Shown here: positions 1 to 64,000 of the stretch, piece after piece
Position numbering within the stretch: position 1 is the first letter of the stretch
How the letters are laid out: every line of letters starts with the position of its first letter
NCBI GenBank assembly: GCA_950097015.1
Contig: CATNEN010000001.1
Coordinates: forward strand, 19,902,001-19,966,000
Reading direction: 5' to 3'
DNA: 64,000 bases
Origin: Macrostomum hystrix
Taxonomy: Eukaryota; Animalia; Platyhelminthes
The notes under the pieces: model-generated
Seen by the model: the letters and a program-made list of their open reading frames with translations, nothing else
Told to the model about the DNA's origin: nothing
Databases searched by the model: none
Program-made: the position numbers and the translations under genes

Positions 1-106
1 AATACAGTTACCAATTATTACAGAAAAAAAGCTGGCAATGCAAATACAATTGCAACATGTTGCAAACTTCTATACCCATGAAAACACGTACATGGAAACA
101 TTTGAA

Positions 107-927
107 TTAGTGAGAAGGGTGGTGGTGCTTGCCACGAACAATGGACTCAATGTAAGGCTCAATGGATGAGGTTAACAGCAAAAGGATATCGTTGAGATAG
201 CGGTCAGACAGTTGAGAGCGAAGGCGAGACTTTGTGAAGTTCATCTTGGAGAAGAGCTGCTCGCAGCAGTAGGTGCTGCCAAACATTGCCACAATGCGCT
301 GAACATGTGCAATGCAGTTAGTAAGCATGTGAGAAGGGACTGACGTCGAGGAAGAAAGCCAGCGGAGAAAAGGTGCAGAACTTCTCCTATAATTCATCGT
401 TGCATTGCAGTTCCACCAGCTCCATCTGCAGAGGAGCAGGGGCGTCGCCCACAAGGAAGTCAAAGGGAGCGGTGAACAGCCTGAAGTCCGCAGCCAGCAA
501 CCTGACTCCTGTGAAACGGCAGGCGAACTCTTCTCGCAGAGAAGTGATGACACTGACACACGTGTCCAGGTCAACATCGCCAGAGGCACAAGCAGCAAGG
601 CGAGGAAAGTACGCAAACTGGCCGGCAGTCAGCTGAGCTTCCCACAAACGCAGTTTAACCTCAAAGGCAGTGATGTGTGCATGTATGTCTGTCACGAGAA
701 TGTCTTTGCCTTGCAGCTTCACATTGAGGGCATTCAGGTGCGTAGTGATGTACGTGAGCAGCAGGGCCAGGCGAGCAAGCCATCGCGAATCAGAGAAGTG
801 CTCAGCACAGGGATGGTTCTTCTGAGAGAGGAAGGTGGCAATCTCGTGCTGCAGGACGCACACACGAGAGATCATGGCCCCACGACTCAGACAGCGGACC
901 TCACAGAAGAAGAGCAGGTCACCATAG
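107..927 (-). pseudogene. hAT-superfamily transposase remnant (GTF2IRD2/SPIN-like), frameshifted and 5'-truncated
   Basis: Overlapping ORFs 387-956 and 107-616 carry consecutive parts of one protein: 'EVRCLSRG', 'HLNALNVKLQGK', 'FEVKLRLWE' and the C-terminal 'FGSTYCCEQLFSKMNFTKSRLRSQLSD'. Cut by the LTR-like sequence starting at 928. Confidence 0.85.
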
Positions 928-1075
928 TGTTGTACCTGTGGTAGCGTGGCACACACAATTAGTGAAAATAACCAAGACAGGACACTAGATTCAGAGAGGA
1001 TTTATACCGGCCTCAACTCTGGTGCTTCGTCGCAGTGAAACAACCTGGTAGTCAGGCTAAAGATTGGCAAGTCTC
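928..1075. mobile_element. Partial LTR, family A (tgttgtacctgtggtagcgtggc...)
   Basis: First ~150 bp match the ends of the solo LTRs at 20683 and 51208, then similarity is lost. Confidence 0.65.
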
Positions 1076-1531
1076 CTCGTTACAGGGCCTTAATTTGGGA
1101 CACGGGGATCCTTTAAGTGTGGAAGAATTTCCAACTTAGTAAAATAGGGTACCTTAGTCTTGGTGACTTAGGCAGAAAAAAGGAAGTTAGAAGCTAGTAG
1201 TAGGCAAAGGGGGCCTTCTAGGACGAAAATTATCGCAGCCTCCTTAATGTACAAACCATTAGCTTTATTCTTCCCGAAGGAAAAAAGGTTCCCCGCCAAA
1301 AAAACCCGTCTCCATATTCTAAATTCTCTACTTTCCATATCAGTTTGTGAGTTGCATATCTGGGACAAATAATTATCGCAGCCTCCTTAATCCACAAACT
1401 ATTCGCGAAGTGATCAGGAAAAAAAGTGAACCTAAAAAGTGTGCCAAGACAATCAAATTAGCACTAAAATCCCAATCCCAAATCCCAGGACTATGACAGC
1501 TACTATAACTTTGCAGAAATCATTAGGCAGC

Positions 1532-1860
1532 TCACATTCTCTCAATGATCAACGTCAATACAAACTCTTCACCGTTGAAATCAACGCCAACCCTATCTTC
1601 AGTCTCAAACTGCAGCACAATCTCGTGAATCTCCTTATTACTTAGCACAACTCTTTTCACTGGATTTGGTTTCTCTACCAGCATCTGTCCTCCAGCAACA
1701 GAGTTAGAGATATTGTACAAAATATTCGTTCGCTTTCCCTTAAACACCCAATCAAGACTGAGATTACTTCTGATTAGAATATTCAAACCCTTTACAATGT
1801 CTGCGATATTGGGTGCTAAGAACAAGCAGCTTGAATAATTTTTTTCGAGCGTTTTAGACT
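1532..1860 (-). pseudogene. Polinton/Maverick (adintovirus-like) minor capsid (penton) C-terminal remnant
   Basis: 'NILIRSNL...ILYNISNSVAGGQMLVEKPNP...IHEIVLQFETEDRVGVDFNGEEFVLTLII' fits my recollection of the penton C-terminal pattern ending in DFNG(E). N-terminal part missing. Confidence 0.6.
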
Positions 1861-1994
1861 ACTCACATATGCAGAATAAATCTAACGTGTTAGACAAAAC
1901 AGACATACACAAACGCTTTAGCACGCGAGTGACTACATTGAAGACATATGCAGAAAAAATATTATGCGTTAGACAAAAGTCTTACGTCATGAAA

Positions 1995-2381
1995 TCAAAG
2001 AAGAGTTTTCCAGGATGAATCTTTCTCTAAAACTGTCTGTAGAAGCTTCAGCTTGCCATTAAGTTCACGAATCGGCAGCGAAACTTGCTGAAATCCTGGA
2101 TATACAATCGAAAGCTTGAATAGGGTCACATAAAGCGAGGCGGCTGCCCGCTTTATTTGGACCTTTTCAAGGAGATAGTTATAGTGCTCCTTCACCATCA
2201 TCTTGAAATATCGCCGAGTCTCCTGCGCCTTAAAGTCCACAAGAAACTTTCCAATGCTTATTGCAGCACGCAGACCATTTCGTTGTGACTTTTTCATCTG
2301 ATGGAGGTGATACTTAATGTGCTTGACGATTGAGGTGTCACTTTCATCAGGTGGTTGAATTAGAGCACTGTTACTCGACAC
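1995..2381 (-). CDS. Small helical ORF of unknown function, possibly a Polinton accessory gene
   Basis: 128-aa non-repetitive ORF (non-ATG start), co-oriented with and adjacent to the penton remnant. Confidence 0.35.
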   Translation of the reverse strand: MSSNSALIQPPDESDTSIVKHIKYHLHQMKKSQRNGLRAAISIGKFLVDFKAQETRRYFKMMVKEHYNYLLEKVQIKRAAASLYVTLFKLSIVYPGFQQVSLPIRELNGKLKLLQTVLEKDSSWKTLL

Positions 2382-3137
2382 TGAATTCGACGTTTAAAAT
2401 TATGCCGATCTAAATTAAAGAATTCCACAAATCCAGTTATTTGCTATTATTCCTGTTATTAAATCCTGTTAAATCCTGTTCCTGTTATTAAATACTGTTA
2501 ATTGAAGAATTCGACGTTTAAAATTATTTGCTGCTCTTTCTTCAAAGGAGTTTTGATTGCTTCGATTGCAACAATGAGCAGATTGAAAAGTTGCGCCTTC
2601 TGTAGATCTCCTTGTAAAATTGCCATCCAAGCTTGCTCCATTTCTAAAACTTAAGTTGGGTCTTAATTTGAAAATGAATTACTAATGCAGAAACTCAATA
2701 TTTTAATTTCGGTCAATAGATTCTTACCTTTCTTATCTTACTGAAAACGTAGTCCACGTTGCCTTCTTCCGTGATCATTCCAGGATTAAGAATGCGGTAC
2801 TTCTCTTATCTTCTCAACCCCCAGCTCATTCAGCAGAGCTCCAAGTTCTTTATTTAAAACATGCAATACAATACAGTCGGAATTTCTTGGAATAAATGTT
2901 AATTTCATTTTCAGTAATAACTAAAAAAACTGCTCTAAACAATATTATGTATAAAATTAGTAAGACCATTTTCATCAAAAACGTTGACATATAAAAAGCT
3001 CTAAACTAAGAAACCGTAAAGAATTTGAAAGTTTTGATTTACCTAAAATGCGTTATTAACGATCTCCATAAAATTCCAATTTTAAAAAGAGAACATTGTA
3101 GTATTTTCACTTTTGGGTACTGAATATACAGAATATG

Positions 3138-3166
3138 GCTCCCCGAAGGGGGGCAAAACTTGCTAG
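3138..3166 (+). mobile_element. Helitron 3' terminus (GC hairpin plus CTAG)
   Basis: gctccccgaaggggggc-aaaacttg-CTAG-t. The same end recurs at 6638, 14761 and 51141, and the hairpin is inverted near 50211-50228. Confidence 0.75.
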
Positions 3167-3175
3167 TCTTCTCCT

Positions 3176-3695
3176 TCCACTATACTAAAAATGAAATGCT
3201 TGCTTGGTTGGTTGGTTGTAATTGATTTTCTCCCGAACGGCTCAACCGATTTTCACCATTTCTTCACCAAAAGATGCCAAATATGGGGAGAATTATACAC
3301 GTATTTTTATTAAGCTTAACTTTATTGCTAAGGGGATTAAATATTCGAAAAACATGCTTTTTGACCATTATTCAAAGTTTAAACTATCTTGGCCTTTTGA
3401 GAATTTCAGTCACTGCCACTGAATTAGAATTGCATCGTCAAATTGCGCAACAACCCCGAGCTGATTGCATTTGAAGCCTGCACTCTGGAGACAAATTGGA
3501 AATAAATGTACACAACCAACCGCGAGACTGAGTGTACTCTATTTTCTTACTTCATTGTACAAAGCCAGAACTTGGAGAATTCATTTTATAAGGCTGATTT
3601 TTGCACCCACTAACCAACAGTCGGAATAGCCGATGTGTAGGCACTAGGAATAGTTTAGGCTAGGCTAAGGTTCGATTCTGCACTGCGTCAAATAA
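3176..3695 (+). mobile_element. Non-autonomous Helitron 5' core, tandem copy 1
   Basis: Starts TCCACTATACTAAAAATGAAATG, then a (GGTT)n microsatellite and aacggctcaaccgatttt. Near-duplicate of 3696-4225. Confidence 0.7.
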
Positions 3696-4316
3696 TCCAC
3701 TATACTAAAAATGAAATGCTTGGTTGGTTGGTTGGTTGGTTGGTTGGTTGGTTGGTTGTAATTGATTTTCTCCCGAACCGCTGAACTGATTTTCACCATT
3801 TCTTCACCAAAAGATGCCAAATATGGGGACAATTATACACGAATTTTTATTAAGCTTAAATTTATTGCTAAAGGGATTAAACATTCGAAAAACATGATTT
3901 TTCAAAGGTCAAACCATCTTGGCTTATTGAGAATTTTACTCACTGCCGCTGAATTAGAATTGCATCGTAAAATTGCGCAACAACCCCTAGCTGATTGAAT
4001 TTGAAGCCTGCACTCTGGAGACAAATTGGAAATAAATGTACACAACCAACCGCGAGACTAAGTGTACTCTATTTTCTTACTTCATTGTACAAAGCCAGAA
4101 CTTTGAGAATTCATTTTATAAGGCTGATTTTTGCACCCACTAACCAACAGTCGGAATAGCCGATGTGTAGGCACTAGGAATAGGTTAGGCTAGGCTAGGG
4201 TTCGATTCTGCACTGCGTCAAATCATTTAGACTAATTTTCAGCCAGTAGTGATTGAAGACTATTTTATATTATTTTTTTCATTTCGTAAATAAAATATCA
4301 TAAATCATAGCACATC

Positions 4317-5290
4317 GGCTAAACCAGAGTTTGAATCATGGCTAAACCAGAGTCCGAATCATGGCTAAACCAGAGTTTGAATTATGGCTAAACCAGAGTT
4401 TGAATCATGGCTAAACCAGAGTCTGAATCATGGCTAAACCAGAGTTTAAATCATGGCTAAACTAGAGTCTGAATCATGGCTAAACCAGAGTCTGAATCAT
4501 GGCTAAACCAGAGTCTGAATCATGGCAAAACCAGAGTCTGAATCATGGCTAAACCAGAGTTTAAATCATGGCTAAACCAGAGTCTGAATCATGGCTAAAC
4601 CAGAGTCTGAATCATGGCTAAACCAGAGTTTGAATCATGGCTAAACCAGAGTCTGAATCATGGCTAAACCAGAGTCTGAATCATGGCTAAACCAGAGTCT
4701 GAATCATGGCTAAACCAGAGTCTGAATCATGGCTAAACCAGAGTCTGAATCATATCAAAACCAGAGTCTGAATCATGGCTAAACCAGAGTCTGAATCATG
4801 GCTAAACCAGGGTCTGAAGCATGGCTAAAACAGAGTTTAAATCATGGCTAAACCAGAGTCTGAATCATGGCTAAACCACAGTTTGAATCATGGCTAAACC
4901 AGAGTTTAAATCATGGCTAAACCAGAGTCAAAATCATGGCTAAACCAGAGTCTCAATCATAGCTAAACCAGAGTCTGAATCATGGCTAAACCAGAGTCAA
5001 AATCATGGCTAAACCAGAGTTTAAATCATGGCTAAACTAGAGTCTGAATCATGGCTAAACCAGAGTCTGAATCATGGCTAAACCAGAGTCTGAATCATGG
5101 CTAAACCAGAGTCTGAATCATGGCTAAACCAGAGTCTGAATCATGGCTAAACCAGAGTCTGAATCATGGCTAAACCAGCGTTTGAATCATGGCTAAACCA
5201 GAGTTTAAATCATGGCTAAACCAGAGTCTGAATCATGGCAAAACCAGCGTTTGCATCATGGCTAAACCAGAGTTTGAATCATGGCAAAAT
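4317..5290 (+). repeat. 23-bp satellite (aatcatggctaaaccagagtytg)n
   Basis: Direct tandem repeats visible. Confidence 0.97.
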
Positions 5291-5434
5291 TTTTCTTTTG
5301 TCATTGAATTGAATTTTGAGTTTGTTATCTCATGACGTCATAATGATATATATTTGTATGATAAATGTTTTGCCTAATAATCATTTAATTGTTGTTCTTC
5401 TCAATTTTCTACAAAAAAAGCTAATATAAAAATT

Positions 5435-6543
5435 AACTGGGCAACATTGTCAACTGGGCATCATCATCAATAAGGAGTCCTCATCAAATGGGGGATCATT
5501 GTCAACTGGGCGATCATTGTCAACTGGTTGATCATTGTCAACTGGGGCTTCATTGTCAACTGGGGGAAAATTGTCAACTGGGGGATCATTGTCAACTGGG
5601 GGATCATTTGTCAACTGGGGGATCATTGTCAACTGGGGGATCATTGTCAACTGGGGGATCATTGTCAACTGGGGGATCATTGTCAACTGGGAGATCATTG
5701 TCAACTAGGGGATCATTGTCAACTGGGGGATCATTGTCAACTGGGAGATCATTGTCAACTGGGGGATCATTGTCAACTGGGGGATCATTGTCAACTGGGG
5801 GATCATTGCAAACTGGGGGATCATTGTCAACTGGGAGATCATTGTCAACTAGGGGATCATTGTCAACTGGGAGATCATTGTCAACTGGGGGATCATTGTC
5901 AACTGGGGGATCATTGTCAACTGGGGGATCATTGTCAACTGGGGGATCATTGTCAACTGGGGGATCATTGTCAACTGGGGGATCATTGCAAACTGGGGGA
6001 TCATTGTCATCTGGGAGATCATTGTCAACTGGGGGATCATTGTCAACTGGGGGATCATTGTCAACTGGGGGATCATTGTCAACTAGGGGATCATGGCCAA
6101 CTGGGGTATCATTGTGAACTGGGTGATCATTGTCAACTGGGGGATCATCGTCAACTGGGTTATCATTGTCAACTGGGGGATCATTGTCAACAAGGGGATC
6201 ATTGTCCACTGGGGAATGATTGTCAACTGGGTAATCATGTCAACTGGGGGATCATTGTCAACTGGGGGATCATTGTCAACTGGGGGATCATTGTCAACTG
6301 GGGGATCATTGTCAACTGGGTGATCATTGTCAACTGGGGGATCATTGTCAACAAGGGGATCATTGTGAACTGGGGGATCATTGTCAACTGGGGATCATTG
6401 TCAACAGGGGGAACATTGTCAACTGGGGGATCATTGTCAACTGGGGGTTCATTGTCAACTGGGGGATCATTGTCAACTGGGGGATCATCATCAACTGGGG
6501 GATCATCATCAACTGGGGGATCATTGTCAACTGGGGGTTCATT
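5435..6543 (+). repeat. 18-bp minisatellite (ggggatcattgtcaactg)n
   Basis: Direct tandem repeats. Source of the spurious QLGDHC/VDNDPP/STGGSL ORFs. Confidence 0.97.
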
Positions 6544-6724
6544 TTAGCTTTAAAAAGCTGTAAATTCAGCTGCTAAAAAGTAAATACAAGACGAATTAAA
6601 AATATTTCTGCTCCCCGAAGGGGGGCAAAACATGCTAGTTTAGACTAATTTTCAGCCAGTAGTGACTGAAGATTATTTAAATTTATTTTTTTCATTTCGT
6701 AAATTAAATATCATATATCAAAGC

Positions 6725-9700
6725 AAACCAGAGTTTAAATCATGGCTAAGCCAGAGTTTGAATCATGGCTAAACCAGAGTTTGAATCATGGCTAAACCAG
6801 AGTTTGAACCATGGCTAAACCAGAGTTTGAATCATGGCTAAACCAGAGCTTGAATCATGGCTAAACCAGAGCTTGAATCATGGCTAAACCAGAGTTTAAA
6901 TCATGGCTAAACTAGAGTCTGAATCATGGCTAATCCAGCGTTTAAATCATGGCTAAACCAGAGTTTGAATCATGGCTAAACCAGAGTTTGAATCATGGCT
7001 AAACCCGAGTTTGAATCATTGCAAAAATAGAGTTTAAATCATGGCTAAACCAGAGTTTGAATCATGGCAAAACCAGAGTTTGAATCATGGCTAAACCAGA
7101 GTCCAAATCATGGCTAAACCAGAGTTTGAATCATGGCTAAACCAGAGTTTGAATCATGGCTAAACCAGAGCTTGAATCATGGCTAAACCAGAGCTTGAAT
7201 CATGGCTAAACCAGAGTTTGAATCATGGCTAAACCAGAGTTTGAATCATGGCTAAACCAGAGTTTGAATCATGGCTAACCCAGCGTTTGAATCATGGCTA
7301 AACCAGAGTTTGAATCATGGCTAAACCAGAGTTTGAATCATGGCTAAACCAGCGTCTGAATCATGGCTAAACCAGAGTTTGAATCATGGCTAAACCAGAG
7401 TTTGAATCATGGCTAAACCAGAGTCCGAATCATGGCTAAAGCAGAGTTTGAAACATGGCTAAACCAGCGTTTGAATTATAGCTAAACCAGAGTCTGAATC
7501 ATGGCTTAACCAGCGTTTCAATCATGGCTAAACCAGAGTTTGAATCCTGGCAAAAATCATGGCAAACCTGAGTTTGAATCATTGCAAAAATTGAATCATG
7601 GCTAAACCAGAGTTTGAATCATGGCTAAACCAGAGACTGAATCATGGCTAAACCAGCGTTTGAATCATGGCTAAACCAGCGTTTGAATCATGGCTAAACC
7701 AGCGTCTAAATCATGGCCAACCAGAGTTTGAATCATGGCTAAACCAGAGTTTGAATCATGGCTAAACCAGAGTCTGAATCATGGCTAAACCAGCGTTTGA
7801 ATCATGGCTAAACCAGAGTTTAAATCATGGCAAAAATCATGGCTAAACCAGAGTTTGAATCATGGCTAAACTAGAGTTTGAATCATGGCTAAACCAGAGT
7901 TTAAATCATGGCTAAACCAGAGTTTGAATCATGGCTAAACAAGAGTTTGAATCATGGCTAAACCAGCGTTTGAATCATAGCTAAACCAGAGTCTGAATCA
8001 TGGCTAAACCAGCGTTTCAATCATGGCTAAACCAGAGTTTGAATCATTGCAAAAATTGAATCATGGCTAAACCAGAGTTTGAATCATGGCTAAACCAGAG
8101 TCTGAATCATGGCTATCACAGAGTCTGAATCATGGCTAAACCAGCGTCTGAATCATGGCTAAACCAGAGTTTGAATCATGGCTAAACTAGCGTTTGAATC
8201 ATGGCTAAACCAGCGTCTAAATCATGGCCAACCAGAGTTTGAATCATGGCTAAACCAGAGTTTGAATCATGGCTAAACCAGAGTTTGAATCATGGCTAAA
8301 CCAGCGTTTGAATCATGGCAAAACCAGAGTTTGAATCATGGCTAAACCAGAGTCCAAATCATGGCTAAACCAGAGTTTGAATCATGGCTAAACCAGAGTT
8401 TGAATCATGGCTAAACCAGAGCTTGAATCATGGCTAAACCAGAGCTTGAATCATGGCTAAACCAGAGTTTGAATCATGGCTAAACCAGAGTTTGAATCAT
8501 GGCTAAACCAGAGTTTGAATCATGGCTTACCCAGCGTTTGAATCATGGCTAAACCAGAGTTTGAATCATGGCTAAACCAGAGTTTGAATCATGGCTAAAC
8601 CAGCGTCTGAATCATGGCTAAACCAGAGTTTGAATCATGGCTAAACCAGAGTTTGAATCATGGCTAAACCAGAGTCCGAATCATGGCTAAAGCAGAGTTT
8701 GAAACATGGCTAAACCAGCGTTTGAATTATAGCTAAACCAGAGTCTGAATCATGGCTTAACCAGCGTTTCAATCATGGCTAAACCAGAGTTTGAATCATG
8801 GCAAAAATCATGGCAAACCTGAGTTTGAATCATTGCAAAAATTGAATCATGGCTAAACCAGAGTTTGAATCATGGCTAAACCAGAGACTGAATCATGGCT
8901 AAACCAGCGTTTGAATCATGGCTAAACCAGCGTTTGAATCATGGCTAAACCAGCGTCTAAATCATGGCCAACCAGAGTTTGAATCATGGCTAAACCAGAG
9001 TTTGAATCATGGCTAAACCAGAGTCTGAATCATGGCTAAACCAGCGTTTGAATCATGGCTAAACCAGAGTTTAAATCATGGCAAAAATCATGGCTAAACC
9101 AGAGTTTGAATCATGGCTAAACTAGAGTTTGAATCATGGCTAAACCAGAGTTTAAATCATGGCTAAACCAGAGTTTGAATCATGGCTAAACAAGAGTTTG
9201 AATCATGGCTAAACCAGAGTCCGAATCATGGCTAAAGCAGAGTTTGAAACATGGCTAAACCAGCGTTTGAATCATAGCTAAACCAGAGTCTGAATCATGG
9301 CTAAACCAGCGTTTCAATCATGGCTAAACCAGAGTTTGAATCATAGCAAAAATTGAATCATGGCTAAACCAGAGTTTGAATCATGGCTAAACCAGAGTCT
9401 GAATCATGGCTATCACAGAGTCTGAATCATGGCTAAACCAGCGTTTGAATCATGGCTAAACCAGCGTTTGAATCATGGCTAAACCAGCGTCTAAATCATG
9501 GCCAACCAGAGTTTGAATCATGGCTAAACCAGAGTCCAAATCATGGCTAAACCAGAGTTTGAATCATGGCTAAACCAGAGCTTGAATCATGGCTAAACCA
9601 GAGCTTGAATCATGGCTAAACCAGAGTTTGAATCATGGCTAAACCAGAGTTTGAATCATGGCTAAACCAGAGTTTGAATCATGGCTAAACCAGAGTTTGA

Positions 9701-12700
9701 ATCATGGCTAACCCAGCGTTTGAATCATGGCTAAACCAGAGTTTGAATCATGGCTAAACCAGAGTTTGAATCATGGCTAAACCAGCGTCTGAATCATGGC
9801 TAAACCAGAGTTTGAATCATGGCTAAACCAGAGTTTGAATCATGGCTAAACCAGAGTCCGAATCATGGCTAAAGCAGAGTTTGAAACATGGCTAAACCAG
9901 CGTTTGAATTATAGCTAAACCAGAGTCTGAATCATGGCTTAACCAGCGTTTCAATCATGGCTAAACCAGAGTTTGAATCATGGCAAAAATCATGGCAAAC
10001 CTGAGTTTGAATCATTGCAAAAATTGAATCATGGCTAAACCAGAGCTTGAATCATGGCTAAACCAGAGCTTGAATCATGGCTAAACCAGAGTTTGAATCA
10101 TGGCTAAACCAGAGTTTGAATCATGGCTAAACCAGAGTTTGAATCATGGCTTACCCAGCGTTTGAATCATGGCTAAACCAGAGTTTGAATCATGGCTAAA
10201 CCAGAGTTTGAATCATGGCTAAACCAGCGTCTGAATCATGGCTAAACCAGAGTTTGAATCATGGCTAAACCAGAGTTTGAATCATGGCTAAACCAGAGTC
10301 CGAATCATGGCTAAAGCAGAGTTTGAAACATGGCTAAACCAGCGTTTGAATTATAGCTAAACCAGAGTCTGAATCATGGCTTAACCAGCGTTTCAATCAT
10401 GGCTAAACCAGAGTTTGAATCATGGCAAAAATCATGGCAAACCTGAGTTTGAATCATTGCAAAAATTGAATCATGGCTAAACCAGAGTTTGAATCATGGC
10501 TAAACCAGAGACTGAATCATGGCTAAACCAGCGTTTGAATCATGGCTAAACCAGCGTTTGAATCATGGCTAAACCAGCGTCTAAATCATGGCCAACCAGA
10601 GTTTGAATCATGGCTAAACCAGAGTTTGAATCATGGCTAAACCAGAGTCTGAATCATGGCTAAACCAGCGTTTGAATCATGGCTAAACCAGAGTTTAAAT
10701 CATGGCAAAAATCATGGCTAAACCAGAGTTTGAATCATGGCTAAACTAGAGTTTGAATCATGGCTAAACCAGAGTTTAAATCATGGCTAAACCAGAGTTT
10801 GAATCATGGCTAAACAAGAGTTTGAATCATGGCTAAACCAGAGTCCGAATCATGGCTAAAGCAGAGTTTGAAACATGGCTAAACCAGCGTTTGAATCATA
10901 GCTAAACCAGAGTCTGAATCATGGCTAAACCAGCGTTTCAATCATGGCTAAACCAGAGTTTGAATCATAGCAAAAATTGAATCATGGCTAAACCAGAGTT
11001 TGAATCATGGCTAAACCAGAGTCTGAATCATGGCTATCACAGAGTCTGAATCATGGCTAAACCAGCGTTTGAATCATGGCTAAACCAGCGTTTGAATCAT
11101 GGCTAAACCAGCGTCTAAATCATGGCCAACCAGAGTTTGAATCATGGCTAAACCAGAGTCCAAATCATGGCTAAACCAGAGTTTGAATCATGGCTAAACC
11201 AGAGTTTGAATCATGGCTAAACCAGAGCTTGAATCATGGCTAAACCAGAGCTTGAATCATGGCTAAACCAGAGTTTGAATCATGGCTAAACCAGAGTTTG
11301 AATCATGGCTAAACCAGAGTTTGAATCATGGCTAACCCAGCGTTTGAATCATGGCTAAACCAGAGTTTGAATCATGGCTAAACCAGAGTTTGAATCATGG
11401 CTAAACCAGCGTCTGAATCATGGCTAAACCAGAGTTTGAATCATGGCTAAACCAGAGTTTGAATCATGGCTAAACCAGAGTCCGAATCATGGCTAAAGCA
11501 GAGTTTGAAACATGGCTAAACCAGCGTTTGAATTATAGCTAAACCAGAGTCTGAATCATGGCTTAACCAGCGTTTCAATCATGGCTAAACCAGAGTTTGA
11601 ATCATGGCAAAAATCATGGCAAACCTGAGTTTGAATCATTGCAAAAATTGAATCATGGCTAAACCAGAGTTTGAATCATGGCTAAACGAGAGACTGAATC
11701 ATGGCTAAACCAGCGTTTGAATCATGGCTAAACCAGCGTTTGAATCATGGCTAAACCAGCGTCTAAATCATGGCCAACCAGAGTTTGAATCATGGCTAAA
11801 CCAGAGTCTGAATCATGGCTAAACCAGCGTTTGAATCATGGCTAAACCAGAGTTTAAATCATGGCAAAAATCATGGCTAAACCAGAGTTTGAATCATGGC
11901 TAAACTAGAGTTTGAATCATGGCTAAACCAGAGTTTAAATCATGGCTAAACCAGAGTTTGAATCATGGCTAAACAAGAGTTTGAATCATGGCTAAACCAG
12001 AGTCCGAATCATGGCTAAAGCAGAGTTTGAAACATGGCTAAACCAGCGTTTGAATCATAGCTAAACCAGAGTCTGAATCATGGCTAAACCAGCGTTTCAA
12101 TCATGGCTAAACCAGAGTTTGAATCATTGCAAAAATTGAATCATGGCTAAACCAGAGTTTGAATCATGGCTAAACCAGAGTCTGAATCATGGCTATCACA
12201 GAGTCTGAATCATGGCTAAACCAGCGTCTGAATCATGGCTAAACCAGAGTTTGAATCATGGCTAAACTAGCGTTTGAATCATGGCTAAACCAGCGTCTAA
12301 ATCATGGCCAACCAGAGTTTGAATCATGGCTAAACCAGAGTTTGAATCATGGCTAAACCAGAGTTTGAATCATGGCTAAACCAGCGTTTGAATCATGGCA
12401 AAACCAGAGTTTGAATCATGGCTAAACCAGAGTCCAAATCATGGCTAAACCAGAGTTTGAATCATGGCTAAACCAGAGTTTGAATCATGGCTAAACCAGA
12501 GCTTGAATCATGGCTAAACCAGAGCTTGAATCATGGCTAAACCAGAGTTTGAATCATGGCTAAACCAGAGTTTGAGTCATGGCTAAACCAGAGTTTGAAT
12601 CATGGCTTACCCAGCGTTTGAATCATGGCTAAACCAGAGTTTGAATCATGGCTAAACCAGAGTTTGAATCATGGCAAAACCAGCGTCTGAATCATGGCTA

Positions 12701-13380
12701 AACCAGAGTTTGAATCATGGCTAAACCAGAGTTTGAATCATGGCTAAACCAGAGTCCGAATCATGGCTAAAGCAGAGTTTGAAACATGGCTAAACCAGCG
12801 TTTGAATTATAGCTAAACCAGAGTCTGAATCATGGCTTAACCAGCGTTTCAATCATGGCTAAACCAGAGTTTGAATCATGGCAAAAATCATGGCAAACCT
12901 GAGTTTGAATCATTGCAAAAATTGAATCCTGGCTAAACCAGAGTTTGAATCATGGCTAAACCAGAGTCTGAATCATGGCTATCACAGTCTGAATCATGGC
13001 TAAACCAGCGTCTGAATCATGGCTAAACCAGCGTTTGAATCATGGCTAAACCAGCGTTTGAATCATGGCTAAACCAGCGTCTAAATCATGGCCAACCAGA
13101 GTTTGAATCATGGCTAAACCAGAGTTTGAATCATGGCTAAACCAGAGTTTGAATCATGGCTAAACCAGCGTTTGAATCATGGCTAAACCAGAGTTTGAAT
13201 CATGGCAAAAATCATGGCTAAACCAGAGTTTGAATCATGGCTAAACCAGCGTTTGAATCATGGCTAAACCAGAGTTTAAATCATGGCTAAACCAGAGTTT
13301 GAATCATGGCAAAACCAGAGTTTGAATCATGGCTAAACCAGAGTTTGAATCATAGCCAACCAGAGTTTGAATGATGGCTA
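6725..13380 (+). repeat. 23-bp satellite, ~6.6 kb, with higher-order structure
   Basis: Tandem units with variant blocks recurring about every 1.2 kb. Confidence 0.97.
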
Positions 13381-13534
13381 AATTTTTCTTCTGTCATTAA
13401 ATTGAATTCTCGACATTTTGAGTTTGTTATCTCATAACGTCATAATGATATATATTAGTATGATAAATATTTTGCATAATATTCATTTAATTTTTGTTCT
13501 TCTCAATTTTCTAAAAAGAAGCTAATATAAAAAT

Positions 13535-14668
13535 TCAACTGGGCAATATTGTCAACTGGGCATCATCATCAATGGGGAGTCATCATCAAATGGGGGATCA
13601 TTGTCAAGTGGGGTATCATTGTCAACTGGGTGAACATTGTCAACTGGGGGATCATTGTCAACTGGGGGATCATTGTCAACTAGGGGATCATTGTCAATTG
13701 GGTGAACATTGTCAACTGGGGGAACTTTGTCAACTGGTGGATCATTGTCAACTGGGGTATCATTGTCAACTGGGGGACCATTTTCAACTGGGTGGATCAT
13801 GGTCAACTAGGGGATTGTTGTCAACTGGGGGAAAATTGTCAAGTGGGGGATCATTGTCAACTGGGGGATCATTGTCAACTAGGGAATCATGGCCAACTGG
13901 GTGATCATTGTCAACTGGGGGATCATTGTCAACTGAGGGGTCATTGTCAACTAGGGGATCATGGCCAAATGGGGGATCATTGTCAACTGGGTGATCATTG
14001 TCAACTGGGGGATCATTATTTTCAACTGTGTGATCATTGTCAAGTGGGGGATCATTGTCAACTGGGTGATCATTGTCAACTGGGGGATCATTGTCAACTG
14101 GGGTATCATTGTCAACTGGGGGACCATTTTCAACTGGGGGGATCATGGTCAACTGGGGGATCATTGTCAACTGGGTGATCATTGTGAACTAGGTGATCAT
14201 TGTCAATTGGGGGATCATTGTGAACTGGGTGATCATTGCCAACTGGGGGATCATTGTCAAGTGGGTGATTATTGTCAACTGAGGGATCATTGTCAACTAG
14301 GGGATCATGGCCAAATGTGGGATCATTGTCAACTGGGGGATCATTGTCAACTGGGGGACCATTTTCAACTGGGGGGATCATGGTCAACTAAGGGATCGTC
14401 AACTGGGGTAAAAATGTTAAGTGGGGGATCATTGTCAACTGGGGGATTATTGTCAACTGAGGGATCATTGTCAACTAGGGGATCATTTTCAACTGGGGGA
14501 ACATTGTCAACTGGGGGAGCATTGTCAACTGGGGTATCATTGTCAACTGGGGGATCATTGTCAACTGGGGGATCATGGTCAACTGGGAATCGTTGTCAAC
14601 TGGGGGATCATCGTCAACTGCGTGATCATTGTCAACTGGGTTATCATTGTCAACTGGGTGATCATTGT
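13535..14668 (+). repeat. 18-bp minisatellite, more diverged copy
   Basis: Same unit as 5435-6543. Confidence 0.95.
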
Positions 14669-14761
14669 AGCTTAAGAAAGCTGAAAATACAGCTGCTAAA
14701 AAGTATATACAAGACGAATTTATAATATTTCTGCTCCCCGAAGGGGGGCAAAACATGCTAG

Positions 14762-15400
14762 TCCACTATACTAAAAATGGAATGCTTGCTTTTTATATAC
14801 TAAAAATGAAATGGTTGGTTACTTGCTTGTAATTGGTTTTCTCCCGAACGGCTCAACCGATTTTCGCCATTTCTTCACCAAAGGATGCCAAATATTGGGA
14901 AAATAATGATTTAGCTTAACTAACGTATTTTTATTAAGCTTAACTTTATTGCTAAGGGGATTAAATATTCGAAAAACTGTTTTAGATAGGATTTTTAGTG
15001 CATTACATACGAGCCAGTTTTGTTAAAAGTGAGTACCCTGATAAAAATTTCACTGTCAACCCCACTGGCGAGACAGTCAGTGCGAGTTTATTTATAAATA
15101 GATTGCATCACCGCTTTTCTCACCCGTGCCAGAATTTCACTGACTGCCGCTGAATTGGAATTGCATCGTCAACTTGCGCAACACCCCCTAGCTTACTGAG
15201 TTAGAAGCCTGCACGATCTGGACAGAACCTAAGTGTACTTTATTTGTACAAAGCCAGAACTTTGAGAATTCATTTTATAAGGCTAATTTTTGCATCCACA
15301 ATTCAACAGTCGGAGTAGCCGATGTGTAGGCACTAGGAATAGGTTAGGCTTCGATTCTGAGCTAAGCCATGATTCAGACGCTGGTTTAGCCATGATTCAT
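14762..15400 (+). mobile_element. Non-autonomous Helitron 5' core fused head-to-tail to the previous unit
   Basis: CTAG|TCCACTATACTAAAAATG junction. Core homologous to 3696-4225, ending in about two inverted 23-bp units. Confidence 0.7.
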
Positions 15401-15735
15401 TCATTCATGAACGAATGAAGAGTCCGATTGAGACGCGGTTTTCTGCAAACAAAACTTACAACTGTCTTATGTGACTGTAAAGTTTGCGTATCAGATGTTT
15501 AGCAGACGAGCGACAGTTTAGGCTTTGAAGGCTTTTTTGGGACACCCGGTATATCCATGAATTTCATTTCAATTACTAACAAACTGAAAGAAATTATCTG
15601 TACCAGTTAAGCACTTCGAGGAGAGTTACTCGTGTCATAAAAGAAGTCATAAAAATAAAAAAGGAATAATTCAACACAGGAGGCGCACCCGTCTGTTCCG
15701 ACATTCGCCAGGTCGGAAATAGCACGAAAGCGAAA

Positions 15736-16307
15736 TTACGGGTCGCACAAAATGTCATCGGGTAACTCCTCAACAGTTCCACCGTTCTCCACGTCAAGTT
15801 TCACCTCAAATGTATTGTACGCATTGTTGTAACGCGCGTCGGCAGCCGCTATCACGCCGCCTGAGATCGAAACCGATTTTCCAACAGAACATTTTGACCA
15901 AGCGACTGCCAGGTCACGGCCAAAAAAGCAGGCCTTTATTTCTGCTGTTGTGTCCATAAGCAGCATGGTAAAGAGCTCGCCAGTACCTTTGCGGCTAGCA
16001 TACTTGCGAATCTGTATAAGGGATCAGTTTCATAAATTCGATAAACGAGAAAGCAATGGAGTATTAATTGTCATTCATGCATAATCCGATCGCATTTATT
16101 TGAAGATACAATATACTATTCTCACGTGCATGCTATCATGGTTTAAGAAGATATAAAGAAAAATACCAAATTAGACGATAAGATATAAGTGCAGTACCGA
16201 TCATTCCTAATAGCTGTGAAAATGCATCTCACCTCATTTCGAAGCATGACCTTCGCGAAGATTGGCGAAGCTAGCTTTCCGCATGCTGTTATATCGAGGA
16301 TCTTCAT
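15736..16307 (-). CDS. Single OB-fold RPA70-like ssDNA-binding protein (~116 aa; exons 16307-16233 and 16011-15736)
   Basis: A phase-0 GT..AG intron joins MKILDITACGKLASPIFAKVMLRNE to IRKYASRKGTGELFTMLLMDTTAEIKACFF...SISGGVIAAADARYN...FEVKL, resembling the RPA1 DBD-A pattern (IR.W...GEGKLF...DESGEI.ATAF). Confidence 0.7.
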
Positions 16308-16734
16308 GAAAAATTAGCAATTGCTCCTTTAAATTTCAGTGATGTGAACCAATTCGTTTATTTTGGGGGTCTAAATCAAACTTCACGATATTAAGTACAC
16401 TTCATTTTATCAAGCTTGACTCAGTCAATAAATGCACATGCTTTTAAGCGGTTTATAGGCTGCACCTTACATGGTCATGCACTCTGAGTTTTACGCGCAC
16501 CTTCAGAAGGCGCGGTTCAGGTTATTGGACGACAGAGGCACTGGGGAGGGTTAGAAAGGGTAAGAAAATTCAGCGGCCTGCACTCATAACAGCCGTCGCA
16601 ACCCCTGTCTGCAGGCCATTCAAGAATAAGCATTATTTCCTATTGCGGTAAGCTTTATGTTCAGCCAATCAGAGATGAGGATAAGCATAAAACAAGATAC
16701 TAACCAATCCCAAAATTTCTTTGCTATCGTCTGA

Positions 16735-17575
16735 TTGGTCTGTCAACAAATGTCACTTCACATCTGTCTGCAGGATTGAACCAACAGCCCTCCCCAACTC
16801 CTCACTTAAGTGACAAGCCTTCACCAGGCATGCATGGACCGCCAGAGGGTTCGACTTATCTTTCTGCCCCTCGTGGCTGGGCCAATCCGTCGCAAATTCT
16901 TTGAGCTGCAAGCTCCAAACACTGTTCGAATACTCTAAAGCCTGTTCGAGTTCTCCAAACACTGTTCGAATACTCTAAAGCCTGTTCGAATACTCTAAAC
17001 CCAGTTCGAATACTCGAATACTCGAATACTCTGCCTATCTGTCACTCTCTCCATCTGTCACTCTCCATCTGTCACTCTCTCCATCAGGCACTCTCTTCGT
17101 CTGTCACTCTCCATCTGTCACTCTCTCTATCTGTCACTCTCTTTCATCTGTCACTCTCCCTATCTGTCACTCTCTCCTCTCATTGACACTATATCTCTCT
17201 GAGTGAAAAGCCGCTCGGCCAGCTTTTCTATTGACCCACAGTTTTAACAATCTCAGGTTTACAAATGATCTCCTGTTTGCAAACGATCTCCAGTTTACAA
17301 CGATCTCTAGTTTGCAGACGATCTCCAGTTTGCAAATGATCCAGTTTACAAATGATCCACATCTTACAAATGCCCCAAACCTGCAAATGCCTGTCTGCAA
17401 TAAATGTGAGTCACTTCACACCTGTCTGGCCAGCCTGGAGGATTGAAGCAACAGCCACACCAACTCCTCACTCAAGTGGAAAACTTTCAACCAATAAGAG
17501 TTAAACTGGAGGGTTTGACTATCTTTCTACCTCTCACGGCTGGGCCAATCAGGCGCAAATTATTTGAGCTGCAGG
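16735..17575 (+). repeat. ~180-bp direct repeats (16735-16910 and 17390-17575) flanking short tandem repeats
   Basis: Both share tcacttcaca.ctgtctg...ggattgaa.caacagcc...ctcact.aagtg...gctgggccaatc. The interior has ttcgaatactc, ctgtcactct and ~19-bp repeats. Confidence 0.7.
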
Positions 17576-18123
17576 GTCGGAACCGTACGGCTTAAGGCGT
17601 GTCAGCAAATTGGCGAAATCAGTCTCCATTCCCCTTGGCCTTATTCTAAATCTGACTAACTTGTGTCTATTAAAACATTTGCGCGCGGGCAAAGACAAAA
17701 TTACTTTTCCTTCGTTACCTTTAAATTCCATATAGCTTCTCTACAACCCATGAATCCTTACTACCCTTTCCCTCCTTTTCCTCCTCCTTTTCCTCCCTAA
17801 CCTTCCTACGCTCCCTACCCACCCTACGCTCCCTACGCTACCTACCCTCCCTACTACAACCAACCCAATTTATACCAAGCTCCGCCTCCGCCTCCGCCTC
17901 CGCCTCCGCCCCCAACGCCGCCTCCGCCTCATGTGCGTGGCTCTTTAAGGGAACGAATAGAAAGAATTAGAACCGTGAGGAGTGAGATTCGCTCGCGTAA
18001 GTCCTTCCCAACTACTGCTTGTGCAGAAATTGATTTGAATGTAAAATTTTTTTACTAATTCCTGGGCCATCTAGCAAAAATGCATTCATGTATACTCAGC
18101 AACAAAAAATATATATTTAATGC

Positions 18124-20431
18124 TGATGTGGAGTGTGCTGCGGGAATCGAGTGGGAATGTGAGCCAGCATAAATTTTCAAATTTTTAAAGTGTCTAATAA
18201 TTGCGACCCACATAGCAGCTGGCCGCAAACAAGATCATTAATATTAGGGCCGGGTTTGGGGCGGCGGTGAATTAAGTAGCCGTCGAATCCCCTTTCCTCG
18301 GATCTGTCTAGACCCCTGTAGGAATGACTGATCGCGGCCATAACTTCTATGGTATGAGTAGTTTAGGTCATAATTCCCCTCCAAACCGCGATCAGATATC
18401 GGGAATCACTCGGGCGTTATGAGTGATCATTAATTCTTCATGTCCCCACTTCTTTACAGTATTCGAACCCAGCTCGACTTTATGACCTCCCTCCTTTTAG
18501 ATACATGTAAATGTCACTGTAGTCAGGTCGGCGCCTGCGCTTCCCATTGTCCCGGCGGAGTAACAATCATTGGCCGACTGCCGACGGCTGTTCGAGCAGA
18601 ACATCTGTCGTTTCCCGCCGTCGGTTCATTGGGTAATCGGGGCGGCCCATCGCCGCTTCGATTCCCCGTTGACAGGCTGGCGCGAATGTGGGTTATTTTG
18701 ATGGATGTCGGGGTTAGTGTGCCGCAGGACTATTTAAGCAAGCGCGCTGCGCTGCTCCCTCTAAGACCTTCCCCCCAACCTTCCCCGACGGACTGGACCT
18801 CCTTTCCGACTCCGTTCGGACCGGACCGACCTCCTACTTCCACTTAGGGCTTAGACCCTAGAGCTATAAGCTCAGCTAAGTGTCCACAGGCACATTGCCT
18901 GATCCAATCCTTTGACAGTTCAAGCCACCTCTTTAGGTGAGCCTCAAATTGAGCTTTAGAGCTCCACTAGTGTGTTGGCCCCTGCCAGCTCATATTTAGC
19001 TTTTTCCCTTCTCTGCCTCCGCTACTTTAGCCCTACCTGTCCCCGAGAACGACAGGCCTGTGGCACGCAACCGGCACTCTGATAAGTAACCCGCGCAGCG
19101 GTTTTCTAATTGTTATTCCTAAGGGACTGTTCTTTAACTAGGCGGCACTTTAGTGGGAAGGGCACTAGGACTTTTTGGCTTAATAAATTAGTACAACTAT
19201 CGCCAAATCAATTGATCATAGGCCAATCTTTAATAACAATTTAAATCCTCTCTGCAAGTTATCTTCCATGTTTATTTTATCTCTTAGACAGCCCTCAGAG
19301 ATGAGTGGCTAAACTCTTAGGGGGTGGGATCTGGCGAGGCCGAGCTGAAGGCTGCGGCAGGAAGACAACTGTAAGCGCGCACAAGAGTAATAAGGAGCTA
19401 GGGATTCGCGAGTAAAATGCAGAATGTATCGTGTGCATTGCTGCCTAGGGGCGGGGGATTCCTTGGCCGGCTTTCCTCGCTCACTGGCGGATTCCAGTGT
19501 GCGCGTCAAATTCCTTTGCCAATTGAATTCTCCGACATTTCCCCGCCTCTCGTAACCGCGGCCATGGGAGCGAGAGGCGTGATCTAATAATCATCACTTG
19601 CGTAATCACTCAGCCAGTGTTCTGCTTAATCTCTCCAGCCTCTGATTTCCTCAACTCACGCAGATTCGATTTGTTAGTTACTTAATGTGTAGGCTGCAGT
19701 CTAATGTACGGAATGTGTCTGATGTCTCATGAGTAGGATTCGGGCTATGGATTTTCATTCGAGTTCTTAGTACCACCTTTCTAGACCCCTGTAGCGCGAA
19801 TTCAGGAATCCCCTGTTGAGGCGTGTCTCGATCCATTCTGGGGCTCTCACCCCAGTCTAAAACGGAAGTTGCAGAATGCCCTATCTTGTCTAGATCTGTG
19901 TGATGAACTGGGAGCTGTGTACTTCGGGGACCCAAGTTCCCAAATGTCTGCGATGGCAACGTAGGCGCATTGGGTGGTGGCGCTACCCGAGATCATTTTC
20001 CGCTTTGCCAATAGCCTTTCCGCATTTCTGTGACAAGAGCCTGGGCCGATTCGACCACCGCTACCAAGGTTAGGAGTCAGTTATTTACATGCTACTGACG
20101 ACAGTAGGCTCTCTAGCCATGTCCTGTCTGATTACGGATAGTCCGACACCTCACTTAGACTTTTAGCCGGTTTCGAGCATTGCTAGGGGTAGGCACGGCA
20201 GTCATGCCCGTGGCCTATGGGGCGAGTGGGACTGGCCAGCCTGAGGCCAATAGGACCACTCCCTGCATCCTTTGTACCTCCTCATCTCTCCCTTCATCCC
20301 TCCCTTCATCTTATCCCTCTCCGCGACAACTCGCGGGCAGCTACGCGATCGACCTCCGACTATATCGCCATTTCTCCACACTCCTATCTTTCGAGGGCGG
20401 TCATCGGCTTGCAGAAGACCCAACCATTTCA
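18124..20431. mobile_element. Solo LTR, family B (2.3 kb), with 4-bp TSD ATGC
   Basis: atgc|TGATGTGGAG...CCATTTCA|atgc. Colinear homolog at 43279-45548. Confidence 0.85.
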
Positions 20432-20682
20432 ATGCCTTTTGTAAAACTGAACATGCATTTGTATTACGTGCATGCAACCTATACCTTGTTGCATCGGTTG
20501 TTACTTGTTACAAACTATTATGTGTGGTTGCAAACGGTTCATGGGTGTGGTTGCAAATTGTTCCAGGTGTGGTTGTCTTTACACTGAATATTGGTAAATT
20601 GCTAGAGCACAATTTCTTAGAATGAGCACCTCTGTGTGTTCGGCCATGCAGGTCCATTTGGCTAGTTCATAAATATGCTGAT

Positions 20683-21338
20683 TATTGTACCTGTGGTATC
20701 GTGGCAGACAATTGGTAAAATGACCAAGACAGGAACTAGATTCTGAGAGGATCTTTTCCGGCCTCAACGCTGGTGCGTCGTCGCAGTGGAGCGACCCGGT
20801 AGTCAGGCTCCGAATGTCAAGTTCTCTCGTGCTTTCCTTTAATCGGACTACGTCCTATCTGTTCTCGTGGATCTTATGCTTGATCGGGCGGTACACCAGG
20901 CTTCAAAATGCTGTGTACGGCCTAGATCGGCAATAGACTTCTAAGATCTCAGAGGCAAGGTAAACGAATGCAAACACAAACGGTAAGCACAAACGCATGA
21001 AGAAATTTCAGTCCACACAGTGCCATCAATATAAAGAAATAGTGCTACCACGATACTAATACCATCTCAAGGATTCGTCAGACTGCTCTACTTATAGTAG
21101 GAGCATTTGAGCGTTGTTCTGCCAGTCTTCTTCCGAACTTAAGCGATTGCACCATGGTGTGCAATGTGACTCAGTGCGCAGACAGAGCTGGAACGAGAGA
21201 GAGAAAGCGGAGGGGGTGGCGAGCGGAGGTGACAGTGCACGGGAAACACTAACTACCTACACCCCAGCCCTCCCACAGACCTAGAACAGCCTGACTCACG
21301 GATTGCCTGGAGGCTGCTCAGCAGTCTACAGCACATCA
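20683..21338 (-). mobile_element. Solo LTR, family A, with 4-bp TSD TGAT
   Basis: tgat|tattgtacc...cagcacatCA|tgat. Homologous to 51208-51833. Orientation inferred from the polypurine tract next to the 55157 copy. Confidence 0.88.
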
Positions 21339-22517
21339 TGATTATAACATTTGTTGCGAAATTTCTATAAGAAAAAACTGAATATTGTCCCACATGTCAC
21401 CCAATTTTCAACTCCTTCAGTGGGGCTCTGCCGCCTCTGTCTCCGTAGTTGGTTGGCTAAGAAGTTGATGTTAATCGAAGAAGAAATTTGAAATTCCCTC
21501 TGCACAACCTCGAATTATCTTCTGCTTTTTGTCATGCTTGGTCACTGCTGCGTCTGGGCTTGTTGGTGTCAGTTGGTGGTACACATTTAGCTAAAATGGT
21601 GGCGAATGGCGGGGGCAACAAAGGTCCGTAGATCAGATTACATGTAGATCAGATCAGATTAGATTTTGGATCAGATTAGGCACCCTAACCAAAATTACTA
21701 ATTGTGTTACGCTTTTGCTCTTTTCAGTGATTATTTAAAAATGGCCGATGGTAATTGGTTCCTATAATTCGGCTCCTGTCATGCTATATCACGCCGGCTT
21801 ATATTTTCTGGCCTTTTTCAGTGCAGAGTTTTTCAAACTTTTTTCAAAACTTTTTTTATCAATGCGGTCTATTAGTTTTGCTGCTTAGTCCTGTCTGCTT
21901 TGCTTTTTGACACACCTTGTTGTTGTCGTTGCTACGATCTTTCTAAAATGTTGCACCTTTATATTGTTAAAGCCGACTCGCTGAGTTTCGTTGCTAGCTT
22001 TTTTCTATTCTATTCTCTATACTTTATTAAGCATGATTTGTTGCTCGTCCGTTTCATCGTGACACAGTATACTTTAATATTCATATTTTTGGCGCCGATT
22101 TGTTAATAACGTGTGCCGTTCAATGTTGCTAACTAAAATAAGTTATTGATTTTTTACCCTACTACGCAACCTCTAATAATCTGCCGAAGCGTGAGTAGCA
22201 GTGTGAGTTTCCGCACCATATGTTGTTGTCCCAACGTTCGTTCCAAAAAGTTTGAGTCCGTTCTTTAACAATGCAACTGTCCCTTGAATTAATTCTGAGG
22301 TCCCTGTACATTAAAATAAGTTGCAAGTTGCAATAGTAATACAAAATATGCATCGGAAGGAAATGCCTGCAGACCCCAACAGTCGGAAGATTTTGCTCGC
22401 AGACCCCTACCCAATTTTAGGATTTCCGTATGAACAATTGGGAATTCCGCTACTCATGGCCCTCAAGGCCACACTCCAGACCCAACCGTCTATGGCTCTA
22501 GCATATTAACTGCATTG

Positions 22518-22672
22518 GCAAAATCTTCCGGAAGGAATTGCTTCTATGTAAATCAATAGGACGCAAAATCTTCCGGAAGGAATTGCTTCTATGTAAATCA
22601 ATAGGACGCAAAATCTTCCGGAAGGGATTGCCTCAATGTAAATCCATAGGAAGCAACATCTTCCGGAAGGAA
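22518..22672 (+). repeat. Four ~45-bp tandem repeats containing the palindrome CTTCCGGAAG
   Basis: gcaaaatcttccggaaggaattgcttctatgtaaatcaataggac units. Confidence 0.9.
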
Positions 22673-23336
22673 GTGCATGCATACGTATCGCAAAAAGGCT
22701 GAATGACCTTTTTTTTGATCTCCCTAGTGTATTTCTAAAAATAGAACACCGTAGGTGGTCATTTCGCGAAAATACGGACGCATATACCAAATGACCTTTT
22801 TTTGATCTCCGTAGTGTATTTCTATAATTAGAACAGCTAAGCCTATGTCTTTTCGCAATCGAGCACTGCGGAGCATGTAGTCGTGTTTGCGAAAGTGCTA
22901 ATATATATCACTGTGTCCTTCATGCACCATATTTCATTGTACTTTCGCGAAAATACCTTGCCCTGTATTAACATTGCTACTTCACTTTAAGCATTTTGCG
23001 AAAACATCATCTAATGTAACTAAAGTACTTAAAGTGCTTTTGCAAAAAAATACTGTTCTACCTTCGTTTGAATACGTATCCGTATTTCGCGAAAATACAA
23101 ACAATAATAGTAATCAGCAGTACTATCTCTATTCCCTCAATAAATCTTATTGTTCTGTTAGACTGAATTATGAAATTCAGTCTACTACCTACTACCTATT
23201 ACTACCTACTCTACTATGAGTAGACAATATAGCATCGTTGAATATATTATGAGTTCGATATTATGCTATACAGTTTTTTTTTCGCGAAAAGTGACTCATC
23301 AATATAAATAACCAGATAACACACCAATCTTTTGCA

Positions 23337-23419
23337 AGTGATCTGGCATGCAGGTCTAAAGCATTCATTTTTAGTAGCAGTGGCTCGGGTTCGAATCCCA
23401 GTCGGCACTACGCATTTTT
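23337..23419 (+). ncRNA. tRNA-like Pol III cassette, left copy
   Basis: TATAAATA upstream, A-box-like TGGCATGCAGG-TCTAA, B box GGGTTCGAATCCC, T-run. No anticodon stem, and an internal T5 may truncate this copy. Confidence 0.5.
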
Positions 23420-23966
23420 CTCAATTTAAAAAATCTGCTAATAATTTACTACTAATTACTACCAAACTACTTTTTGTGAACCCCCATTAATATTAACGTT
23501 TACGGCATTTACCTTCTTTTGATAATGCCTTTACTTTTATATAGGACACATGTCTTTTCGCGAAAATACCACTAGAAACAGTAATCATATTAACACAAAA
23601 GTATTTTCGCAAAAAGACTGCATCAACCTTTGAGAATATATATGTACTTTCGCGAAAATAACTCTGGAATAATCAACACTTCTTTAAGTGATTTTTCAAC
23701 ATATAGATAGACATTCAGAAATCAAATAATTATTCGTGTTTTTGTTCATTTTCTGTTCGAAACTACCTACTCTACTATGAGTAGACAATATAGTAGCAAC
23801 GTTAAATTTATTTAGCATAATAGGCCCATAGACAAGTGCAAATTTTTAGTTCATGGGACAAACCGTGAGTACAGTCGAAGCGTTATAACAGCGGTAGCCG
23901 AGCGCGCTCGGTAATAAATCGAACAATTTTTTCTGTCTGTCATATAAGCAAATCGAAGCGAACGAA

Positions 23967-26900
23967 ATGGACGACTGCCCTGTCTGCAATGCCGCAGTTG
24001 CGAAGAAGAATATCAGAAGGCACTTTGCTAGACAACATTCTGATTTCATTTCGAGTTTCGACTGGAGCGACATACCTGCAGATATGCGAGCCGCAGCGAA
24101 TGCGTCGGCTGATGCCAAGGCAAATGCTGTATGGAAGGTCCTCATACTCCGTCGGAAGGGAATTGATGTACTATACAAGCATTGTCCATATTGTGGTAAA
24201 TGTGTGCGGCAACTCAGCAAGCATATCGCACGACCTTGTAAAAGTAAACCGGCAATTACAGAGGCAGCAAATGCAACCCTTTCGTCAGGTGAGAGCGACG
24301 ATTCTTCGTCTGATTCGATTGACGCGGGTGCAAAAATTGAGCTGCCTATTGTCGTGTGTGCGTCGTCTGCGGGATCGTCTTCTGCTGGACAGTCCACTGC
24401 TGTACGCATTACCAACAGTGCATCGTCTGTCATACCGTCTACTTTAGTAGCACCGGTGTTGGCTAGTTTCGATCGTGCCGGACCATCTTACACGGCCGAT
24501 ATTGTCAGTCACGACATCGAGCGACTGCAAAACGAAACGAGTACGATGCCAGAATTCAATAATGCCAACGACAATGTGGCAGCGATCAGTAAGTGGTCTA
24601 AAATATTGTTGTACATGCCTTTAAATTTTTAAATTTACACATAAAGACAAAAAATAATCAACAAATATTTATAACTTTCCTGTCAAACAGAATTTATCAA
24701 TGGACTGCGTCTGAATGCGGCCGGCCTCAACGAGATTCTGCAGAAAGCCCACAACGCTGAGCATCCGCGCGTGTGTACTAGCTTGCAGAATCTGGTCAAT
24801 CTGACAGAAGCAATTCTCCAGTATACGTCAGACTATGTTCCGGTCGGAGTCACCAATGCTGTCAGTCATCGACAAGCAGAGACTCAGACCTCTAAATCTG
24901 ACGTGGAAAATACTGATGATTCTGTCAGTGAAGAGGAGCTTGTATTGCAACGGAGGCACAAGACGTCTCGGCTTGTTGTTTTCGACGGCCCAGACTACCA
25001 CGTTGCATCTGAACACATGTACAAGCAACTAGACAATGTCGGCGACATCTGGTTCAAGGGTCATTGCTGTGTAGAAGAGAACGCATCGCATGTTAGCCGT
25101 AGGAAAGCAATCCAGCGGAACTATCATGCTACAACTAGTCGTCTCCTACACGCAATCAATGTCACAGTCGAGATGTGGTTCATCAATCCAGCGCGCATCC
25201 AATTCGATCTGGACGAGATGGTGAAGCGCCATATCTGGAAACCATCGACTGTTGGACAGCGAATGAACGAGCTTCATAACATATTGAGCGGCGCGAAGAA
25301 GTTTCTAGCAGCCAACAACGACTTCGGTGCTCCTAGTGTTATGAACGCGTTCCAATTGACCTCGCCACCAGATGGATTGTTTGCCAACGTGCATGCCGAC
25401 ATTGTCAAGGCCGCGTCAGAATTGCCTGCCTGTCCTGACCCGCGCAAAGATGGTATTCTCTATCATCAGACTGCAGTATCTGGTCTGTTGACTAGCCGCA
25501 TCGAATCAATCATGGTGAGCAGTGTTGTTGTGTCGCATATTGTATACTATGTTAGTTGATATATCACGAACAATTGTAGAAGCTACTGCATGTACTTTCT
25601 CTTTCATAACCCTTTAACATGTACAGGCTTGCATTGGATTGATTCGTCAGCGGCAAGAGAATATCTATCACCTGCGCGATGACGAACGCCAGCTGTCCTA
25701 CACGGATAAGTTCCTGACCGCTGACGAATGGCGCATCATTCACAACCGGCTAGACTGCCTGATTGATATGGTCGCCAAACATTCGTGGTCTCATCTACCC
25801 GTGAAGGGCTACTGGGGTCGCATTGGACAATGTGCACGTCGAATGGCCAACGTCGTCGGCAAATGGAATACATTTATTATGCCGATCACGCGTGAACTGG
25901 CCTTCTTCTGTGCAGCAATTGTCCATGCCAATCGACTACGTCCTTGGGTCGCGATCCGGCGTTGCTATTTGGATGCTGCACTCAATAGCGGCGTATCAAC
26001 GTCCTCCACCATTGTCACAGTCCTGCCGCCTACCGAAGTGGCACACAAAAAGGGCGGTCGTGGTAAAGGTGCAAGCTGGACTGCGCCACGCAAAGTCGGC
26101 GAATGTCTACTGCAATGGATAGACAACTTTCTATTGCCATACTTCGCCGAGTGCAACATCCATGTCAGGCCAGGCAAATGTCTGCTGTTTCCTACGCATC
26201 GTGGCAAGCAGCGTGACTCGACAAGTTTCAGCACGCTTGTCAAGCAGGGCGCCGAGTTGGTCATCGATCGGCCCTATCGCATGGGCGATGGTCGTCGAAA
26301 TGTACTGTCGGCCTATGTGCACGCGCATCCCGACAAGCTAGACCAGCTGGTGCCTCTGTACGACACATCGCGCAACTGTGTCGTGAATGCGTATGGACGC
26401 CTGGCCAAACAGCAGGCCAATCTGATGGTCGCCGACGACGTCAGAGGATGCTTCGAGACATTCTGTCACAATCGGCCACTTGATCGTCGACATCAACGAC
26501 ATCCAACAGCCGAAAACGACACGAAGCGTCGTCGCTCTGCCGCCTGTAGCGTTGATCTGGACGCAACCAATTCATCGGCTGCATCTCCTCTACCTGCTGA
26601 TGACATTGTGATGCCACATAGTCAACGCACACGCAAGCGACGCACTCGACGGTCGTCCATTTGCAAGGCCACTGACAAGAAGCGACCTCGAATGTCGACA
26701 ATGCGACCCGCTACGGTTAGTCCTAGATGTTCAACAACGGACAACACCGAGTCGACAAAGCCGGCCATCGATTCAGCAACACCATCGCCTATTTCGTCTA
26801 CATCGTCTAGACGACGCAGTCTTAGTCAACCGCCGATGTTTGGAGCATCGGCTGGACAAGGCAACGTTCACGACGATATCGACGAAGAAGGTGATGATGG

Positions 26901-27027
26901 TGAACAACAGCACGTCAGCAATGACAATGAGACCAGCTCGGATTCTGAGCTACTCATGGTTCGTCGAACGGAATACAGGACGCGATCTGGGCGCCTGATC
27001 AGTTCGAGAACTAGACTGGACATCTGA
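23967..27027 (+). CDS. Zinc-finger/tyrosine-recombinase-like protein, 948 aa (exons 23967-24588, 24691-25514, 25627-27027)
   Basis: Both GT..AG introns (phase 1 and phase 0) join three ORFs in frame. N-terminal C2H2 and C2HC fingers. YR-like motifs NRLRP, HKK, LLFPT..GK, GDGRR and YDTS...NAY in the expected order and spacing. C-terminal TRSGR. Confidence 0.75.
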
Positions 27028-27429
27028 ATGCTCATATTGTCCCAGTCGTGTCATCTGAATTTATATGTGCTGATTGTCTGATTTGCCAAACTATTATCAA
27101 TTATCAATTGTGTCAATTGTGATACCCCCACTAATACCCGTCCCTTTACAACCGAGAATCTCATATGTTCTGTTTGTTGCTCTCTTATATATTGTTAAGA
27201 TGCTAATGATTGTCAACACTGTGATTATTTCGTTAGTAATTAAATAAATTGACAAATGAAATCATTTGATTATCATCTGATTAAACTGAGATTAAACTAT
27301 TCTCGTTTTCTTAAAAGCCGAAGATACACGAAAAAATCATTCGTGATTATTGACAATTAGCAGAGAAATATACTAAATTTGTCGATGGTAAAAAAGTACA
27401 AGTCACTTTGTCTGAGAATACGTATCTAC

Positions 27430-28040
27430 ATTCGCGAAAATACCATAATATGTAGCCATGCACACTACTTTAAGAACTTTTGCAAAAATACCGCCAACTA
27501 CCTGCGTTTAATAGCATAACAGTATTTTCGCGAAAATACCTTAAGATGTAGCCATGCACACTACTTTAATAACTTTTGCAAAAATACCGCAAACTACCTT
27601 TACTACCTGCGTTTAATAGGATAGCAGTATTTTCGCGAAAATACCATAATATGTAGCCATGCACACTACTTTAAGAACTTTTGCAAAAATACCGCCAACT
27701 ACCTTTGTTTAATAGCATAGCAGTATTTTCGCGAAAATACCTTAAGATATAGCCACGCATATAACCTACTTAATTAATAACTTTTGCAAAAATACCGCCA
27801 ACTACCTGTGTTTAATAGCATAACAGTATTTTCGCGAAAATACCTTAAGATGTAGCCATGCACACTACTTTAATAACTTTTGCAAAAATACCGCAAACTA
27901 CCTTTACTACCTGCGTTTAATAGGATAGCAGTATTTTCGCGAAAATACCATAATATGTAGCCATGCACACTACTTTAAGAACTTTTGCAAAAATACCGCC
28001 AACTACCTTTGTTTAATAGCATAGCAGTATTTTCGCAAAA
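27430..28040. repeat. ~100-bp tandem array with TTTTCGCGAAAA and TTTTGCAAAA palindromes (array 1)
   Basis: About six units of cagtattttcgcgaaaatacc...aacttttgcaaaaataccgc. Confidence 0.93.
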
Positions 28041-28368
28041 ACAGACACTATTTTTCATTTACAAGTATTCAATATAGTACATATTGTCTTTTCGCGAAAA
28101 AACTCATTCGTGAGTTTTGGCAATTTACAGAAATACACTAAATTTGTCTATGGTAAAAAGTCACTTTGTCTGAGAATACGTATCTGCATTTGCGAAAATA
28201 CCATAAGATGTAGTCACGCTACTTTTGCAAAAATACTGCCCTTACCTTCGCGAAAATACTGTATTTACTTTCCATTTAGAACTCTGCTTCCTATTCTAAT
28301 TCTACTTCTGCTAGTGTTAGACGCGCTGCTGTTGCACTCACGACATTGTTGGTTGTGTAGAACTCACG

Positions 28369-28788
28369 ATGAATACGCATCCTGTGGCGCTGTTCGGCTC
28401 GCCGGCCACCGTGGCACTCCTGGCCAGATGCGACATCGCCTGTCTGGCCCCGTTCCTGACTTACCGAGGACGATTGGAGCAGCTAACCTGCCTGCAGCGC
28501 CACTGCCCGACTGCTGAGCTGAACGTCACCCAGCTGCACACCCTGATGAAGAGCCTCCTGGACTGGCTGCTACAACACAAGACAGCTGCGGGCTACGAGA
28601 CCATCCTGGAGGTGACCTGCCTAACAGAGAACGAGGCCTTCGACTTGGCCGAGCTGCTAGGCCTGCTGGAGGACACATGTTTGGAGCTGCAGCACATTCT
28701 ACACGGCCTGGACTACTGGCGCGGCGTACAGCAAAGGGCTAGACTGCGAGAGTTGCTCCGGAGCCGCCGATATCGAATTGAGCAGTAA
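28369..28788 (+). CDS. 139-aa helical protein of unknown function (paralog A1)
   Basis: ATG-initiated, GC3-rich codons, alignable along its length to 33565-33945. Confidence 0.8.
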   Translation: MNTHPVALFGSPATVALLARCDIACLAPFLTYRGRLEQLTCLQRHCPTAELNVTQLHTLMKSLLDWLLQHKTAAGYETILEVTCLTENEAFDLAELLGLLEDTCLELQHILHGLDYWRGVQQRARLRELLRSRRYRIEQ

Positions 28789-29099
28789 CAGCAGCAGCAG
28801 CAGCAGCAGTAGCAGCACTAGTTTTAGGTAGACTTAATACAGCTAATTGTAGTTTCCTGTTCGCCGTTTAATTTATGCCAGCTATTTATTTAACCCAATT
28901 AATTCGCTCAAGCAAAAATACATGAGTGAACCTGTTGCAAGTTGTATTCGCGGCATGAATAATAATAAAATATAATGAAGTCAAGTCATATTTGGTTATT
29001 GATTACCATTAGATATAGTCATCATGAATACTTAAAGTACTTTCGCAAAAATATTGTCTTCTTATTGTCTTCAACCGCCGCATTATCGCCGCATGTCTG

Positions 29100-29402
29100 C
29101 ATTCGCGATAATACCATAAGATGTAGCCATGCACACTACATTAAGAATTTTCGCAAAAATACCGTCAACTACCTTTGTTTAATAGCATAGCAGTATTTTC
29201 GCGAAAATACCAAAGATGTAATCATGCACACTACTTTAAGAACTTTTGCAAAAATACCGCCAACTACCTTTGTTTAATAGCATAGCAGTATTTTCGCGAA
29301 AATACCATAAGATGTAGCCATGCACACTACTTCAAGAACTTTTGCAAAAATACTGCCCTTACCTTTGTTTATAGAGCATATCAGTATTTTCGCGAAAATA
29401 CT
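29100..29402. repeat. ~100-bp palindrome array 2
   Basis: About three units of the same repeat. Confidence 0.9.
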
Positions 29403-29601
29403 ATATATGGAAATAGCTTAGACCCAGTTGACGATGCCTGTCTATGTCTATGTGTCTGACTGCTGCTCTGTACAGGATATGAGCAGTGCTAGGTAAATAT
29501 ATGCGCGCGCGCACGCAAATCGATAATTAAAATTCAGCCACAACGAACACTCTGTCGATTATTCAGCAGGCTAGCCAGCGAACGACTATATTTAAGCTGC
29601 A

Positions 29602-31095
29602 ATGGAAGACAACAACGGACTCCGCTTCTGCCATTTCTGCGGCCAGCAAATCCGCGCCAATATGATGCGAAGACATTTTATAGAGGCGCATAAAGCTGTC
29701 CATGCCGAATTTGACTGGACAGTCCTACCTGTTGGTCAAAGGCCATCGCTATTCGCGTCGGTTAAGGAGCGTGGAAGTGCCGTCTGGAAGATGCTGCAAC
29801 TACAGCGGGCTGGTGTGGATGTCGCTGCCGGTGGACGTGTGCTAGCGTGTCCGCATTGCAACAAAATAACGTCCAACATGTTGCATCATCTATATAGATG
29901 TAAGCGGAATCCGCAGCGTCGCGTCGGTGGCCAACCAGCTCAGCCAGTGGCAGTGGCGGGAGCAGCGGCAATGGGCGAAGTGGTCCAGCTTGAACAACTG
30001 GATCCACTACCAGCTGTGGTCGGCGAGATTGTCGACTATATGCACGAGCGCTACATTGCCCGTCGACTGCCAGCAGCAGAGCAGCCAGCAGCAGAGCAGC
30101 CAGTAGCAGAGCAGCAAGTAGCAGAGCAGCCAGCAGCAGAGCAGCCATCAGCAGAGCAGTCAGCAGCAGAGCAGTCAGCAGCAGAGCAGCCAGCAGAAAC
30201 TATCATCATAGAAGATAGCGCAGCTGAATCAGGCATCATCTATGCAACAAGTACTGACGAGCCTGCTGAACATGTGAGCCAAGCGGACAGCGTGTCAATT
30301 GGATCAGTACGGCATCCAATTTGTACATCTACTCCGCTTAATCACAATGCGATTGAAGCAGCAGCAGAAACAATCCAATCGGATCACTCGCCAGTACCAT
30401 CGCCATCAATGCCAATGTTGCAAATTGAGCCAATCGGATCACCAGCGATGCCTATGTTGCCGATTCCAACTGTCGAGGTGCCGTATTTCGTTCCGGTGCC
30501 GCTACCTGTTTTTATTCCTGTCTGTGCGCCAAGAGTAACAACAGCGACAGTTGGTGTCAGTGCACAAAACGGTGTGACCGATGTTTCAATCGAAGCCAAT
30601 GTCAGCACGCAGTCAGTGTGTATTGGTACATCATCCGGTCACGGTGATGACATTGAAATGGCGCAGATTCTGCTCGACTTGATGCAACCTGCCGCTATGC
30701 AATTTCTGTCTACCAATACGGATTGTGTTGCTGCTGCTGCTGGATCGGATTTCGCTGCCCATTCCGAAGCAAGTCACATCGATGACATGTTTGATGTCGC
30801 AATGGAGATCATCATTGCTGATGTCAACAACGATTCGGATGAACAGTTATCTGATGTGACAGTGCCGCAAGGAGATGCCGATGCCGCAGCAGAATTGGTT
30901 CTGACCGCCGACCTTGACGACGATGTCGCAATGTCAATAAGTGATGTGCAGTCATCGCAATCGACTATACCTGCGACTGATGCTTTGCATGCATCTAGAC
31001 GCTCGTATTGTATATGCACACACAATATATTGACTACGACAGTGTCAAGACACGGCCGATTGATCAAGACGCGACAATGTCTGTGCGGCAATTGA
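29602..31095 (+). CDS. 497-aa double zinc-finger protein with acidic low-complexity body; recombinase-less paralog of 23967-27027
   Basis: CHFC..RRHFIEAH..FDW..AVWK..GVDV..CPHC..HLYRC aligns with the N-terminus of the YR-like protein. AAEQP repeats. C-terminal SRHGRLI parallels TRSGRLI. Confidence 0.82.
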   Translation: MEDNNGLRFCHFCGQQIRANMMRRHFIEAHKAVHAEFDWTVLPVGQRPSLFASVKERGSAVWKMLQLQRAGVDVAAGGRVLACPHCNKITSNMLHHLYRCKRNPQRRVGGQPAQPVAVAGAAAMGEVVQLEQLDPLPAVVGEIVDYMHERYIARRLPAAEQPAAEQPVAEQQVAEQPAAEQPSAEQSAAEQSAAEQPAETIIIEDSAAESGIIYATSTDEPAEHVSQADSVSIGSVRHPICTSTPLNHNAIEAAAETIQSDHSPVPSPSMPMLQIEPIGSPAMPMLPIPTVEVPYFVPVPLPVFIPVCAPRVTTATVGVSAQNGVTDVSIEANVSTQSVCIGTSSGHGDDIEMAQILLDLMQPAAMQFLSTNTDCVAAAAGSDFAAHSEASHIDDMFDVAMEIIIADVNNDSDEQLSDVTVPQGDADAAAELVLTADLDDDVAMSISDVQSSQSTIPATDALHASRRSYCICTHNILTTTVSRHGRLIKTRQCLCGN

Positions 31096-31393
31096 TTTCA
31101 TTCAATTCAATTGGCTCTGCGTGCAACTCGGATTGGGCATCTTTGACCGTCTACTGGCTGATTGGCTGGCTGGCTGGCTTGCTGAATAATCGACTGACTC
31201 ACTTATAATAAATTCAGACTGAACTTGATTTAATCGATTGATTTAATATACGTTGATATAAGAATAAACTAAAAAATATATACTTTTATGCGATTTGATT
31301 CCACTACTGTCTATTTTTATTACATAAATTTTAGTTTTAAGTCTACTTCATTATTCTCAGGTTTTGCGCAATATAAATACAAACATAATATCT

Positions 31394-32680
31394 CAGACTG
31401 ATCGATTACGATTACGTCGGTCTTGTAATAAGTCTCAACGCCAATGTCCATGACATAACCACCAGTCAGTTCATATTATTTTAAATGATAAAATAAATAA
31501 CCAAGATAAGAAGGCGTGTACTATTACCGATTAAACAAATAACAAACACTAAATTATTAAAATATTTATATTTTAAAGCGAATGACCGGGTGCAGAGCAT
31601 GCTGACTGCTCACATTGCCATTAGGCCGCACGTTAGCCATCTGAAAGCATTCAGAAAAAAGCTGAAATCTGACTAACTTGCGGCCAAGTGGCAATGTGTG
31701 AGCAATAGCCAGCTGATATCTTAGCAGCTTCAGTTGAAGGACGCGAAAATACATTATACTGTTCAACCAGTATGTGACATGTCGCAGTATGTGAACCACT
31801 GAACCGTCACACCGAATCACTATACACTACAATACCATAGCAGTCCTGTGTATTTATATTTTGAAACACGGGGATGTCCGGGTGCAGAGCAGGGCTGACT
31901 AATGCTCACATTATCATCGGGCCGTACGTTAGCCAGATGAAAGCTTTCAGAAAAAAACTGAAATCTGGCTAACGTACGGCCTGATGGTAACGATGGCTAA
32001 CGATACTGTCTTCCACAAAAGCCTTCTTACCTTTTTACCACTGGCACAATATGCACAGATCTCAAGTAGTCAACGATCATAGTCGTTTTGACTTAAGAAT
32101 ACGTATGTACTTTCGCGAAAAAAAAGTTGGCAGTGCGCAAAGACTAATTATAGATGAAATCTCTGGCTATATTCGCGAAAATACCATAGATATAGCCGCG
32201 CTACTTAAAAAACTTTTGCAAAAATACTGCATACAATATGAATTATATGCAGCCGTTTTTTTGTCTATGGCCAAAAACGTCTGACTGTATTTTCGAAAGA
32301 AAAAATGTGGATACGAAGAAAAAAAATCGCGAAAAAATCGAGCTGTACCAAGCAGATATGTCTTTGGTAAAATACGCACAATTTAATGCACTACATACCT
32401 ATAGTCTGCACGTTTTAATAGTGCATCTTGGCATATCTAGCAAGACGTAAGCGTATAATAATTTATTCGTTGTTTGTACTTTACTTTTTTAAACGAATCC
32501 GTTTTTATTAATATTTTCTTACATGAGAAACTTGTATAAACTTTACTTGAAATTATATACCAGACTGATCGATTACGATTACGTCGTTATTGTAGTAAGT
32601 CTCATCGCCAATGTACACCACATAACCAACAATCAGTTCATATTATTTTAATGATAAAATAAATAACCAAGATAAGAAGT
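31394..32680 (+). repeat. ~125-bp direct repeats (31394-31515 and 32561-32680) enclosing two hairpin-forming ~100-bp repeats
   Basis: cagactgatcgattacgattacgtcg...aataaccaagataagaag occurs twice. ccgggtgcagagca...ggcc occurs at ~31586 and ~31878. Confidence 0.85.
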
Positions 32681-32767
32681 TATGTATTTTGAGAACTATG
32701 AAACTATTTTAATAACAATTTTAAGCTTATTTTATTTACAAACAATAACAGAATTAATGCAAGATTG

Positions 32768-32908
32768 TCAGGGACTGATTGGGCAGATAGTCAGGGACTG
32801 ATTGGGCAGATAGTCAGCGGCTGATTGGGCAGATAGTCAGCGGCTGATTGGGCAGATAGTCGGACTGATTATAGCACACCAGATAGTCGGACTGATTATA
32901 GCACACCC
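32768..32908 (+). repeat. 23-bp tandem repeat (cagggactgattgggcagatagt) x4 plus a related duplication
   Basis: Direct repeats visible. Confidence 0.9.
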
Positions 32909-32979
32909 GGCTGCGGGATGAAAGATGGGTTTTAGGTTTCATTTAGTTTGTTAGCTCAGATGTTACCATGCATATGTGT

Positions 32980-33276
32980 TCATAAATATTCAAATGAAAG
33001 GAATCGAAATCTACTACTCACATAAGGATCCAGCCCTGCCGCTATGCGGCGGGCCCGGGCCATGCGGACCATGGCCGCCCGGACCCGCCGCATAGCGGCA
33101 GCCATCTCGGCCTCCTTCCCGCGACGTCCCGGCGTCCAGGCCTCCGCTGCCGCCACTGCTGTCGCTGCATCCATCGCTGCTCGCAATGCGCTTTCCAATT
33201 CGGCCGCAGCGGAGGCCAGTACGTGTTCCCGGAACGCCGCGGTGAAGGAGGGAAATTTGTTGCTATTGTTGCTCAT
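32980..33276 (-). CDS. Small Ala/Arg-rich helical protein, probably spliced after codon DPY
   Basis: ATG-initiated GC-rich ORF in an AT-rich context, with a GTGAGT donor at 33021. Downstream exon not identified. Confidence 0.55.
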   Translation of the reverse strand: MSNNSNKFPSFTAAFREHVLASAAAELESALRAAMDAATAVAAAEAWTPGRRGKEAEMAAAMRRVRAAMVRMARARRIAAGLDPYVSSRFRFLSFEYL

Positions 33277-33564
33277 GTCCGTGCTGTGTCGCTCGCTATC
33301 CTGTAGCTTCTGTCCGTATGGCGTTGGTTGTGGGCTGATTTCTTGGCCGAGAAAGATTTCTTGTTCTTAATACCCAGACTGGCCTGTATTCATTTGATTT
33401 GTCTGTGGACTGACTCACCTGTGTTCGATAAAATATACTCTATGGGGGCTTCTTATCGCATTAATATTAATATTAATATATCGCTTCTTATTAAACGATT
33501 AAAGTTTAGAATTTTTTTTAACAAAACTATTTTTTGCTTTACTTGATTTACTAACTGACTGAAC

Positions 33565-33945
33565 ATGTCGTTCATTGCCCATCAGATGCAGTTAGTACAA
33601 ATGTATCTTCAGCCGCGCGTATTTCAACTCTTTCTCAGCTGTCGCATAGATTGCATTGGCCGGTTCATAGCGCATCGAGGGTGCTTCGAGCAGCTACCTA
33701 GTTTGCAACGCGGTGTTCCAAATGCAGAGTACAACGCTAATGAGCTATGTTTATTATTACGGCGCACTCAACAATGGCTGCAAAAGCACCGGTCAGCAGA
33801 AGACTATCAGGCTGTCTTGTCCGTGACTGGTGTAAGAGACGATGAAGCACAAGACATCATCGAAGTGCTAGAGCTTTTAGAGGAAGCCCAAGCTGAACTT
33901 CAGCTCATCATACATGGAGTTCGCTATTGGTACATCGAACAATGA
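33565..33945 (+). CDS. 126-aa helical protein of unknown function (paralog A2)
   Basis: Shares C.I.C...F...RG..EQL..LQR..P.AE.N, WL..H..A..Y...L.VT.....EA.D..E.L.LLE....ELQ.I.HG..YW and terminal IEQ with A1. Confidence 0.8.
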   Translation: MSFIAHQMQLVQMYLQPRVFQLFLSCRIDCIGRFIAHRGCFEQLPSLQRGVPNAEYNANELCLLLRRTQQWLQKHRSAEDYQAVLSVTGVRDDEAQDIIEVLELLEEAQAELQLIIHGVRYWYIEQ

Positions 33946-34458
33946 ATGCTGTAAAATACAGAATTTATATGCAGAATTTTATGTATTATAGTTTACACGT
34001 TTATTTTTGCTCTCGCGACTTTGCAAATCAGACTAATTGTAGAATGGCACGATTATTTGTTCAACCAATGAAATTCTATATATATTTATACTCTATATGT
34101 ATTGGTGAAATTTAATAAAAACCGTATTAATAATTACCGGTTGACTACCTGCACACATCTGTGTTCGCGTATTAATATTTTATTACTGACTGATCTCATC
34201 AGTCGTCTGATTATGATTAATGGTAAACGCGACAATATATTGTCAATAGTGACGGCAAACTCTTATGCTTTGAATATACCACGTGAAGGTGAACGAGAGC
34301 TAGTGTATATAAAAGTACTTTAAAACATTTGCAGGCATCATGAACTGTCGATTTTAAATACTCTGATGTATGAATCAAATACATGAAACTTCTAATTATA
34401 TTAATCAGTTAATTAATTTCATTATAAGCAATGGCAACAGTGCTTAACAAAACAATTG

Positions 34459-34917
34459 CTACATGTCATTCAAATCTGGGTTATTTGCAGCACGATTGGC
34501 ATCGCCGCGCTCTCTTTCAGTGCCAGTGCCGCCATTGTTACTGTTGCTGCTGCTGCTGCTTATAATTGGTGACTGTATATCGGTCACTTGCGCATGCTGC
34601 GGCAGTTGCAATTGGCCGGCTAAATCACGTGTCGGATTGGCGTTCACAATTCCAAATCTCTGATTGTAAATGCGCACGACACCTGGACGATGCAATACGT
34701 ACTGAACACGTTGACGTGAAGGCAGAATAGCAAAATCCGAGTCTGAACTACTATCCGAGCTGTGCCTTCGTCGACGTCGCTCAGTGCCAATCACGACATC
34801 TGTGCTGCTACTGACGGTAGGGCACGAGATCGGTTTGTCGTTGCCAGAGTTGTGATCCTCTCTGTCGATATCTCGATCTCGATCTCCGCCATTGTGCCGC
34901 CCACCCAGTGATGACAT
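34459..34917 (-). CDS. 152-aa mostly disordered protein with basic cluster (RRRRRH) and Ser/Asp tract
   Basis: ATG-initiated GC-richer ORF bounded by AT-rich flanks. No recognisable domain. Confidence 0.55.
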   Translation of the reverse strand: MSSLGGRHNGGDRDRDIDREDHNSGNDKPISCPTVSSSTDVVIGTERRRRRHSSDSSSDSDFAILPSRQRVQYVLHRPGVVRIYNQRFGIVNANPTRDLAGQLQLPQHAQVTDIQSPIISSSSSNSNNGGTGTERERGDANRAANNPDLNDM

Positions 34918-35152
34918 GTTGTAGTTTTTTTTATTTGAAACAATAATTAAGAATCTAAAATGTGTAAATAAGTTACGCCACTTACCTTAGTAAAGTAACC
35001 AACTAAAAACCCTATTGCTAGTCTATGGTAACAAGCTTGCTGATAATCTTATGTGATTGGGAATATGTAATCAATGCAGTTGAAACTTTGGACAATTAAT
35101 GAAGTAAATAAAACAAGTTCAACATTTTAAATACTGCCCCCATTGTCTCGCC

Positions 35153-35833
35153 ATGCCTACATCAACATCATCATCAGGGCCAACTCTAAACGATGCGGAA
35201 AAATCCAACTGTCACGACGATGACGTTGAGCTGAATGAAGAGCCAGGCTATGATGACTACGGGTATGATGAAACATACAATTCAACATACAGTTTTGTAT
35301 TCGGCCTGGCAGACGACCATTTGTTATACGCCGTAGCCGAAGAGGTCGAAGCGGCGATGGCAACCAATTGCTTTGACCCAGCTGATGACGAGCTTTAGTA
35401 TGCAGCAGCTGAAGAGGCGGAGGCGTCAGCAGCAGCGGCAGCGATGGCAGCCAGTAGCTGCTTATTTGACCCAGCTGACGACTGCCTATTGTATGCCGCA
35501 GCTGAAGAGGCAGAGGCGTCAGCAGCAGCGGCAGCGATGGCAGCCAGTAGCTGCTTATTTGACCCAGCTGACGACTGCCTATTGTATGCCGCGGCTGAAG
35601 AGGCAGAGGCGTCAGCAGCAGCGGCAGCGATGGCAGCCAGTAGCTGTTTATTTGATCCAGCTGACGACTGCCTATTGTATGCCGCAGCTGAAGAGGCAGA
35701 GGCGTCAGCAGCAGCGATGACAGCCAGTAGCTGTACATTTGACCCAGCTGACGACTGCCTATTGTATGCCGCAGCTGAAGAGGCGGAAGCGTCAGCAGCA
35801 GTAGCGATTGCAATTGAGGAGGCACAAGTTTGA
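35153..35833 (+). pseudogene. 226-codon acidic tandem-repeat protein (six DDxLLYAxAEExE motifs) with one in-frame TAG at 35396-35398
   Basis: ORFs 35153-35398 and 35444-35833 are in frame. The TAG sits where sister repeats have TTG (Leu). ~93-bp units. Confidence 0.75.
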
Positions 35834-36279
35834 AATGATATTATAAAAAATACATTCACTATGATTAATTACAGTGATATTATAAAGCTTCTGATTATCA
35901 ATACTATTTGATATCTACATATGTGTTGTGTTGTAAATGATTGAAAATACACTAATCTTTTCGCGAAAATACCATCACCAACAATCATCAGCACTATGTT
36001 AAGCATTATTGTTTGTATGTTAGTACTCAAAGCAATTTCGCAGTTTGTATTTGTTTTAGAACATGTTCTTTCGCAAAAATATGTTCATCATCGTATCGTT
36101 AGTATTTTTGCAAAAAAACTGTCATTATTTTTCATTCACAGGTATTCAATACAATATATAGATAATATATAGTCTTTTCGCGAAAAAAATGCACTCATGA
36201 CTCTTGGCAATTTGCAGAAATACTAAATATGTCTATGGTTAAAAAAGTACAATATACTTAGTCTAATAATATGCATGTA

Positions 36280-37262
36280 TTTTCGCGAAAATACCTTAAG
36301 ATATAGCCACGCACACAACTTCAAGAACTTTTGCAAAAATACCGCCAACTACCTTTGTTTAATAGCATAGCAGTATTTTCGCGAAAATACCATAAGATAT
36401 AGCCACGCATATAACCTACATTAATAACTTTTGCAAAAATACCGCCAACTACCTTTGTTTAATAGCATAGCAGTCTTTTCGCGAAAATACCTTAAGATAT
36501 AGCCACGCATATAACCTAATTTAATAACTTATGCAAAAATACCGCCAACTACCTTTGTTTAATAGCATAGCAGTATTTTCGCGAAAATACCTTAAGATAT
36601 AGCCACGCATATAACCTAATTTAATAACTTATGCAAAAATACCGCCAACTACCTTTGTTTAATAGCATAGCAGTATTTTCGCGAAAATACCTTAAGATGT
36701 AGCCATGCACACTACTTTAATAACTTTTGCAAAAATACCGCAAACTACCTTTACTACCTGCGTTTAATAGCATAGCAGTCTTTTCGCGAAAATACCATAA
36801 GATATAGCCACGCATATAACCTACATTAATAACTTTTGCAAAAATACCGCCAACTACCTTTGTTTAATAGCATAGCAGTATTTACATGAAAATACCTTAA
36901 GATATAACCACGCATATAACCTAATTTAATAACTTATGCAAAAATACCGCAAACTACCTTTACTACCTGCGTTTAATAGCATAGCAGTATTTTCGCGAAA
37001 ATACCTTAACATATAGCCACGCATATAACCTACTTTAATAACTTTTGCAAAAATACCGCCAACTACCTTTGTTTAATAGCATAGCAGTCTTTTCGCGAAA
37101 ATACCTTAAGATGTAGCCATGCACACTACTTTAATAACTTTTCCAGGTCACAGCCGCAAACTACCTTTACTACCTGCGTTTAATAGGATAGCAGTCTTTT
37201 CGCGAAAATACCTTAAGATGTAGCCATTCACACGACTTTAATAACTTTTGCAAAAATACCGC
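36280..37262. repeat. ~100-bp palindrome array 3 (about ten units)
   Basis: TTTTCGCGAAAA near 36280, 36376, 36476, 36576, 36676, 36781, 36990, 37090 and 37197. Confidence 0.95.
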
Positions 37263-37645
37263 TATTTACTTTCGGATAAAAGTCGTTATTTTATTTTCGC
37301 GATAACACCTGTAAATGAATTTTATTAATTAATACTTTGACACTTTGCATATACCTTCGTTTGAATGCGTAATACTATATATAGTAATAAGAAATATGAT
37401 TTTTTTGCAACAGAAGTAGCAATTACCTACTTCACAACAATAAAAGCTCAAAACTGAGCATATAAATTGATTTTATTTGTATGACTAATTATAAAATTGC
37501 ATACAAAAACAGTATGAAACAGTAAAAAATATAAAAAAAACAGCTGAAAGACTGACTGAAGGACCGAGTAAAAATATAGTCGATAAAATAGCAGCATGCA
37601 GGCAGTTTGGTGTAAAAAAACCTGCTAACAGCACCGTCTTGTCGC

Positions 37646-40361
37646 TCATACTCGCCGGTCCGGGTGATCGCCAAACACATTGCGTATTGGGTGGCATTGT
37701 CCATCGCATTGGTAGTCGGCACTGAGGGAATGACCAATGAAGATGGCAACTACCGGACGCTTGTGCCCATCAGGTGTCGGTTCTAATCGGCGCTGAAAGT
37801 CCATCGAATACGCACTGACCGGAGCATGCCCAGCAAGCACTAACAGTCGATTGAGCCAAGAGACGTGTCGAATAGCCTTGTATTTAGCATTGACTTCAAA
37901 AGTGTCTCCATTGACCAAACGAAGTAGTGTGCACATGACTTCAGATGTGTCATCAAACAGTTGCGGGCGTAGCTCGTCAATAAACATGGCAGTGTGTATA
38001 GTCTCGCAGAGCTTGTCAAACATAAACGTGTTAGACCGCTTCTGCACCTGGATATTCAGCACTTTCGTAGAACCGAGATGGCTTTGCACAGAGTGGGTCT
38101 TCCCAACGCCAGACGGGCCGTATAGATAGACGACACCAGTTGGCAATTGCAACGCGCTGCACACAGCCTTTACAGTTGGGCACACGTTGGTGGCGGCGGC
38201 GATCAACCGGGGAACATGAGCGACGGCGGCATCAAATACTTGAACAGCAGTAGCAGCGGAAGCAGCAACATCAGCAGCAGCAGCAGAGACCTGTTGTGTT
38301 GTTAGGTAGGTTCGCATACAATTAATTAATTAATTGTCCAAAAGTAATAATTATTTGAATTAAAACAACAGCAAAAATTCAATGATCAATACTCGTACGT
38401 GTGCTAAAAAATGTCATGTATTATAATATTTTGCATACCTCCAGCTGAGTAGGCAAGGTCGTCCTCGCATAGTCGGCTGTTGCAGCATCATCAGCAGCGG
38501 CGGCGGCGGCAGCGGCAGTAGGGCGACAGTTTTGGCAACCAGCTAGCACCTCTGTTGCTATTACGCGTTTCATCTGAGTCACCTTAAAGTAATCGCTGAG
38601 CTCTTGTCTGACACGAAAGTGTTCGAACATGAAGCCACTATCTAGCAAAGGCTCAGTAGATGACGTCTCATGAGCAGCAACCCAGCAAAAGGCCTTGGTC
38701 AGCAAGCTGCACTCTTGAGTAGAAACGCGGAAAAGAGCTGGAAACTCGTCCGTACTGGTAACTAGCTTAATTGCACTTGACGCACTGCGTACACCAGACA
38801 CTGTCATTCTACACATTGTAGGATGCAGGTAGGCCGAAGCTTCCGCAGATTCCATCAAAAGGGCATGCAGTCCGCAGTAAACAGTGTAACCATCTTCTGG
38901 TTGGCGCAGGTTCAGGAACATCAGCAAACCATTGGGATGATTCGGAGCTCCTAAACATTCACGGATTGACATGTTGTATTTCTGCTGACGACGCGCTCGG
39001 ATTTCTTCGCTGGTCAGCATGTCAACCTGAATACATGATGTTGCGCCGATGGCAAACTGTGCACATGGAGCTACCAATTCATCTTCTAGAAACGCCTTGA
39101 ATTTTTCCACATCGCTCGAGATGAATGCAATCTCTATAAGATGTAGCGTCCTTCTAGTCATAAGAACCGACCTGCCCTCTGCTGTTAAAGAGGCGTAGTC
39201 GGTAATTGGAGCTCGAGGACATAGCCGTAGAAGTGGTGATGTCGAACGACACAACGCATATTCATCGGCTATCGGAGCAAATGCCACGCCACCAACTTCT
39301 TGCTGCTGCCGTTCACGCCGTTGTATCTGCTGCCGCAGCGGCTGCCGCCACTGCTGCTGCTGCGGCTGTTGCTGCGGTTGTTGCTCTCGCTGTTGATGCT
39401 GCTGCTGCTGCTGCGATTGCTGCAGTCGTCCCGACTGTTGCGCTTTTGGTTGAGAAGCGTCGACATACGCTGGAGAGAATACAGCGCGAACTGGTTCATC
39501 AGCATCGGATGTTGTCCCATTCTCGATGACAGACATTGCCGGTGTAGAGCGAGGCGCATAATCTGGCGAAGTCGGACAGGCACCAAGTGCGGCACTATTT
39601 TTAGGAATAGTCGACTCGCCATTAACGCGCAATAATTCTGCCACCTCTGTTTTGTACTTATCATCGACTAGCTGCGATGACAAGGCTGAACTATTAGAGG
39701 CCGTCAAAACAGGGGCAGTATTAGACTCTACATTGTCTGTATTGTTCGTCCACTCGTCCACAATCTCCAGCTGTACGTCGTCTGCTAGCAAGTCGTCCGC
39801 TGAGTCATCTTCAGATGATAGCACTTTAGGCGTGGACTCTATGCGATCAGCATGGTCGCCGGCGCCACAAATTGGTTGGGCAACAATAACCAGAGGCTGT
39901 CGCATGGCTACTAGAGATCCAACGCCAGTGTCTTCAGCATCAGACGACGATGAATTGCTAGACGAAGCATCCAAATCGACAACTGTACGCGTCCGCTTGC
40001 GTAGAGTCGATCGGGCATATCGACGCTTCCGAATTGCACTCGATGGGACAGTCTGCTTCGGCTGCTGCTGCTTCGGCTGCTGCTGCTGCTGCTGCTGTTT
40101 CGACTGCTGCTGCTGCTGTATTACTGCAAGGCGGGGAACAGTGAAGGCAGCCGATGCCCGACCAGCCGTTCCTGCCATTGCTGTAAATGATGCCGATGAT
40201 GCTTGCACACTCGGTCTAGATGCTGCGCCAGTAGGACGATCGGTTGACTGCTGAGATCTAAAGTAATCCACGATCATAGTCTGGCGTAGACCATTAGCAT
40301 CCGGTGTAGCAATGCTGGCATCCACACGAGCCTTCTTTCCACGGCCACGAAATGCTGACAT
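37646..40361 (-). CDS. Rep-like protein, ~855 aa: PIP box, disordered N-terminus, degenerate HUH-like domain, SF3 helicase (exons 40361-38439 and 38290-37646)
   Basis: Phase-0 intron 38438-38291 (GTATGC...CTAAC...CAG) joins two ORFs in frame. Walker A YLYGPSGVGKT, Walker B MFIDEL, B' EVNAKYK, atypical motif C LVLAGH, Arg-finger-like FQRRL. Confidence 0.8.
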
Positions 40362-40830
40362 TTCAAAATTCAAGTCGAGGCGTAGGAATTAACTCGTAAT
40401 TACTCGGTCGGTCAGTCAGTCGGTCACAAAGTAGATGTTAAGCGCGCTCAGTCTTACATAGGTCACTTTTGCGACTGTACTCAACTGTAGTTCTAGGTTT
40501 GACTACAGACAAAACTTTTTTTTCGCGAAAATTCACTCGTGTGTATTGCAATCCCCAATTCGCAAATACTAATAGATAAAATTTCTATGGCTATTTCGCG
40601 AAAAAACCATTACAAGTATATAGACTAGCCATGTTAATTCAATTACTTTCGCAGTATACTTTACTACTTCAGGTGCAATCGGCCCTACTATAAGTAATAT
40701 TGCAGTAGTAAGTAAACATTAATAATAATGGGGATCCACACAAAAAGTGTGGATTCCAATATAAAAAAACAGATTCCTAGTAAAAATATTTTTTCATTTC
40801 TAGTATAATGTTGCCCATTTTTTTTTAAAT

Positions 40831-40913
40831 AAAAAAATGCGTTGGGTGAATGGGATTCGAACCCGAGCCACTTGTACTAGCGACAATGCATTAGACCTGC
40901 ATGCCAGTTCACT
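40831..40913 (-). ncRNA. tRNA-like Pol III cassette, right copy 1
   Basis: Minus strand reads tataaata...gtgaac-TGGCATGCAGGTCTAATGC...GGGTTCGAATCCC-attcac...T7. Confidence 0.55.
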
Positions 40914-41099
40914 AACAATTAAAGTGTGTGTTGTCTGGCTATTTATATTGCTTTTCTTTTCTTAACTGGCGTATTCGAGCAAAAGTACGTTAATAATAAT
41001 GGGGATCCACAAATAGTGGGGATTCGAATATAAAAAAATAGATTTCTAGTAAAGATTTATTTTCATTGATAGTAAAATGTTAGCTGTTTTTTTAATAAC

Positions 41100-41182
41100 A
41101 AAAAAGCGTAAGGCTGACCGGGATTCGAACCCGAGCCACTGGTATTAGAGAGAAATGCCTTAGACCTGCACGCCAGATCACT
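41100..41182 (-). ncRNA. tRNA-like Pol III cassette, right copy 2 (tandem duplicate, ~270-bp unit)
   Basis: Minus strand reads tataaata...gtgatc-TGGCGTGCAGGTCTAAGGC...GGGTTCGAATCCC-ggtca...T-run. Confidence 0.55.
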
Positions 41183-41649
41183 AACAATCAAATAGTGTGT
41201 TATCTGGCTATTTATATTTATTTTCTTTCGCATGTTCGAGTTTTAATGACGTTTGTCTGCAAATGGTGAAATCTTGACCACTAATACAATTTTTTTTCTA
41301 ACAGACTGATAATTTTTATTCAGCGAATATAGAGAGTAGTTCAGGAACGTTTTGCAAAAATACTACCCTTACCTTTGTTTTGGAAACATATCAGTATTTT
41401 TGATTATATAAATAAACTTTTCGCGAAAATACCAGCATTTGAGTCTATTCACAGCCAAGTCAGTTTTCGAATCGACATCCATCACATATATGTACGGATA
41501 TGTGATTCAGGCAGCCGATGCTGCTTGCCCACTCGGTCTATACGTATAAACTAGAGTTTACGGACTTAGAGAATTTTATCATGTCAGTGATAAAATTTTC
41601 GACCGTCCCCAGAGCTTAGTTGGTGTGGCTGGTGGAGTAAATGCAGGTA

Positions 41650-42045
41650 TTATATATATACTCTAAAGAAAGGTGCGCGAGCTGTTTTTTCGCAACTTGA
41701 CTTCGTCGTCGTCGTCGGCATATGGGGGCTAGTATATAGCCGGGCTGGCTAAACCCCGGGCGATTCGATTCTATTTTTAGCCTACGGCGCACCTTTCTTA
41801 AGAGTATATATATACAAGCTGACTCGTGTGTATTTAAATGGCAGCCTATTGAAGTCTATGGGGCACGCAAGCCAGTATATACTCTTAAGAAAGGTGCGCC
41901 TTAGGCTAAAAATAGAAACACCATGCATTTTCGGTCATCTATTATAGTAACTAGTCGTCATCAAGCCCGATCTAGATATAATCTCCGTCATATTGCCTCC
42001 AGCGAAAATATACAGCGCGCACCTTTCTTTAGAGTATATACTAAC
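41650..42045. repeat. Nested imperfect palindrome with four alternating copies of TATATACTCTWAAGAAAGGTGCGC
   Basis: Forward ~41655, reverse ~41788, forward ~41876, reverse ~42017. The inner ~43-bp arms (41769-41811 and 41875-41917) are near-perfect inverted repeats. Confidence 0.9.
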
Positions 42046-42089
42046 TGGCTCCCTCTATCCCGCCCCAATCTCACCACACTATTTAAGCC

Positions 42090-42225
42090 TTCGAATCCCA
42101 TTCACCCAACGCATTTTTTTATTTAAAAAAAATGGGCAACATTATACTAGAAATGAAAAAATATTTTTACTAGGAATCTGTTTTTTTATATTGGAATCCA
42201 CACTTTTTGTGTGGATCCCCATTAT
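42090..42225 (+). repeat. Near-identical inverted copy of ~40725-40861 (3' part of the tRNA-like cassette and its flank)
   Basis: ttcgaatcccattcacccaacgc...gtggatccccattat is the reverse complement of the 40.7-40.86 kb segment. Confidence 0.9.
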
Positions 42226-43278
42226 ATGCAAGAAACCTCGTAATAACCCCTTAATAACCGGCCGAGTAGAAGCAATAACTCACCTTTCTTCAACATGCTG
42301 CGGCTGGGCAGTGGCTTGGGCCTCCAGGATGGGCGTAATTGGCCGGCTAGTCATTAACATATTGACTGCGTAACGATTCAATGTAGGTCGACAGCGAATA
42401 AAAGCCAAAATGGCACTCAGAGCAATTAGTTGTGGAAGATAGCGGCTTGAGTTATTGGGGCATCAAGTGTTTGTTTTTATAGCACCTAAGTTTAGGGGTA
42501 AAGTGGCGGGAGCGCCAGCCAATAGGAAGACAGTTGGGAGTGTGGGAAATTCCAGTATAGGGGGACCCTAGTGACAGTTTAGTTGTTGGGGCCCTGACCT
42601 TTTCGGTGAGGAGACACCTCGGCCGGCAACAGCATCACAAGCGGCCTGAGCAGCGGTTTCCCCAGCTGCGACCAGCTGCAGCGCCGATTGGACCGCGCGC
42701 AACGGCTAGGCAACCGGCCCGGCGAGCATTTTCGGGCACGGCCAGCCGGAAACACCTGGAGCGCGCGGCAAATCAGAGGCTACCAATGCCCGGCAACGGT
42801 ATCGGTGAGGACGCGAACGGGCCAACCAACCTGGAACCACCTGGTGAGAGCACGGCCGGACCCCTCGGACTCAAGGAAGAACGGCCGGGGCCCCCAGGAT
42901 TGCGCAACCGCGACCAAGCCGGGCAGGGAAAGATGGACACAGCTGCGACCACCTGGAGAAGAAGGGGAGCCGGGACTGAGCACACCCCTGGGCATCGAGA
43001 ACAATTTCGCCGCGACTGGAATGCGCACCCACCCCCCATAGGACGCTATACCGTAATCACTAGGGGCGCCGACCATTCTATACTCTCGCACTAATCTATT
43101 TATAGTATCCGTACGTATGTACGCATTAGGATCTCTTCTCTAGCGGAATTCTTCTTAGGGTTCTGTACAGTATGTTGTAGTCAATTTTTATTTTTTTATC
43201 CCCTTGATTCTCGAGACACCCCGCTACTACTGTCAGTAGGCACGTAAGTGTCTTACGTGAAAGTGAGCGAAGGTGGAG

Positions 43279-45548
43279 TGATGTGGAGTGTGCTGCGGGA
43301 ATCGAGTGGGAGTGTGAGCCAGCATAATTTTTCAAATTTTTAAGTACCTAATAATTGCGACCCTCATAGCAGCTGGCCGCAAACACGATCATTAATCTTA
43401 GGGCCGGGTTTGGGGCGGCGGTGAATTAAGTAGCCGTCGAATCCCCTCTCCCTGGATCTGTCTAGACCCCTGTAGGAATGACTGATCGCGGCCGCAGCTT
43501 TATTGTATGAATAGTTTAGGTCATAATTCCCCTCCAAACCGCGATCAGATATTGGGAATCACTCGGGCATTATGAGTGATCATTAATTCTTCATGTCCCC
43601 ACTTCTTTACAGTATTCGAGCCCAGCTCGACTTTATGACCTCCCTCCTTTAGATACATGTAAATGTCACTGTAGGCAGGTCGGCGCCTGCGCTTCCCATT
43701 GTCCTGGTGGAGTAACAATCATTGGCCGACTGCCGACGGCTGTTCGAGCAGAACATCTGTCGTTTCCCGCCGTCGGTTCATTGGGTAATCGGGGCGGCCA
43801 TCGCCGCTTCGATTCCCCGTTGACAGGCTGGCGCGAATGTGGGTTGCTTTGATGGATGTCGGGGTTGGCGTGCTGCAGGACTATTTAAGAAAGCGCGCTG
43901 CGCTGCCTCTAGGACAACCTTTCCGGGAGACCTACCTTTCCTCTCCTTTTCCCGGACCTATTTCCTTGCCGGGCCGGACTCCCACCGGACCCAGAGCACT
44001 ATTCCGGACCCACGTAGGGCTTAGACCCTTGAGCCTTGAGCTCCGAGCAGATAGTACAGGCCAATTGCCTGTTTCCATTCCCTAAGCGCAAGCCACCTCT
44101 TTAGGTGAGCTCTAAATTGAGCCTCTGAGCTCCCAGTGTGTTGGCCCCTGCCAACTCGCAGAAGTTTCCTTTCTCTGCCTTACTGTATTGCCCATCCTTT
44201 CTCCCCGAGAACAACGGGACTGCAGCACGCGGCCAAACGAGATTCAGCTAAGTAATCCGCGCAGCGGTTTGTTATTGTTAATCCTAAGGGACAATTTTAC
44301 TTTTAGTTAGGCGGCACTTAGTGGGAGGGAAGTTAGGGAAGTTTCCAGCCTAATAAACCATCTAATCTAAAGCACCTTTAACTTATTGGGCTACTTTTAA
44401 AACCAACTTAACTCTTTTACTATGTCTCTCTTTCGCTTTTATTTTATCGTTAGACAGCCCTCTATCATGAGTGGCTAATCGCCTAGGGGGGCGGGTTCTG
44501 GTGATGCCGAGCCGAAGGCTGCGGCAGGAAGGCAACTGTAAGCGCGCATAAGAGTAATAAGGAGCTAGGGGTTCGCGAGCAAAATGCGGAGTGTAGGACG
44601 TGCATTTCTTCCTAGGAGGTCGGGGGAATCCTTGGCGGGCTTTCCTTCTTCCTCTCCGGCGGGTTCAAGGTGTACGTTCGAACTCCCTTTCCAATGGAGT
44701 TTTCCCCTACTCCCCTTTCGCGACTGCCGCCACGGGAGCGAGAGTGATGATCTAATAATCTTGCGCTTGCGTAACCACTCAGCCAGTGTTCTGTCTAATC
44801 TCTCCTGCCTCTGATTTCCTCATCTCACACAGATTCGGATTTGTCAGTTACCTAATGTGTAGGCTGCAGTCTAATGTAAGGAATGTGCCTGATGTTTCAT
44901 GAGTAGGATTCCGGCTATGGATTTTCATTCGAGTTCTGAGTACCACCTTTCTAGACCCCTGTAGCGCGAATTCAGGAATCCCCTTTTGAGGCGTGTCTCG
45001 ATCCATTCTGGGGCTCTCACCCCAGTCTAAAACGGAAGTTGCAGAATGCCCTATTTTTCGGCTTGTCTAGATCTGCGTGATAAACTAGGAGCTGTGTACT
45101 CTGGGGACCCAAGTTCCCAAATGTCTGCGGTGGCAACGTAGGCGCATTGGGTGGTGGCGCTACCTGAGATCATTTTCCGCTTTGCCAATAGCCTTTCCGC
45201 ATTTCTGTGACAAGAGCCTGGGCCGTTTCGACCACCGCTACCAAGGTTAGGAGTCAGTTACTTACATGCTACTGATGGCAGTAGACTAGTTAGCCCTGCC
45301 CTGTCCGATTCCGGGCAGTCCGACCCTCTTCTTAGACTTTTAGCCGGTTTCGAGCATTGCTTGGGGTAGGCACGGCTGTCACGCCTGTGGCCTATGGGAC
45401 GAGTGGGACTGGCCAGCCTGAGGCCGATAGGACCACTCCCTGCATCCGCTGAACCTCCCTTCATCTCATCTCTCTCTCCGCGAAATCTCGCGTGTAGCTA
45501 AGCGGTCATTAAGTCGACTCTGTCGCCCGCTCTAGGAATCTAATCTCA
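43279..45548. mobile_element. LTR family B, second diverged copy
   Basis: TGATGTGGAG...TCTCA, colinear with 18124-20431. Flanks ggag/tgag form a TSD with one mismatch. Confidence 0.8.
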
Positions 45549-45564
45549 TGAGAGCAGGTCAGCG

Positions 45565-46579
45565 CTTGTAAAAGGCCCACCCATTTTAGTGGGGGTAATT
45601 GGAATCCGGGGAACGAACACAGACTCTCCTCTGCCAGATCCAGTCATTATCGTGGCCTCAATCACGTGTGGGAAGACCCGCCTGACTATCAGTCTGGTGC
45701 CGTTACACAGCCTTGGCGCATTCAGGTTGCGGAGGAGCATAATTGGTGCCCCAACTTTCAGCTGCAAGTTGTGCGATGGAGTTCCAGGAGGATCTAGAGA
45801 GTTCAGAAACTCAACAGGATACTCCACAGCGGTGTCATCAGTCAACGTTGTATCAATTGACTTGTAAGTGAAAACTGCACCTGGCAACTCCTGAAGCAGT
45901 TGGTAGTTAATTTCGTTGGCGGCATCATTTCTAGGACACAGAATTGCCCTCTCTGACAGCCAGTCAACGCCAGCCTCTGGAGAGAAATATCGACCGGAGA
46001 GCCCTGCGCACTGGGACGCCACCGCACTCACCGCACTCAGTCTCAGTGCTGCTTGGGGGCCAGTAGACAGTCTAGGGGTTTGGGCTGTGTACATTCACGG
46101 CTTGAAATACAATGTACAGTCTGGGGCTTCGGCGCCCGGGGAAGGGAGGGGGTGGCTGTAATAAAATTTGGCCCGCAGAGTGCCGGAGGGGAGTTGGGGT
46201 GGCTGTCCTCGGAAAACAAAAAGTGACTCACTTTGAGATGATGCAGCTTTGCTCTGGATTGAGTAGAGATGTTCAAAATTGACAGCATTTTTGGAAAACA
46301 TGTAAAGTGTAAGTGGATCACATTTGGAGAAAATCTGACAAAGTGGGGCGACGATATGTCGAATTGAGTGATTTTTTGACGATTTTTGAGCAGTTTTTTG
46401 CACTTTTGAGCAGGAAGGAAATGATTTTTCGGGAATTTGAGTAGCCTATTGCACTCAGCGTAGGTGGTTTTAGGTATGTGCAAAGTTTGGTGCGATTTGG
46501 TTGAGCGGTTTCGGCGTCTATAAGGACAAAAGGTTGCACACACACACACACACAGAGTTTTCACTTTTATAGATATAGA
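45565..46579 (-). mobile_element. Internally deleted Helitron containing a PIF1 helicase fragment (~45565-45990)
   Basis: A|TCTATATCTATAAAAG 5' end at 46579 with (TG)n. 'WLSERAILCPRN..YPVEFLNSL..LKVGAPIMLLRNLNAPRLCNGTRL..VFVPRI' is Helitron-type PIF1. Confidence 0.88.
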
Positions 46580-46903
46580 TACGGCGCCCACCTGTCATAC
46601 GACCACGCTGAATTCACCTCCACTGCAGAAGCTGGCTTGTCCCACTTGAAGTGCAAGTTCTTTGTGCATTTTTCCTCTCCAACAACTTTCCTCCATGCAG
46701 AAATTGTAGCTCTTCCTTGATATGTATTTCCCATTGCAGAAAGTCAAAAGAGCCCTCATGTCCTCTCATGTTCCTCAATGGCATAGGGTAAAAATCCAGG
46801 ATACACTTGCATTCCTATGACACCGCTCCACCAGCTGGGCGTTTCGGCTGGGATATGCTCGTAGGGGACATGTTTGCATGCAATTTAAAAAGCGTATACG
46901 ATC

Positions 46904-47542
46904 TTACGGGCAATCGATCATTTCAACTTCGTCAGTTCGTTGTCTCATGAATCGTATCCTCGCCTCCTCTAGACGGGCTTGTCTGGCAGCCTCCGACTCG
47001 TTCGCTCGCCGGTCAGCAGCACGTTGCTTATCCTCATCCAGACGGGCTTGTCTGGCAGCCTCCGACTCGTTCGCTCGCCGGTCCGCAGCACGTTGCATTT
47101 CCTCATCTAGACGGGCCTGTCGGGCAGCCTCCGACTCGTTCGCTCGACGGTCAGCGGCACGCTGCAAATCCTCCTCTTGACGGGCCTGTCGGGCAGCCTC
47201 CGACTCGTTCGCTCGACGGTCAGCGGCACGCTGCAAATCCTCCTCTTGACGGGCCTGTCGGGCAGCCTCCGACTCGTTCGCTCGACGGTCAGCGGCACGC
47301 TGCAAATCCTCCTCTTGACGAGCCTGTCGGGCAGCCTCCGACTCGATCGCTCGACGGTCAGCAGTGCGTTTCCTTTCCTCCTCCAGTCGTGCTTGTCGGG
47401 CAACACAAGATTCGGCCTCCCGGTTTTTCCGCATTGATTGACGCTGGGCTTCCATGCGCTCTTCCTCCTGCTGCTGGCTCTCATTTCTGCGACGCTGCTT
47501 CGCTTCGCGACTCTTCTGTGCTGTGCTCTTCCGCTTTGCCAT
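46904..47542 (-). pseudogene. Helitron RepHel N-terminal repeat region (20-aa units ARQARQEEDLQRAADRRANES), truncated
   Basis: Charged 60-bp repeats typical of animal Helitron RepHel N-termini. Lies downstream of a Helitron-like 5' end at 49840 (TCATATAACTAAAG plus (TCTG)n). Confidence 0.65.
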
Positions 47543-48094
47543 GGTATAAATAATTGAAGTAAATTGAAAAAATGAAAACTAAACTGATGAAATGTGAGTG
47601 GAATGTGGGAGTGATTGAAGTGAGAGAGAGAGAGTTGGCAGTATTTGGTAGAAGAGAGTGCCTATTATATAACCCGCTGGTTAAGCCATGTACATTTAGA
47701 AGTGTACATTTCGAGGCTTTAGCGCACGCATTGCACATTATGTAAAGTAGGTCAGCGGGCTACTGGAGAAAATTGGCCACCTCTCTACACTTCACACCTC
47801 TCCACACCTCCTCGTCCAGGGGCTAAGAAATCCAACCAGCCCTCCCTTCTCTGCACAAGATACAAAATCAGTCAGCTCATCATCAAAAGTCATCATCATC
47901 ACCCACAGACATCTTCCAACATCACCCGCATACACAATGCAAAATCACCCACCGACACACTGCAACATCAACCACAGACATCTAGCAACATCACCCACAT
48001 ACACCTTGCAATATCACTCACAGACACCTTGCAACGTCACCCACAGACTCACTGCACATCAACCACAGACATCACAGACAACCAGCCAACATTT

Positions 48095-49100
48095 GATTAG
48101 TCAAAACCAACTTCGAATAGTCAAAACACACTTCGAATAGTCAAAACCAACTTTGAATGCTCCGAAACACTCTTCGAATAGTCAAAACCAGCATTGAATT
48201 GTCAAAACCAACATTGAATTGTCAAAACCAACATTGAATTGTCCAAGCCAACTTCGAATGTTTAGAAACACTCTTAGAATGGTCAAAACACTCTTCGAAT
48301 GGTCAAAACACTATTCGAATAGTCAATACCATATTCGAACAGTCAAAAACCATATTCGAATAGTCAAAACCAACTTTGAATGCTCCGAAACACTCTTCGA
48401 ATAGTCAAAACCAGCATTGAATAGTCAAAACCATCTTCGAACAGTCAAAAACCACATTCGAATAGTCAAAACCAGCATTGAATAGTCAAAACCAACATTG
48501 AATTGTCAAAACCAACATTGAAATGTCAAAACCAACATTGAATTGTCAAAACCAACATTGAATTGTCAAAACCAACATTGAATTGTCAAAACCAACATTG
48601 AATTGTCAAAGCCAACTTTGAATGTTTAGAAACACTCTTCGAATGGTCAAAACACTCTTCGAATGGTCAAAACACTCTTCGAATGGTCAAAACACTCTTC
48701 TAATGGTCAAAACACTCTTCGAATGGTCAAAACACTCTTCGAATGGTCAAAACACTCTTCGAATGGTCAAAACACTCTTCGAATGGTCAAAACACTCTTC
48801 GAATGGTCAAAACACTCTTCGAATGGTCAAAACACTCTTCGAATGGTCAAAACACTCTTCGAATGGTCAAAACACTCTTCGAACAGTCAAAAACCATATT
48901 CGAATAGTCAAAACCAACTTCGAATGCTCCGAAGCACTCTTCGAATAGTCAAAACCAACTTCGAATATTCAAAACCAACTTCGAGTGCTTCGAAACACTC
49001 TTCGAATAGTCAAAACCATCTTCGTATAGTGAAAACTAACTTTGAATGCTTCGAAACACTCTTCGAATAGTCAAAGCCAACTTCGAATTGTCAAAATCGT
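48095..49100 (+). repeat. 20-bp minisatellite (cgaatggtcaaaacactctt)n and variants
   Basis: Direct tandem repeats. Confidence 0.95.
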
Positions 49101-49840
49101 CAATACTTAGGGCACTGGAATTCAGACAAAGGCAACTCTTCAAAAAATGGCAGTTTAACAGAGAACAGTTGCTTCCAAAGTCTAAACATAATTTCAGCAA
49201 AAAAGAGCGATTCCAACCACACAGACACTCAAGTAGTAAGTAGCATCGCCACGAGAAGGTGGTTTATTGTCTGCCGCAATGCAGACTCGAGCCGCCAACC
49301 TTACGCCTAGTCTAAGCCTAACCCTAGTGCCTAAAAACGCGGCTGTTCCGCCTTTTGATTGATTTCAATGCACAAAAAACAACTATATATATTTCATCTC
49401 CCACTGCAGTGACAGCCGGCCCGTTGAGAGTGTACATTGAAATCAGTCAGCCAGGGGTACACTTGCCTTTGCACATTGCCAGTGAGCCAACAAACCCTCA
49501 TTCCTCTCTGCACTGCACACAAATCAGCCTAGCTGGAATGAAATACATGGGCCAGATAGGCCGGAATGCTGATGCAACCTCAATCAAGTTGGCCAAATTG
49601 GCAGTCAGGAAGCCTTTCCTTCAACTGACCACGGAAATTCCGTGGCAAAAAGCAGCTTTTCGCAAATTAAACAGCTTTAGAATTGTCAGAATTGTTAGCA
49701 AAATCTGCCACATCACCGCCGGAAAATTTGCAAACTAACAGTGCAAGTCCTGTCAAGATTGGTCTTGTGGTTCACTCTAAAACGTGAACTTCACAAACAG
49801 ACAGACAGACAAACAGACAAAGTCAACTTTAGTTATATGA

Positions 49841-51141
49841 CTCAGTCTCGCTGTTGGTTGTGTACATTTATTTCCAATTTGTCTCCAGAGTGCAGGCTTC
49901 AAATTCAATCAGCTAGGGGTTGCTGCGCAATTTGACGATGCAATTCTAATTCAGGCGCAGTGAGTAAAATTCTCAGTAGGCCAAGATAGTTTGACCTTTG
50001 AAAAAATAGGTCAAAAATCATGTTTTTCGAATATTTAATCCCCTTAGCAATAAAGTTAAGCTTAATAATAATACGTTAGTTAAGCTAAATCATTATTTTC
50101 CCAATATTTGGCATCTTTTGGTGAAGAAATGGTGAAAATCGGTTGAGCCGTTCGGGAGAAAATCAATTACAAGCAAGTAACCAGCCATTTCATTTTTAGT
50201 ATATAAGATTTGCCCCCCTTCGGGGAGCCGAAATCTTTTAAATTTGTCTAGTATATACTTCTTGGGAGCTGTATTTTCAGCTTTTTTAAAGATACAATGA
50301 TCCCGCAGTTGAAAATGATCCCCTAGTTGGCAATGATCCCCCATTTGAAGATGAGTCCTCATTGATGATGATCACCCAGTTGACAATGATCCCCCAGTTA
50401 ACAAATGAGAGAGCTTGTATCATGGCTAAACCAGAGTCTGAATCATGGCTAACCCAGAGTTTGAATCATGGCAAAACCAGAGTTTGAATCATGGCTAAAC
50501 CAGAGTTTGAATCATGGCTAAACCAGAGTCTGAATTATGGCTAAACCAGCGTTTGAATTGTGGCAAAAAAGAGTTTAAATCATGGCTAAACCAGAGTCTG
50601 CATCATAGCCAACCAGAGTTTGAATCATGGCAAATTTTTTTTGTCATTGAATTGAAATCTCGACATTTTCAGTTTGTTATATCATAACGTCAGTGATATA
50701 TATTTGTATGATAAATATTTTGCTTAATATTCATTAAAATGTTGTTCTTCTCAATTTTCTACAAAAGAAGTTAATATAAAAATTCAACTGGGCAACATTG
50801 TCAACTGGGCATCATCCTCAATGGGGAGTTATCATCAAATGGGGGATCATTGTCAACTGGGGTATCATTGTCAACTGGGGGATCATTGTCAACTGGGGGA
50901 TCATCATTAACTGGGGGATCATTGTCAACTTGGGGAACATTGTCAACTGGGGATCATTGTCAACTGGAGGATTATTGTCAACTGAAGGAACATGTTAACT
51001 GGGGATCATCATCAATGGGGAGTCATCATCAACTGGGGGATCAATGTAGAATTAAAAAGCTGTAAATTCAGCTGCTTAAAAGTATATAATAGACGAATTA
51101 AAAATATTTTTGCTCCCCGAAGGGGGGGCAAAACTTGCTAG
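49841..51141. mobile_element. Rearranged pieces of the satellite-bearing Helitron: inverted core and 3' end (49841-50400) plus forward 3' half (50418-51141)
   Basis: Reverse complement of the 3.7-4.05 kb core, short 18-bp and 23-bp arrays, hairpin plus CTAG at 51141. Confidence 0.8.
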
Positions 51142-51207
51142 TAATGCACTAAAAGTTTCATCCGTGAATGAGCAAACTGGCAATAAGGAAATTCTGCAAC
51201 TTACAAT

Positions 51208-51833
51208 TGTTGTACCTGTGGTAGCGTGGCACACACAAATGGTGAAAATAACCAAGACAGAAACTAGATTCAGAGAGGAAAGTATGCGGCCTCAACACTG
51301 GTGCTTCGTCGCAGTGGAAGCAACCCGGTAGTCAGGCTCCGATTGCTAAGTAATATCGTGCTTTCCTTGTTCGGACTACGTCCTGTTAGCTCCTGTGGAC
51401 CTTACACTCAAACGGGCTATACACAATGCTTCTAAATGCTATGTTTAGCCTAGTTTGGCAATAAATTGAGAAAGTCCCAAGAGGCAAACGGCATGAAGAA
51501 CTCGAGACTGAAAGGTGCTAGCAAAGTAAAGAAGTTGTGCTACCATAATGCTAACACAACCCAGCGTATTCGTCAGACTGTGCTCTACTTATAGTAGGAG
51601 CATTCGAGCGATATTCTGCCAGTCTTCTTCCGAACCGAAGCGATTGCACCATGGCGTGCAATGTGACTCAGTGCGCAGACAGAGCTGGAACGAGAGAGAA
51701 AGAGGAGGGGGTGGCGAGCGGAGGTGAATGTGCACGGGAAACACAAGCTACCTACACCCCAGCCCTCCCACAGACCTAGAACAGCCTGACTCACGGATTG
51801 TCTGGAGGCTGCTCAGCAGTCTACAGCACATCA
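51208..51833 (-). mobile_element. Solo LTR, family A, with 4-bp TSD CAAT
   Basis: caat|TGTTGTACC...CAGCACATCA|caat. Confidence 0.9.
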
Positions 51834-52039
51834 CAATACATAGATATAGATCGATTAAAGTCAGGAAAAAGCAAATGATGTTGGTAATTTTACATTTGGA
51901 GCTGAAATTGTGAATTGTTCAATATAAAATTGGCTGCAAAATTATTGTTGACGGAGATGCGGGTCAAACCTTCGTGAGTACTCATCAATTACTTGGTTGT
52001 AGTTAAGTGGGACGTCTTTATGAACAGCCAGCTAGGTGA

Positions 52040-52530
52040 TTCCATTCAGGCCACGGTCACCCATGGTCGATCGGTTGTGTCTTTAGAAGACGCAGGGTAC
52101 CGAATGACCTTTCAGCAGTGCATGTCGTCACTGGAGTTGTAAGGAAGTTCGTCAGCAGCTTGCAGATGTTTGGCTACAAGCTCCCATTACACCGCTAGGT
52201 TGTATCTGAGATGCTTATGGCATTTTGTTCAGCTTGAGGCAAGTCATAGCAGAATGCTTGCCAACGTTCAAATTCTGTCTGGCAGGTACGTCAAGAAATA
52301 CGCCATACTCCTCAAGCGTTTCTGCTGCCATATCGGTAACTTTAGTAGAGTCAATGTCTGTACAATTGACAGACAGCAGCTTCGACATTCGCATGGCAAC
52401 CTTGGCAGGCTTTGAAAAGCGCTCACCAAGCTCATTGATGATAGGATCAAGAGCTGGATACCAGACATTTAGCTTGAATGTATCAGAAGCTTGAGCATTG
52501 CTACGATGTTGGCTGCGATTTGATGCCAAT
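52040..52530 (-). pseudogene. hAT transposase C-terminal dimerisation-domain remnant (ZMYM1/P52rIPK-like)
   Basis: 'FKLNVWYPALDPIINELGERF' and, after disruption, 'PNICKLLTNFLTTPVTTCTAERSFGTLRLLKT'. Confidence 0.8.
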
Positions 52531-53764
52531 AGACGGTACTTTTATGGAATTGGTTGATCTCCATGGTGCTTTCTGTGGAGCTTCTCTGTCGTGGTAAATA
52601 CTCTCTTGAACTTGACATCGCTATCATCACTGTGCCAAGCCTTTAAGAGGCGCAAAACGCGATTAGACTTCTAACAGGCAGCAACGCGATAAATGGCCTT
52701 TCCTTGAAATTTCGATTTTGAATTTATAAATAACGCAGGTTTTTAAAATGGCTGCACTCGGTTTGGACACGACTGGATGCCAGTTGGAGTTACCCTGGAT
52801 TGTTTCTCCAGAGTAAGTATAAGGCGGGCCGTACAAAATATTTTTCGAGGTTCAGCACGGCCGTTGGTGTGATGGCGTGAAGCGAGAGGCAGGATGTCAG
52901 TTGTGAGAGTGGTGAGTAGATCGTTGGCGATGTCTTTCAAAGGCGTGAGGATAATAGGCGATAGGACATGAGTTTCCGATGAGGAGCTTTGAGAAGAAAC
53001 CTTTGGTTGAGATGAGAGGATGATCTGGAGGAGGCTTGAGTTTGCGAACGTGGCTTTAGTGTTCGCATTGGCCGATTGTCGCTGTCGCTTGTCCTTTTGG
53101 TGTTGGTTCTGGTATTGGGTCTGCTGCTGCTGTTTTTGCGCGTTCCTATTTTTTTGCTGCATGTCTATATATTCTATTCTATTTTATTGGTTATAAATAA
53201 AAATATAACGGTATAAAACTGGATATACTACTTAAAACTAAAAAATGCAAGACATTTTCCTTAAAACTTAATATTTGCTAATTGCTAAATGCTGGAGCGT
53301 CGATACAGCAGGTAGTGAAGAAAGATGCGAGGATACGGTGAATAAAGAATTGGTACTATAGTAAGAAATAGAGAAAAAAGAGAGGGGTCCAATTGCAGGC
53401 GATATGATTAGCTTACGCCGTGGAAGTACGCGTGGGAAAGCGTAGTCCACAGACAGGGGGCAAGTGGCGCGGACAGAGAGCAAGGGGCACAGCAAGGGGT
53501 GCGGCAAGGCGCAGGGGCAAGGGCCACAGCAAGGGGCGCGCAGCAGAGCGCAGGGGCAGGGTCAAGGGGCGCAGCAAGGCGCAGGGGCAGGGGGGCAAGG
53601 GGCGCGGCAAGGCGCAGGGAGAGAGGGCTCCTCAAATGAGGAGAGAAAACAACCTCCTGATAGGAGGAGAGGGGAAACTAACCTAAGCCTAGGCCCTAAG
53701 GGAGGGTTACTCTCAAGAGTAGAAGATAGCTCGACAAGCACCTAAAACCGTACTAGAGAATGTA

Positions 53765-54713
53765 CACCATTTTACCCTCAATTTTGAACAACAGTAACTT
53801 CTATAGTAACAAACTCCACATCAATTTCGACAGTGTATCGCTTTGAGGGAAAAAAAATACATTCTATTTTGACAGCGTCAACTTCAATTTTGACAAAGTC
53901 TCATTCAATTTTGGCAAATCAGATTTTTAACCCCTGCTGTGCAAAATCTTGAAAAAAATCATGGCACGTGAGCAATGACCAGGTATTATGACATATGTGA
54001 GAATTCAGAAAGTTCTTTACATGTTTCTTTAGTTTAAAATGACCTATCCAGTCTGATTCTTTTTTCTGTTAGTTCAATGCAACAAGCTTAAGTCTGCCTA
54101 TCCCGATATCTTAAAAATCCTTTTTAAATTTAACAATCGCCGCTTCGAAAGTGACACTCTATGGTAAATTCTACGGAATCTCTGCTTCAATTTTGTCAAC
54201 TCCACTTCAGTATAGTTATATTTTTCTCCGTCACTTCAGTTCAGTCAAGCACCCCACTCGCTTCCACTGCGTCTGCTTTCCATACTCCATAATTTACAAA
54301 ACTTTAAATGATCGACGGGGACGTGGATTCAATGCTGGAAGTAGGGACTGAGGAAACCAACGAAACAATCGACGAACAACAGCAGCCAGCGGGATGCAGC
54401 CGGATTTCTGTTCGGGACAGACAGCGTCTCATTACAGCCCATCAGAACGGAGAGGACTTCGTACGCCTTGCGATACAATTGGGGATAAAGAGGACTACTG
54501 CATACGCCATTGTTCGATCCGGCAGGCAGGGGTTTGCACAGCAGGAGTTAAAAATCTGATTTGTCAAAATTGAATGAGACTTTGTCAAAATTGATGTTGA
54601 CGCTGTCAAAATAGAATGTAGTTTTTTTCCCTTAAAGCGATACACTGTCGAAATTGATGTGGAGTTTGTTACTATAGAAGTTACTGTTGTTCAAAATTGA
54701 GGGTAAAATGGTG
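53765..54713 (+). mobile_element. Internally deleted IS630/Tc1-mariner-type element with ~180-bp TIRs
   Basis: ta|CACCATTTTACCCTC...GAGGGTAAAATGGTG|ca. Internal ORF 54308-54559 has only the N-terminal HTH (RISVRDRQRLI...LAIQLGIKRTTAYAIVR). Confidence 0.88.
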
Positions 54714-54829
54714 CAGCTCTAGCTTGGAAACGGTACTATCTGGCTTTTTCTTGTCCCTCTGCACTTGGACGTGTGCCAACCAGAAAATGTGAGGAAGGTC
54801 GGGAGTTCGAAGCATGAAGAAAAACTATC

Positions 54830-56110
54830 CTATATGTGCAATCTAAAGTAGAGAAAGTCCACTGCCACAATGCTAACTCCATCCAGTGTTTCCGTCGGAC
54901 TGTGCTCTACTTATAGTAGGAGCATTTGAGCGATGTTCTGCCAGTCTTCTTCCGAACCGAAGCGATTGCACCATGGCGTGCAATATGAGTCAGTGCCCAG
55001 ACAGCTGGAACGAGAGAGAGAAAGATAGGGGGTGGTGAGCGGAGGTGAGTGTGCACGGGTAACCACAGACTTCCTATTCCCAAGCCCTCCTACAGCTCCA
55101 GGGCAGTGCTGACTCCACAGATTGCCTGGAGGCTGCTCAGCAGACTACAGCACATCATTCTTCTCCAGCTAAAGGATGACGGTCAACACCGGCTGGCCGT
55201 CAGCCGCACATAACAAAAACTCAGGTAAACACCTTATATTTCGCATCTTCTTTTTCTTCAATAAACCAATAACAAAACAAATCCATGATCTGGATATATA
55301 GTCACAGATACCTGTACGAAACAATTTGCTGGATAACAGAAACAGAAAAAGAAACAGAAACCAAGCACTACAACGAAAATAATCTACGGAACACCAGGAG
55401 TCTAACGGGATCACCCGGGCTCTTCAAAACCGCGCCATGCGCACCAGCGCCTCTGGATACCAGGCACACTCTACTAGCTCCACTATGGCCTGCCCATAGC
55501 GGGCCACCAGCTGGTGTGGTGTCCTGGCCGGGCCACCGACCATCTGTTCGGCTCAAGCCGCCGCCTCGTGGGCCATCTCTGCGTGGCCCTTTCCTCTTCT
55601 GCAAAGGCCTGTTGTACGGCGGCAGACCACCCATCGTCCACTTGGCCCCGAGCGGCACGTGCGAGAGATTTGGTCATCGCCTGGATGGCCGCCTCTCGCT
55701 CGGGAGCTCTAAAGCCCCATTTGGCGCGTCGTTGTCTGCGCCTGTAGGCGCCCCCTCTGCGTCGTCTCGGCCTCGCCGCTGCTCCCGCCTACTCGCCGGA
55801 CGAGGAGCTTGGCGGTGGGGGTAGCTCGAATATCGGTTGGGCCGCAGGGCCTTCCACCTCCAGAGGCTTCTCGTGGTCGGTCTCATCATCTGCAGGCATG
55901 CCCTCCTGCGTAGATAGGTCCTCATCGGGGTCAACCTGGCCCGGTGGGACATTTACTATACGCCCCTCTGTACGCCCCACTATGCGCCTTCCCACCAGGC
56001 ACCGGTGGGTGGGCGTATAGTGGGGCGTACAGCGGGGCGCTGGTGGCCCACCAGTGTGGGGCGCGAGTTGGGGTGGGTGGGGGGTAAATAAAATTCGGGG
56101 CACATCCTCA
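54830..56110 (-). mobile_element. Truncated 3' end of an LTR retrotransposon: family A LTR (to 55157), polypurine tract and degenerate internal sequence
   Basis: 54830-55157 is homologous to family A. The minus strand reads ggagaagaa|TGATGTGCTG. Broken GC-rich ORFs lie upstream. Confidence 0.6.
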
Positions 56111-56162
56111 AAATCTACTGTTAGTAGGATGTGTTGTATTTTTTGAGCGCAGTAATTAATCG

Positions 56163-56612
56163 ACCATTTTCAACTGGGGGATAATTGTCAACTGGGGGAT
56201 CATTGTCAACTGGGGGATTATTGTCAACTGGGGATCATGGTCAACTTGGGGATCATGGTCAACTGGGGGATCATCATCAACTGGGGGATCATGGTCAACT
56301 TGGGGATCATTGTCAACTGGGGGATCATTGTCAAGTGGGGGATCATCATCAACTGGGGGATCATCGAATAGGGGATCATTGTCAACTGGGGATCATCATC
56401 AATGGGTAGTCATCATCAAATGGAGGATCCTGGTCAACTGGGGGATCATGGTCAACTGGGGGATCATGGTCAACTGGGGGATGATTGTCAACTGGGGGAT
56501 TATTGTCAACTGGGGGACCATTGTCAACTGAGGGGTCATTGTCAACTGGGGGGTCATTGTCAACTGGGGGATCATTGTCAACTGAGAGATCATTGTCAAC
56601 TGGGGGATCTTT
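56163..56612 (+). repeat. 18-bp minisatellite of the Helitron family
   Basis: Same unit and same downstream tail (aaaaagctgaaa...cagctgctaaaaag). Confidence 0.93.
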
Positions 56613-56677
56613 GTAGCTGTAAAAAAGCTGAAAATTATACAGCTGCTAAAAAGCATTTACTGGACAAGAATTAAAAA

Positions 56678-56850
56678 TAGGGTGAGAGGGAGATCAGTAG
56701 GTTGAGAGGGAGAGCAGTAGGGTGAGAGGGAGAGCAGTAGGGTCAGAGGGAGATCAGTAGGGTGAGAGGGAGAGCAGTAGGGTGAGAGGGAGAGCAGTAG
56801 GGTGAGAGGGAGATCAGTAGAGTGAGAGGGAGAGCAGTAGGGTGAGAGGA
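56678..56850 (+). repeat. 20-bp purine-rich tandem repeat (tagggtgagaggggagagcag-like)
   Basis: About eight units. Confidence 0.9.
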
Positions 56851-57086
56851 AGTGTGGTAGTTAGATGCAGTAGATTTCGCAGGAATCCGAGTTGAGTTGT
56901 ATTTACGAATGTTCCCAGGTGTACAGGGAAGTCAGTTATTTAAAGTTTTAATTAATTTTATAAATGCCATTAATGACATGATAAGTCAGAGAGATCAAAG
57001 AAAAGAATTTAAATTTTTAGTTTCGCATTAGTAGATTAGTATTTACCAACAATTAGCTATTAAAACTGAACATTGCCCAATCTCAG

Positions 57087-57391
57087 ACAGGAATTTTCGG
57101 CTGTGGGAGTTTCTGTACCACTTACTCGAAACTCCGTCTGTCGCTGACCTGTCGCCACCATGCTTGCGCTGGGAGAACAAGCTGGAGGGCATTTTCCAAA
57201 TTGTAAACCCAACTGGCCTAGCAGAGGCCTGGAGCAGTCACAAGCGGCGGGACATGAGCTTTGAAACGATGAAGCGAGCGCTGAGGCATTACTACGAGGA
57301 CAAGCTTATCACCAAGACCCACCCAAGAGACAAGCACTTTTACATATTTCACTTGGACCACGAGAAAGTAAAACTTTTTTTAGAAAAATGA
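57087..57391 (+). CDS. ETS-domain transcription factor exon (terminal exon or gene fragment)
   Basis: In-frame RLWEFLYHLL...CLRWENKLEGIFQIVNPTGLAEAWSSHKRRDMSFETMKRALRHYY...YIF. Begins at an AG acceptor (57086 or 57090) with no upstream ATG. Confidence 0.88.
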
Positions 57392-58559
57392 CTTAGACAA
57401 AATGACACCCAAATCAGAAATCCCATAATTTAATTAATACCTCAGAAATCCCTACGTTGCCCTAGAAATCACATGATCCAGACAAGTAGACGATGACTCA
57501 GAATTACATCACGGATTGTCTGATTGTCAGTTGCGCTACTTCACTCATGTAAACAAGTATGAGATCTGAAATGTCCAGCTAGCGGTGTACTGCAGTATTA
57601 AATATGAATTGGGTTTCGTTTTTCTTGCTTTTTTATTTTAAGTGTAACACTGCCTGTGCTAGAATAAATACACCTGTGTTGACAGTCATTTTTTAATTCA
57701 CACGCTCGTTGCGAGGAGTTTTTTTGAGAACTAGCTAATTGTTGAGAGGTCCTCGAAGAAAATAATCTACCTTGTTTGCTTATGAGGTTTGTTTTTAGAT
57801 AAGGCACATTTGGGGGAATCTAGGCTGAACATGACATCTAAAACCACAGATAGGAATTCTAGAACAGAATTCATTTCACGAGTGAAGCGGGGATGCACAT
57901 TACCCAACAATACCCTAGAAATCACATGATCCAGACAATGACTCAGAATTAAAGTACGGATTGTCCGATTCTCAGTTGCGTTACTTCACTCATGAAAACT
58001 ATTTTTTCTTACGGATATGTTTTGTTCTGTTTTCTCGTGTTTTCTCATATTCCCCATGCATGACTTATCATCTGTAATTAAACCTTGATTTTGAAGACAT
58101 GTAATTAAGACAGACTGTTTCCTATAAAAGTATGAGATAACTACAAGTACTTGTAAATGCTATATAAATGCTACTTATAAATACTATAAATAAACTAATT
58201 GTTGCTGCACATTATTTCATAAACTACAACAAACAAAACAAAAAGATATCCAACCTTGTTGCGAGCGCAGCCGTGGAACTCCATTGACATGACATGAGTC
58301 CGTGAAGGTCGCTGATCGTTATCTAACCTGCTAAACTCGGCCAGATACAGCTCGCCGGGATGCTGGGCCAACTGCTACTCAACGCTAAGTAGCTGATTGA
58401 ATTAGAATAGACACTAATATCAATGTCATCCGCAGCTTCCGTTTCTTGACACGCCTGACCGTGTACCAGGCGTCAGGTGTTCATGGAGAACGTCTGGAAA
58501 AAATATGGAATGTTTCAAAACCAATTTACATATTTATCTTTGTCTATAACGATTGCCTG

Positions 58560-58845
58560 TAATCAGATGGGAAGCATGCGAATCTTTTAAGTGAGCTAGC
58601 TTAAGGGTCGGAGAGTATATGTTGGAAGCAGCTTAGTATAAATGTTGGTTGAAATGAAAAAATGAACTTTTGCTACGAATTGTAGCAAACTCTTAGCTAC
58701 AAGGACACAGAGGTCAGATGGTAAGCATGCGAATCTTTTAAGTGTTAGCCAGCTTAAGGGTCGGAGTGTAAATGTTAGTAGCAGCTTAGTATAAATGTTA
58801 GTAGAAATGAAAAAATGTACTTTTGCTACGAATTGTAGCAAAGCA
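58560..58845 (+). repeat. ~153-bp tandem duplication
   Basis: tcagatgg.aagcatgcgaatcttttaagtg...ttttgctacgaattgtagcaaa occurs twice. Confidence 0.88.
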
Positions 58846-60374
58846 GGCAAGCAAAGCAAGTGAGCAAGTGCAGGAACACGAAGCAAGGAGTGCTCGATAA
58901 ATATGTTGGTTATCATGCTAAGCTAAAGCTAAGAAGCTAAACATTTAGGCTGTGCATCAAGCTAATAAATAAATATGAGTGAAATAAAGGAAGACAACAA
59001 GCAAAGATGTATTCCAAAATCTTCAAATTCAAATTCAAATTCAAAATGTCGCGAAGCGACAAATGACAAAATGCCATTCGACAAAATCAAATGCGCGATC
59101 TGATATGACGAAGTGGGAGATTTCGAGGTGTGTTAGCAGCTCGTTATTGGACAGCATGAAGGTGGAGTGAGGGGTTGTCTTCGTACGCAGTTGCTATCTG
59201 TTTCTTTAAATTTGCAGATAAACTTGCTATAAGGCTTGGAGGATGGCTCATGCAATTTTCTGGTTAAACACGAACACGACAAGACACGACATATGACATT
59301 ATGGCTACAATCATATTGAATGTGAGTACATTTGCTTACGTTGTAATATTGCATTAGCATTTTAGTGTGACAATCGCATTTTGATAAATGGTGCTATAAT
59401 GGCTAAAAGTAGATATTGTTTTACCAGAGTCAATGAAAACTTACACCTACAAACAGGTATAATTTTAGTACTATAGCGCTTATTTAAAGAATTAACGATT
59501 AAGGATTAAGAATTAAGGAATAAAGGTATCACATATATGTAGCTTAGACAAACCTTTTTATTTCTTAGCCGGTGGGGGAGGGCACTGGGGCCTCGGCGGC
59601 GTGAAGTTAGTGGCCGCCCCAGCCCCTCCCTTCAGTTTCCACCATTGTACTTTCGATCCGCCCACCGTGGTGGGCTGCAGCGCCCAGGGGCTGCTGGGAG
59701 CTGCTGGCTGCTGCTGTTTCTGTTGTGGAAGGCTGCTGGGAGCTGCTGGCTGCTGCTGTTGCTGTTTTGAAAGGCTGCTGGGAGCTGCTGGCAACTGCTG
59801 TTGCTGTTGCGATTCAGATATTGCGATTCAGAGACCAAAAGAATTCTCTGAAAATTGAAAAGTAAATAAGTAAAAGTAAATGGTAAAGCAGAAGTGAATA
59901 AGAGTCAAATAAGTGTATCAAAGGGTGTTTAAAATGTTCAAATGGATTTAAGGTATTTAAAAAGATGGTAAAAGTGTATAGCTTGGTTTCACTAGCTAGA
60001 GAAACCTAGCATTTAGCTCAATACTCCTGAGCTGCAGCTCATTGCTCATGGATGATGTCAGAGCCATTTCAGCTAAAAGCTTAAAAGAAAAGTGAAATGT
60101 GGCTACAAATAATTGAAGAGCCTGAAAGGAATTATGGATTCAAGAAAGTGAAAGCTGTTAAAAGGATGGTAAAAACTTAGCAAACTGCAGTGAGGGATAG
60201 TACATCTTAACAGGTCCTTATCACACAAGCTGGAATGGTGGCTTTGCTTGCTATCTTCAGGCTGGCATCTGAGAACTGGTAAGGCTTGGCTAATCATTTC
60301 TTGTAAAGTGTTTGCTAGGTACCCAACCCAAAATTGTTGGTTAGCTCCTGCAAAGCAATAACAATTGATCCCAA

Positions 60375-61920
60375 TGTATACTAGAGTTATATAACTTTGC
60401 TATGAAATTTCCTTATAATGACTATTTATTTATCAACTTTATTTTACCAGGTCTTTATCACACTGGCTCACTAGCTGGAATTGTGGCATCTGGTTGTCTT
60501 CACTCTCATGGTATAGCTAAGGGCATATGAGAACTAATCACATAGGATCAAAGGCTATGGTAAGTGCTTGAGTACATAATCATTTTTAGTGTTAGCCCAA
60601 CCCAGCCCAAGATACCCAACACACAATTGCTGGTTGCTTGAGCTCTTAGTTTTGATAATGCATGCACAGTAGTTTGCCTTGAGCTATTGGTTTTGAGACT
60701 GCATGAGCAGTAGTTTGCCTTAAAACTGCTGTTTATGAAATTCTCTCCTCTTCTCTTCTCCTCTCCCCCTCCTCTCCCCCCTCCTCTTCTCCTCTCCTCT
60801 CCCCCCTCCTCTCCCCCTCTCCCCTCCTTTCCTCTGCTCTTCTTTCCTCTCCTCTTCTCTCCTGCCTTTATTCTCCTCTTCTTTTCTTGTTTCTATAAGC
60901 AATATAAGTGATCCTAGTGTACACTAGAGTTATTTGGTCTAGTACAGTTATATAACTTTGCTATGAATTTTTTTTATAATGACTATTTATTTATCAACTT
61001 TATTTTACCAGGTCTTTATCACACTGGCTCACTAGCTGGAATTGTGGCATCTGGCTGTCTTCACTCTCATGGCATAGCTTAGGGCATATGAGAACTAATC
61101 ACACATGATTAAAGGCTATGGTAAGTGCTTGAGTACATAATCATTTTTAGTGTTAGCCCAACCCAGCCCAAGATACCCAACACACAATTGCTGGTTGCTT
61201 GAGCTCTTAGTTTTGATAATGCATGCACAGTAGTTTGCCTTGAGCTATTGGTTTTGAGACTGCATGAGCAGTAGTTTGCCTTGAAACTGCTGTTTATGAA
61301 ATTCTCTCCTCTTCTCTTCTCCTCTCCCCCCCTCCTCTTCTCCTTTCCTCTGCTCTTCTTTCCTCTCTTCTTTCCTCTCCTCTTCTCTCCTGTCCTTTTT
61401 TCTCCTCTTCTCTTCTTGTTTCTACAAGCAATATAAGTGATCCTAGTGTACACTAGAGTTATTTGGTCTGGTACAGTTATATAACTTTGCTCTGAAATTT
61501 TTTGATAATGACTATTTATTTATCAACTTTAATTTACCAGGTCTTTATCACACTGGCTCACTAGCTGGAATTGTGGCATCTGGTTGTCTTCACTCTCATG
61601 GTATACCTAAGGGCATATGAGAACTAATCACATATGATTAAAGGCTATGGTATGTGCTTGAGTACATAATCATTTCTCAGTGTTAGCCCAACCCAGTCCA
61701 AGATACCCAACAGACAAATTTTTTGCTGGTTGCTTGAGCTCTTAGTTTTGATAATGCACGCACAGCAGTTTGCCTTGAGCTATTGGTTTTGATACTGCAT
61801 GAGCAGTTGTTTGCCTTGAAACTACTGTTTATGAAATTCCTCTAGCTAATGACTATTTATTAATGAACACTATTTTCCCCAGGTCTTTATAACACCAGCT
61901 AGAATTGTGGCATTGCTAGC
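60375..61920 (+). repeat. ~540-bp tandem repeat x3 with CT-rich tracts
   Basis: ttatataactttgct.tgaa...ccaggtctttatcacactggctcactagctgg recurs at ~60388, 60947 and 61477. Confidence 0.92.
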
Positions 61921-63229
61921 TATCTTTACTGAGTTATCTGATGTACTAGAGTGTACACTTGAGCTATCAGATCTTGTACATTTATGCTCAAGCCCCATAC
62001 ACAGTTCATACCAGCCCTGTATAATTACCTCAATTGTGGTCCTATTTAACCTAATATAGCTAACAATCCTTTATAAGCTCTTATCAGCCTTCTGCCCCTT
62101 CTTGCCTAGCTATAGATCTAAATACAAACAGCAAACCAACTGTCTCACCTCTCACACCTAACAGGACAAGGAGAGCCTATCTAACAGGACAAGGAGTCCC
62201 AAGAATCCTAATCTAGTGTTGAAGCTGAATGGCCAACAATCAACAACAGCCTGTTGAGTGCCAACCAAAAAGACATGGTTGACTAACTGTGAATAAACTA
62301 ATCTTGTTCTGAATGCCTTTATGAATATTGATTAAACTGAGGCCCTCTTTTTATCCCTAGTTGACATTTCAAAATTTGCTAATATAGATAAACACAGAAC
62401 TTGAGCTGCTATAAGAGACTTAAAGGTAAAATGGTAAAAATGTGCCTTCTGTAAAAACTGTAGCTACAGTGCATAAATATTTCAGAACCTATACACAAAC
62501 TTCATAAGAACACACTTTGCTTCTGTATTCATATAACATACTCTAAATACAAATGCCAACTCAAATAATTATGACATGGCTGAAATTCCTAGCAATTAAA
62601 TGCTTGAAATAATAATTAGCTTTGCAAAATAAACTTTCCCTATGTTTCGTGAAGAAATGGCAGGAAAAAATCTCATGAGTCTTTGTATTTATTTCGTCTT
62701 GTCTAATTAATTTCAGTGTCAACGGAGAAGTGAAAGTGAAAACAAAGGTTTGCAGTGCATTGCAGCTTAAAAAGTGATTTGCTCAAGCCAAAATAAATGT
62801 GAATTCTCAAGTTCTACGTTTGAGAAATATGTGATATATGAAATATGTTTATGATTTTCTAACTATTGCTGTGTGACTGGCTTTTTGAAGGATAAAAACA
62901 CTTTTTCACTGGCTGTTGTTAAGCCAAAGTGGCGTCAAGACTGACAATGCCGTAGGAAATTAGCGCTGTACATTATGAAAATTCTAACTACAACTGTGTA
63001 ATGCTGCTGCAGTTCTAAATATCAATTCGGTTTTGGTTTTTTCGCTTTTTAATTTTATAAAACAAAATATTTTTACGAAGATCAAGCTGCTGGCTGCAGA
63101 AGTGTTCAGTCCATGGACTGGGTTACGCCATGCTGACCCTTATCTAAAAATTCTGAAGTTTGCTTTCTCAAAGGGAGCAACGGTTCAGAGAACTTAAAGC
63201 CCGTCAGAACTTCAGAATAAGCCGCCTGT

Positions 63230-63480
63230 CCACCTGTGTTGACAGTCATTTTTTAATTCACACGCTCGTTGCAACGAAGATGATCTATCTTGTTTGCTTA
63301 TGAGGTTTGTTTTTAGATAAGGCACATTTGGGAGAATCTAGGCTGAACATGACAGCTAAAACTGCAGAACATTCTAGAACATTCTGGAACAGAATTCATT
63401 TCACGAGTGAAGCGGGGATAGAGGAAAGGAAACAGGGGGTTGGCGGTGCAGGGGGTACTTATAAAATTATAAACTCGGCC
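63230..63480 (+). promoter_or_regulatory. Putative Hes promoter with E-box, N-box and TATA; duplicated at ~57670-57895
   Basis: CACCTG ~63231, CACGAG ~63402, TATAAAA ~63460 upstream of the ATG at 63500. Confidence 0.5.
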
Positions 63481-63499
63481 GGTCGATTTCGAAATTTCG

Positions 63500-63868
63500 A
63501 TGGAGCTCCGAATTAAAAAAACACGAACCACGCGCCCAGTAGAGTTGATGGAGCATAGGAGAATCAGCAAGCAGGTGATGGAGCAGCAGCGCAGAGCCAG
63601 AATTAATGCCAGCTTGGACAGACTCAAAGAGCTGCTGCAGGCCAACAAGGTGATAAAACCGTACCGGATTAAGCGCCTAGAGAAAGCCGACATCCTGGAG
63701 CTGACAGTGGAGCTGCTGCTGAATGGCTCAGCCAAGACTCAATCTACGGCCATGAGCTTCTGCTGCAAGTCTTCGGCCTCATCAACGGTGTCGGCTTTGT
63801 CTACTGACGAAGAATCTAGCCAGTCGATGGACCAGGAGGGAGCCCAGCCTGTGTGGCGTCCTTGGTAA
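63500..63868 (+). CDS. Hairy/Enhancer-of-split (Hes) family bHLH repressor, intronless, 122 aa, no Orange domain
   Basis: RRISKQVMEQQRRARINASLDRLKELL...RLEKADILELTV and C-terminal VWRPW Groucho-binding motif. Confidence 0.93.
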   Translation: MELRIKKTRTTRPVELMEHRRISKQVMEQQRRARINASLDRLKELLQANKVIKPYRIKRLEKADILELTVELLLNGSAKTQSTAMSFCCKSSASSTVSALSTDEESSQSMDQEGAQPVWRPW

Positions 63869-64000
63869 CCGGCCCCTGGCAACAGCATCCGGCATTCCAG
63901 CATAAGTCAACTTAGTGAATTAGTTTCGTCGTTTTTTATTTAGTTGTCATGGACTGATTGTCCCCAAACTGAGGATCTGGGATTGTGACGAAACTGAGGA

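Follow-up and report, generated by a model that had tools for sequence, protein, structure and literature searches.

A multi-gene element of about 20 kb in the flatworm Macrostomum hystrix, with a predicted tyrosine recombinase and a likely SF3-type ATPase, probably represents a jumping DNA or nuclear plasmid of an undescribed kind

The window (the whole 64-kb stretch of M. hystrix DNA that was analysed) contains an element of about 20 kb, which depth, motif and sequence evidence indicate behaves as one repeated unit. It is set among satellites and transposon fragments and has a CpG observed/expected ratio of 1.11, compared with 0.58-0.83 outside. A block of about eight genes had been proposed here in an earlier note, and the ORF listing bears this out, with eight ORFs lying within 23967-40361, one of which carries an in-frame stop:

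23967..27027, plus strand: left gene, 948 aa, three exons (23967-24588, 24691-25514, 25627-27027)
28369..28788, plus strand: A1, 139 aa, paralogous to A2 and of no known family
29602..31095, plus strand: 497-aa zinc-finger paralogue of the left gene by sequence comparison, without the recombinase domain
32980..33276, minus strand: 98-aa ORF overlapping the hairpin at 33036-33101, doubtful as a gene
33565..33945, plus strand: A2, 126 aa, paralogue of A1
34459..34917, minus strand: low-complexity ORF of 152 aa, containing an Arg/Ser patch, no family match
35153..35833, plus strand: acidic ORF of 31-aa repeats, broken by an in-frame stop at 35396-35398
37646..40361, minus strand: right gene, 855 aa, two exons (40361-38439, 38290-37646)

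A1 and A2 are 40% identical (E 8e-30), and profile, protein and viral-contig searches returned no relatives or families for either. The 497-aa ORF is 34% identical to the zinc-finger region of the left gene (E 1e-18) and has a similar basic C-terminal motif.

The spliced frame of the left gene contains no internal stop and is laid out as a zinc finger, a putative core-binding region, a tyrosine-recombinase catalytic domain, and a disordered tail that terminates with a TRSGR motif. No recombinase profile in Pfam, PHROG or NCBIfam matched the gene; DUF3504, GCR1_C and DUF3435 likewise gave no match in Pfam scans. Folding the recombinase exon from its sequence alone was uninformative (pLDDT 34), and the domain model was built from an 8-row alignment (pLDDT 68). 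Using this model, the best 10 rows of a Foldseek search of the PDB are all tyrosine recombinases, the best at E 2.4e-3 and none at E<=0.001. A structure search of 48,161 PDB chains ranks XerH first (Z 9.4, rmsd 4.9, 184 aligned); the top 10 chains are all recombinases or recombinase-like, and the rows at Z>=5 (20/20) are recombinases, recombinase-like proteins or topoisomerase IB. Atlas features place the gene at 0.93 to integrase clusters, under the Atlas recognition mark. Thus, the left gene is predicted to encode a tyrosine-recombinase-fold domain, as had been claimed earlier, with the Foldseek rows and the match to XerH arguing for the assignment. The canonical catalytic set of tyrosine recombinases is R-K-HxxR-H/W-Y. 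In the Macrostomum lignano protein P0011 all of the candidate active-site residues (R, K, xxR and Y) are kept, and K, xxR and Y are kept in the distant P0007. However, both canonical His positions appear to be Asp (DGRR and YDT, as mapped by motif position and not by residue-level superposition), and catalysis by the recombinase is therefore unproven.

The right gene has a disordered N-terminus, a domain of about 260 aa of unknown fold, and a C-terminal P-loop ATPase with Walker A at 38119, Walker B at 37987 and an Arg-finger-like FQRR at 37798; a B'-like Lys is present, and motif C is without its usual Asn. Two sub-threshold Pfam matches, RNA_helicase (E 0.005, 17.8 bits versus a cut-off of 21.5) and DUF5906 (E 0.02, 16 bits versus a cut-off of 27.6), both align well past Walker A, while PDB sequence matches are to generic AAA+ proteins and neither Parvo_NS1 nor PPV_E1_C matched in the Pfam scan. 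Judged by its sequence, the right gene is likely to encode an SF3-type ATPase. The gene had been described as Rep/SF3; the motifs and sub-threshold matches lend weak support to the second half of that label, but the first half is unsupported: no family, structure or Atlas match to a Rep/HUH domain was found, and HxH and YxxK are absent from the 646-aa first exon, in which only FLN and GLHAL are seen, with a single motif that contains His (a degenerate domain is possible). The N-terminal domain lies at 0.88 to Atlas DUF3626 clusters, with low recognition, and its PDB matches are only at E>0.4; HUH, primase and ADP-ribosyltransferase-like readings of it are unsupported leads. P0003, a Willaertia AAA protein (E 0.12), was dropped as a relative because it is a generic ATPase.

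Between and around the genes lie several noncoding features, none of them stranded except the cassettes:

23298..23513, plus strand: left-hand Pol III-type cassette, with TATA at 23303, A box at 23344, B box at 23388 and T run at 23415
27380..28290: array 1, units of about 100 bp bearing the TTTTCGCGAAAA palindrome (repeat search)
28980..29420: array 2, 95-bp units, 3.2 copies (repeat search)
31563..31990: pair of paralogous hairpins resembling pre-miRNAs (31620-31690 and 31911-31990)
35940..37300: array 3, 100-bp units, 9.7 copies (repeat search)
40700..41228, minus strand: two tandem Pol III-type cassettes with a 269-bp unit, inverted relative to the left cassette
41596..42091: nested palindrome carrying a 24-nt motif four times, a candidate origin or recombination region

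The palindromic arrays had been called element-specific, and the counts agree: TTTTCGCGAAAA occurs 24 times in the element and 0 times elsewhere in the window, and TTCGCGAA occurs 33 times in the element, where 30 shuffles average 0.17 and never exceed 2, with none of the 33 copies in coding sequence. All three cassettes have a T run together with what we take, from the consensus, to be a TATA, an A box and a B box. The left cassette (23298-23451) is 81% identical to the inverted 41221-41070 and 80% to 40950-40821, so that the inverted arrangement described previously holds. Because neither ARAGORN (default settings) nor Rfam found a tRNA in them, the cassettes are regarded as Pol III-type units rather than tRNA genes, and their folding is no more stable than that of shuffled sequences (z -0.3 to -1.2). 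The pre-miRNA-like hairpins, which are 81% alike, have folding z values of -4.3 and -11.8, and the 66-nt GC-rich hairpin at 33036-33101 has a z of -8.3. Within the nested palindrome, the 24-nt motif is found at 41655, 41787, 41876 and 42017 in the order + - + -. This palindrome had been seen as terminal, but in two contigs of run X1 it runs on past 42091 as a mirror of 41596-41609, with 1 mismatch in 14.

The limits of the element are less sharp than its contents:

22346..22700, unstranded: left boundary zone, placed uncertainly from the tandem repeat and the flank depth
22518-22676: 45-bp tandem repeat with a palindromic core, 3.5 copies, in the left boundary zone
42090..42225, plus strand: fold-back ending the window copy, an inverted copy of 40725-40861 (99% identity), adjoining a host repeat

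Ends at 22500 and 42225 had been given for the block. The left end is placeable only to about 22346-22518, and the right-hand end is not supported as an element terminus, the window copy closing at 42090-42225 in the fold-back. Short direct-repeat candidates paired with 42224 (4 bp at 22503, 7 bp at 22346) are both within chance and leave the ends undefined; end comparison of the window copy found no defined termini, empty site, circle junction or clear target duplication, and joining the flanks at the 4-bp candidate restored no long ORF. A repeat at 18124-20350/43279-45507 (84% identity) was discarded as a terminal repeat, being too distant outward and too diverged.

Named relatives of both genes were found only in M. 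lignano, so that a second animal has relatives of the recombinase and of the ATPase. Small shares in runs X9 (organism B) and X10 were not counted as evidence on the element's range. There are at least 7 recombinase models in that species, 93-100% identical among themselves (a count possibly inflated, as M. lignano is a neopolyploid), and 2 ATPase models. Exon by exon, the left gene is 28, 35 and 44% identical to P0011, and the right gene is 45-48% identical to the M. lignano ATPase, with Walker A intact. Neither plasmid relatives nor, among 378 and 78 pattern matches, metagenome contigs with relatives were found. A word-based search of longer proteins with the recombinase exon gave 0 of 789 candidates; the negatives of this search are weak, because there is a homologue of 1084 aa among cluster members. 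The gene id from M. lignano is absent from the supplements of PMC5816591 (1 file) and PMC12801592 (5 files), and no published description of such an element was found in the literature, Repbase lying outside the search.

The element's small-RNA units and palindromic arrays look like features of viruses. They would fit an integrated DNA virus or helper-dependent satellite whose capsid either is one of the unassigned ORFs or comes from a helper, with the arrays as hr-like origins and the Pol III RNAs as VA-like. Among the BFVD matches of the recombinase there are also integrases of nudiviruses and filamentous viruses, alongside phage integrases with similar scores. In addition, Polinton-like viruses are known to combine a tyrosine recombinase and an SF3 helicase that is fused to another domain, and they share the size range and have endogenous copies; as described in the excerpt of PMC12721341, however, those viruses are defined by a double jelly-roll capsid and an A32 ATPase and occur mainly in protist hosts, whereas the element's core genes are spliced and expressed. 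In profile searches of all eight ORFs, no capsid, packaging ATPase or polymerase family was matched, the double jelly-roll capsid and A32 packaging ATPase included; pPolB and RVE integrase matched no ORF, and the spare ORFs are short or low-complexity, leaving none that is ordered and long enough. Seven scans of 2.9 million viral contigs yielded no true viral relative, and four viral loci matching the ATPase were dropped because the likeness hardly extends beyond Walker A. Given also the spliceosomal introns in both core genes, a viral nature is unlikely.

Public sequencing runs provide evidence of expression and amplification for the parts of the element on either side of 27381-37269. Contigs of run X2 contain splice joints for all three introns and those of X5 for two of the three, and the left and right genes are expressed in spliced form in two studies, consistent with the nuclear Pol II expression that had been proposed from the introns. 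In a DNA run, depth is 815.7 over the recombinase (ratio 9.3) and 843.9 over the ATPase (ratio 9.7), compared with 87.3 over the flank contig at 21310-22547, left of the element, which has unique depth (depth of contigs should not be equated with copy number, and ploidy of the flank enters the ratio). The ATPase core assembles as one 1546-bp contig with 1 difference, and the element falls into two subfamilies with depth ratios of 5.3 and 4.3. Apparently the element is multicopy, and it seems to have been amplified recently. There are also internally deleted forms of the recombinase gene (joints 24322>27136 in X1 and 24532>26998 in X2 and X9) and of the ATPase gene (37885>40320 and 38181>40254 in X2), the typical picture of non-autonomous derivatives. 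The earlier note had named single-copy host genes among the findings that would overturn its claim; these look unlikely. Domesticated host genes in a cluster, amplified through segmental duplication, polyploidy or a B chromosome, would accord with splicing and expression in two studies, with named-protein relatives confined to one genus, and with the whole-genome duplication and repeat-rich chromosome regions reported for Macrostomum. Yet the immediate left flank is unamplified, the block lies amid transposon fragments and satellites with a motif and CpG signature of its own, and deleted derivatives exist, which makes such a cluster very improbable.

Other joints bear on the form in which the element exists. 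A contig has a 5' loose end at 23939, just upstream of the left gene, and in two X1 contigs the right cassette at 40963 joins the reverse complement of 23514-23537 with 0 mismatches in 24. (A joint 41400>37290 was rejected as a circle, being an allele of the array end.) The joint at 40963, together with the mirror past 42091, fits core genes diverging from one palindromic control region, as would be expected of a mainly extrachromosomal nuclear plasmid whose recombinase flips the inverted cassettes round a palindromic origin to amplify it, the chromosomal copy being an accidental rearranged insertion. The yeast 2-micron plasmid is an episome of this style: it has a tyrosine recombinase, inverted repeats, tandem cis arrays and a few small accessory genes, and encodes no capsid, polymerase or helicase. 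The element shares these features except that it has a likely helicase and a chromosomal copy. Near-identity of copies across the ATPase core and the fold-back that ends the window copy also agree with a plasmid, but the X1 loose ends also fit the ordinary subterminal inverted repeats of linear copies, depth at 41290-41490 is 996 and not doubled, depth overall is raised only about 10-fold, and no circle junction appeared among contigs aligned to each end separately. A mainly extrachromosomal existence is accordingly judged quite unlikely.

Animal tyrosine-recombinase DNA elements are known mainly as single-gene Cryptons or within capsid-encoding viruses. In the fungal Starships, the recombinase gene sits at one end. 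Were the element a recombinase transposon in the manner of Cryptons or Starships, its ATPase and remaining ORFs would be passengers and it would not replicate itself. Cryptons, as excerpted from Kojima and Jurka 2011 (PMC3212892), are eukaryotic DNA elements that encode a recombinase, some with GCR1_C or C48 peptidase, the word helicase being absent from that paper. Their ends are ill-defined and bear direct repeats of 4-6 bp, and a circular intermediate has been proposed for them; the element has candidate repeats of 4 bp and 7 bp, both within chance. In contrast, the element is about 20 kb with eight ORFs, an ATPase, arrays and Pol III units, so that the recombinase is not its sole gene, and it appears to have DxxR in place of HxxR. 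Starships, in the excerpt of PMC10175614, are likewise large, low-copy, cargo-carrying elements with a recombinase gene, but that recombinase is of the DUF3435 kind, the size is 27-393 kb and the cargo is adaptive, whereas here the conserved ATPase lies at the opposite end. Moreover, the ATPase is conserved in M. lignano and equals the recombinase in depth, none of the three Crypton and Starship profiles matched in the Pfam scans, and the Crypton-derived Ndc10 (Z 4.9) and the QRICH1 complex (Z 4.3) score well under XerH and XerA (Z 8.9) in the 48,161-chain search. A transposon of this kind is thus decidedly improbable. Flatworms are also hosts to the planarian virus-like elements PEVE (extrachromosomal) and PIVE (integrated), which have Rep-like ORFs and are set beside the element here from the partial description in PMC3198968 only; the figure legend there names parvovirus NS1 and papillomavirus E1 helicase domains, which the element lacks by Pfam match, and the excerpt mentions no recombinase.

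Taken together, the M. lignano relatives, the predicted recombinase-fold and likely helicase genes, and the absence of a recognisable capsid or polymerase argue that this is probably a type of jumping DNA or nuclear plasmid not described before. In the specific form that we favour, and to which we give about an even chance, it is an apparently multicopy, transcribed, selfish DNA of about 20 kb. By analogy with known families, the tyrosine recombinase would excise and reintegrate the element through a circular intermediate, and the likely SF3-type helicase, loaded at the palindrome of the right end, would let host polymerases copy it. The TTTCGCGAAA arrays may serve as S-phase enhancers of the E2F type or as arrays bound by the element's zinc-finger proteins, the C-terminal RSGR-type motif may tether the element to chromatin, and the Pol III RNAs and hairpins could act as RNA-silencing decoys. 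A bolder proposal, which we consider rather unlikely, is that of an animal nuclear plasmid-like replicon: a capsidless, chromatin-tethered circle, with the genes for recombinase and helicase pointing away from a palindromic origin between inverted Pol III cassettes, which would be amplified through E2F-type arrays in dividing stem cells, and flipped, resolved and at times integrated by its own recombinase, as a counterpart of the 2-micron plasmid with its own helicase.

If the favoured reading is true, a multi-gene, intron-bearing, capsidless element combining a recombinase with a viral-type helicase would bridge transposon, plasmid and virus. M. lignano is a stem-cell model with transgenesis, and because relatives occur in this tractable species, and the element is expressed and seemingly recently amplified, excision, circles and S-phase control are directly testable. 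Finally, a eukaryote-adapted recombinase with a predicted, unusual DxxR active site could serve as a new integration tool.

The element, a block of about 20 kb whose left end is placed only loosely, contains eight ORFs by ORF scan. Its two core genes lie at opposite ends and are both spliced:

23967-24588, 24691-25514 and 25627-27027: left gene (recombinase), three exons, a stop-free reading of 948 aa
40361-38439 and 38290-37646, minus strand: right gene (ATPase), two exons, 855 aa

All three introns have GT..AG ends and are absent from contigs of the public sequencing run X2; the two left-gene introns are also absent from contigs of X5, a run from a second study. (These runs are labelled 'DNA?' and '?' in the source; they are taken as RNA because of the splice joints and a loose contig end at 23939, on the 5' side of the left gene, which we take to resemble a template-switch primer.) A 497-aa ORF at 29602, related by sequence comparison to the zinc-finger part of the left gene only, looks like an older zinc-finger-only derivative.

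An earlier note had proposed a tyrosine recombinase at the left end, and the predicted fold bears this out. In a Foldseek-independent search of 48,161 chains, the best match to the model is XerH (Z 9.4, rmsd 4.9, 184 residues aligned), and every one of the 20 matches with Z>=5 is a recombinase, a recombinase-like repressor or topoisomerase IB. The model has a pLDDT of 68 from an eight-row alignment; Foldseek against the PDB gives tyrosine recombinases in 10/10 top rows, none at E<=0.001, and Pfam, PHROG and NCBIfam hold no matching profile. Candidate catalytic residues, in exon-3 numbering, are R106, K144, D224-x-x-R227, D249 and Y259, with Asp apparently at both usual histidine positions. These positions are preserved in Macrostomum lignano, and the K, DxxR and Y also in the distant protein P0007; this conservation suggests a functional recombinase with putative activity.

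A HMMER search of 1.84 billion representatives yields four recombinase homologues at E<=0.001: two from Macrostomum lignano, one from Logan and one JGI/IMG 'hypothetical'. One of the Macrostomum lignano clusters has six members, among them the 1084-aa P0011, which aligns to all three left-gene exons in the same order (28, 35 and 44% identity); the seven recombinase models of that species are 93-100% identical to each other. For both core genes, every named homologue is from Macrostomum lignano, which makes a related flatworm the likely host. Two distantly related proteins, P0006 and P0007, encoded on short contigs of 1.8 and 2.4 kb, show that the recombinase family extends past the two close species. 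At least half of the recombinase-region words are present in 8/10 run rows, the eight runs being from organism A and two studies; the run with the highest share may come from the source of the window itself. Elsewhere in the window, 63473-63868 is a HES-like bHLH exon ending in WRPW, a metazoan Hairy/E(spl) feature, and thereby marks a host gene of animal type.

Homologues of the ATPase come from Macrostomum lignano only. P0001 (45% identity; 1/247 candidates) also aligns at the first-exon end; P0002, a chimeric model, is 46-48% identical, and its search gives two matches out of 7993 scored; the second of these is a generic AAA protein. Of the note's 'Rep/SF3' description, the SF3 part is likely. 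The Pfam matches that reach furthest past Walker A include RNA_helicase and DUF5906, which we take to be SF3-type families, but both are below cut-off, and sequence hits in the PDB are generic AAA+ proteins; from its sequence, the protein is likely an SF3-type helicase. The 'Rep' label is not supported, because the upstream domain has neither HxH nor YxxK and finds no match in structure-cluster or PDB comparison.

That the block forms one unit, as had also been claimed, is upheld by the equal depth of both genes. In DNA run X1, where contig depth is not copy number, a contig identical to the flank at 21310-22547 has depth 87.3, the recombinase core 815.7 and the ATPase core 843.9, ratios of 9.3 and 9.7 (up to 13.6 in one recombinase contig). 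The two depths agree, which points to a single unit with some ten nearly identical copies that are either chromosomal or episomal. One 1546-bp contig spans the ATPase core with one difference, and two alleles at 40129-40334 share the depth as 5.3 vs 4.3. Forms with internal deletions are found for both genes. At 22730-22962 the X1 depth is about 5400, X2 also gives coverage, and several contigs split at 22841; a repeat of much higher copy number has part of the element's left end in common with it and may be a short non-autonomous derivative.

The exact termini once assigned are not supported: the right end of the window's copy is a fold-back (42090-42225 is an inverted copy of 40725-40861, 99%), and the short direct repeats considered as end candidates are no more than chance would give. 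Two X1 contigs carry the palindrome onward where the window's copy has the fold-back, and in two others the right cassette runs on to the reverse complement of 23514-23537. These junctions can be read equally well in two ways: as closer subterminal inverted repeats, or as a circle or tandem with both genes diverging from the palindrome. In one X1 contig (depth 43), sequence resembling 22420-22462 is joined to position 26460 in the recombinase gene, read on the other strand; this hints that there is a further rearranged copy and that the left end lies farther outward. A 2.2-kb repeat family has two copies, 84% identical, one on each side of the element (18124-20350 and 43279-45507).

TTTTCGCGAAAA occurs 24 times within the element and 0 times in the remaining 44 kb; its 8-nt core occurs 33 times in the element, where 30 shuffles average 0.17, and is absent from coding sequence. 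The core includes E2F-like sites on both strands. Each of three cassettes has a TATA, A box, B box and T run; tRNA-gene and RNA-family searches reject them as tRNA genes. The right palindrome carries four 24-nt motifs in alternating orientation. Very stable hairpins lie at 31563-31990 and 33036-33101 (z -11.8, -4.3, -8.3); two are mutually paralogous and pre-miRNA-like in appearance, and a duplicated 129-bp non-coding segment (31385-31513 and 32552-32679, 90% identity) flanks the hairpin pair. Inverted sites with near-perfect 11-bp arms and 5-8-bp spacers (40731-40757, 42193-42219, 41570-41599, 23158-23185), in geometry like recombinase core sites, number 6 in the element (2 being T/A runs) vs 1 in the other 44 kb.

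The window also holds Helitron-like remnants at 45546-47578 (Pif1 2B domain, E 2.8e-19; STPR-repeat ORF, E 4e-11), a 132-aa ORF at 1995-2393 (-) that matches no family and may derive from another mobile element, and long satellite arrays of 23-bp, 18-bp and 20-bp units (4317-14668, 48098-49096, 50296-51047, 56165-56614), the 23-bp and 18-bp units being present at several places.

In the proposed mechanism, the recombinase would drive excision and integration, and host polymerases, aided by the helicase, would copy the element; to this scheme as a whole we give about an even chance. Circular intermediates would be formed, replication may originate at the palindrome, and the arrays may confer S-phase control. 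A TRSGR-type tail, which presumably resembles nucleosome-binding motifs, could tether the element to chromatin, and its small RNAs might act as decoys.

A full-text literature search, with Repbase, subscription journals and bioRxiv supplements outside its scope, gave no description of such an element, and PMC12801592, in the passages and supplement files searched, mentions neither tyrosine recombinase nor Crypton. Cryptons (PMC3212892), Polinton-like viruses (PMC12721341), Starships (PMC10175614) and planarian PEVE/PIVE (PMC3198968) each have one or two features in common with the element, but none fits it as a whole. The element is real, expressed and apparently multicopy; it is apparently undescribed, and very probably some form of selfish element, mobile or episomal.

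What the first reader, a model, noticed from the sequence alone, without database searches (positions are those of the whole stretch)
25627..26460. Divergent tyrosine recombinase catalytic domain
Seen: candidate catalytic R (NRLRP), K (HKK), R (GDGRR in place of HxxR) and Y (VVNAY), with about 150 aa from R to Y. YDTS sits where most YRs have (L/M)GHS. Known: the YR signature is R-K-H-R-H/W-Y, and the His positions tolerate substitution in some lineages such as protelomerases and topoisomerase IB. Inference: an atypical integrase or resolvase, conceivably acting on the palindrome at 41.65-42.05 kb.
Basis: partly seen in the sequence, partly recalled or inferred. Interest (0 to 1): 0.75.

Follow-up and report, generated by a model that had tools for sequence, protein, structure and literature searches.

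The report
Odd recombinase of virus-like animal element
The flagged stretch is the last exon of a spliced gene for a predicted DNA cut-and-rejoin enzyme (tyrosine recombinase fold, with both usual histidines likely replaced); it lies near a gene for a likely virus-type helicase in a roughly 20-kb repeat-marked block that is probably a mobile DNA element of a flatworm-like animal, of a kind we did not find described.

Summary
The motifs are real and conserved. 25627-27027 is the last exon of a three-exon, 948-aa gene. A contig joins across the last intron, and all three exons match one Macrostomum lignano protein. R103, K141, R223 and Y256 are kept in every homolog that covers them; both His positions are replaced (G220, T247). 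No family profile matches. A medium-confidence model (pLDDT 58) ranks tyrosine recombinases and topoisomerase IB first: Foldseek ranks 1-18, VIA ranks 1-12, each hit weak. The structural alignments end one residue before Cre H289 and XerD H244, at model residue 219. Active-site clustering and activity are untested. The gene lies in a ~20-kb block (about 22.5-42.2 kb) with an SF3-like helicase gene that also has an M. lignano homolog, 24 copies of a 12-bp palindrome, inverted tRNA-like units and a nested palindrome at 41.65-42.05 kb. No capsid gene was found. Best reading: the integrase/resolvase of an undescribed virus-like mobile element. The 41.65-42.05 kb palindrome is real but has no lox-like site, so it remains only a candidate target.

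The parts
25627..27027 (+). Exon 3: YR-like catalytic domain (about residues 28-280 of the exon; R103 codon at 25933, K141 at 26047, G220 at 26284, R223 at 26293, T247 at 26365, Y256 at 26392) followed by a low-complexity tail
   Evidence: (44% to P0010, E 4e-78)
25515..25626 (+). Intron 2, 112 nt, GT-AG, phase 0
   Evidence: table 8: X5 record 17 joins 24695-25513 to 25626-26268, while X1 record 1 runs through unspliced
24691..25514 (+). Exon 2; its conserved second half is the likely core DNA-binding domain (inferred from position, not folded)
   Evidence: (35% over 182 aa to P0010, E 2e-31)
24589..24690 (+). Intron 1, GT-AG, phase 1 (inferred; no joint was listed)
   Evidence: frames fit; an X5 contig leaves the window at 24588 and another starts at 24695
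23967..24588 (+). Exon 1: two predicted zinc-binding motifs (CxxC...HxxxH and CxxC...HxxxC) and a low-complexity linker
   Evidence: zf-C2H2-type hits below cut-off; E 4e-20 to P0010
37646..38290 (-). Last exon of an SF3-like helicase gene (Walker A GPSGVGKT, Walker B FIDE, B' and C-like motifs)
   Evidence: 45% to M. lignano P0015, E 3e-33; PF00910 E 0.006, DUF5906 E 0.025, both below cut-off; 24% over 112 aa to the helicase of a small Rep/capsid contig L020
38439..40364 (-). Upstream exon of the helicase gene (inferred 148-nt phase-0 intron): low-complexity start, then an unidentified globular domain
   Evidence: (its end matches the start of P0015, E 0.001 pairwise); no family hit
29602..31095 (+). 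497-aa ORF sharing the N-terminal zinc-binding module of the recombinase gene
   Evidence: 34% over 96 aa, E 1e-18
28369..28788 (+). 139-aa orphan ORF, paralog of 33565-33945
   Evidence: 40% over 112 aa, E 4e-30
33565..33945 (+). 126-aa orphan ORF, paralog of 28369-28788
23279..41429 (.). Span holding all 24 exact copies of the palindrome TTTTCGCGAAAA, mostly in ~100-bp tandem arrays at 27.4-28.0, 29.1-29.4 and 36.3-37.3 kb
   Evidence: 0.01 expected by chance
41651..42042 (.). Nested imperfect palindrome: four arms with a 22-bp core in the order + - + -, spaced 107, 59 and 116 bp; arm 1 pairs with arm 4 and arm 2 with arm 3 in the predicted fold
23298..23503 (+). Left tRNA-like unit (GGTTCGAATCCC B-box-like motif, T-rich end), about 80% like the right-hand units in inverted orientation
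   Evidence: not called by ARAGORN at default or by Rfam
40716..41228 (-). Two tandem ~270-bp tRNA-like units
42090..42225 (+). 99% identical inverted copy of 40725-40861, starting at the TTCGAA of the tRNA-like unit; approximate right boundary of the block
22500..22850 (.). Approximate left end (not fixed): 45-bp tandem repeat, a 47-bp direct repeat, and a 12-mer at 22735 that recurs only at 41769 (-) and 41906 (+)

Best explanation
The stretch is the last exon of a spliced gene for a zinc-finger protein with a predicted tyrosine-recombinase fold that likely serves as the cut-and-rejoin enzyme of the ~20-kb probable mobile element around it. Shown: the gene, its last splice, its conserved R103, K141, R223 and Y256, and the neighbouring ATPase gene and repeats. 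Inferred mechanism: exon 1 and exon 2 domains bind sites near the element's ends. Y256 attacks a phosphate held by R103, K141 and R223, forming a 3'-phosphotyrosine bond as in Cre and XerD, without the two usual histidines. Strand exchange would release the element as a circle or resolve its copied ends, and insert it elsewhere. The SF3-like helicase would drive copying of the free form, with the palindrome arrays or the nested palindrome as origins. The site of cutting is not known; candidates are the 12-mer shared by both ends, the nested palindrome, and the TTCGAA of the tRNA-like units.
For: Gene conserved over all three exons in M. lignano and spliced in a public run. R-K-R-Y invariant in the homologs covering them, including P0006 at 24% identity. 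Spacing R-I to Y 153, R-II to Y 33, His/Trp-III to Y 9, against Cre 151, 32, 9 (PMC4381057 passages) and XerD 131, 32, 9. Foldseek PDB ranks 1-18 and VIA ranks 1-12 of 48,161 chains are all YR or topoisomerase IB. VIA ranges end at model 219 against Cre 288 and XerD 243, which puts G220 at the His-II position. Atlas neighbours: 19 of 30 named-cluster hits for the P0010 domain are in PF00589-bearing clusters. Cre(H289A) and Cre(W315F) still recombine, while no recombination rate is listed for R173A, K201A or R292A (PMC4381057 passages). Element context: helicase with an M. lignano homolog, 24 palindromes confined to 23.3-41.4 kb, CpG o/e 1.11 inside against 0.83 and 0.75 in the flanks, variant contigs in run X1, 5 distinct versions of a 164-aa core among 7 M. 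lignano entries.
Against: No Pfam, PHROGs, NCBIfam or PDB-sequence match to a YR. Profile comparison with 12 bacterial and phage YRs gave probability 0.46%, E 0.13. No Foldseek hit reached E 0.001, and the best VIA Z is 7.2 (rmsd 3.9, 145 aligned), in the range that the tool calls inconclusive. YR matches cover mainly residues 20-222; the part with R223 and Y256 was not placed. Both His positions are replaced at once, to G/S/M and T, harsher than the single Cre mutants cited. Only three independent homolog lineages, two of them fragments. No lox-like site at the nested palindrome, no target-site duplication, fixed boundary or end-to-end joint was seen (both read tables were cut). Linkage of recombinase and helicase in M. 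lignano is untested, and read depth is not a copy number.
Confidence: 0.55

Rival explanations
1. An active YR-fold enzyme whose specific job is at the nested palindrome: it resolves a replicated hairpin end (like a protelomerase) or flips the central segment (like Flp on the 2-micron plasmid, recalled), and integration happens by host repair.
For: The palindrome is strong and symmetric about ~41844. One X2 contig joins 41811 to 41876 on opposite strands, which I read as the 59-bp spacer in reverse orientation, while an X3 contig has the window's orientation. An inverted copy of 40725-40861 lies beyond it. 5 of 30 atlas hits are ResT/TelK clusters.
Against: The X2 contig is single, at depth 4.2, and hairpins cause library and assembly artefacts. 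The centre is a 59-bp non-palindromic spacer, not a perfect palindrome. No PF16684 match. No mirror structure at the left end. The recombinase gene lies 15 kb away, at the other end.
Confidence: 0.2
2. A catalytically dead or weakened YR-fold protein kept as a DNA-binding regulator or packaging factor of the element, binding the TTTTCGCGAAAA arrays.
For: Both His positions are replaced. The zinc-finger module is shared with a second ORF that has no recognisable catalytic domain. Dead YR derivatives are known in animals (DUF3504 genes; PMC3212892 passages). The third VIA hit is a phage regulator, MrpR.
Against: The dead DUF3504 proteins lost the tyrosine and the second arginine (PMC3212892 passages); here these are kept down to 24% identity.
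Confidence: 0.13
3. The block is the integrated genome of a true DNA virus (polinton-like or a new family) whose capsid genes are too divergent to see or lie elsewhere, and the YR is its ordinary integrase.
For: YR plus SF3 helicase plus inverted repeats is a known module of polinton-like viruses, and their capsid genes first escaped HHpred (PMC11296320 passages). Nimaviral YRs have a C2H2 domain and can be multi-exon (PMC10871703 passages). The size fits.
Against: The other ORFs scanned are short or low-complexity, with no capsid, packaging ATPase, protease or polymerase hit. No relative in IMG/VR for the recombinase, and only weak P-loop matches for the helicase. The orphan ORFs were not folded, so this is not excluded. 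This rival does not conflict with the enzyme assignment.
Confidence: 0.2
4. The protein is not YR-related, and the motifs and fold hits are coincidence.
For: All sequence-profile tests are negative. Model pLDDT 58, pTM 0.57. The atlas recognition score of 2288 is just under the tool's 2300 guide, and shared features are under 170 for the Pfam-bearing hits.
Against: Three different methods (Foldseek, VIA, language-model features) rank the same superfamily at or near the top, and the structural register agrees with the motif reading.
Confidence: 0.07

Closest known systems
Cre, XerC/D/H and integron integrases (tyrosine recombinase superfamily)
   Same: Predicted catalytic-domain fold; order and spacing of R, K, R, Y.
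   Different: His-II is G/S/M and His/Trp-III is T; no profile match; N-terminal zinc-finger module, introns and a long low-complexity tail.
Nimaviral tyrosine recombinases (Kawato et al. 2023, PMC10871703; passages read)
   Same: YR of an endogenous DNA element in an invertebrate, with a C2H2 zinc domain; some are multi-exon; only five of seven key residues were located there.
   Different: Nimaviruses are far larger and carry WSSV-like genes; none was recognised here. Sequence relation to their YRs was not tested.
Polinton-like viruses with YR and SF3 helicase (PMC11296320 and bioRxiv 10.64898/2026.06.19.733378; passages read)
   Same: Size of about 20 kb; YR plus SF3 helicase; inverted repeats near the ends.
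   Different: No capsid, A32-like ATPase, protease or polymerase/primase recognised; spliced genes; palindrome arrays and tRNA-like units; the helicase's best spanning match is CRESS-Rep-like, not D5-like (weak).
Crypton transposons (Kojima and Jurka 2011, PMC3212892; PMC13465315; passages read)
   Same: Eukaryotic DNA element with a YR, thought to move through a circle; ends are hard to define.
   Different: Cryptons have 4-6 bp terminal direct repeats, and the word helicase does not occur in either paper's main text. No DUF3504 or GCR1_C match here; the R-H-R-Y tetrad lacks its H.
PEVE/PIVE and DENSOV_HM virus-like elements of planarians and Hydra (seen only as passages in PMC3198968; the original paper was not held)
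   Same: Virus-like elements with a parvovirus-NS-like replication protein in flatworms, some integrated.
   Different: No recombinase is mentioned for them in the passages read; sequence relation not tested.

Membership tests
Tyrosine recombinase superfamily | Catalytic-domain fold | tested here: met
   Moderate only: Foldseek ranks 1-18 (E 0.04-0.37) and VIA ranks 1-12 (Z 7.2-5.2, rmsd 3.4-6.2, 109-145 aligned) are YR/TopIB, mainly for residues 20-222
Tyrosine recombinase superfamily | Arg-I, Lys, Arg-II and Tyr present, spaced and conserved | tested here: met
   R103, K141, R223, Y256 invariant in the homologs covering them; spacing as in Cre and XerD
Tyrosine recombinase superfamily | His-II (HxxR) and His/Trp-III | tested here: not met
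   G220 (S, M in homologs) and T247 (T in both homologs covering it). These are the two positions that tolerate change in Cre (PMC4381057 passages)
Tyrosine recombinase superfamily | The residues form one pocket | tested here: inconclusive
   pLDDT under 50 at 99-109, 219-230 and 244-246; residues 220-280 were not aligned to YRs in most rows
Tyrosine recombinase superfamily | Tyr-dependent cleavage and strand exchange | not testable with these tools
   needs a bench assay
Phage integrase PF00589 / XerC-D families | Profile match | tested here: not met
   hhalign probability 0.46% against 12 YRs
Crypton | DUF3504 or GCR1_C domains with the YR | tested here: not met
   no such Pfam hit at E up to 5 for P0002, P0010, P0005, P0006
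Crypton | 4-6 bp terminal direct repeats | tested here: inconclusive
   ends not fixed; the longest exact match between the end regions is a 12-mer, a length reached in 9 of 200 shuffles
Starship captain (DUF3435) | DUF3435 profile match | tested here: not met
   the Pfam test only, no structural comparison
Protelomerase (ResT/TelK) | PF16684 match or fold hit | tested here: inconclusive
   no Pfam hit; not among the 50 VIA rows shown; 5 of 30 atlas hits
Protelomerase (ResT/TelK) | Palindromic target with paired centre (recalled) | tested here: not met
   the inner arms flank a 59-bp non-palindromic spacer
Polinton-like viruses | YR with SF3 helicase and inverted repeats | tested here: met
   the SF3 call rests on sub-threshold matches and motifs
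Polinton-like viruses | Capsid proteins and packaging ATPase | tested here: inconclusive
   none found by Pfam (12 ORFs or exons of the block) or PHROGs; orphan ORFs not folded
DIRS/Ngaro retrotransposons | Reverse transcriptase and RNase H with the YR | tested here: not met
   no such hit among the block's ORFs scanned
Nimaviridae (endogenous) | Large genome with WSSV-like core genes | tested here: not met
   block of about 20 kb with about nine candidate genes, none with such a hit
CRESS-DNA / parvovirus Rep | HUH endonuclease fused to the SF3 helicase | tested here: inconclusive
   the upstream domain shows no match to Pfam, PDB or the L020 Rep; not folded

The most novel reading that the evidence does not exclude
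A new class of capsid-less, self-copying DNA elements of flatworms: a histidine-free tyrosine recombinase moves them, an SF3 helicase copies them from palindrome origins, and they carry their own tRNA-like small RNA genes, sitting between Crypton transposons and small DNA viruses.
Probability: 0.3. Interest if true: 0.8.

Novelty: new variant of a known kind. Interest (0 to 1): 0.62.

Why it matters
If active, this is a natural tyrosine recombinase working with R-K-R-Y alone. That gives a direct test of how dispensable the two catalytic histidines are, and a eukaryote-adapted recombinase family that current profiles miss; 6 of its 7 M. lignano entries are named 'Ras-GEF domain-containing protein'. 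The surrounding block would add an undescribed kind of large virus-like mobile DNA in animals, with relatives in a laboratory model flatworm where it can be studied.

Tried and rejected
No whole genome is held, so copy number, empty sites and boundaries could not be read directly. Word-based homolog searches found none among 469 and 7993 candidates, although relatives exist, so those blanks carry little weight. Locus scans for the recombinase found no relative in viral contigs or metagenome contigs; plasmids gave no match; phages and prokaryote genomes were not searched with it. The single-sequence model was useless (pLDDT 36) and was not searched. The BFVD search had no row at E 0.001 or better, though most named top rows are integrases or VLF-1. 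The second VIA look could not be run. Pfam NHR2 (E 0.001, 22 aa) was rejected as a short sub-threshold match. A HUH nuclease upstream of the helicase was considered from a GLHAL motif (resemblance recalled) but found no support. Seven of the 8 viral loci were not examined. A scan for lox-like arms (9 bp or more, spacer 0-12) found 21 sites in the block, none within 41651-42042; two with 6- and 8-bp spacers lie at 41481-41506 and 41572-41597 and were not followed up. The arm motif has no exact match in IMG/VR. Of 14 listed single-letter differences in the exons, 6 are synonymous; these come from the 40 of 431 rows shown, three adjacent ones were left out, and the count is too small to show selection. 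ARAGORN at a lowered threshold called the three tRNA-like units among 17 mostly noisy calls, which is no evidence by itself. Runs X9 and X10 hold small shares and were not used for habitat or expression. Literature: ten searches listed no paper describing this element; the library lacks most subscription papers and Repbase, and no supplements were read.

Full report
Setting. The window looks eukaryotic and repeat-rich, with 18- and 23-bp satellites and Helitron-type pieces at 45.5-47.5 kb (Pif1 2B domain and STPR repeats). No whole genome is held. The only named relatives of two genes here come from the flatworm Macrostomum lignano, so the host is likely a related flatworm; this is inference.

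The observation. 25627 follows a splice acceptor. In one search, a contig of run X5 joins 24695-25513 directly to 25626-26268, skipping the 112-nt GT-AG intron, while a contig of X1 runs through it. X5 is not on record as RNA, so transcription is inferred from the splice. With an inferred first intron (24589-24690), the exons of 622, 824 and 1401 nt give 948 aa. All three match one 1084-aa M. lignano protein, P0010, in order: E 4e-20, 2e-31 and 4e-78.

Relatives. A search of 1.84 billion representatives gave 4 hits at E 0.001 or better: two M. lignano clusters (7 entries in all) and two unnamed fragments, P0005 and P0006. In the alignment, 26 of 145 columns are invariant across the window, P0010 and P0006, among them K141, D221, R223, R224, T247, S248 and Y256. 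Across the window, P0010 and P0005, 32 of 120 are invariant, among them R103 and K141. The second arginine of NRLRP is not conserved. The reading is R103 = Arg-I, K141 = Lys, G220 = His-II position, R223 = Arg-II, T247 = His/Trp-III position, Y256 = nucleophile. The gaps R-I to Y, R-II to Y and His/Trp-III to Y are 153, 33 and 9. Cre has 151, 32 and 9 (numbering from PMC4381057 passages) and XerD 131, 32 and 9.

Fold. Sequence methods fail: no YR match in Pfam, PHROGs, NCBIfam or PDB sequences, and probability 0.46% against a profile of 12 YRs (15 loci were fetched; 3 frames were not recovered by the script). A five-sequence model reached pLDDT 58 and pTM 0.57. Foldseek's PDB ranks 1-18 are all Cre, Xer, integrase or vaccinia topoisomerase, at E 0.04-0.37. 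VIA over 48,161 chains put YR or topoisomerase IB at ranks 1-12 (best Z 7.2, rmsd 3.9, 145 aligned); the first unrelated row has Z 5.2 over 59 residues. The tool warns that Z under 8 can be a common arrangement, so the weight lies in the consistency of the ranking. The alignments to Cre and XerD end at model residue 219 against Cre 288 and XerD 243, placing G220 at H289/H244 as the motif reading predicts (XerD numbering). The C-terminal part with R223 and Y256 was not placed, so clustering is untested. The atlas gave phage-integrase clusters at 0.94 for the window's domain, at ranks 6 and 8 behind unnamed clusters. For the P0010 domain, 19 of 30 named-cluster hits carry PF00589, 5 are ResT/TelK and 6 have no common family, one of these a mostly chordate cluster. 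Shared-feature counts were low.

Can it work without histidines? In Cre, H289A and W315F still recombine, and the paper calls the histidine less critical than the invariant arginines (PMC4381057 passages). Dead animal YR derivatives lost the tyrosine and second arginine (PMC3212892 passages), which are kept here. A double loss to G and T goes beyond those data, so activity is likely but not shown.

The element. All 24 exact copies of TTTTCGCGAAAA in the window fall between 23279 and 41429 (0.01 expected). CpG o/e is 1.11 in 22.5-42.2 kb against 0.83 and 0.75 in the flanks. On the minus strand lies a two-exon ATPase gene whose last exon is 45% identical to M. lignano P0015. It aligns weakly across motifs A to C with PF00910, DUF5906 and the helicase of a small Rep/capsid contig, so it is SF3-like. 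Its upstream domain is unidentified. The block also holds a second zinc-finger ORF, a pair of paralogous orphans and a few short ORFs. No capsid, polymerase or reverse transcriptase was recognised. tRNA-like units sit at 23.3 kb (+) and at 40.8 and 41.1 kb (-), about 80% alike. Run X1 covers all 30 bins of 22.3-42.3 kb with many variant contigs, and has joints from the left unit to the right units on opposite strands (depth 134 and 392 at 85% likeness). This suggests several diverged copies with more symmetric arms, but alleles or pooled animals could give part of it. Coverage changes to much deeper host repeats beyond about 42.4 kb. The left end is not fixed. No end-to-end joint was among the 15 of 52 joints shown.

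The palindrome at 41.65-42.05 kb. It is real: four arms with a 22-bp core in the order + - + -, folding with z = -10.7. The arms are 107, 59 and 116 bp apart, whereas YR core sites have 11-13 bp arms around 6-8 bp (PMC3212892 passages). One X2 contig at depth 4.2 joins 41811 to 41876 on opposite strands, which I read as the central spacer reversed; an X3 contig has the window's orientation. This is a weak hint of flipping. A 12-mer in the inner arms recurs only at 22735, near the left end; it was picked after the fact, and 9 of 200 shuffles give a match this long. A 99% inverted copy of 40725-40861 at 42090-42225 begins at the TTCGAA of a tRNA-like unit. Any of these could be the target; none is shown.

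Comparison. It works like Cre/Xer-type enzymes by fold and residues, but meets no family profile and lacks both histidines. In architecture it most resembles nimaviral YRs (C2H2 domain, multi-exon; PMC10871703 passages). YR plus SF3 helicase plus inverted repeats is known from polinton-like viruses (PMC11296320 and bioRxiv 10.64898/2026.06.19.733378 passages), whose capsids can escape detection, so a true virus is not excluded. It is not filed as a Crypton, Starship, DIRS element or nimavirus. PMC13465315 and PMC3198968 were also read as passages only. Ten paper searches listed no description of this element; Repbase, subscription papers and supplements were not seen. Earlier scan notes held nothing on this place or these sequences; one unchecked note on another genome describes a 32-kb YR plus SF3 element.

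Verdict. Observation confirmed; interpretation partly supported. YR-fold protein about 0.9; active enzyme serving the element's mobility about 0.55, with the palindrome-specific role partly overlapping that reading. New variant of a known kind, interest 0.62; a 0.3 chance that it marks a new class of capsid-less animal elements.

Noticed in passing
window 45549-46094 and 46907-47542 (-): Helitron-type pieces: a Pif1 2B domain (E 3e-19) and STPR repeats (E 2e-11).
   Followed up: no
window 18124-20350 and 43279-45507: A 2.3-kb repeat present twice at 84% identity, one copy on each side of the element; very deep in run X1 from 43.2 kb on. Whether the element sits within a nest of this repeat was not resolved.
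   Followed up: partly
window 4317-14668, 50296-51047, 56165-56614: Alternating arrays of a 23-bp and an 18-bp satellite, up to 280 copies of the 23-bp unit.
   Followed up: no
window 23298-23503, 40716-41228, 42090-42225: tRNA-like units with a B-box-like motif, an upstream TATA-like stretch and a T-rich end; possibly Pol III small RNA genes of the element. A GGTCTAA loop recalls tRNA-Leu/Ser (recalled). No Rfam match.
   Followed up: partly
window 41651-42042: Read on the other strand, each arm is a GC-rich box followed by a TATA run, so the arms could be paired promoters or helicase-loading sites and not recombination sites (inference).
   Followed up: no
window 35153-35833: An acidic 81-aa ORF is followed in another frame by 4.7 copies of a 93-bp coding-like repeat; intron or break not resolved.
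   Followed up: no
window 31385-31513 and 32552-32679; 31563-31685 and 31851-31981: Two pairs of ~130-bp direct repeats (90% and 81%) in the non-coding middle of the element.
   Followed up: no
window 22748 and 22841: X1 contigs share the sequence up to these places and go on with diverged look-alike letters, hinting at other subfamilies with a conserved left-end region (table 7).
   Followed up: partly
proteins P0003, P0004, P0007-P0009, P0011: M. lignano entries named 'Ras-GEF domain-containing protein' are fragments of this recombinase-like family; the full-length member P0010 shows no Ras-GEF match in Pfam.
   Followed up: partly
L020:1-2128: A small IMG/VR contig with a Rep-like and a capsid-like ORF, the longest-spanning viral match to the helicase.
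   Followed up: partly

Follow-up and report, generated by a model that had tools for sequence, protein, structure and literature searches.

Elements that replicate from a CRESS-type SF3 helicase raise the question of what stands in front of that helicase when the nicking residues are gone. An HUH domain normally precedes it, according to the available text of PMC6668415, and this creates a strong prior against any other assignment. In a window of 64,000 nucleotides of Macrostomum hystrix DNA, a Rep-like gene had been predicted to carry an HUH endonuclease fold stripped of its catalytic residues. We asked whether the domain is indeed of this fold, and what the protein may do in the element that encodes it.

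The Rep-like gene is probably spliced and lacks nicking residues

The gene lies on the minus strand, with the following parts:

38439-40361 (-), exon 1 of the Rep-like gene (641 aa), an open frame
38547-39176 (-), folded non-catalytic domain, aa 396-605, delimited by motif positions
38291-38438 (-), intron of 148 nt, GT..AG, phase 0, from the sequence and a spliced joint in contigs
37646-38290 (-), exon 2 of the Rep-like gene (214 aa), SF3 helicase by motifs and profile
38096-38119 (-), Walker A, exon 2
37973-37987 (-), Walker B, exon 2
37826-37843 (-), motif C region without Asn, exon 2
37784-37798 (-), arginine-finger-like motif, exon 2

Exon 1 encodes about 395 aa of low complexity and then the folded domain, which is followed by a CxxC and a poly-Ala linker, within a frame that runs from a Met at 40361 to its end at 38421. 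In the raw DNA the P-loop/helicase ORF is separate (37646-38329) and is joined to the domain only via splicing, so that the original placement of the domain upstream of SF3 holds for one protein but not for one ORF. The spliced product has 641 + 214 = 855 residues. The joint was present in two of the four sequencing runs, in one X4 contig and one X6 contig, which come from two studies with two organism codes, and the unspliced form was found in X1. Splicing of the Rep-like gene is the likely reading of this joint, although other readings are possible, since runs X1, X4, X5 and X6 are not recorded as RNA, the supporting side measures 24 letters in X4 (46 in X6) and likeness was set to 80.

The four motifs on which the prediction was built, LHLIEIAF (39146-39123, aa 406-413), QFAIGATS (39059-39036), GLLMFLNL (38930-38907) and VSGVRSASSAIKLVTSTDEFP (38801-38739), share a single open frame on the minus strand (aa 406-541), at the positions and within the interval originally given. 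The predicted absence of the His pair, Tyr and Lys is likewise borne out, as none of them is present in the window domain. A His-x-His pair is absent at GLL from the window, from its copies in the runs and from the homolog P0001 described below; no YxxK occurs at IKLV in the window, nor at the aligned place in P0001. Because the protein is intact and conserved among copies without nicking residues, it is unlikely to initiate rolling-circle replication.

Besides the motifs listed above, exon 2 has a basic motif. Its Pfam matches fell below cut-off (RNA_helicase, E 0.0065; DUF5906, E 0.028). A profile of CRESS Reps (103 ORFs gathered, 54 kept) scored 19.4 bits, a value reached by 0/300 and 0/500 shuffles, and the best pairwise match was also a CRESS Rep (23.9 bits); a D5-type profile of nine rows, one of them bad, gave 5.7 bits, and the large T and E1 helicases stood outside this profile comparison. 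Exon 2 is an SF3 helicase, which we provisionally classify as CRESS-like, in keeping with the prediction of an SF3 domain in the same protein. Motif C of SF3 helicases is expected to carry an Asn, and with a motif C that lacks it the helicase activity of exon 2 is a predicted one.

Searches for an HUH fold remain at chance level

The structure-prediction check proposed with the original claim gave two models of low confidence (pLDDT 31.2 and 33.9), and fold searches returned no match. No match to the folded domain was obtained in Pfam, PHROG, NCBIfam or PDB sequences, and an HUH HMM search gave no hit. Using a position-specific HUH profile of 43 viral rows, from which 10 plasmid rows and one truncated row were excluded and in which long insertions were allowed, the window domain scored z 0.5 (45/150 shuffles as good), and z 0.7 (33/150) with the next domain added. 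As a control, L003, a natural plasmid Rep that lacks the His and Tyr residues, reached z 7.6 (0/60) on the same profile without plasmid rows. In local alignments to HUH sequences, shuffles did as well in 272/300 cases for the window, 131/300 for P0001 and 250/300 for the pair, and hhalign returned P 0.27-0.65. A same-length test over 70 columns was somewhat closer, with 19/200 shuffles as good for the window and 9/200 (z 2.0) for P0001. The resemblance to HUH motifs on which the prediction relied was thus equalled by chance, both on the 43-row profile and in local alignment.

The one favorable outcome came from a fixed register. With the catalytic columns masked, the window domain reached z 5.0 on the HUH profile in a hand-picked register and P0001 z 3.4 (6/5000), scores that are inflated by selection by eye and by taking the best of 45 shifts. 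In unguided alignment, VRSASSAIKLVTSTDEF (the VRSASSAIKLV stretch) also fell on the motif III region. The register as predicted requires an insertion of about 30 residues ahead of motif II, where the aligner favors LHALL over GLL. The proposed HUH fold therefore did not rise above chance in any search-type test, and the homolog points instead to the exonuclease of family-B polymerases.

Two phytoplasma plasmid Reps, L003:13-1189 and L004:101-1201, align without an HUH His pair or a Tyr in motif III. By their sequences, they are natural nuclease-dead HUH-SF3 Reps, a subject on which a literature search found nothing.

A distant homolog resembles the exonuclease of family-B polymerases

Among 1,835,955,588 representatives, P0001 was the only protein to pass E 0.001 (E 4.3e-5), and additional homolog searches gave no match beyond it. 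It has 125 aa, derives from a metagenome contig of 1,995 nt and is 30% identical to the window domain over 115 columns. Two stretches of the domain are defined by this comparison:

38598-38939 (-), stretch homologous to P0001 (30% identity, 115 columns)
38607-38810 (-), likely PolB-exonuclease-like core, aa 518-585, in a register transferred from P0001 and inferred for the window

A query of the ESM Atlas with P0001 returned PF03104 (DNA_pol_B_exo1) in 25 of 30 hits, with a score of 0.93, 177/256 features and a recognition of 2778. The same query with the window domain returned DUF3626 at low recognition and not PolB, and a Pfam search of P0001 gave no hit. For profile tests, 240 exonuclease segments were collected by motif scans, of which 124 were kept; the subset profiles drew on the 86 of sufficient length. 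Since these tests were chosen following the Atlas lead, the two lines of evidence are not independent.

On a gapless exonuclease block of 37 columns P0001 scored z 6.3, with none of 1000 shuffles as good and 108 Rep decoys lower. Shuffles did as well in 2/500 cases on the exonuclease HMM and in 3/300 local alignments. A 54-row profile of the cellular/giant-virus type gave 0/200 in all four settings (z 3.8-6.6), and with a 32-row T4-like profile 4-19/200 shuffles were as good, or 244/300 in local alignment. Compared head-to-head over 70 columns, P0001 fitted the exonuclease at z 6.8 (0/200) versus z 2.0 (9/200) for HUH, and three negative profiles fell below 0; the raw exonuclease score was 12.4, and none of 90 real decoys exceeded -0.2. 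Not every test agreed: a first exonuclease profile of 10 rows was not significant, and hhalign assigned a probability of about 1.2-1.5%.

The window domain by itself behaved differently from its homolog. On exonuclease profiles, shuffles as good numbered 435/1000, 305/500 and 41/200, and 12 settings gave z -0.4 to 1.6, in a background of up to z 3.6 for a negative-control profile on this domain and up to z 4.0 for decoys. The best gapless exonuclease placement of the window nevertheless coincides with the register transferred from P0001, at z 4.2, and the residues in which it differs from P0001 fit the exonuclease at only 274/5000. As neither fold is matched above chance by the window domain itself, the exonuclease assignment is transitive and passes through one sequence, P0001. 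The stretch that matches the exonuclease is also the part best shared by the two proteins, and it follows the predicted motif III. At fixed registers, the HUH and exonuclease scores are similar.

In the transferred register, the core likely consists of two strands, a further strand, a long helix, a degenerate ExoII and a helix, and takes in the segment predicted to be motif III. The catalytic carboxylates of family-B polymerase exonucleases lie in ExoI, ExoII and ExoIII. In the window protein the ExoII positions are substituted, and the alignment does not extend to ExoIII. A polymerization domain had no Pfam or NCBIfam match, nor is there room for one, since the folded domain is followed by the poly-Ala linker and then by the helicase.

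We propose, with a probability of about 0.5, that the domain is a truncated and catalytically dead remnant of a PolB exonuclease fused to a CRESS-type SF3 helicase. The remnant would begin near ExoI and end shortly after ExoII, ahead of ExoIII and the polymerase domain. The predicted motif III would then correspond to two strands of the exonuclease core, and the conserved ECSLL helix and GF..EH.R stretch to the helix and the ExoII region, with substituted catalytic positions. Under either assignment, HUH or PolB exonuclease, a nickase is absent.

Alternative explanations for the domain

A gene without catalytic residues might simply be a decayed relic whose active relatives retain them. Dead copies do exist, as illustrated by one divergent X1 copy with a stop and a net frameshift, and near-identical copies could stem from one recent amplification. 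The window copy itself is intact, as predicted: its 641- and 214-codon frames are open and the splice is in frame. In the main contigs of X1, X4, X5 (where depth is low) and X6, the domain differs from the window at three sites, all synonymous, and the motif residues are identical in near-identical copies from all four runs, so the absence of HUH and Tyr is constant among copies. The X1 contig has a depth of 844, compared with 74-100 in five unrelated contigs of the same table, which hints at many copies but does not give a copy number. Since P0001, a single distant homolog, also lacks both HUH and YxxK at 30% identity, the window copy is not simply decayed, and we hold a relic to be highly improbable.

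The two remaining alternatives concern the fold. The domain may be an HUH fold from which the His pair, Tyr and Lys have disappeared and which was turned to origin binding, in parallel with large T and E1 but independently of them. The CRESS-type helicase downstream, the unguided placement of VRSASSAIKLVTSTDEF on the motif III region, the masked hand-picked register and the weak same-length scores (19/200 and 9/200) are what would be expected of such a domain, and the phytoplasma plasmids show that Reps without His and Tyr occur naturally. We consider it doubtful: every search-type test was at noise, whereas the equally His/Tyr-less L003 scored z 7.6; the register wants its insertion of about 30 residues, with LHALL taken for motif II; the fixed-register score was inflated by selection; and the stretch best conserved with P0001 follows the predicted motif III and, in P0001, fits the exonuclease gaplessly. 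Alternatively, both resemblances could be coincidences of an amphipathic pattern in some other alpha/beta fold, serving as an element-specific module for DNA binding or oligomerization. This would agree with the similar fixed-register scores and with the lack of any match to the window domain by itself in Pfam, PHROGs, NCBIfam, PDB sequences and our own profiles; some PLV SF3 proteins likewise have upstream regions without a detectable homolog, in the available part of PMC4642659. It is rendered improbable by the exonuclease match of P0001, which exceeded all 90 decoys and appeared in two kinds of method.

A mobile-element-like host stretch surrounds the gene

The features around the gene are as follows:

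22500-42370, element, approximate extent, with continuous cover in X1 and X4 (30/30 bins)
24675-27027 (+), spliced gene with an intron at 25515-25626, exon 2 tyrosine-recombinase-like by eye, joined form in one X5 contig
41655-42040, a 24-nt motif present four times, as two inverted pairs (41655+, 41787-, 41876+, 42017-), 0-1 mismatches

The gene lies in a host stretch of about 20 kb that is mobile-element-like, with approximate ends. Near the presumed ends, at 22502-22513 and 42358-42369, there is a 12-nt direct repeat with one mismatch, possibly an attachment core, or due to chance.

Integration had been ascribed to a tyrosine recombinase. The recombinase-like motif order of the spliced gene is seen by eye only, and four profile tests were not significant (shuffles as good in 160/500, 70/300, 236/300 and 15/300 cases), so the label remains putative.

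With up to 4 mismatches allowed, the window has no further copy of the 24-nt motif. The first inverted pair folds at z -4.8 (0/200 shuffles), and the inverted motifs are a candidate origin or recombination site. The origins of CRESS and pCRESS Reps have a nonanucleotide that caps a stem-loop. In 22401-42400 none was carried by a strong hairpin: five matches to the nonamer pattern NANTATTAC had a longest perfect stem of 5 bp and the sole match to TAGTATTAC had a stem of 2 bp. A hairpin at 41727-41741 with TAGTATATA occupies the center of the first inverted 24-nt pair and loosely recalls the CRESS nonamer.

In Pfam, the 10 ORFs scanned from the element gave no match to a double jelly-roll capsid, a minor capsid or an A32-like ATPase, a search that divergent or spliced genes could escape.

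Proposed mode of replication

The likely exonuclease remnant may act as a DNA- or partner-binding module and not as an enzyme, while the helicase ring would open the double-stranded DNA of the element. Loading may take place at the four inverted 24-nt motifs, which lie 1.3 kb upstream of the gene. Given that no nickase, primase or polymerase domain was detected, host enzymes would carry out priming and synthesis. The separate recombinase-like gene may excise and reinsert the element. The outcome would resemble that of large T and E1, a helicase-only initiator, reached via a domain swap instead of HUH decay. Of the original prediction, an intact Rep-like protein without nicking residues is supported, a shift to replication of double-stranded DNA by the host replisome would be its putative outcome, and the HUH fold stayed at chance level in searches.

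Comparison with known systems

CRESS and pCRESS Reps, which the available text of PMC6668415 describes as HUH-SF3 fusions, share with the window protein a CRESS-scoring SF3 helicase and the order of N-terminal domain, then helicase. The window protein differs in having no HUH, no YxxK and no nuclease-domain profile match, in its 855 aa with a long low-complexity N-terminus and an intron, and in its context, about 20 kb integrated in the host, where strong hairpins carry no nonamer. Polyomavirus large T and papillomavirus E1 combine an inactivated HUH origin-binding domain with SF3, as outlined in the accessible parts of PMC6668415 and PMC13595969. These proteins and ours have in common a helicase with a non-catalytic N-terminal partner and a predicted reliance on host replication enzymes; in our case the HUH fold is at chance in profile searches, the helicase is CRESS-like by profile and no capsid gene was recognized.

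The Tlr1-like helicases of PLVs, Tlr1 and transpovirons consist of an inactivated protein-primed PolB and an SF1 helicase, in elements of which the PLVs commonly have a tyrosine recombinase, as far as PMC5499653 covers them in its available sections. Under the exonuclease assignment, they would share with the window protein a dead family-B polymerase remnant N-terminal to a helicase in an integrating element. They differ in that they keep the polymerization domain, with no exonuclease detected (same source, same sections), whereas the window remnant would be the exonuclease part, of cellular/giant-virus type by profile, and its helicase is SF3. The TVpol-SF3, AEP-SF3 and HelPrimPolB proteins of PLVs and virophages also join a replication-enzyme domain to SF3, and their SF3 replicases undergo frequent domain swapping and are associated with tyrosine recombinases, in the accessible text of PMC4642659, PMC7544198 and 10.64898/2026.10.13.758929. 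In those proteins, as far as that text goes, the N-terminal domains are PolA-like or primase with a catalytic role and the helicases are D5-type; moreover, no capsid or packaging ATPase gene was recognized in the window element. A dead PolB exonuclease joined to an SF3 helicase was not found in the literature searched, and supplements of the PLV papers and repeat databases could hold such elements. Within the available text of these sources, the nearest published cases are a dead polymerase domain with an SF1 helicase (PMC5499653) and the PolA- or primase-SF3 fusions.

Two escapes from the HUH nickase are known: it may be inactivated, as in large T and E1, or a protein-primed polymerase may take its place (PMC13595969). 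An intact, spliced, nickase-free CRESS-type SF3 protein in an integrated element represents a further escape, whether its partner is an HUH or an exonuclease domain. Should the partner prove to be a dead proofreading domain, the protein would add a domain architecture and suggest a non-catalytic use of this fold in replication initiation. We tentatively suggest a novel class of multi-copy, intron-bearing eukaryotic elements of about 20 kb, with a CRESS-type SF3 initiator in which the nickase was swapped for a dead PolB exonuclease, inverted 24-nt loading repeats and a highly divergent tyrosine recombinase, which would represent a second independent route away from the rolling-circle Rep and towards a helicase-only initiator.

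Other features of the element and its surroundings

Two pairs of paralogs occur in the element, 23898-24632 with 29596-31095 (34% identity), which have zinc-finger-like Cys/His motifs, and 28321-28788 with 33559-33945 (40%). Repeats of about 80% identity with the look of a tRNA-like B-box lie near both element ends, at 23298-23451 (+), 40821-40950 (-), 41070-41218 (-) and 42090-42225, the last being a 99% inverted copy of 40725-40861; ARAGORN and Rfam made no call on them. Related AT-rich units, each about 95-105 nt long and with abundant TTTTCGCGAAAA, form arrays at 27430-28060, 29100-29400 and 36290-37260 that are specific to the spacers of the element. A strong GC-rich hairpin at 33040-33098 falls within a short ORF and gave sub-threshold Rfam rows. 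Outside the element, 45546-47600 contains a Pif1 helicase fragment (E 2.8e-19) and a repeat-rich ORF and is Helitron-like, and 4180-14700 and 50200-56600 hold large arrays of 23-nt and shorter satellites and an inverted-repeat element.
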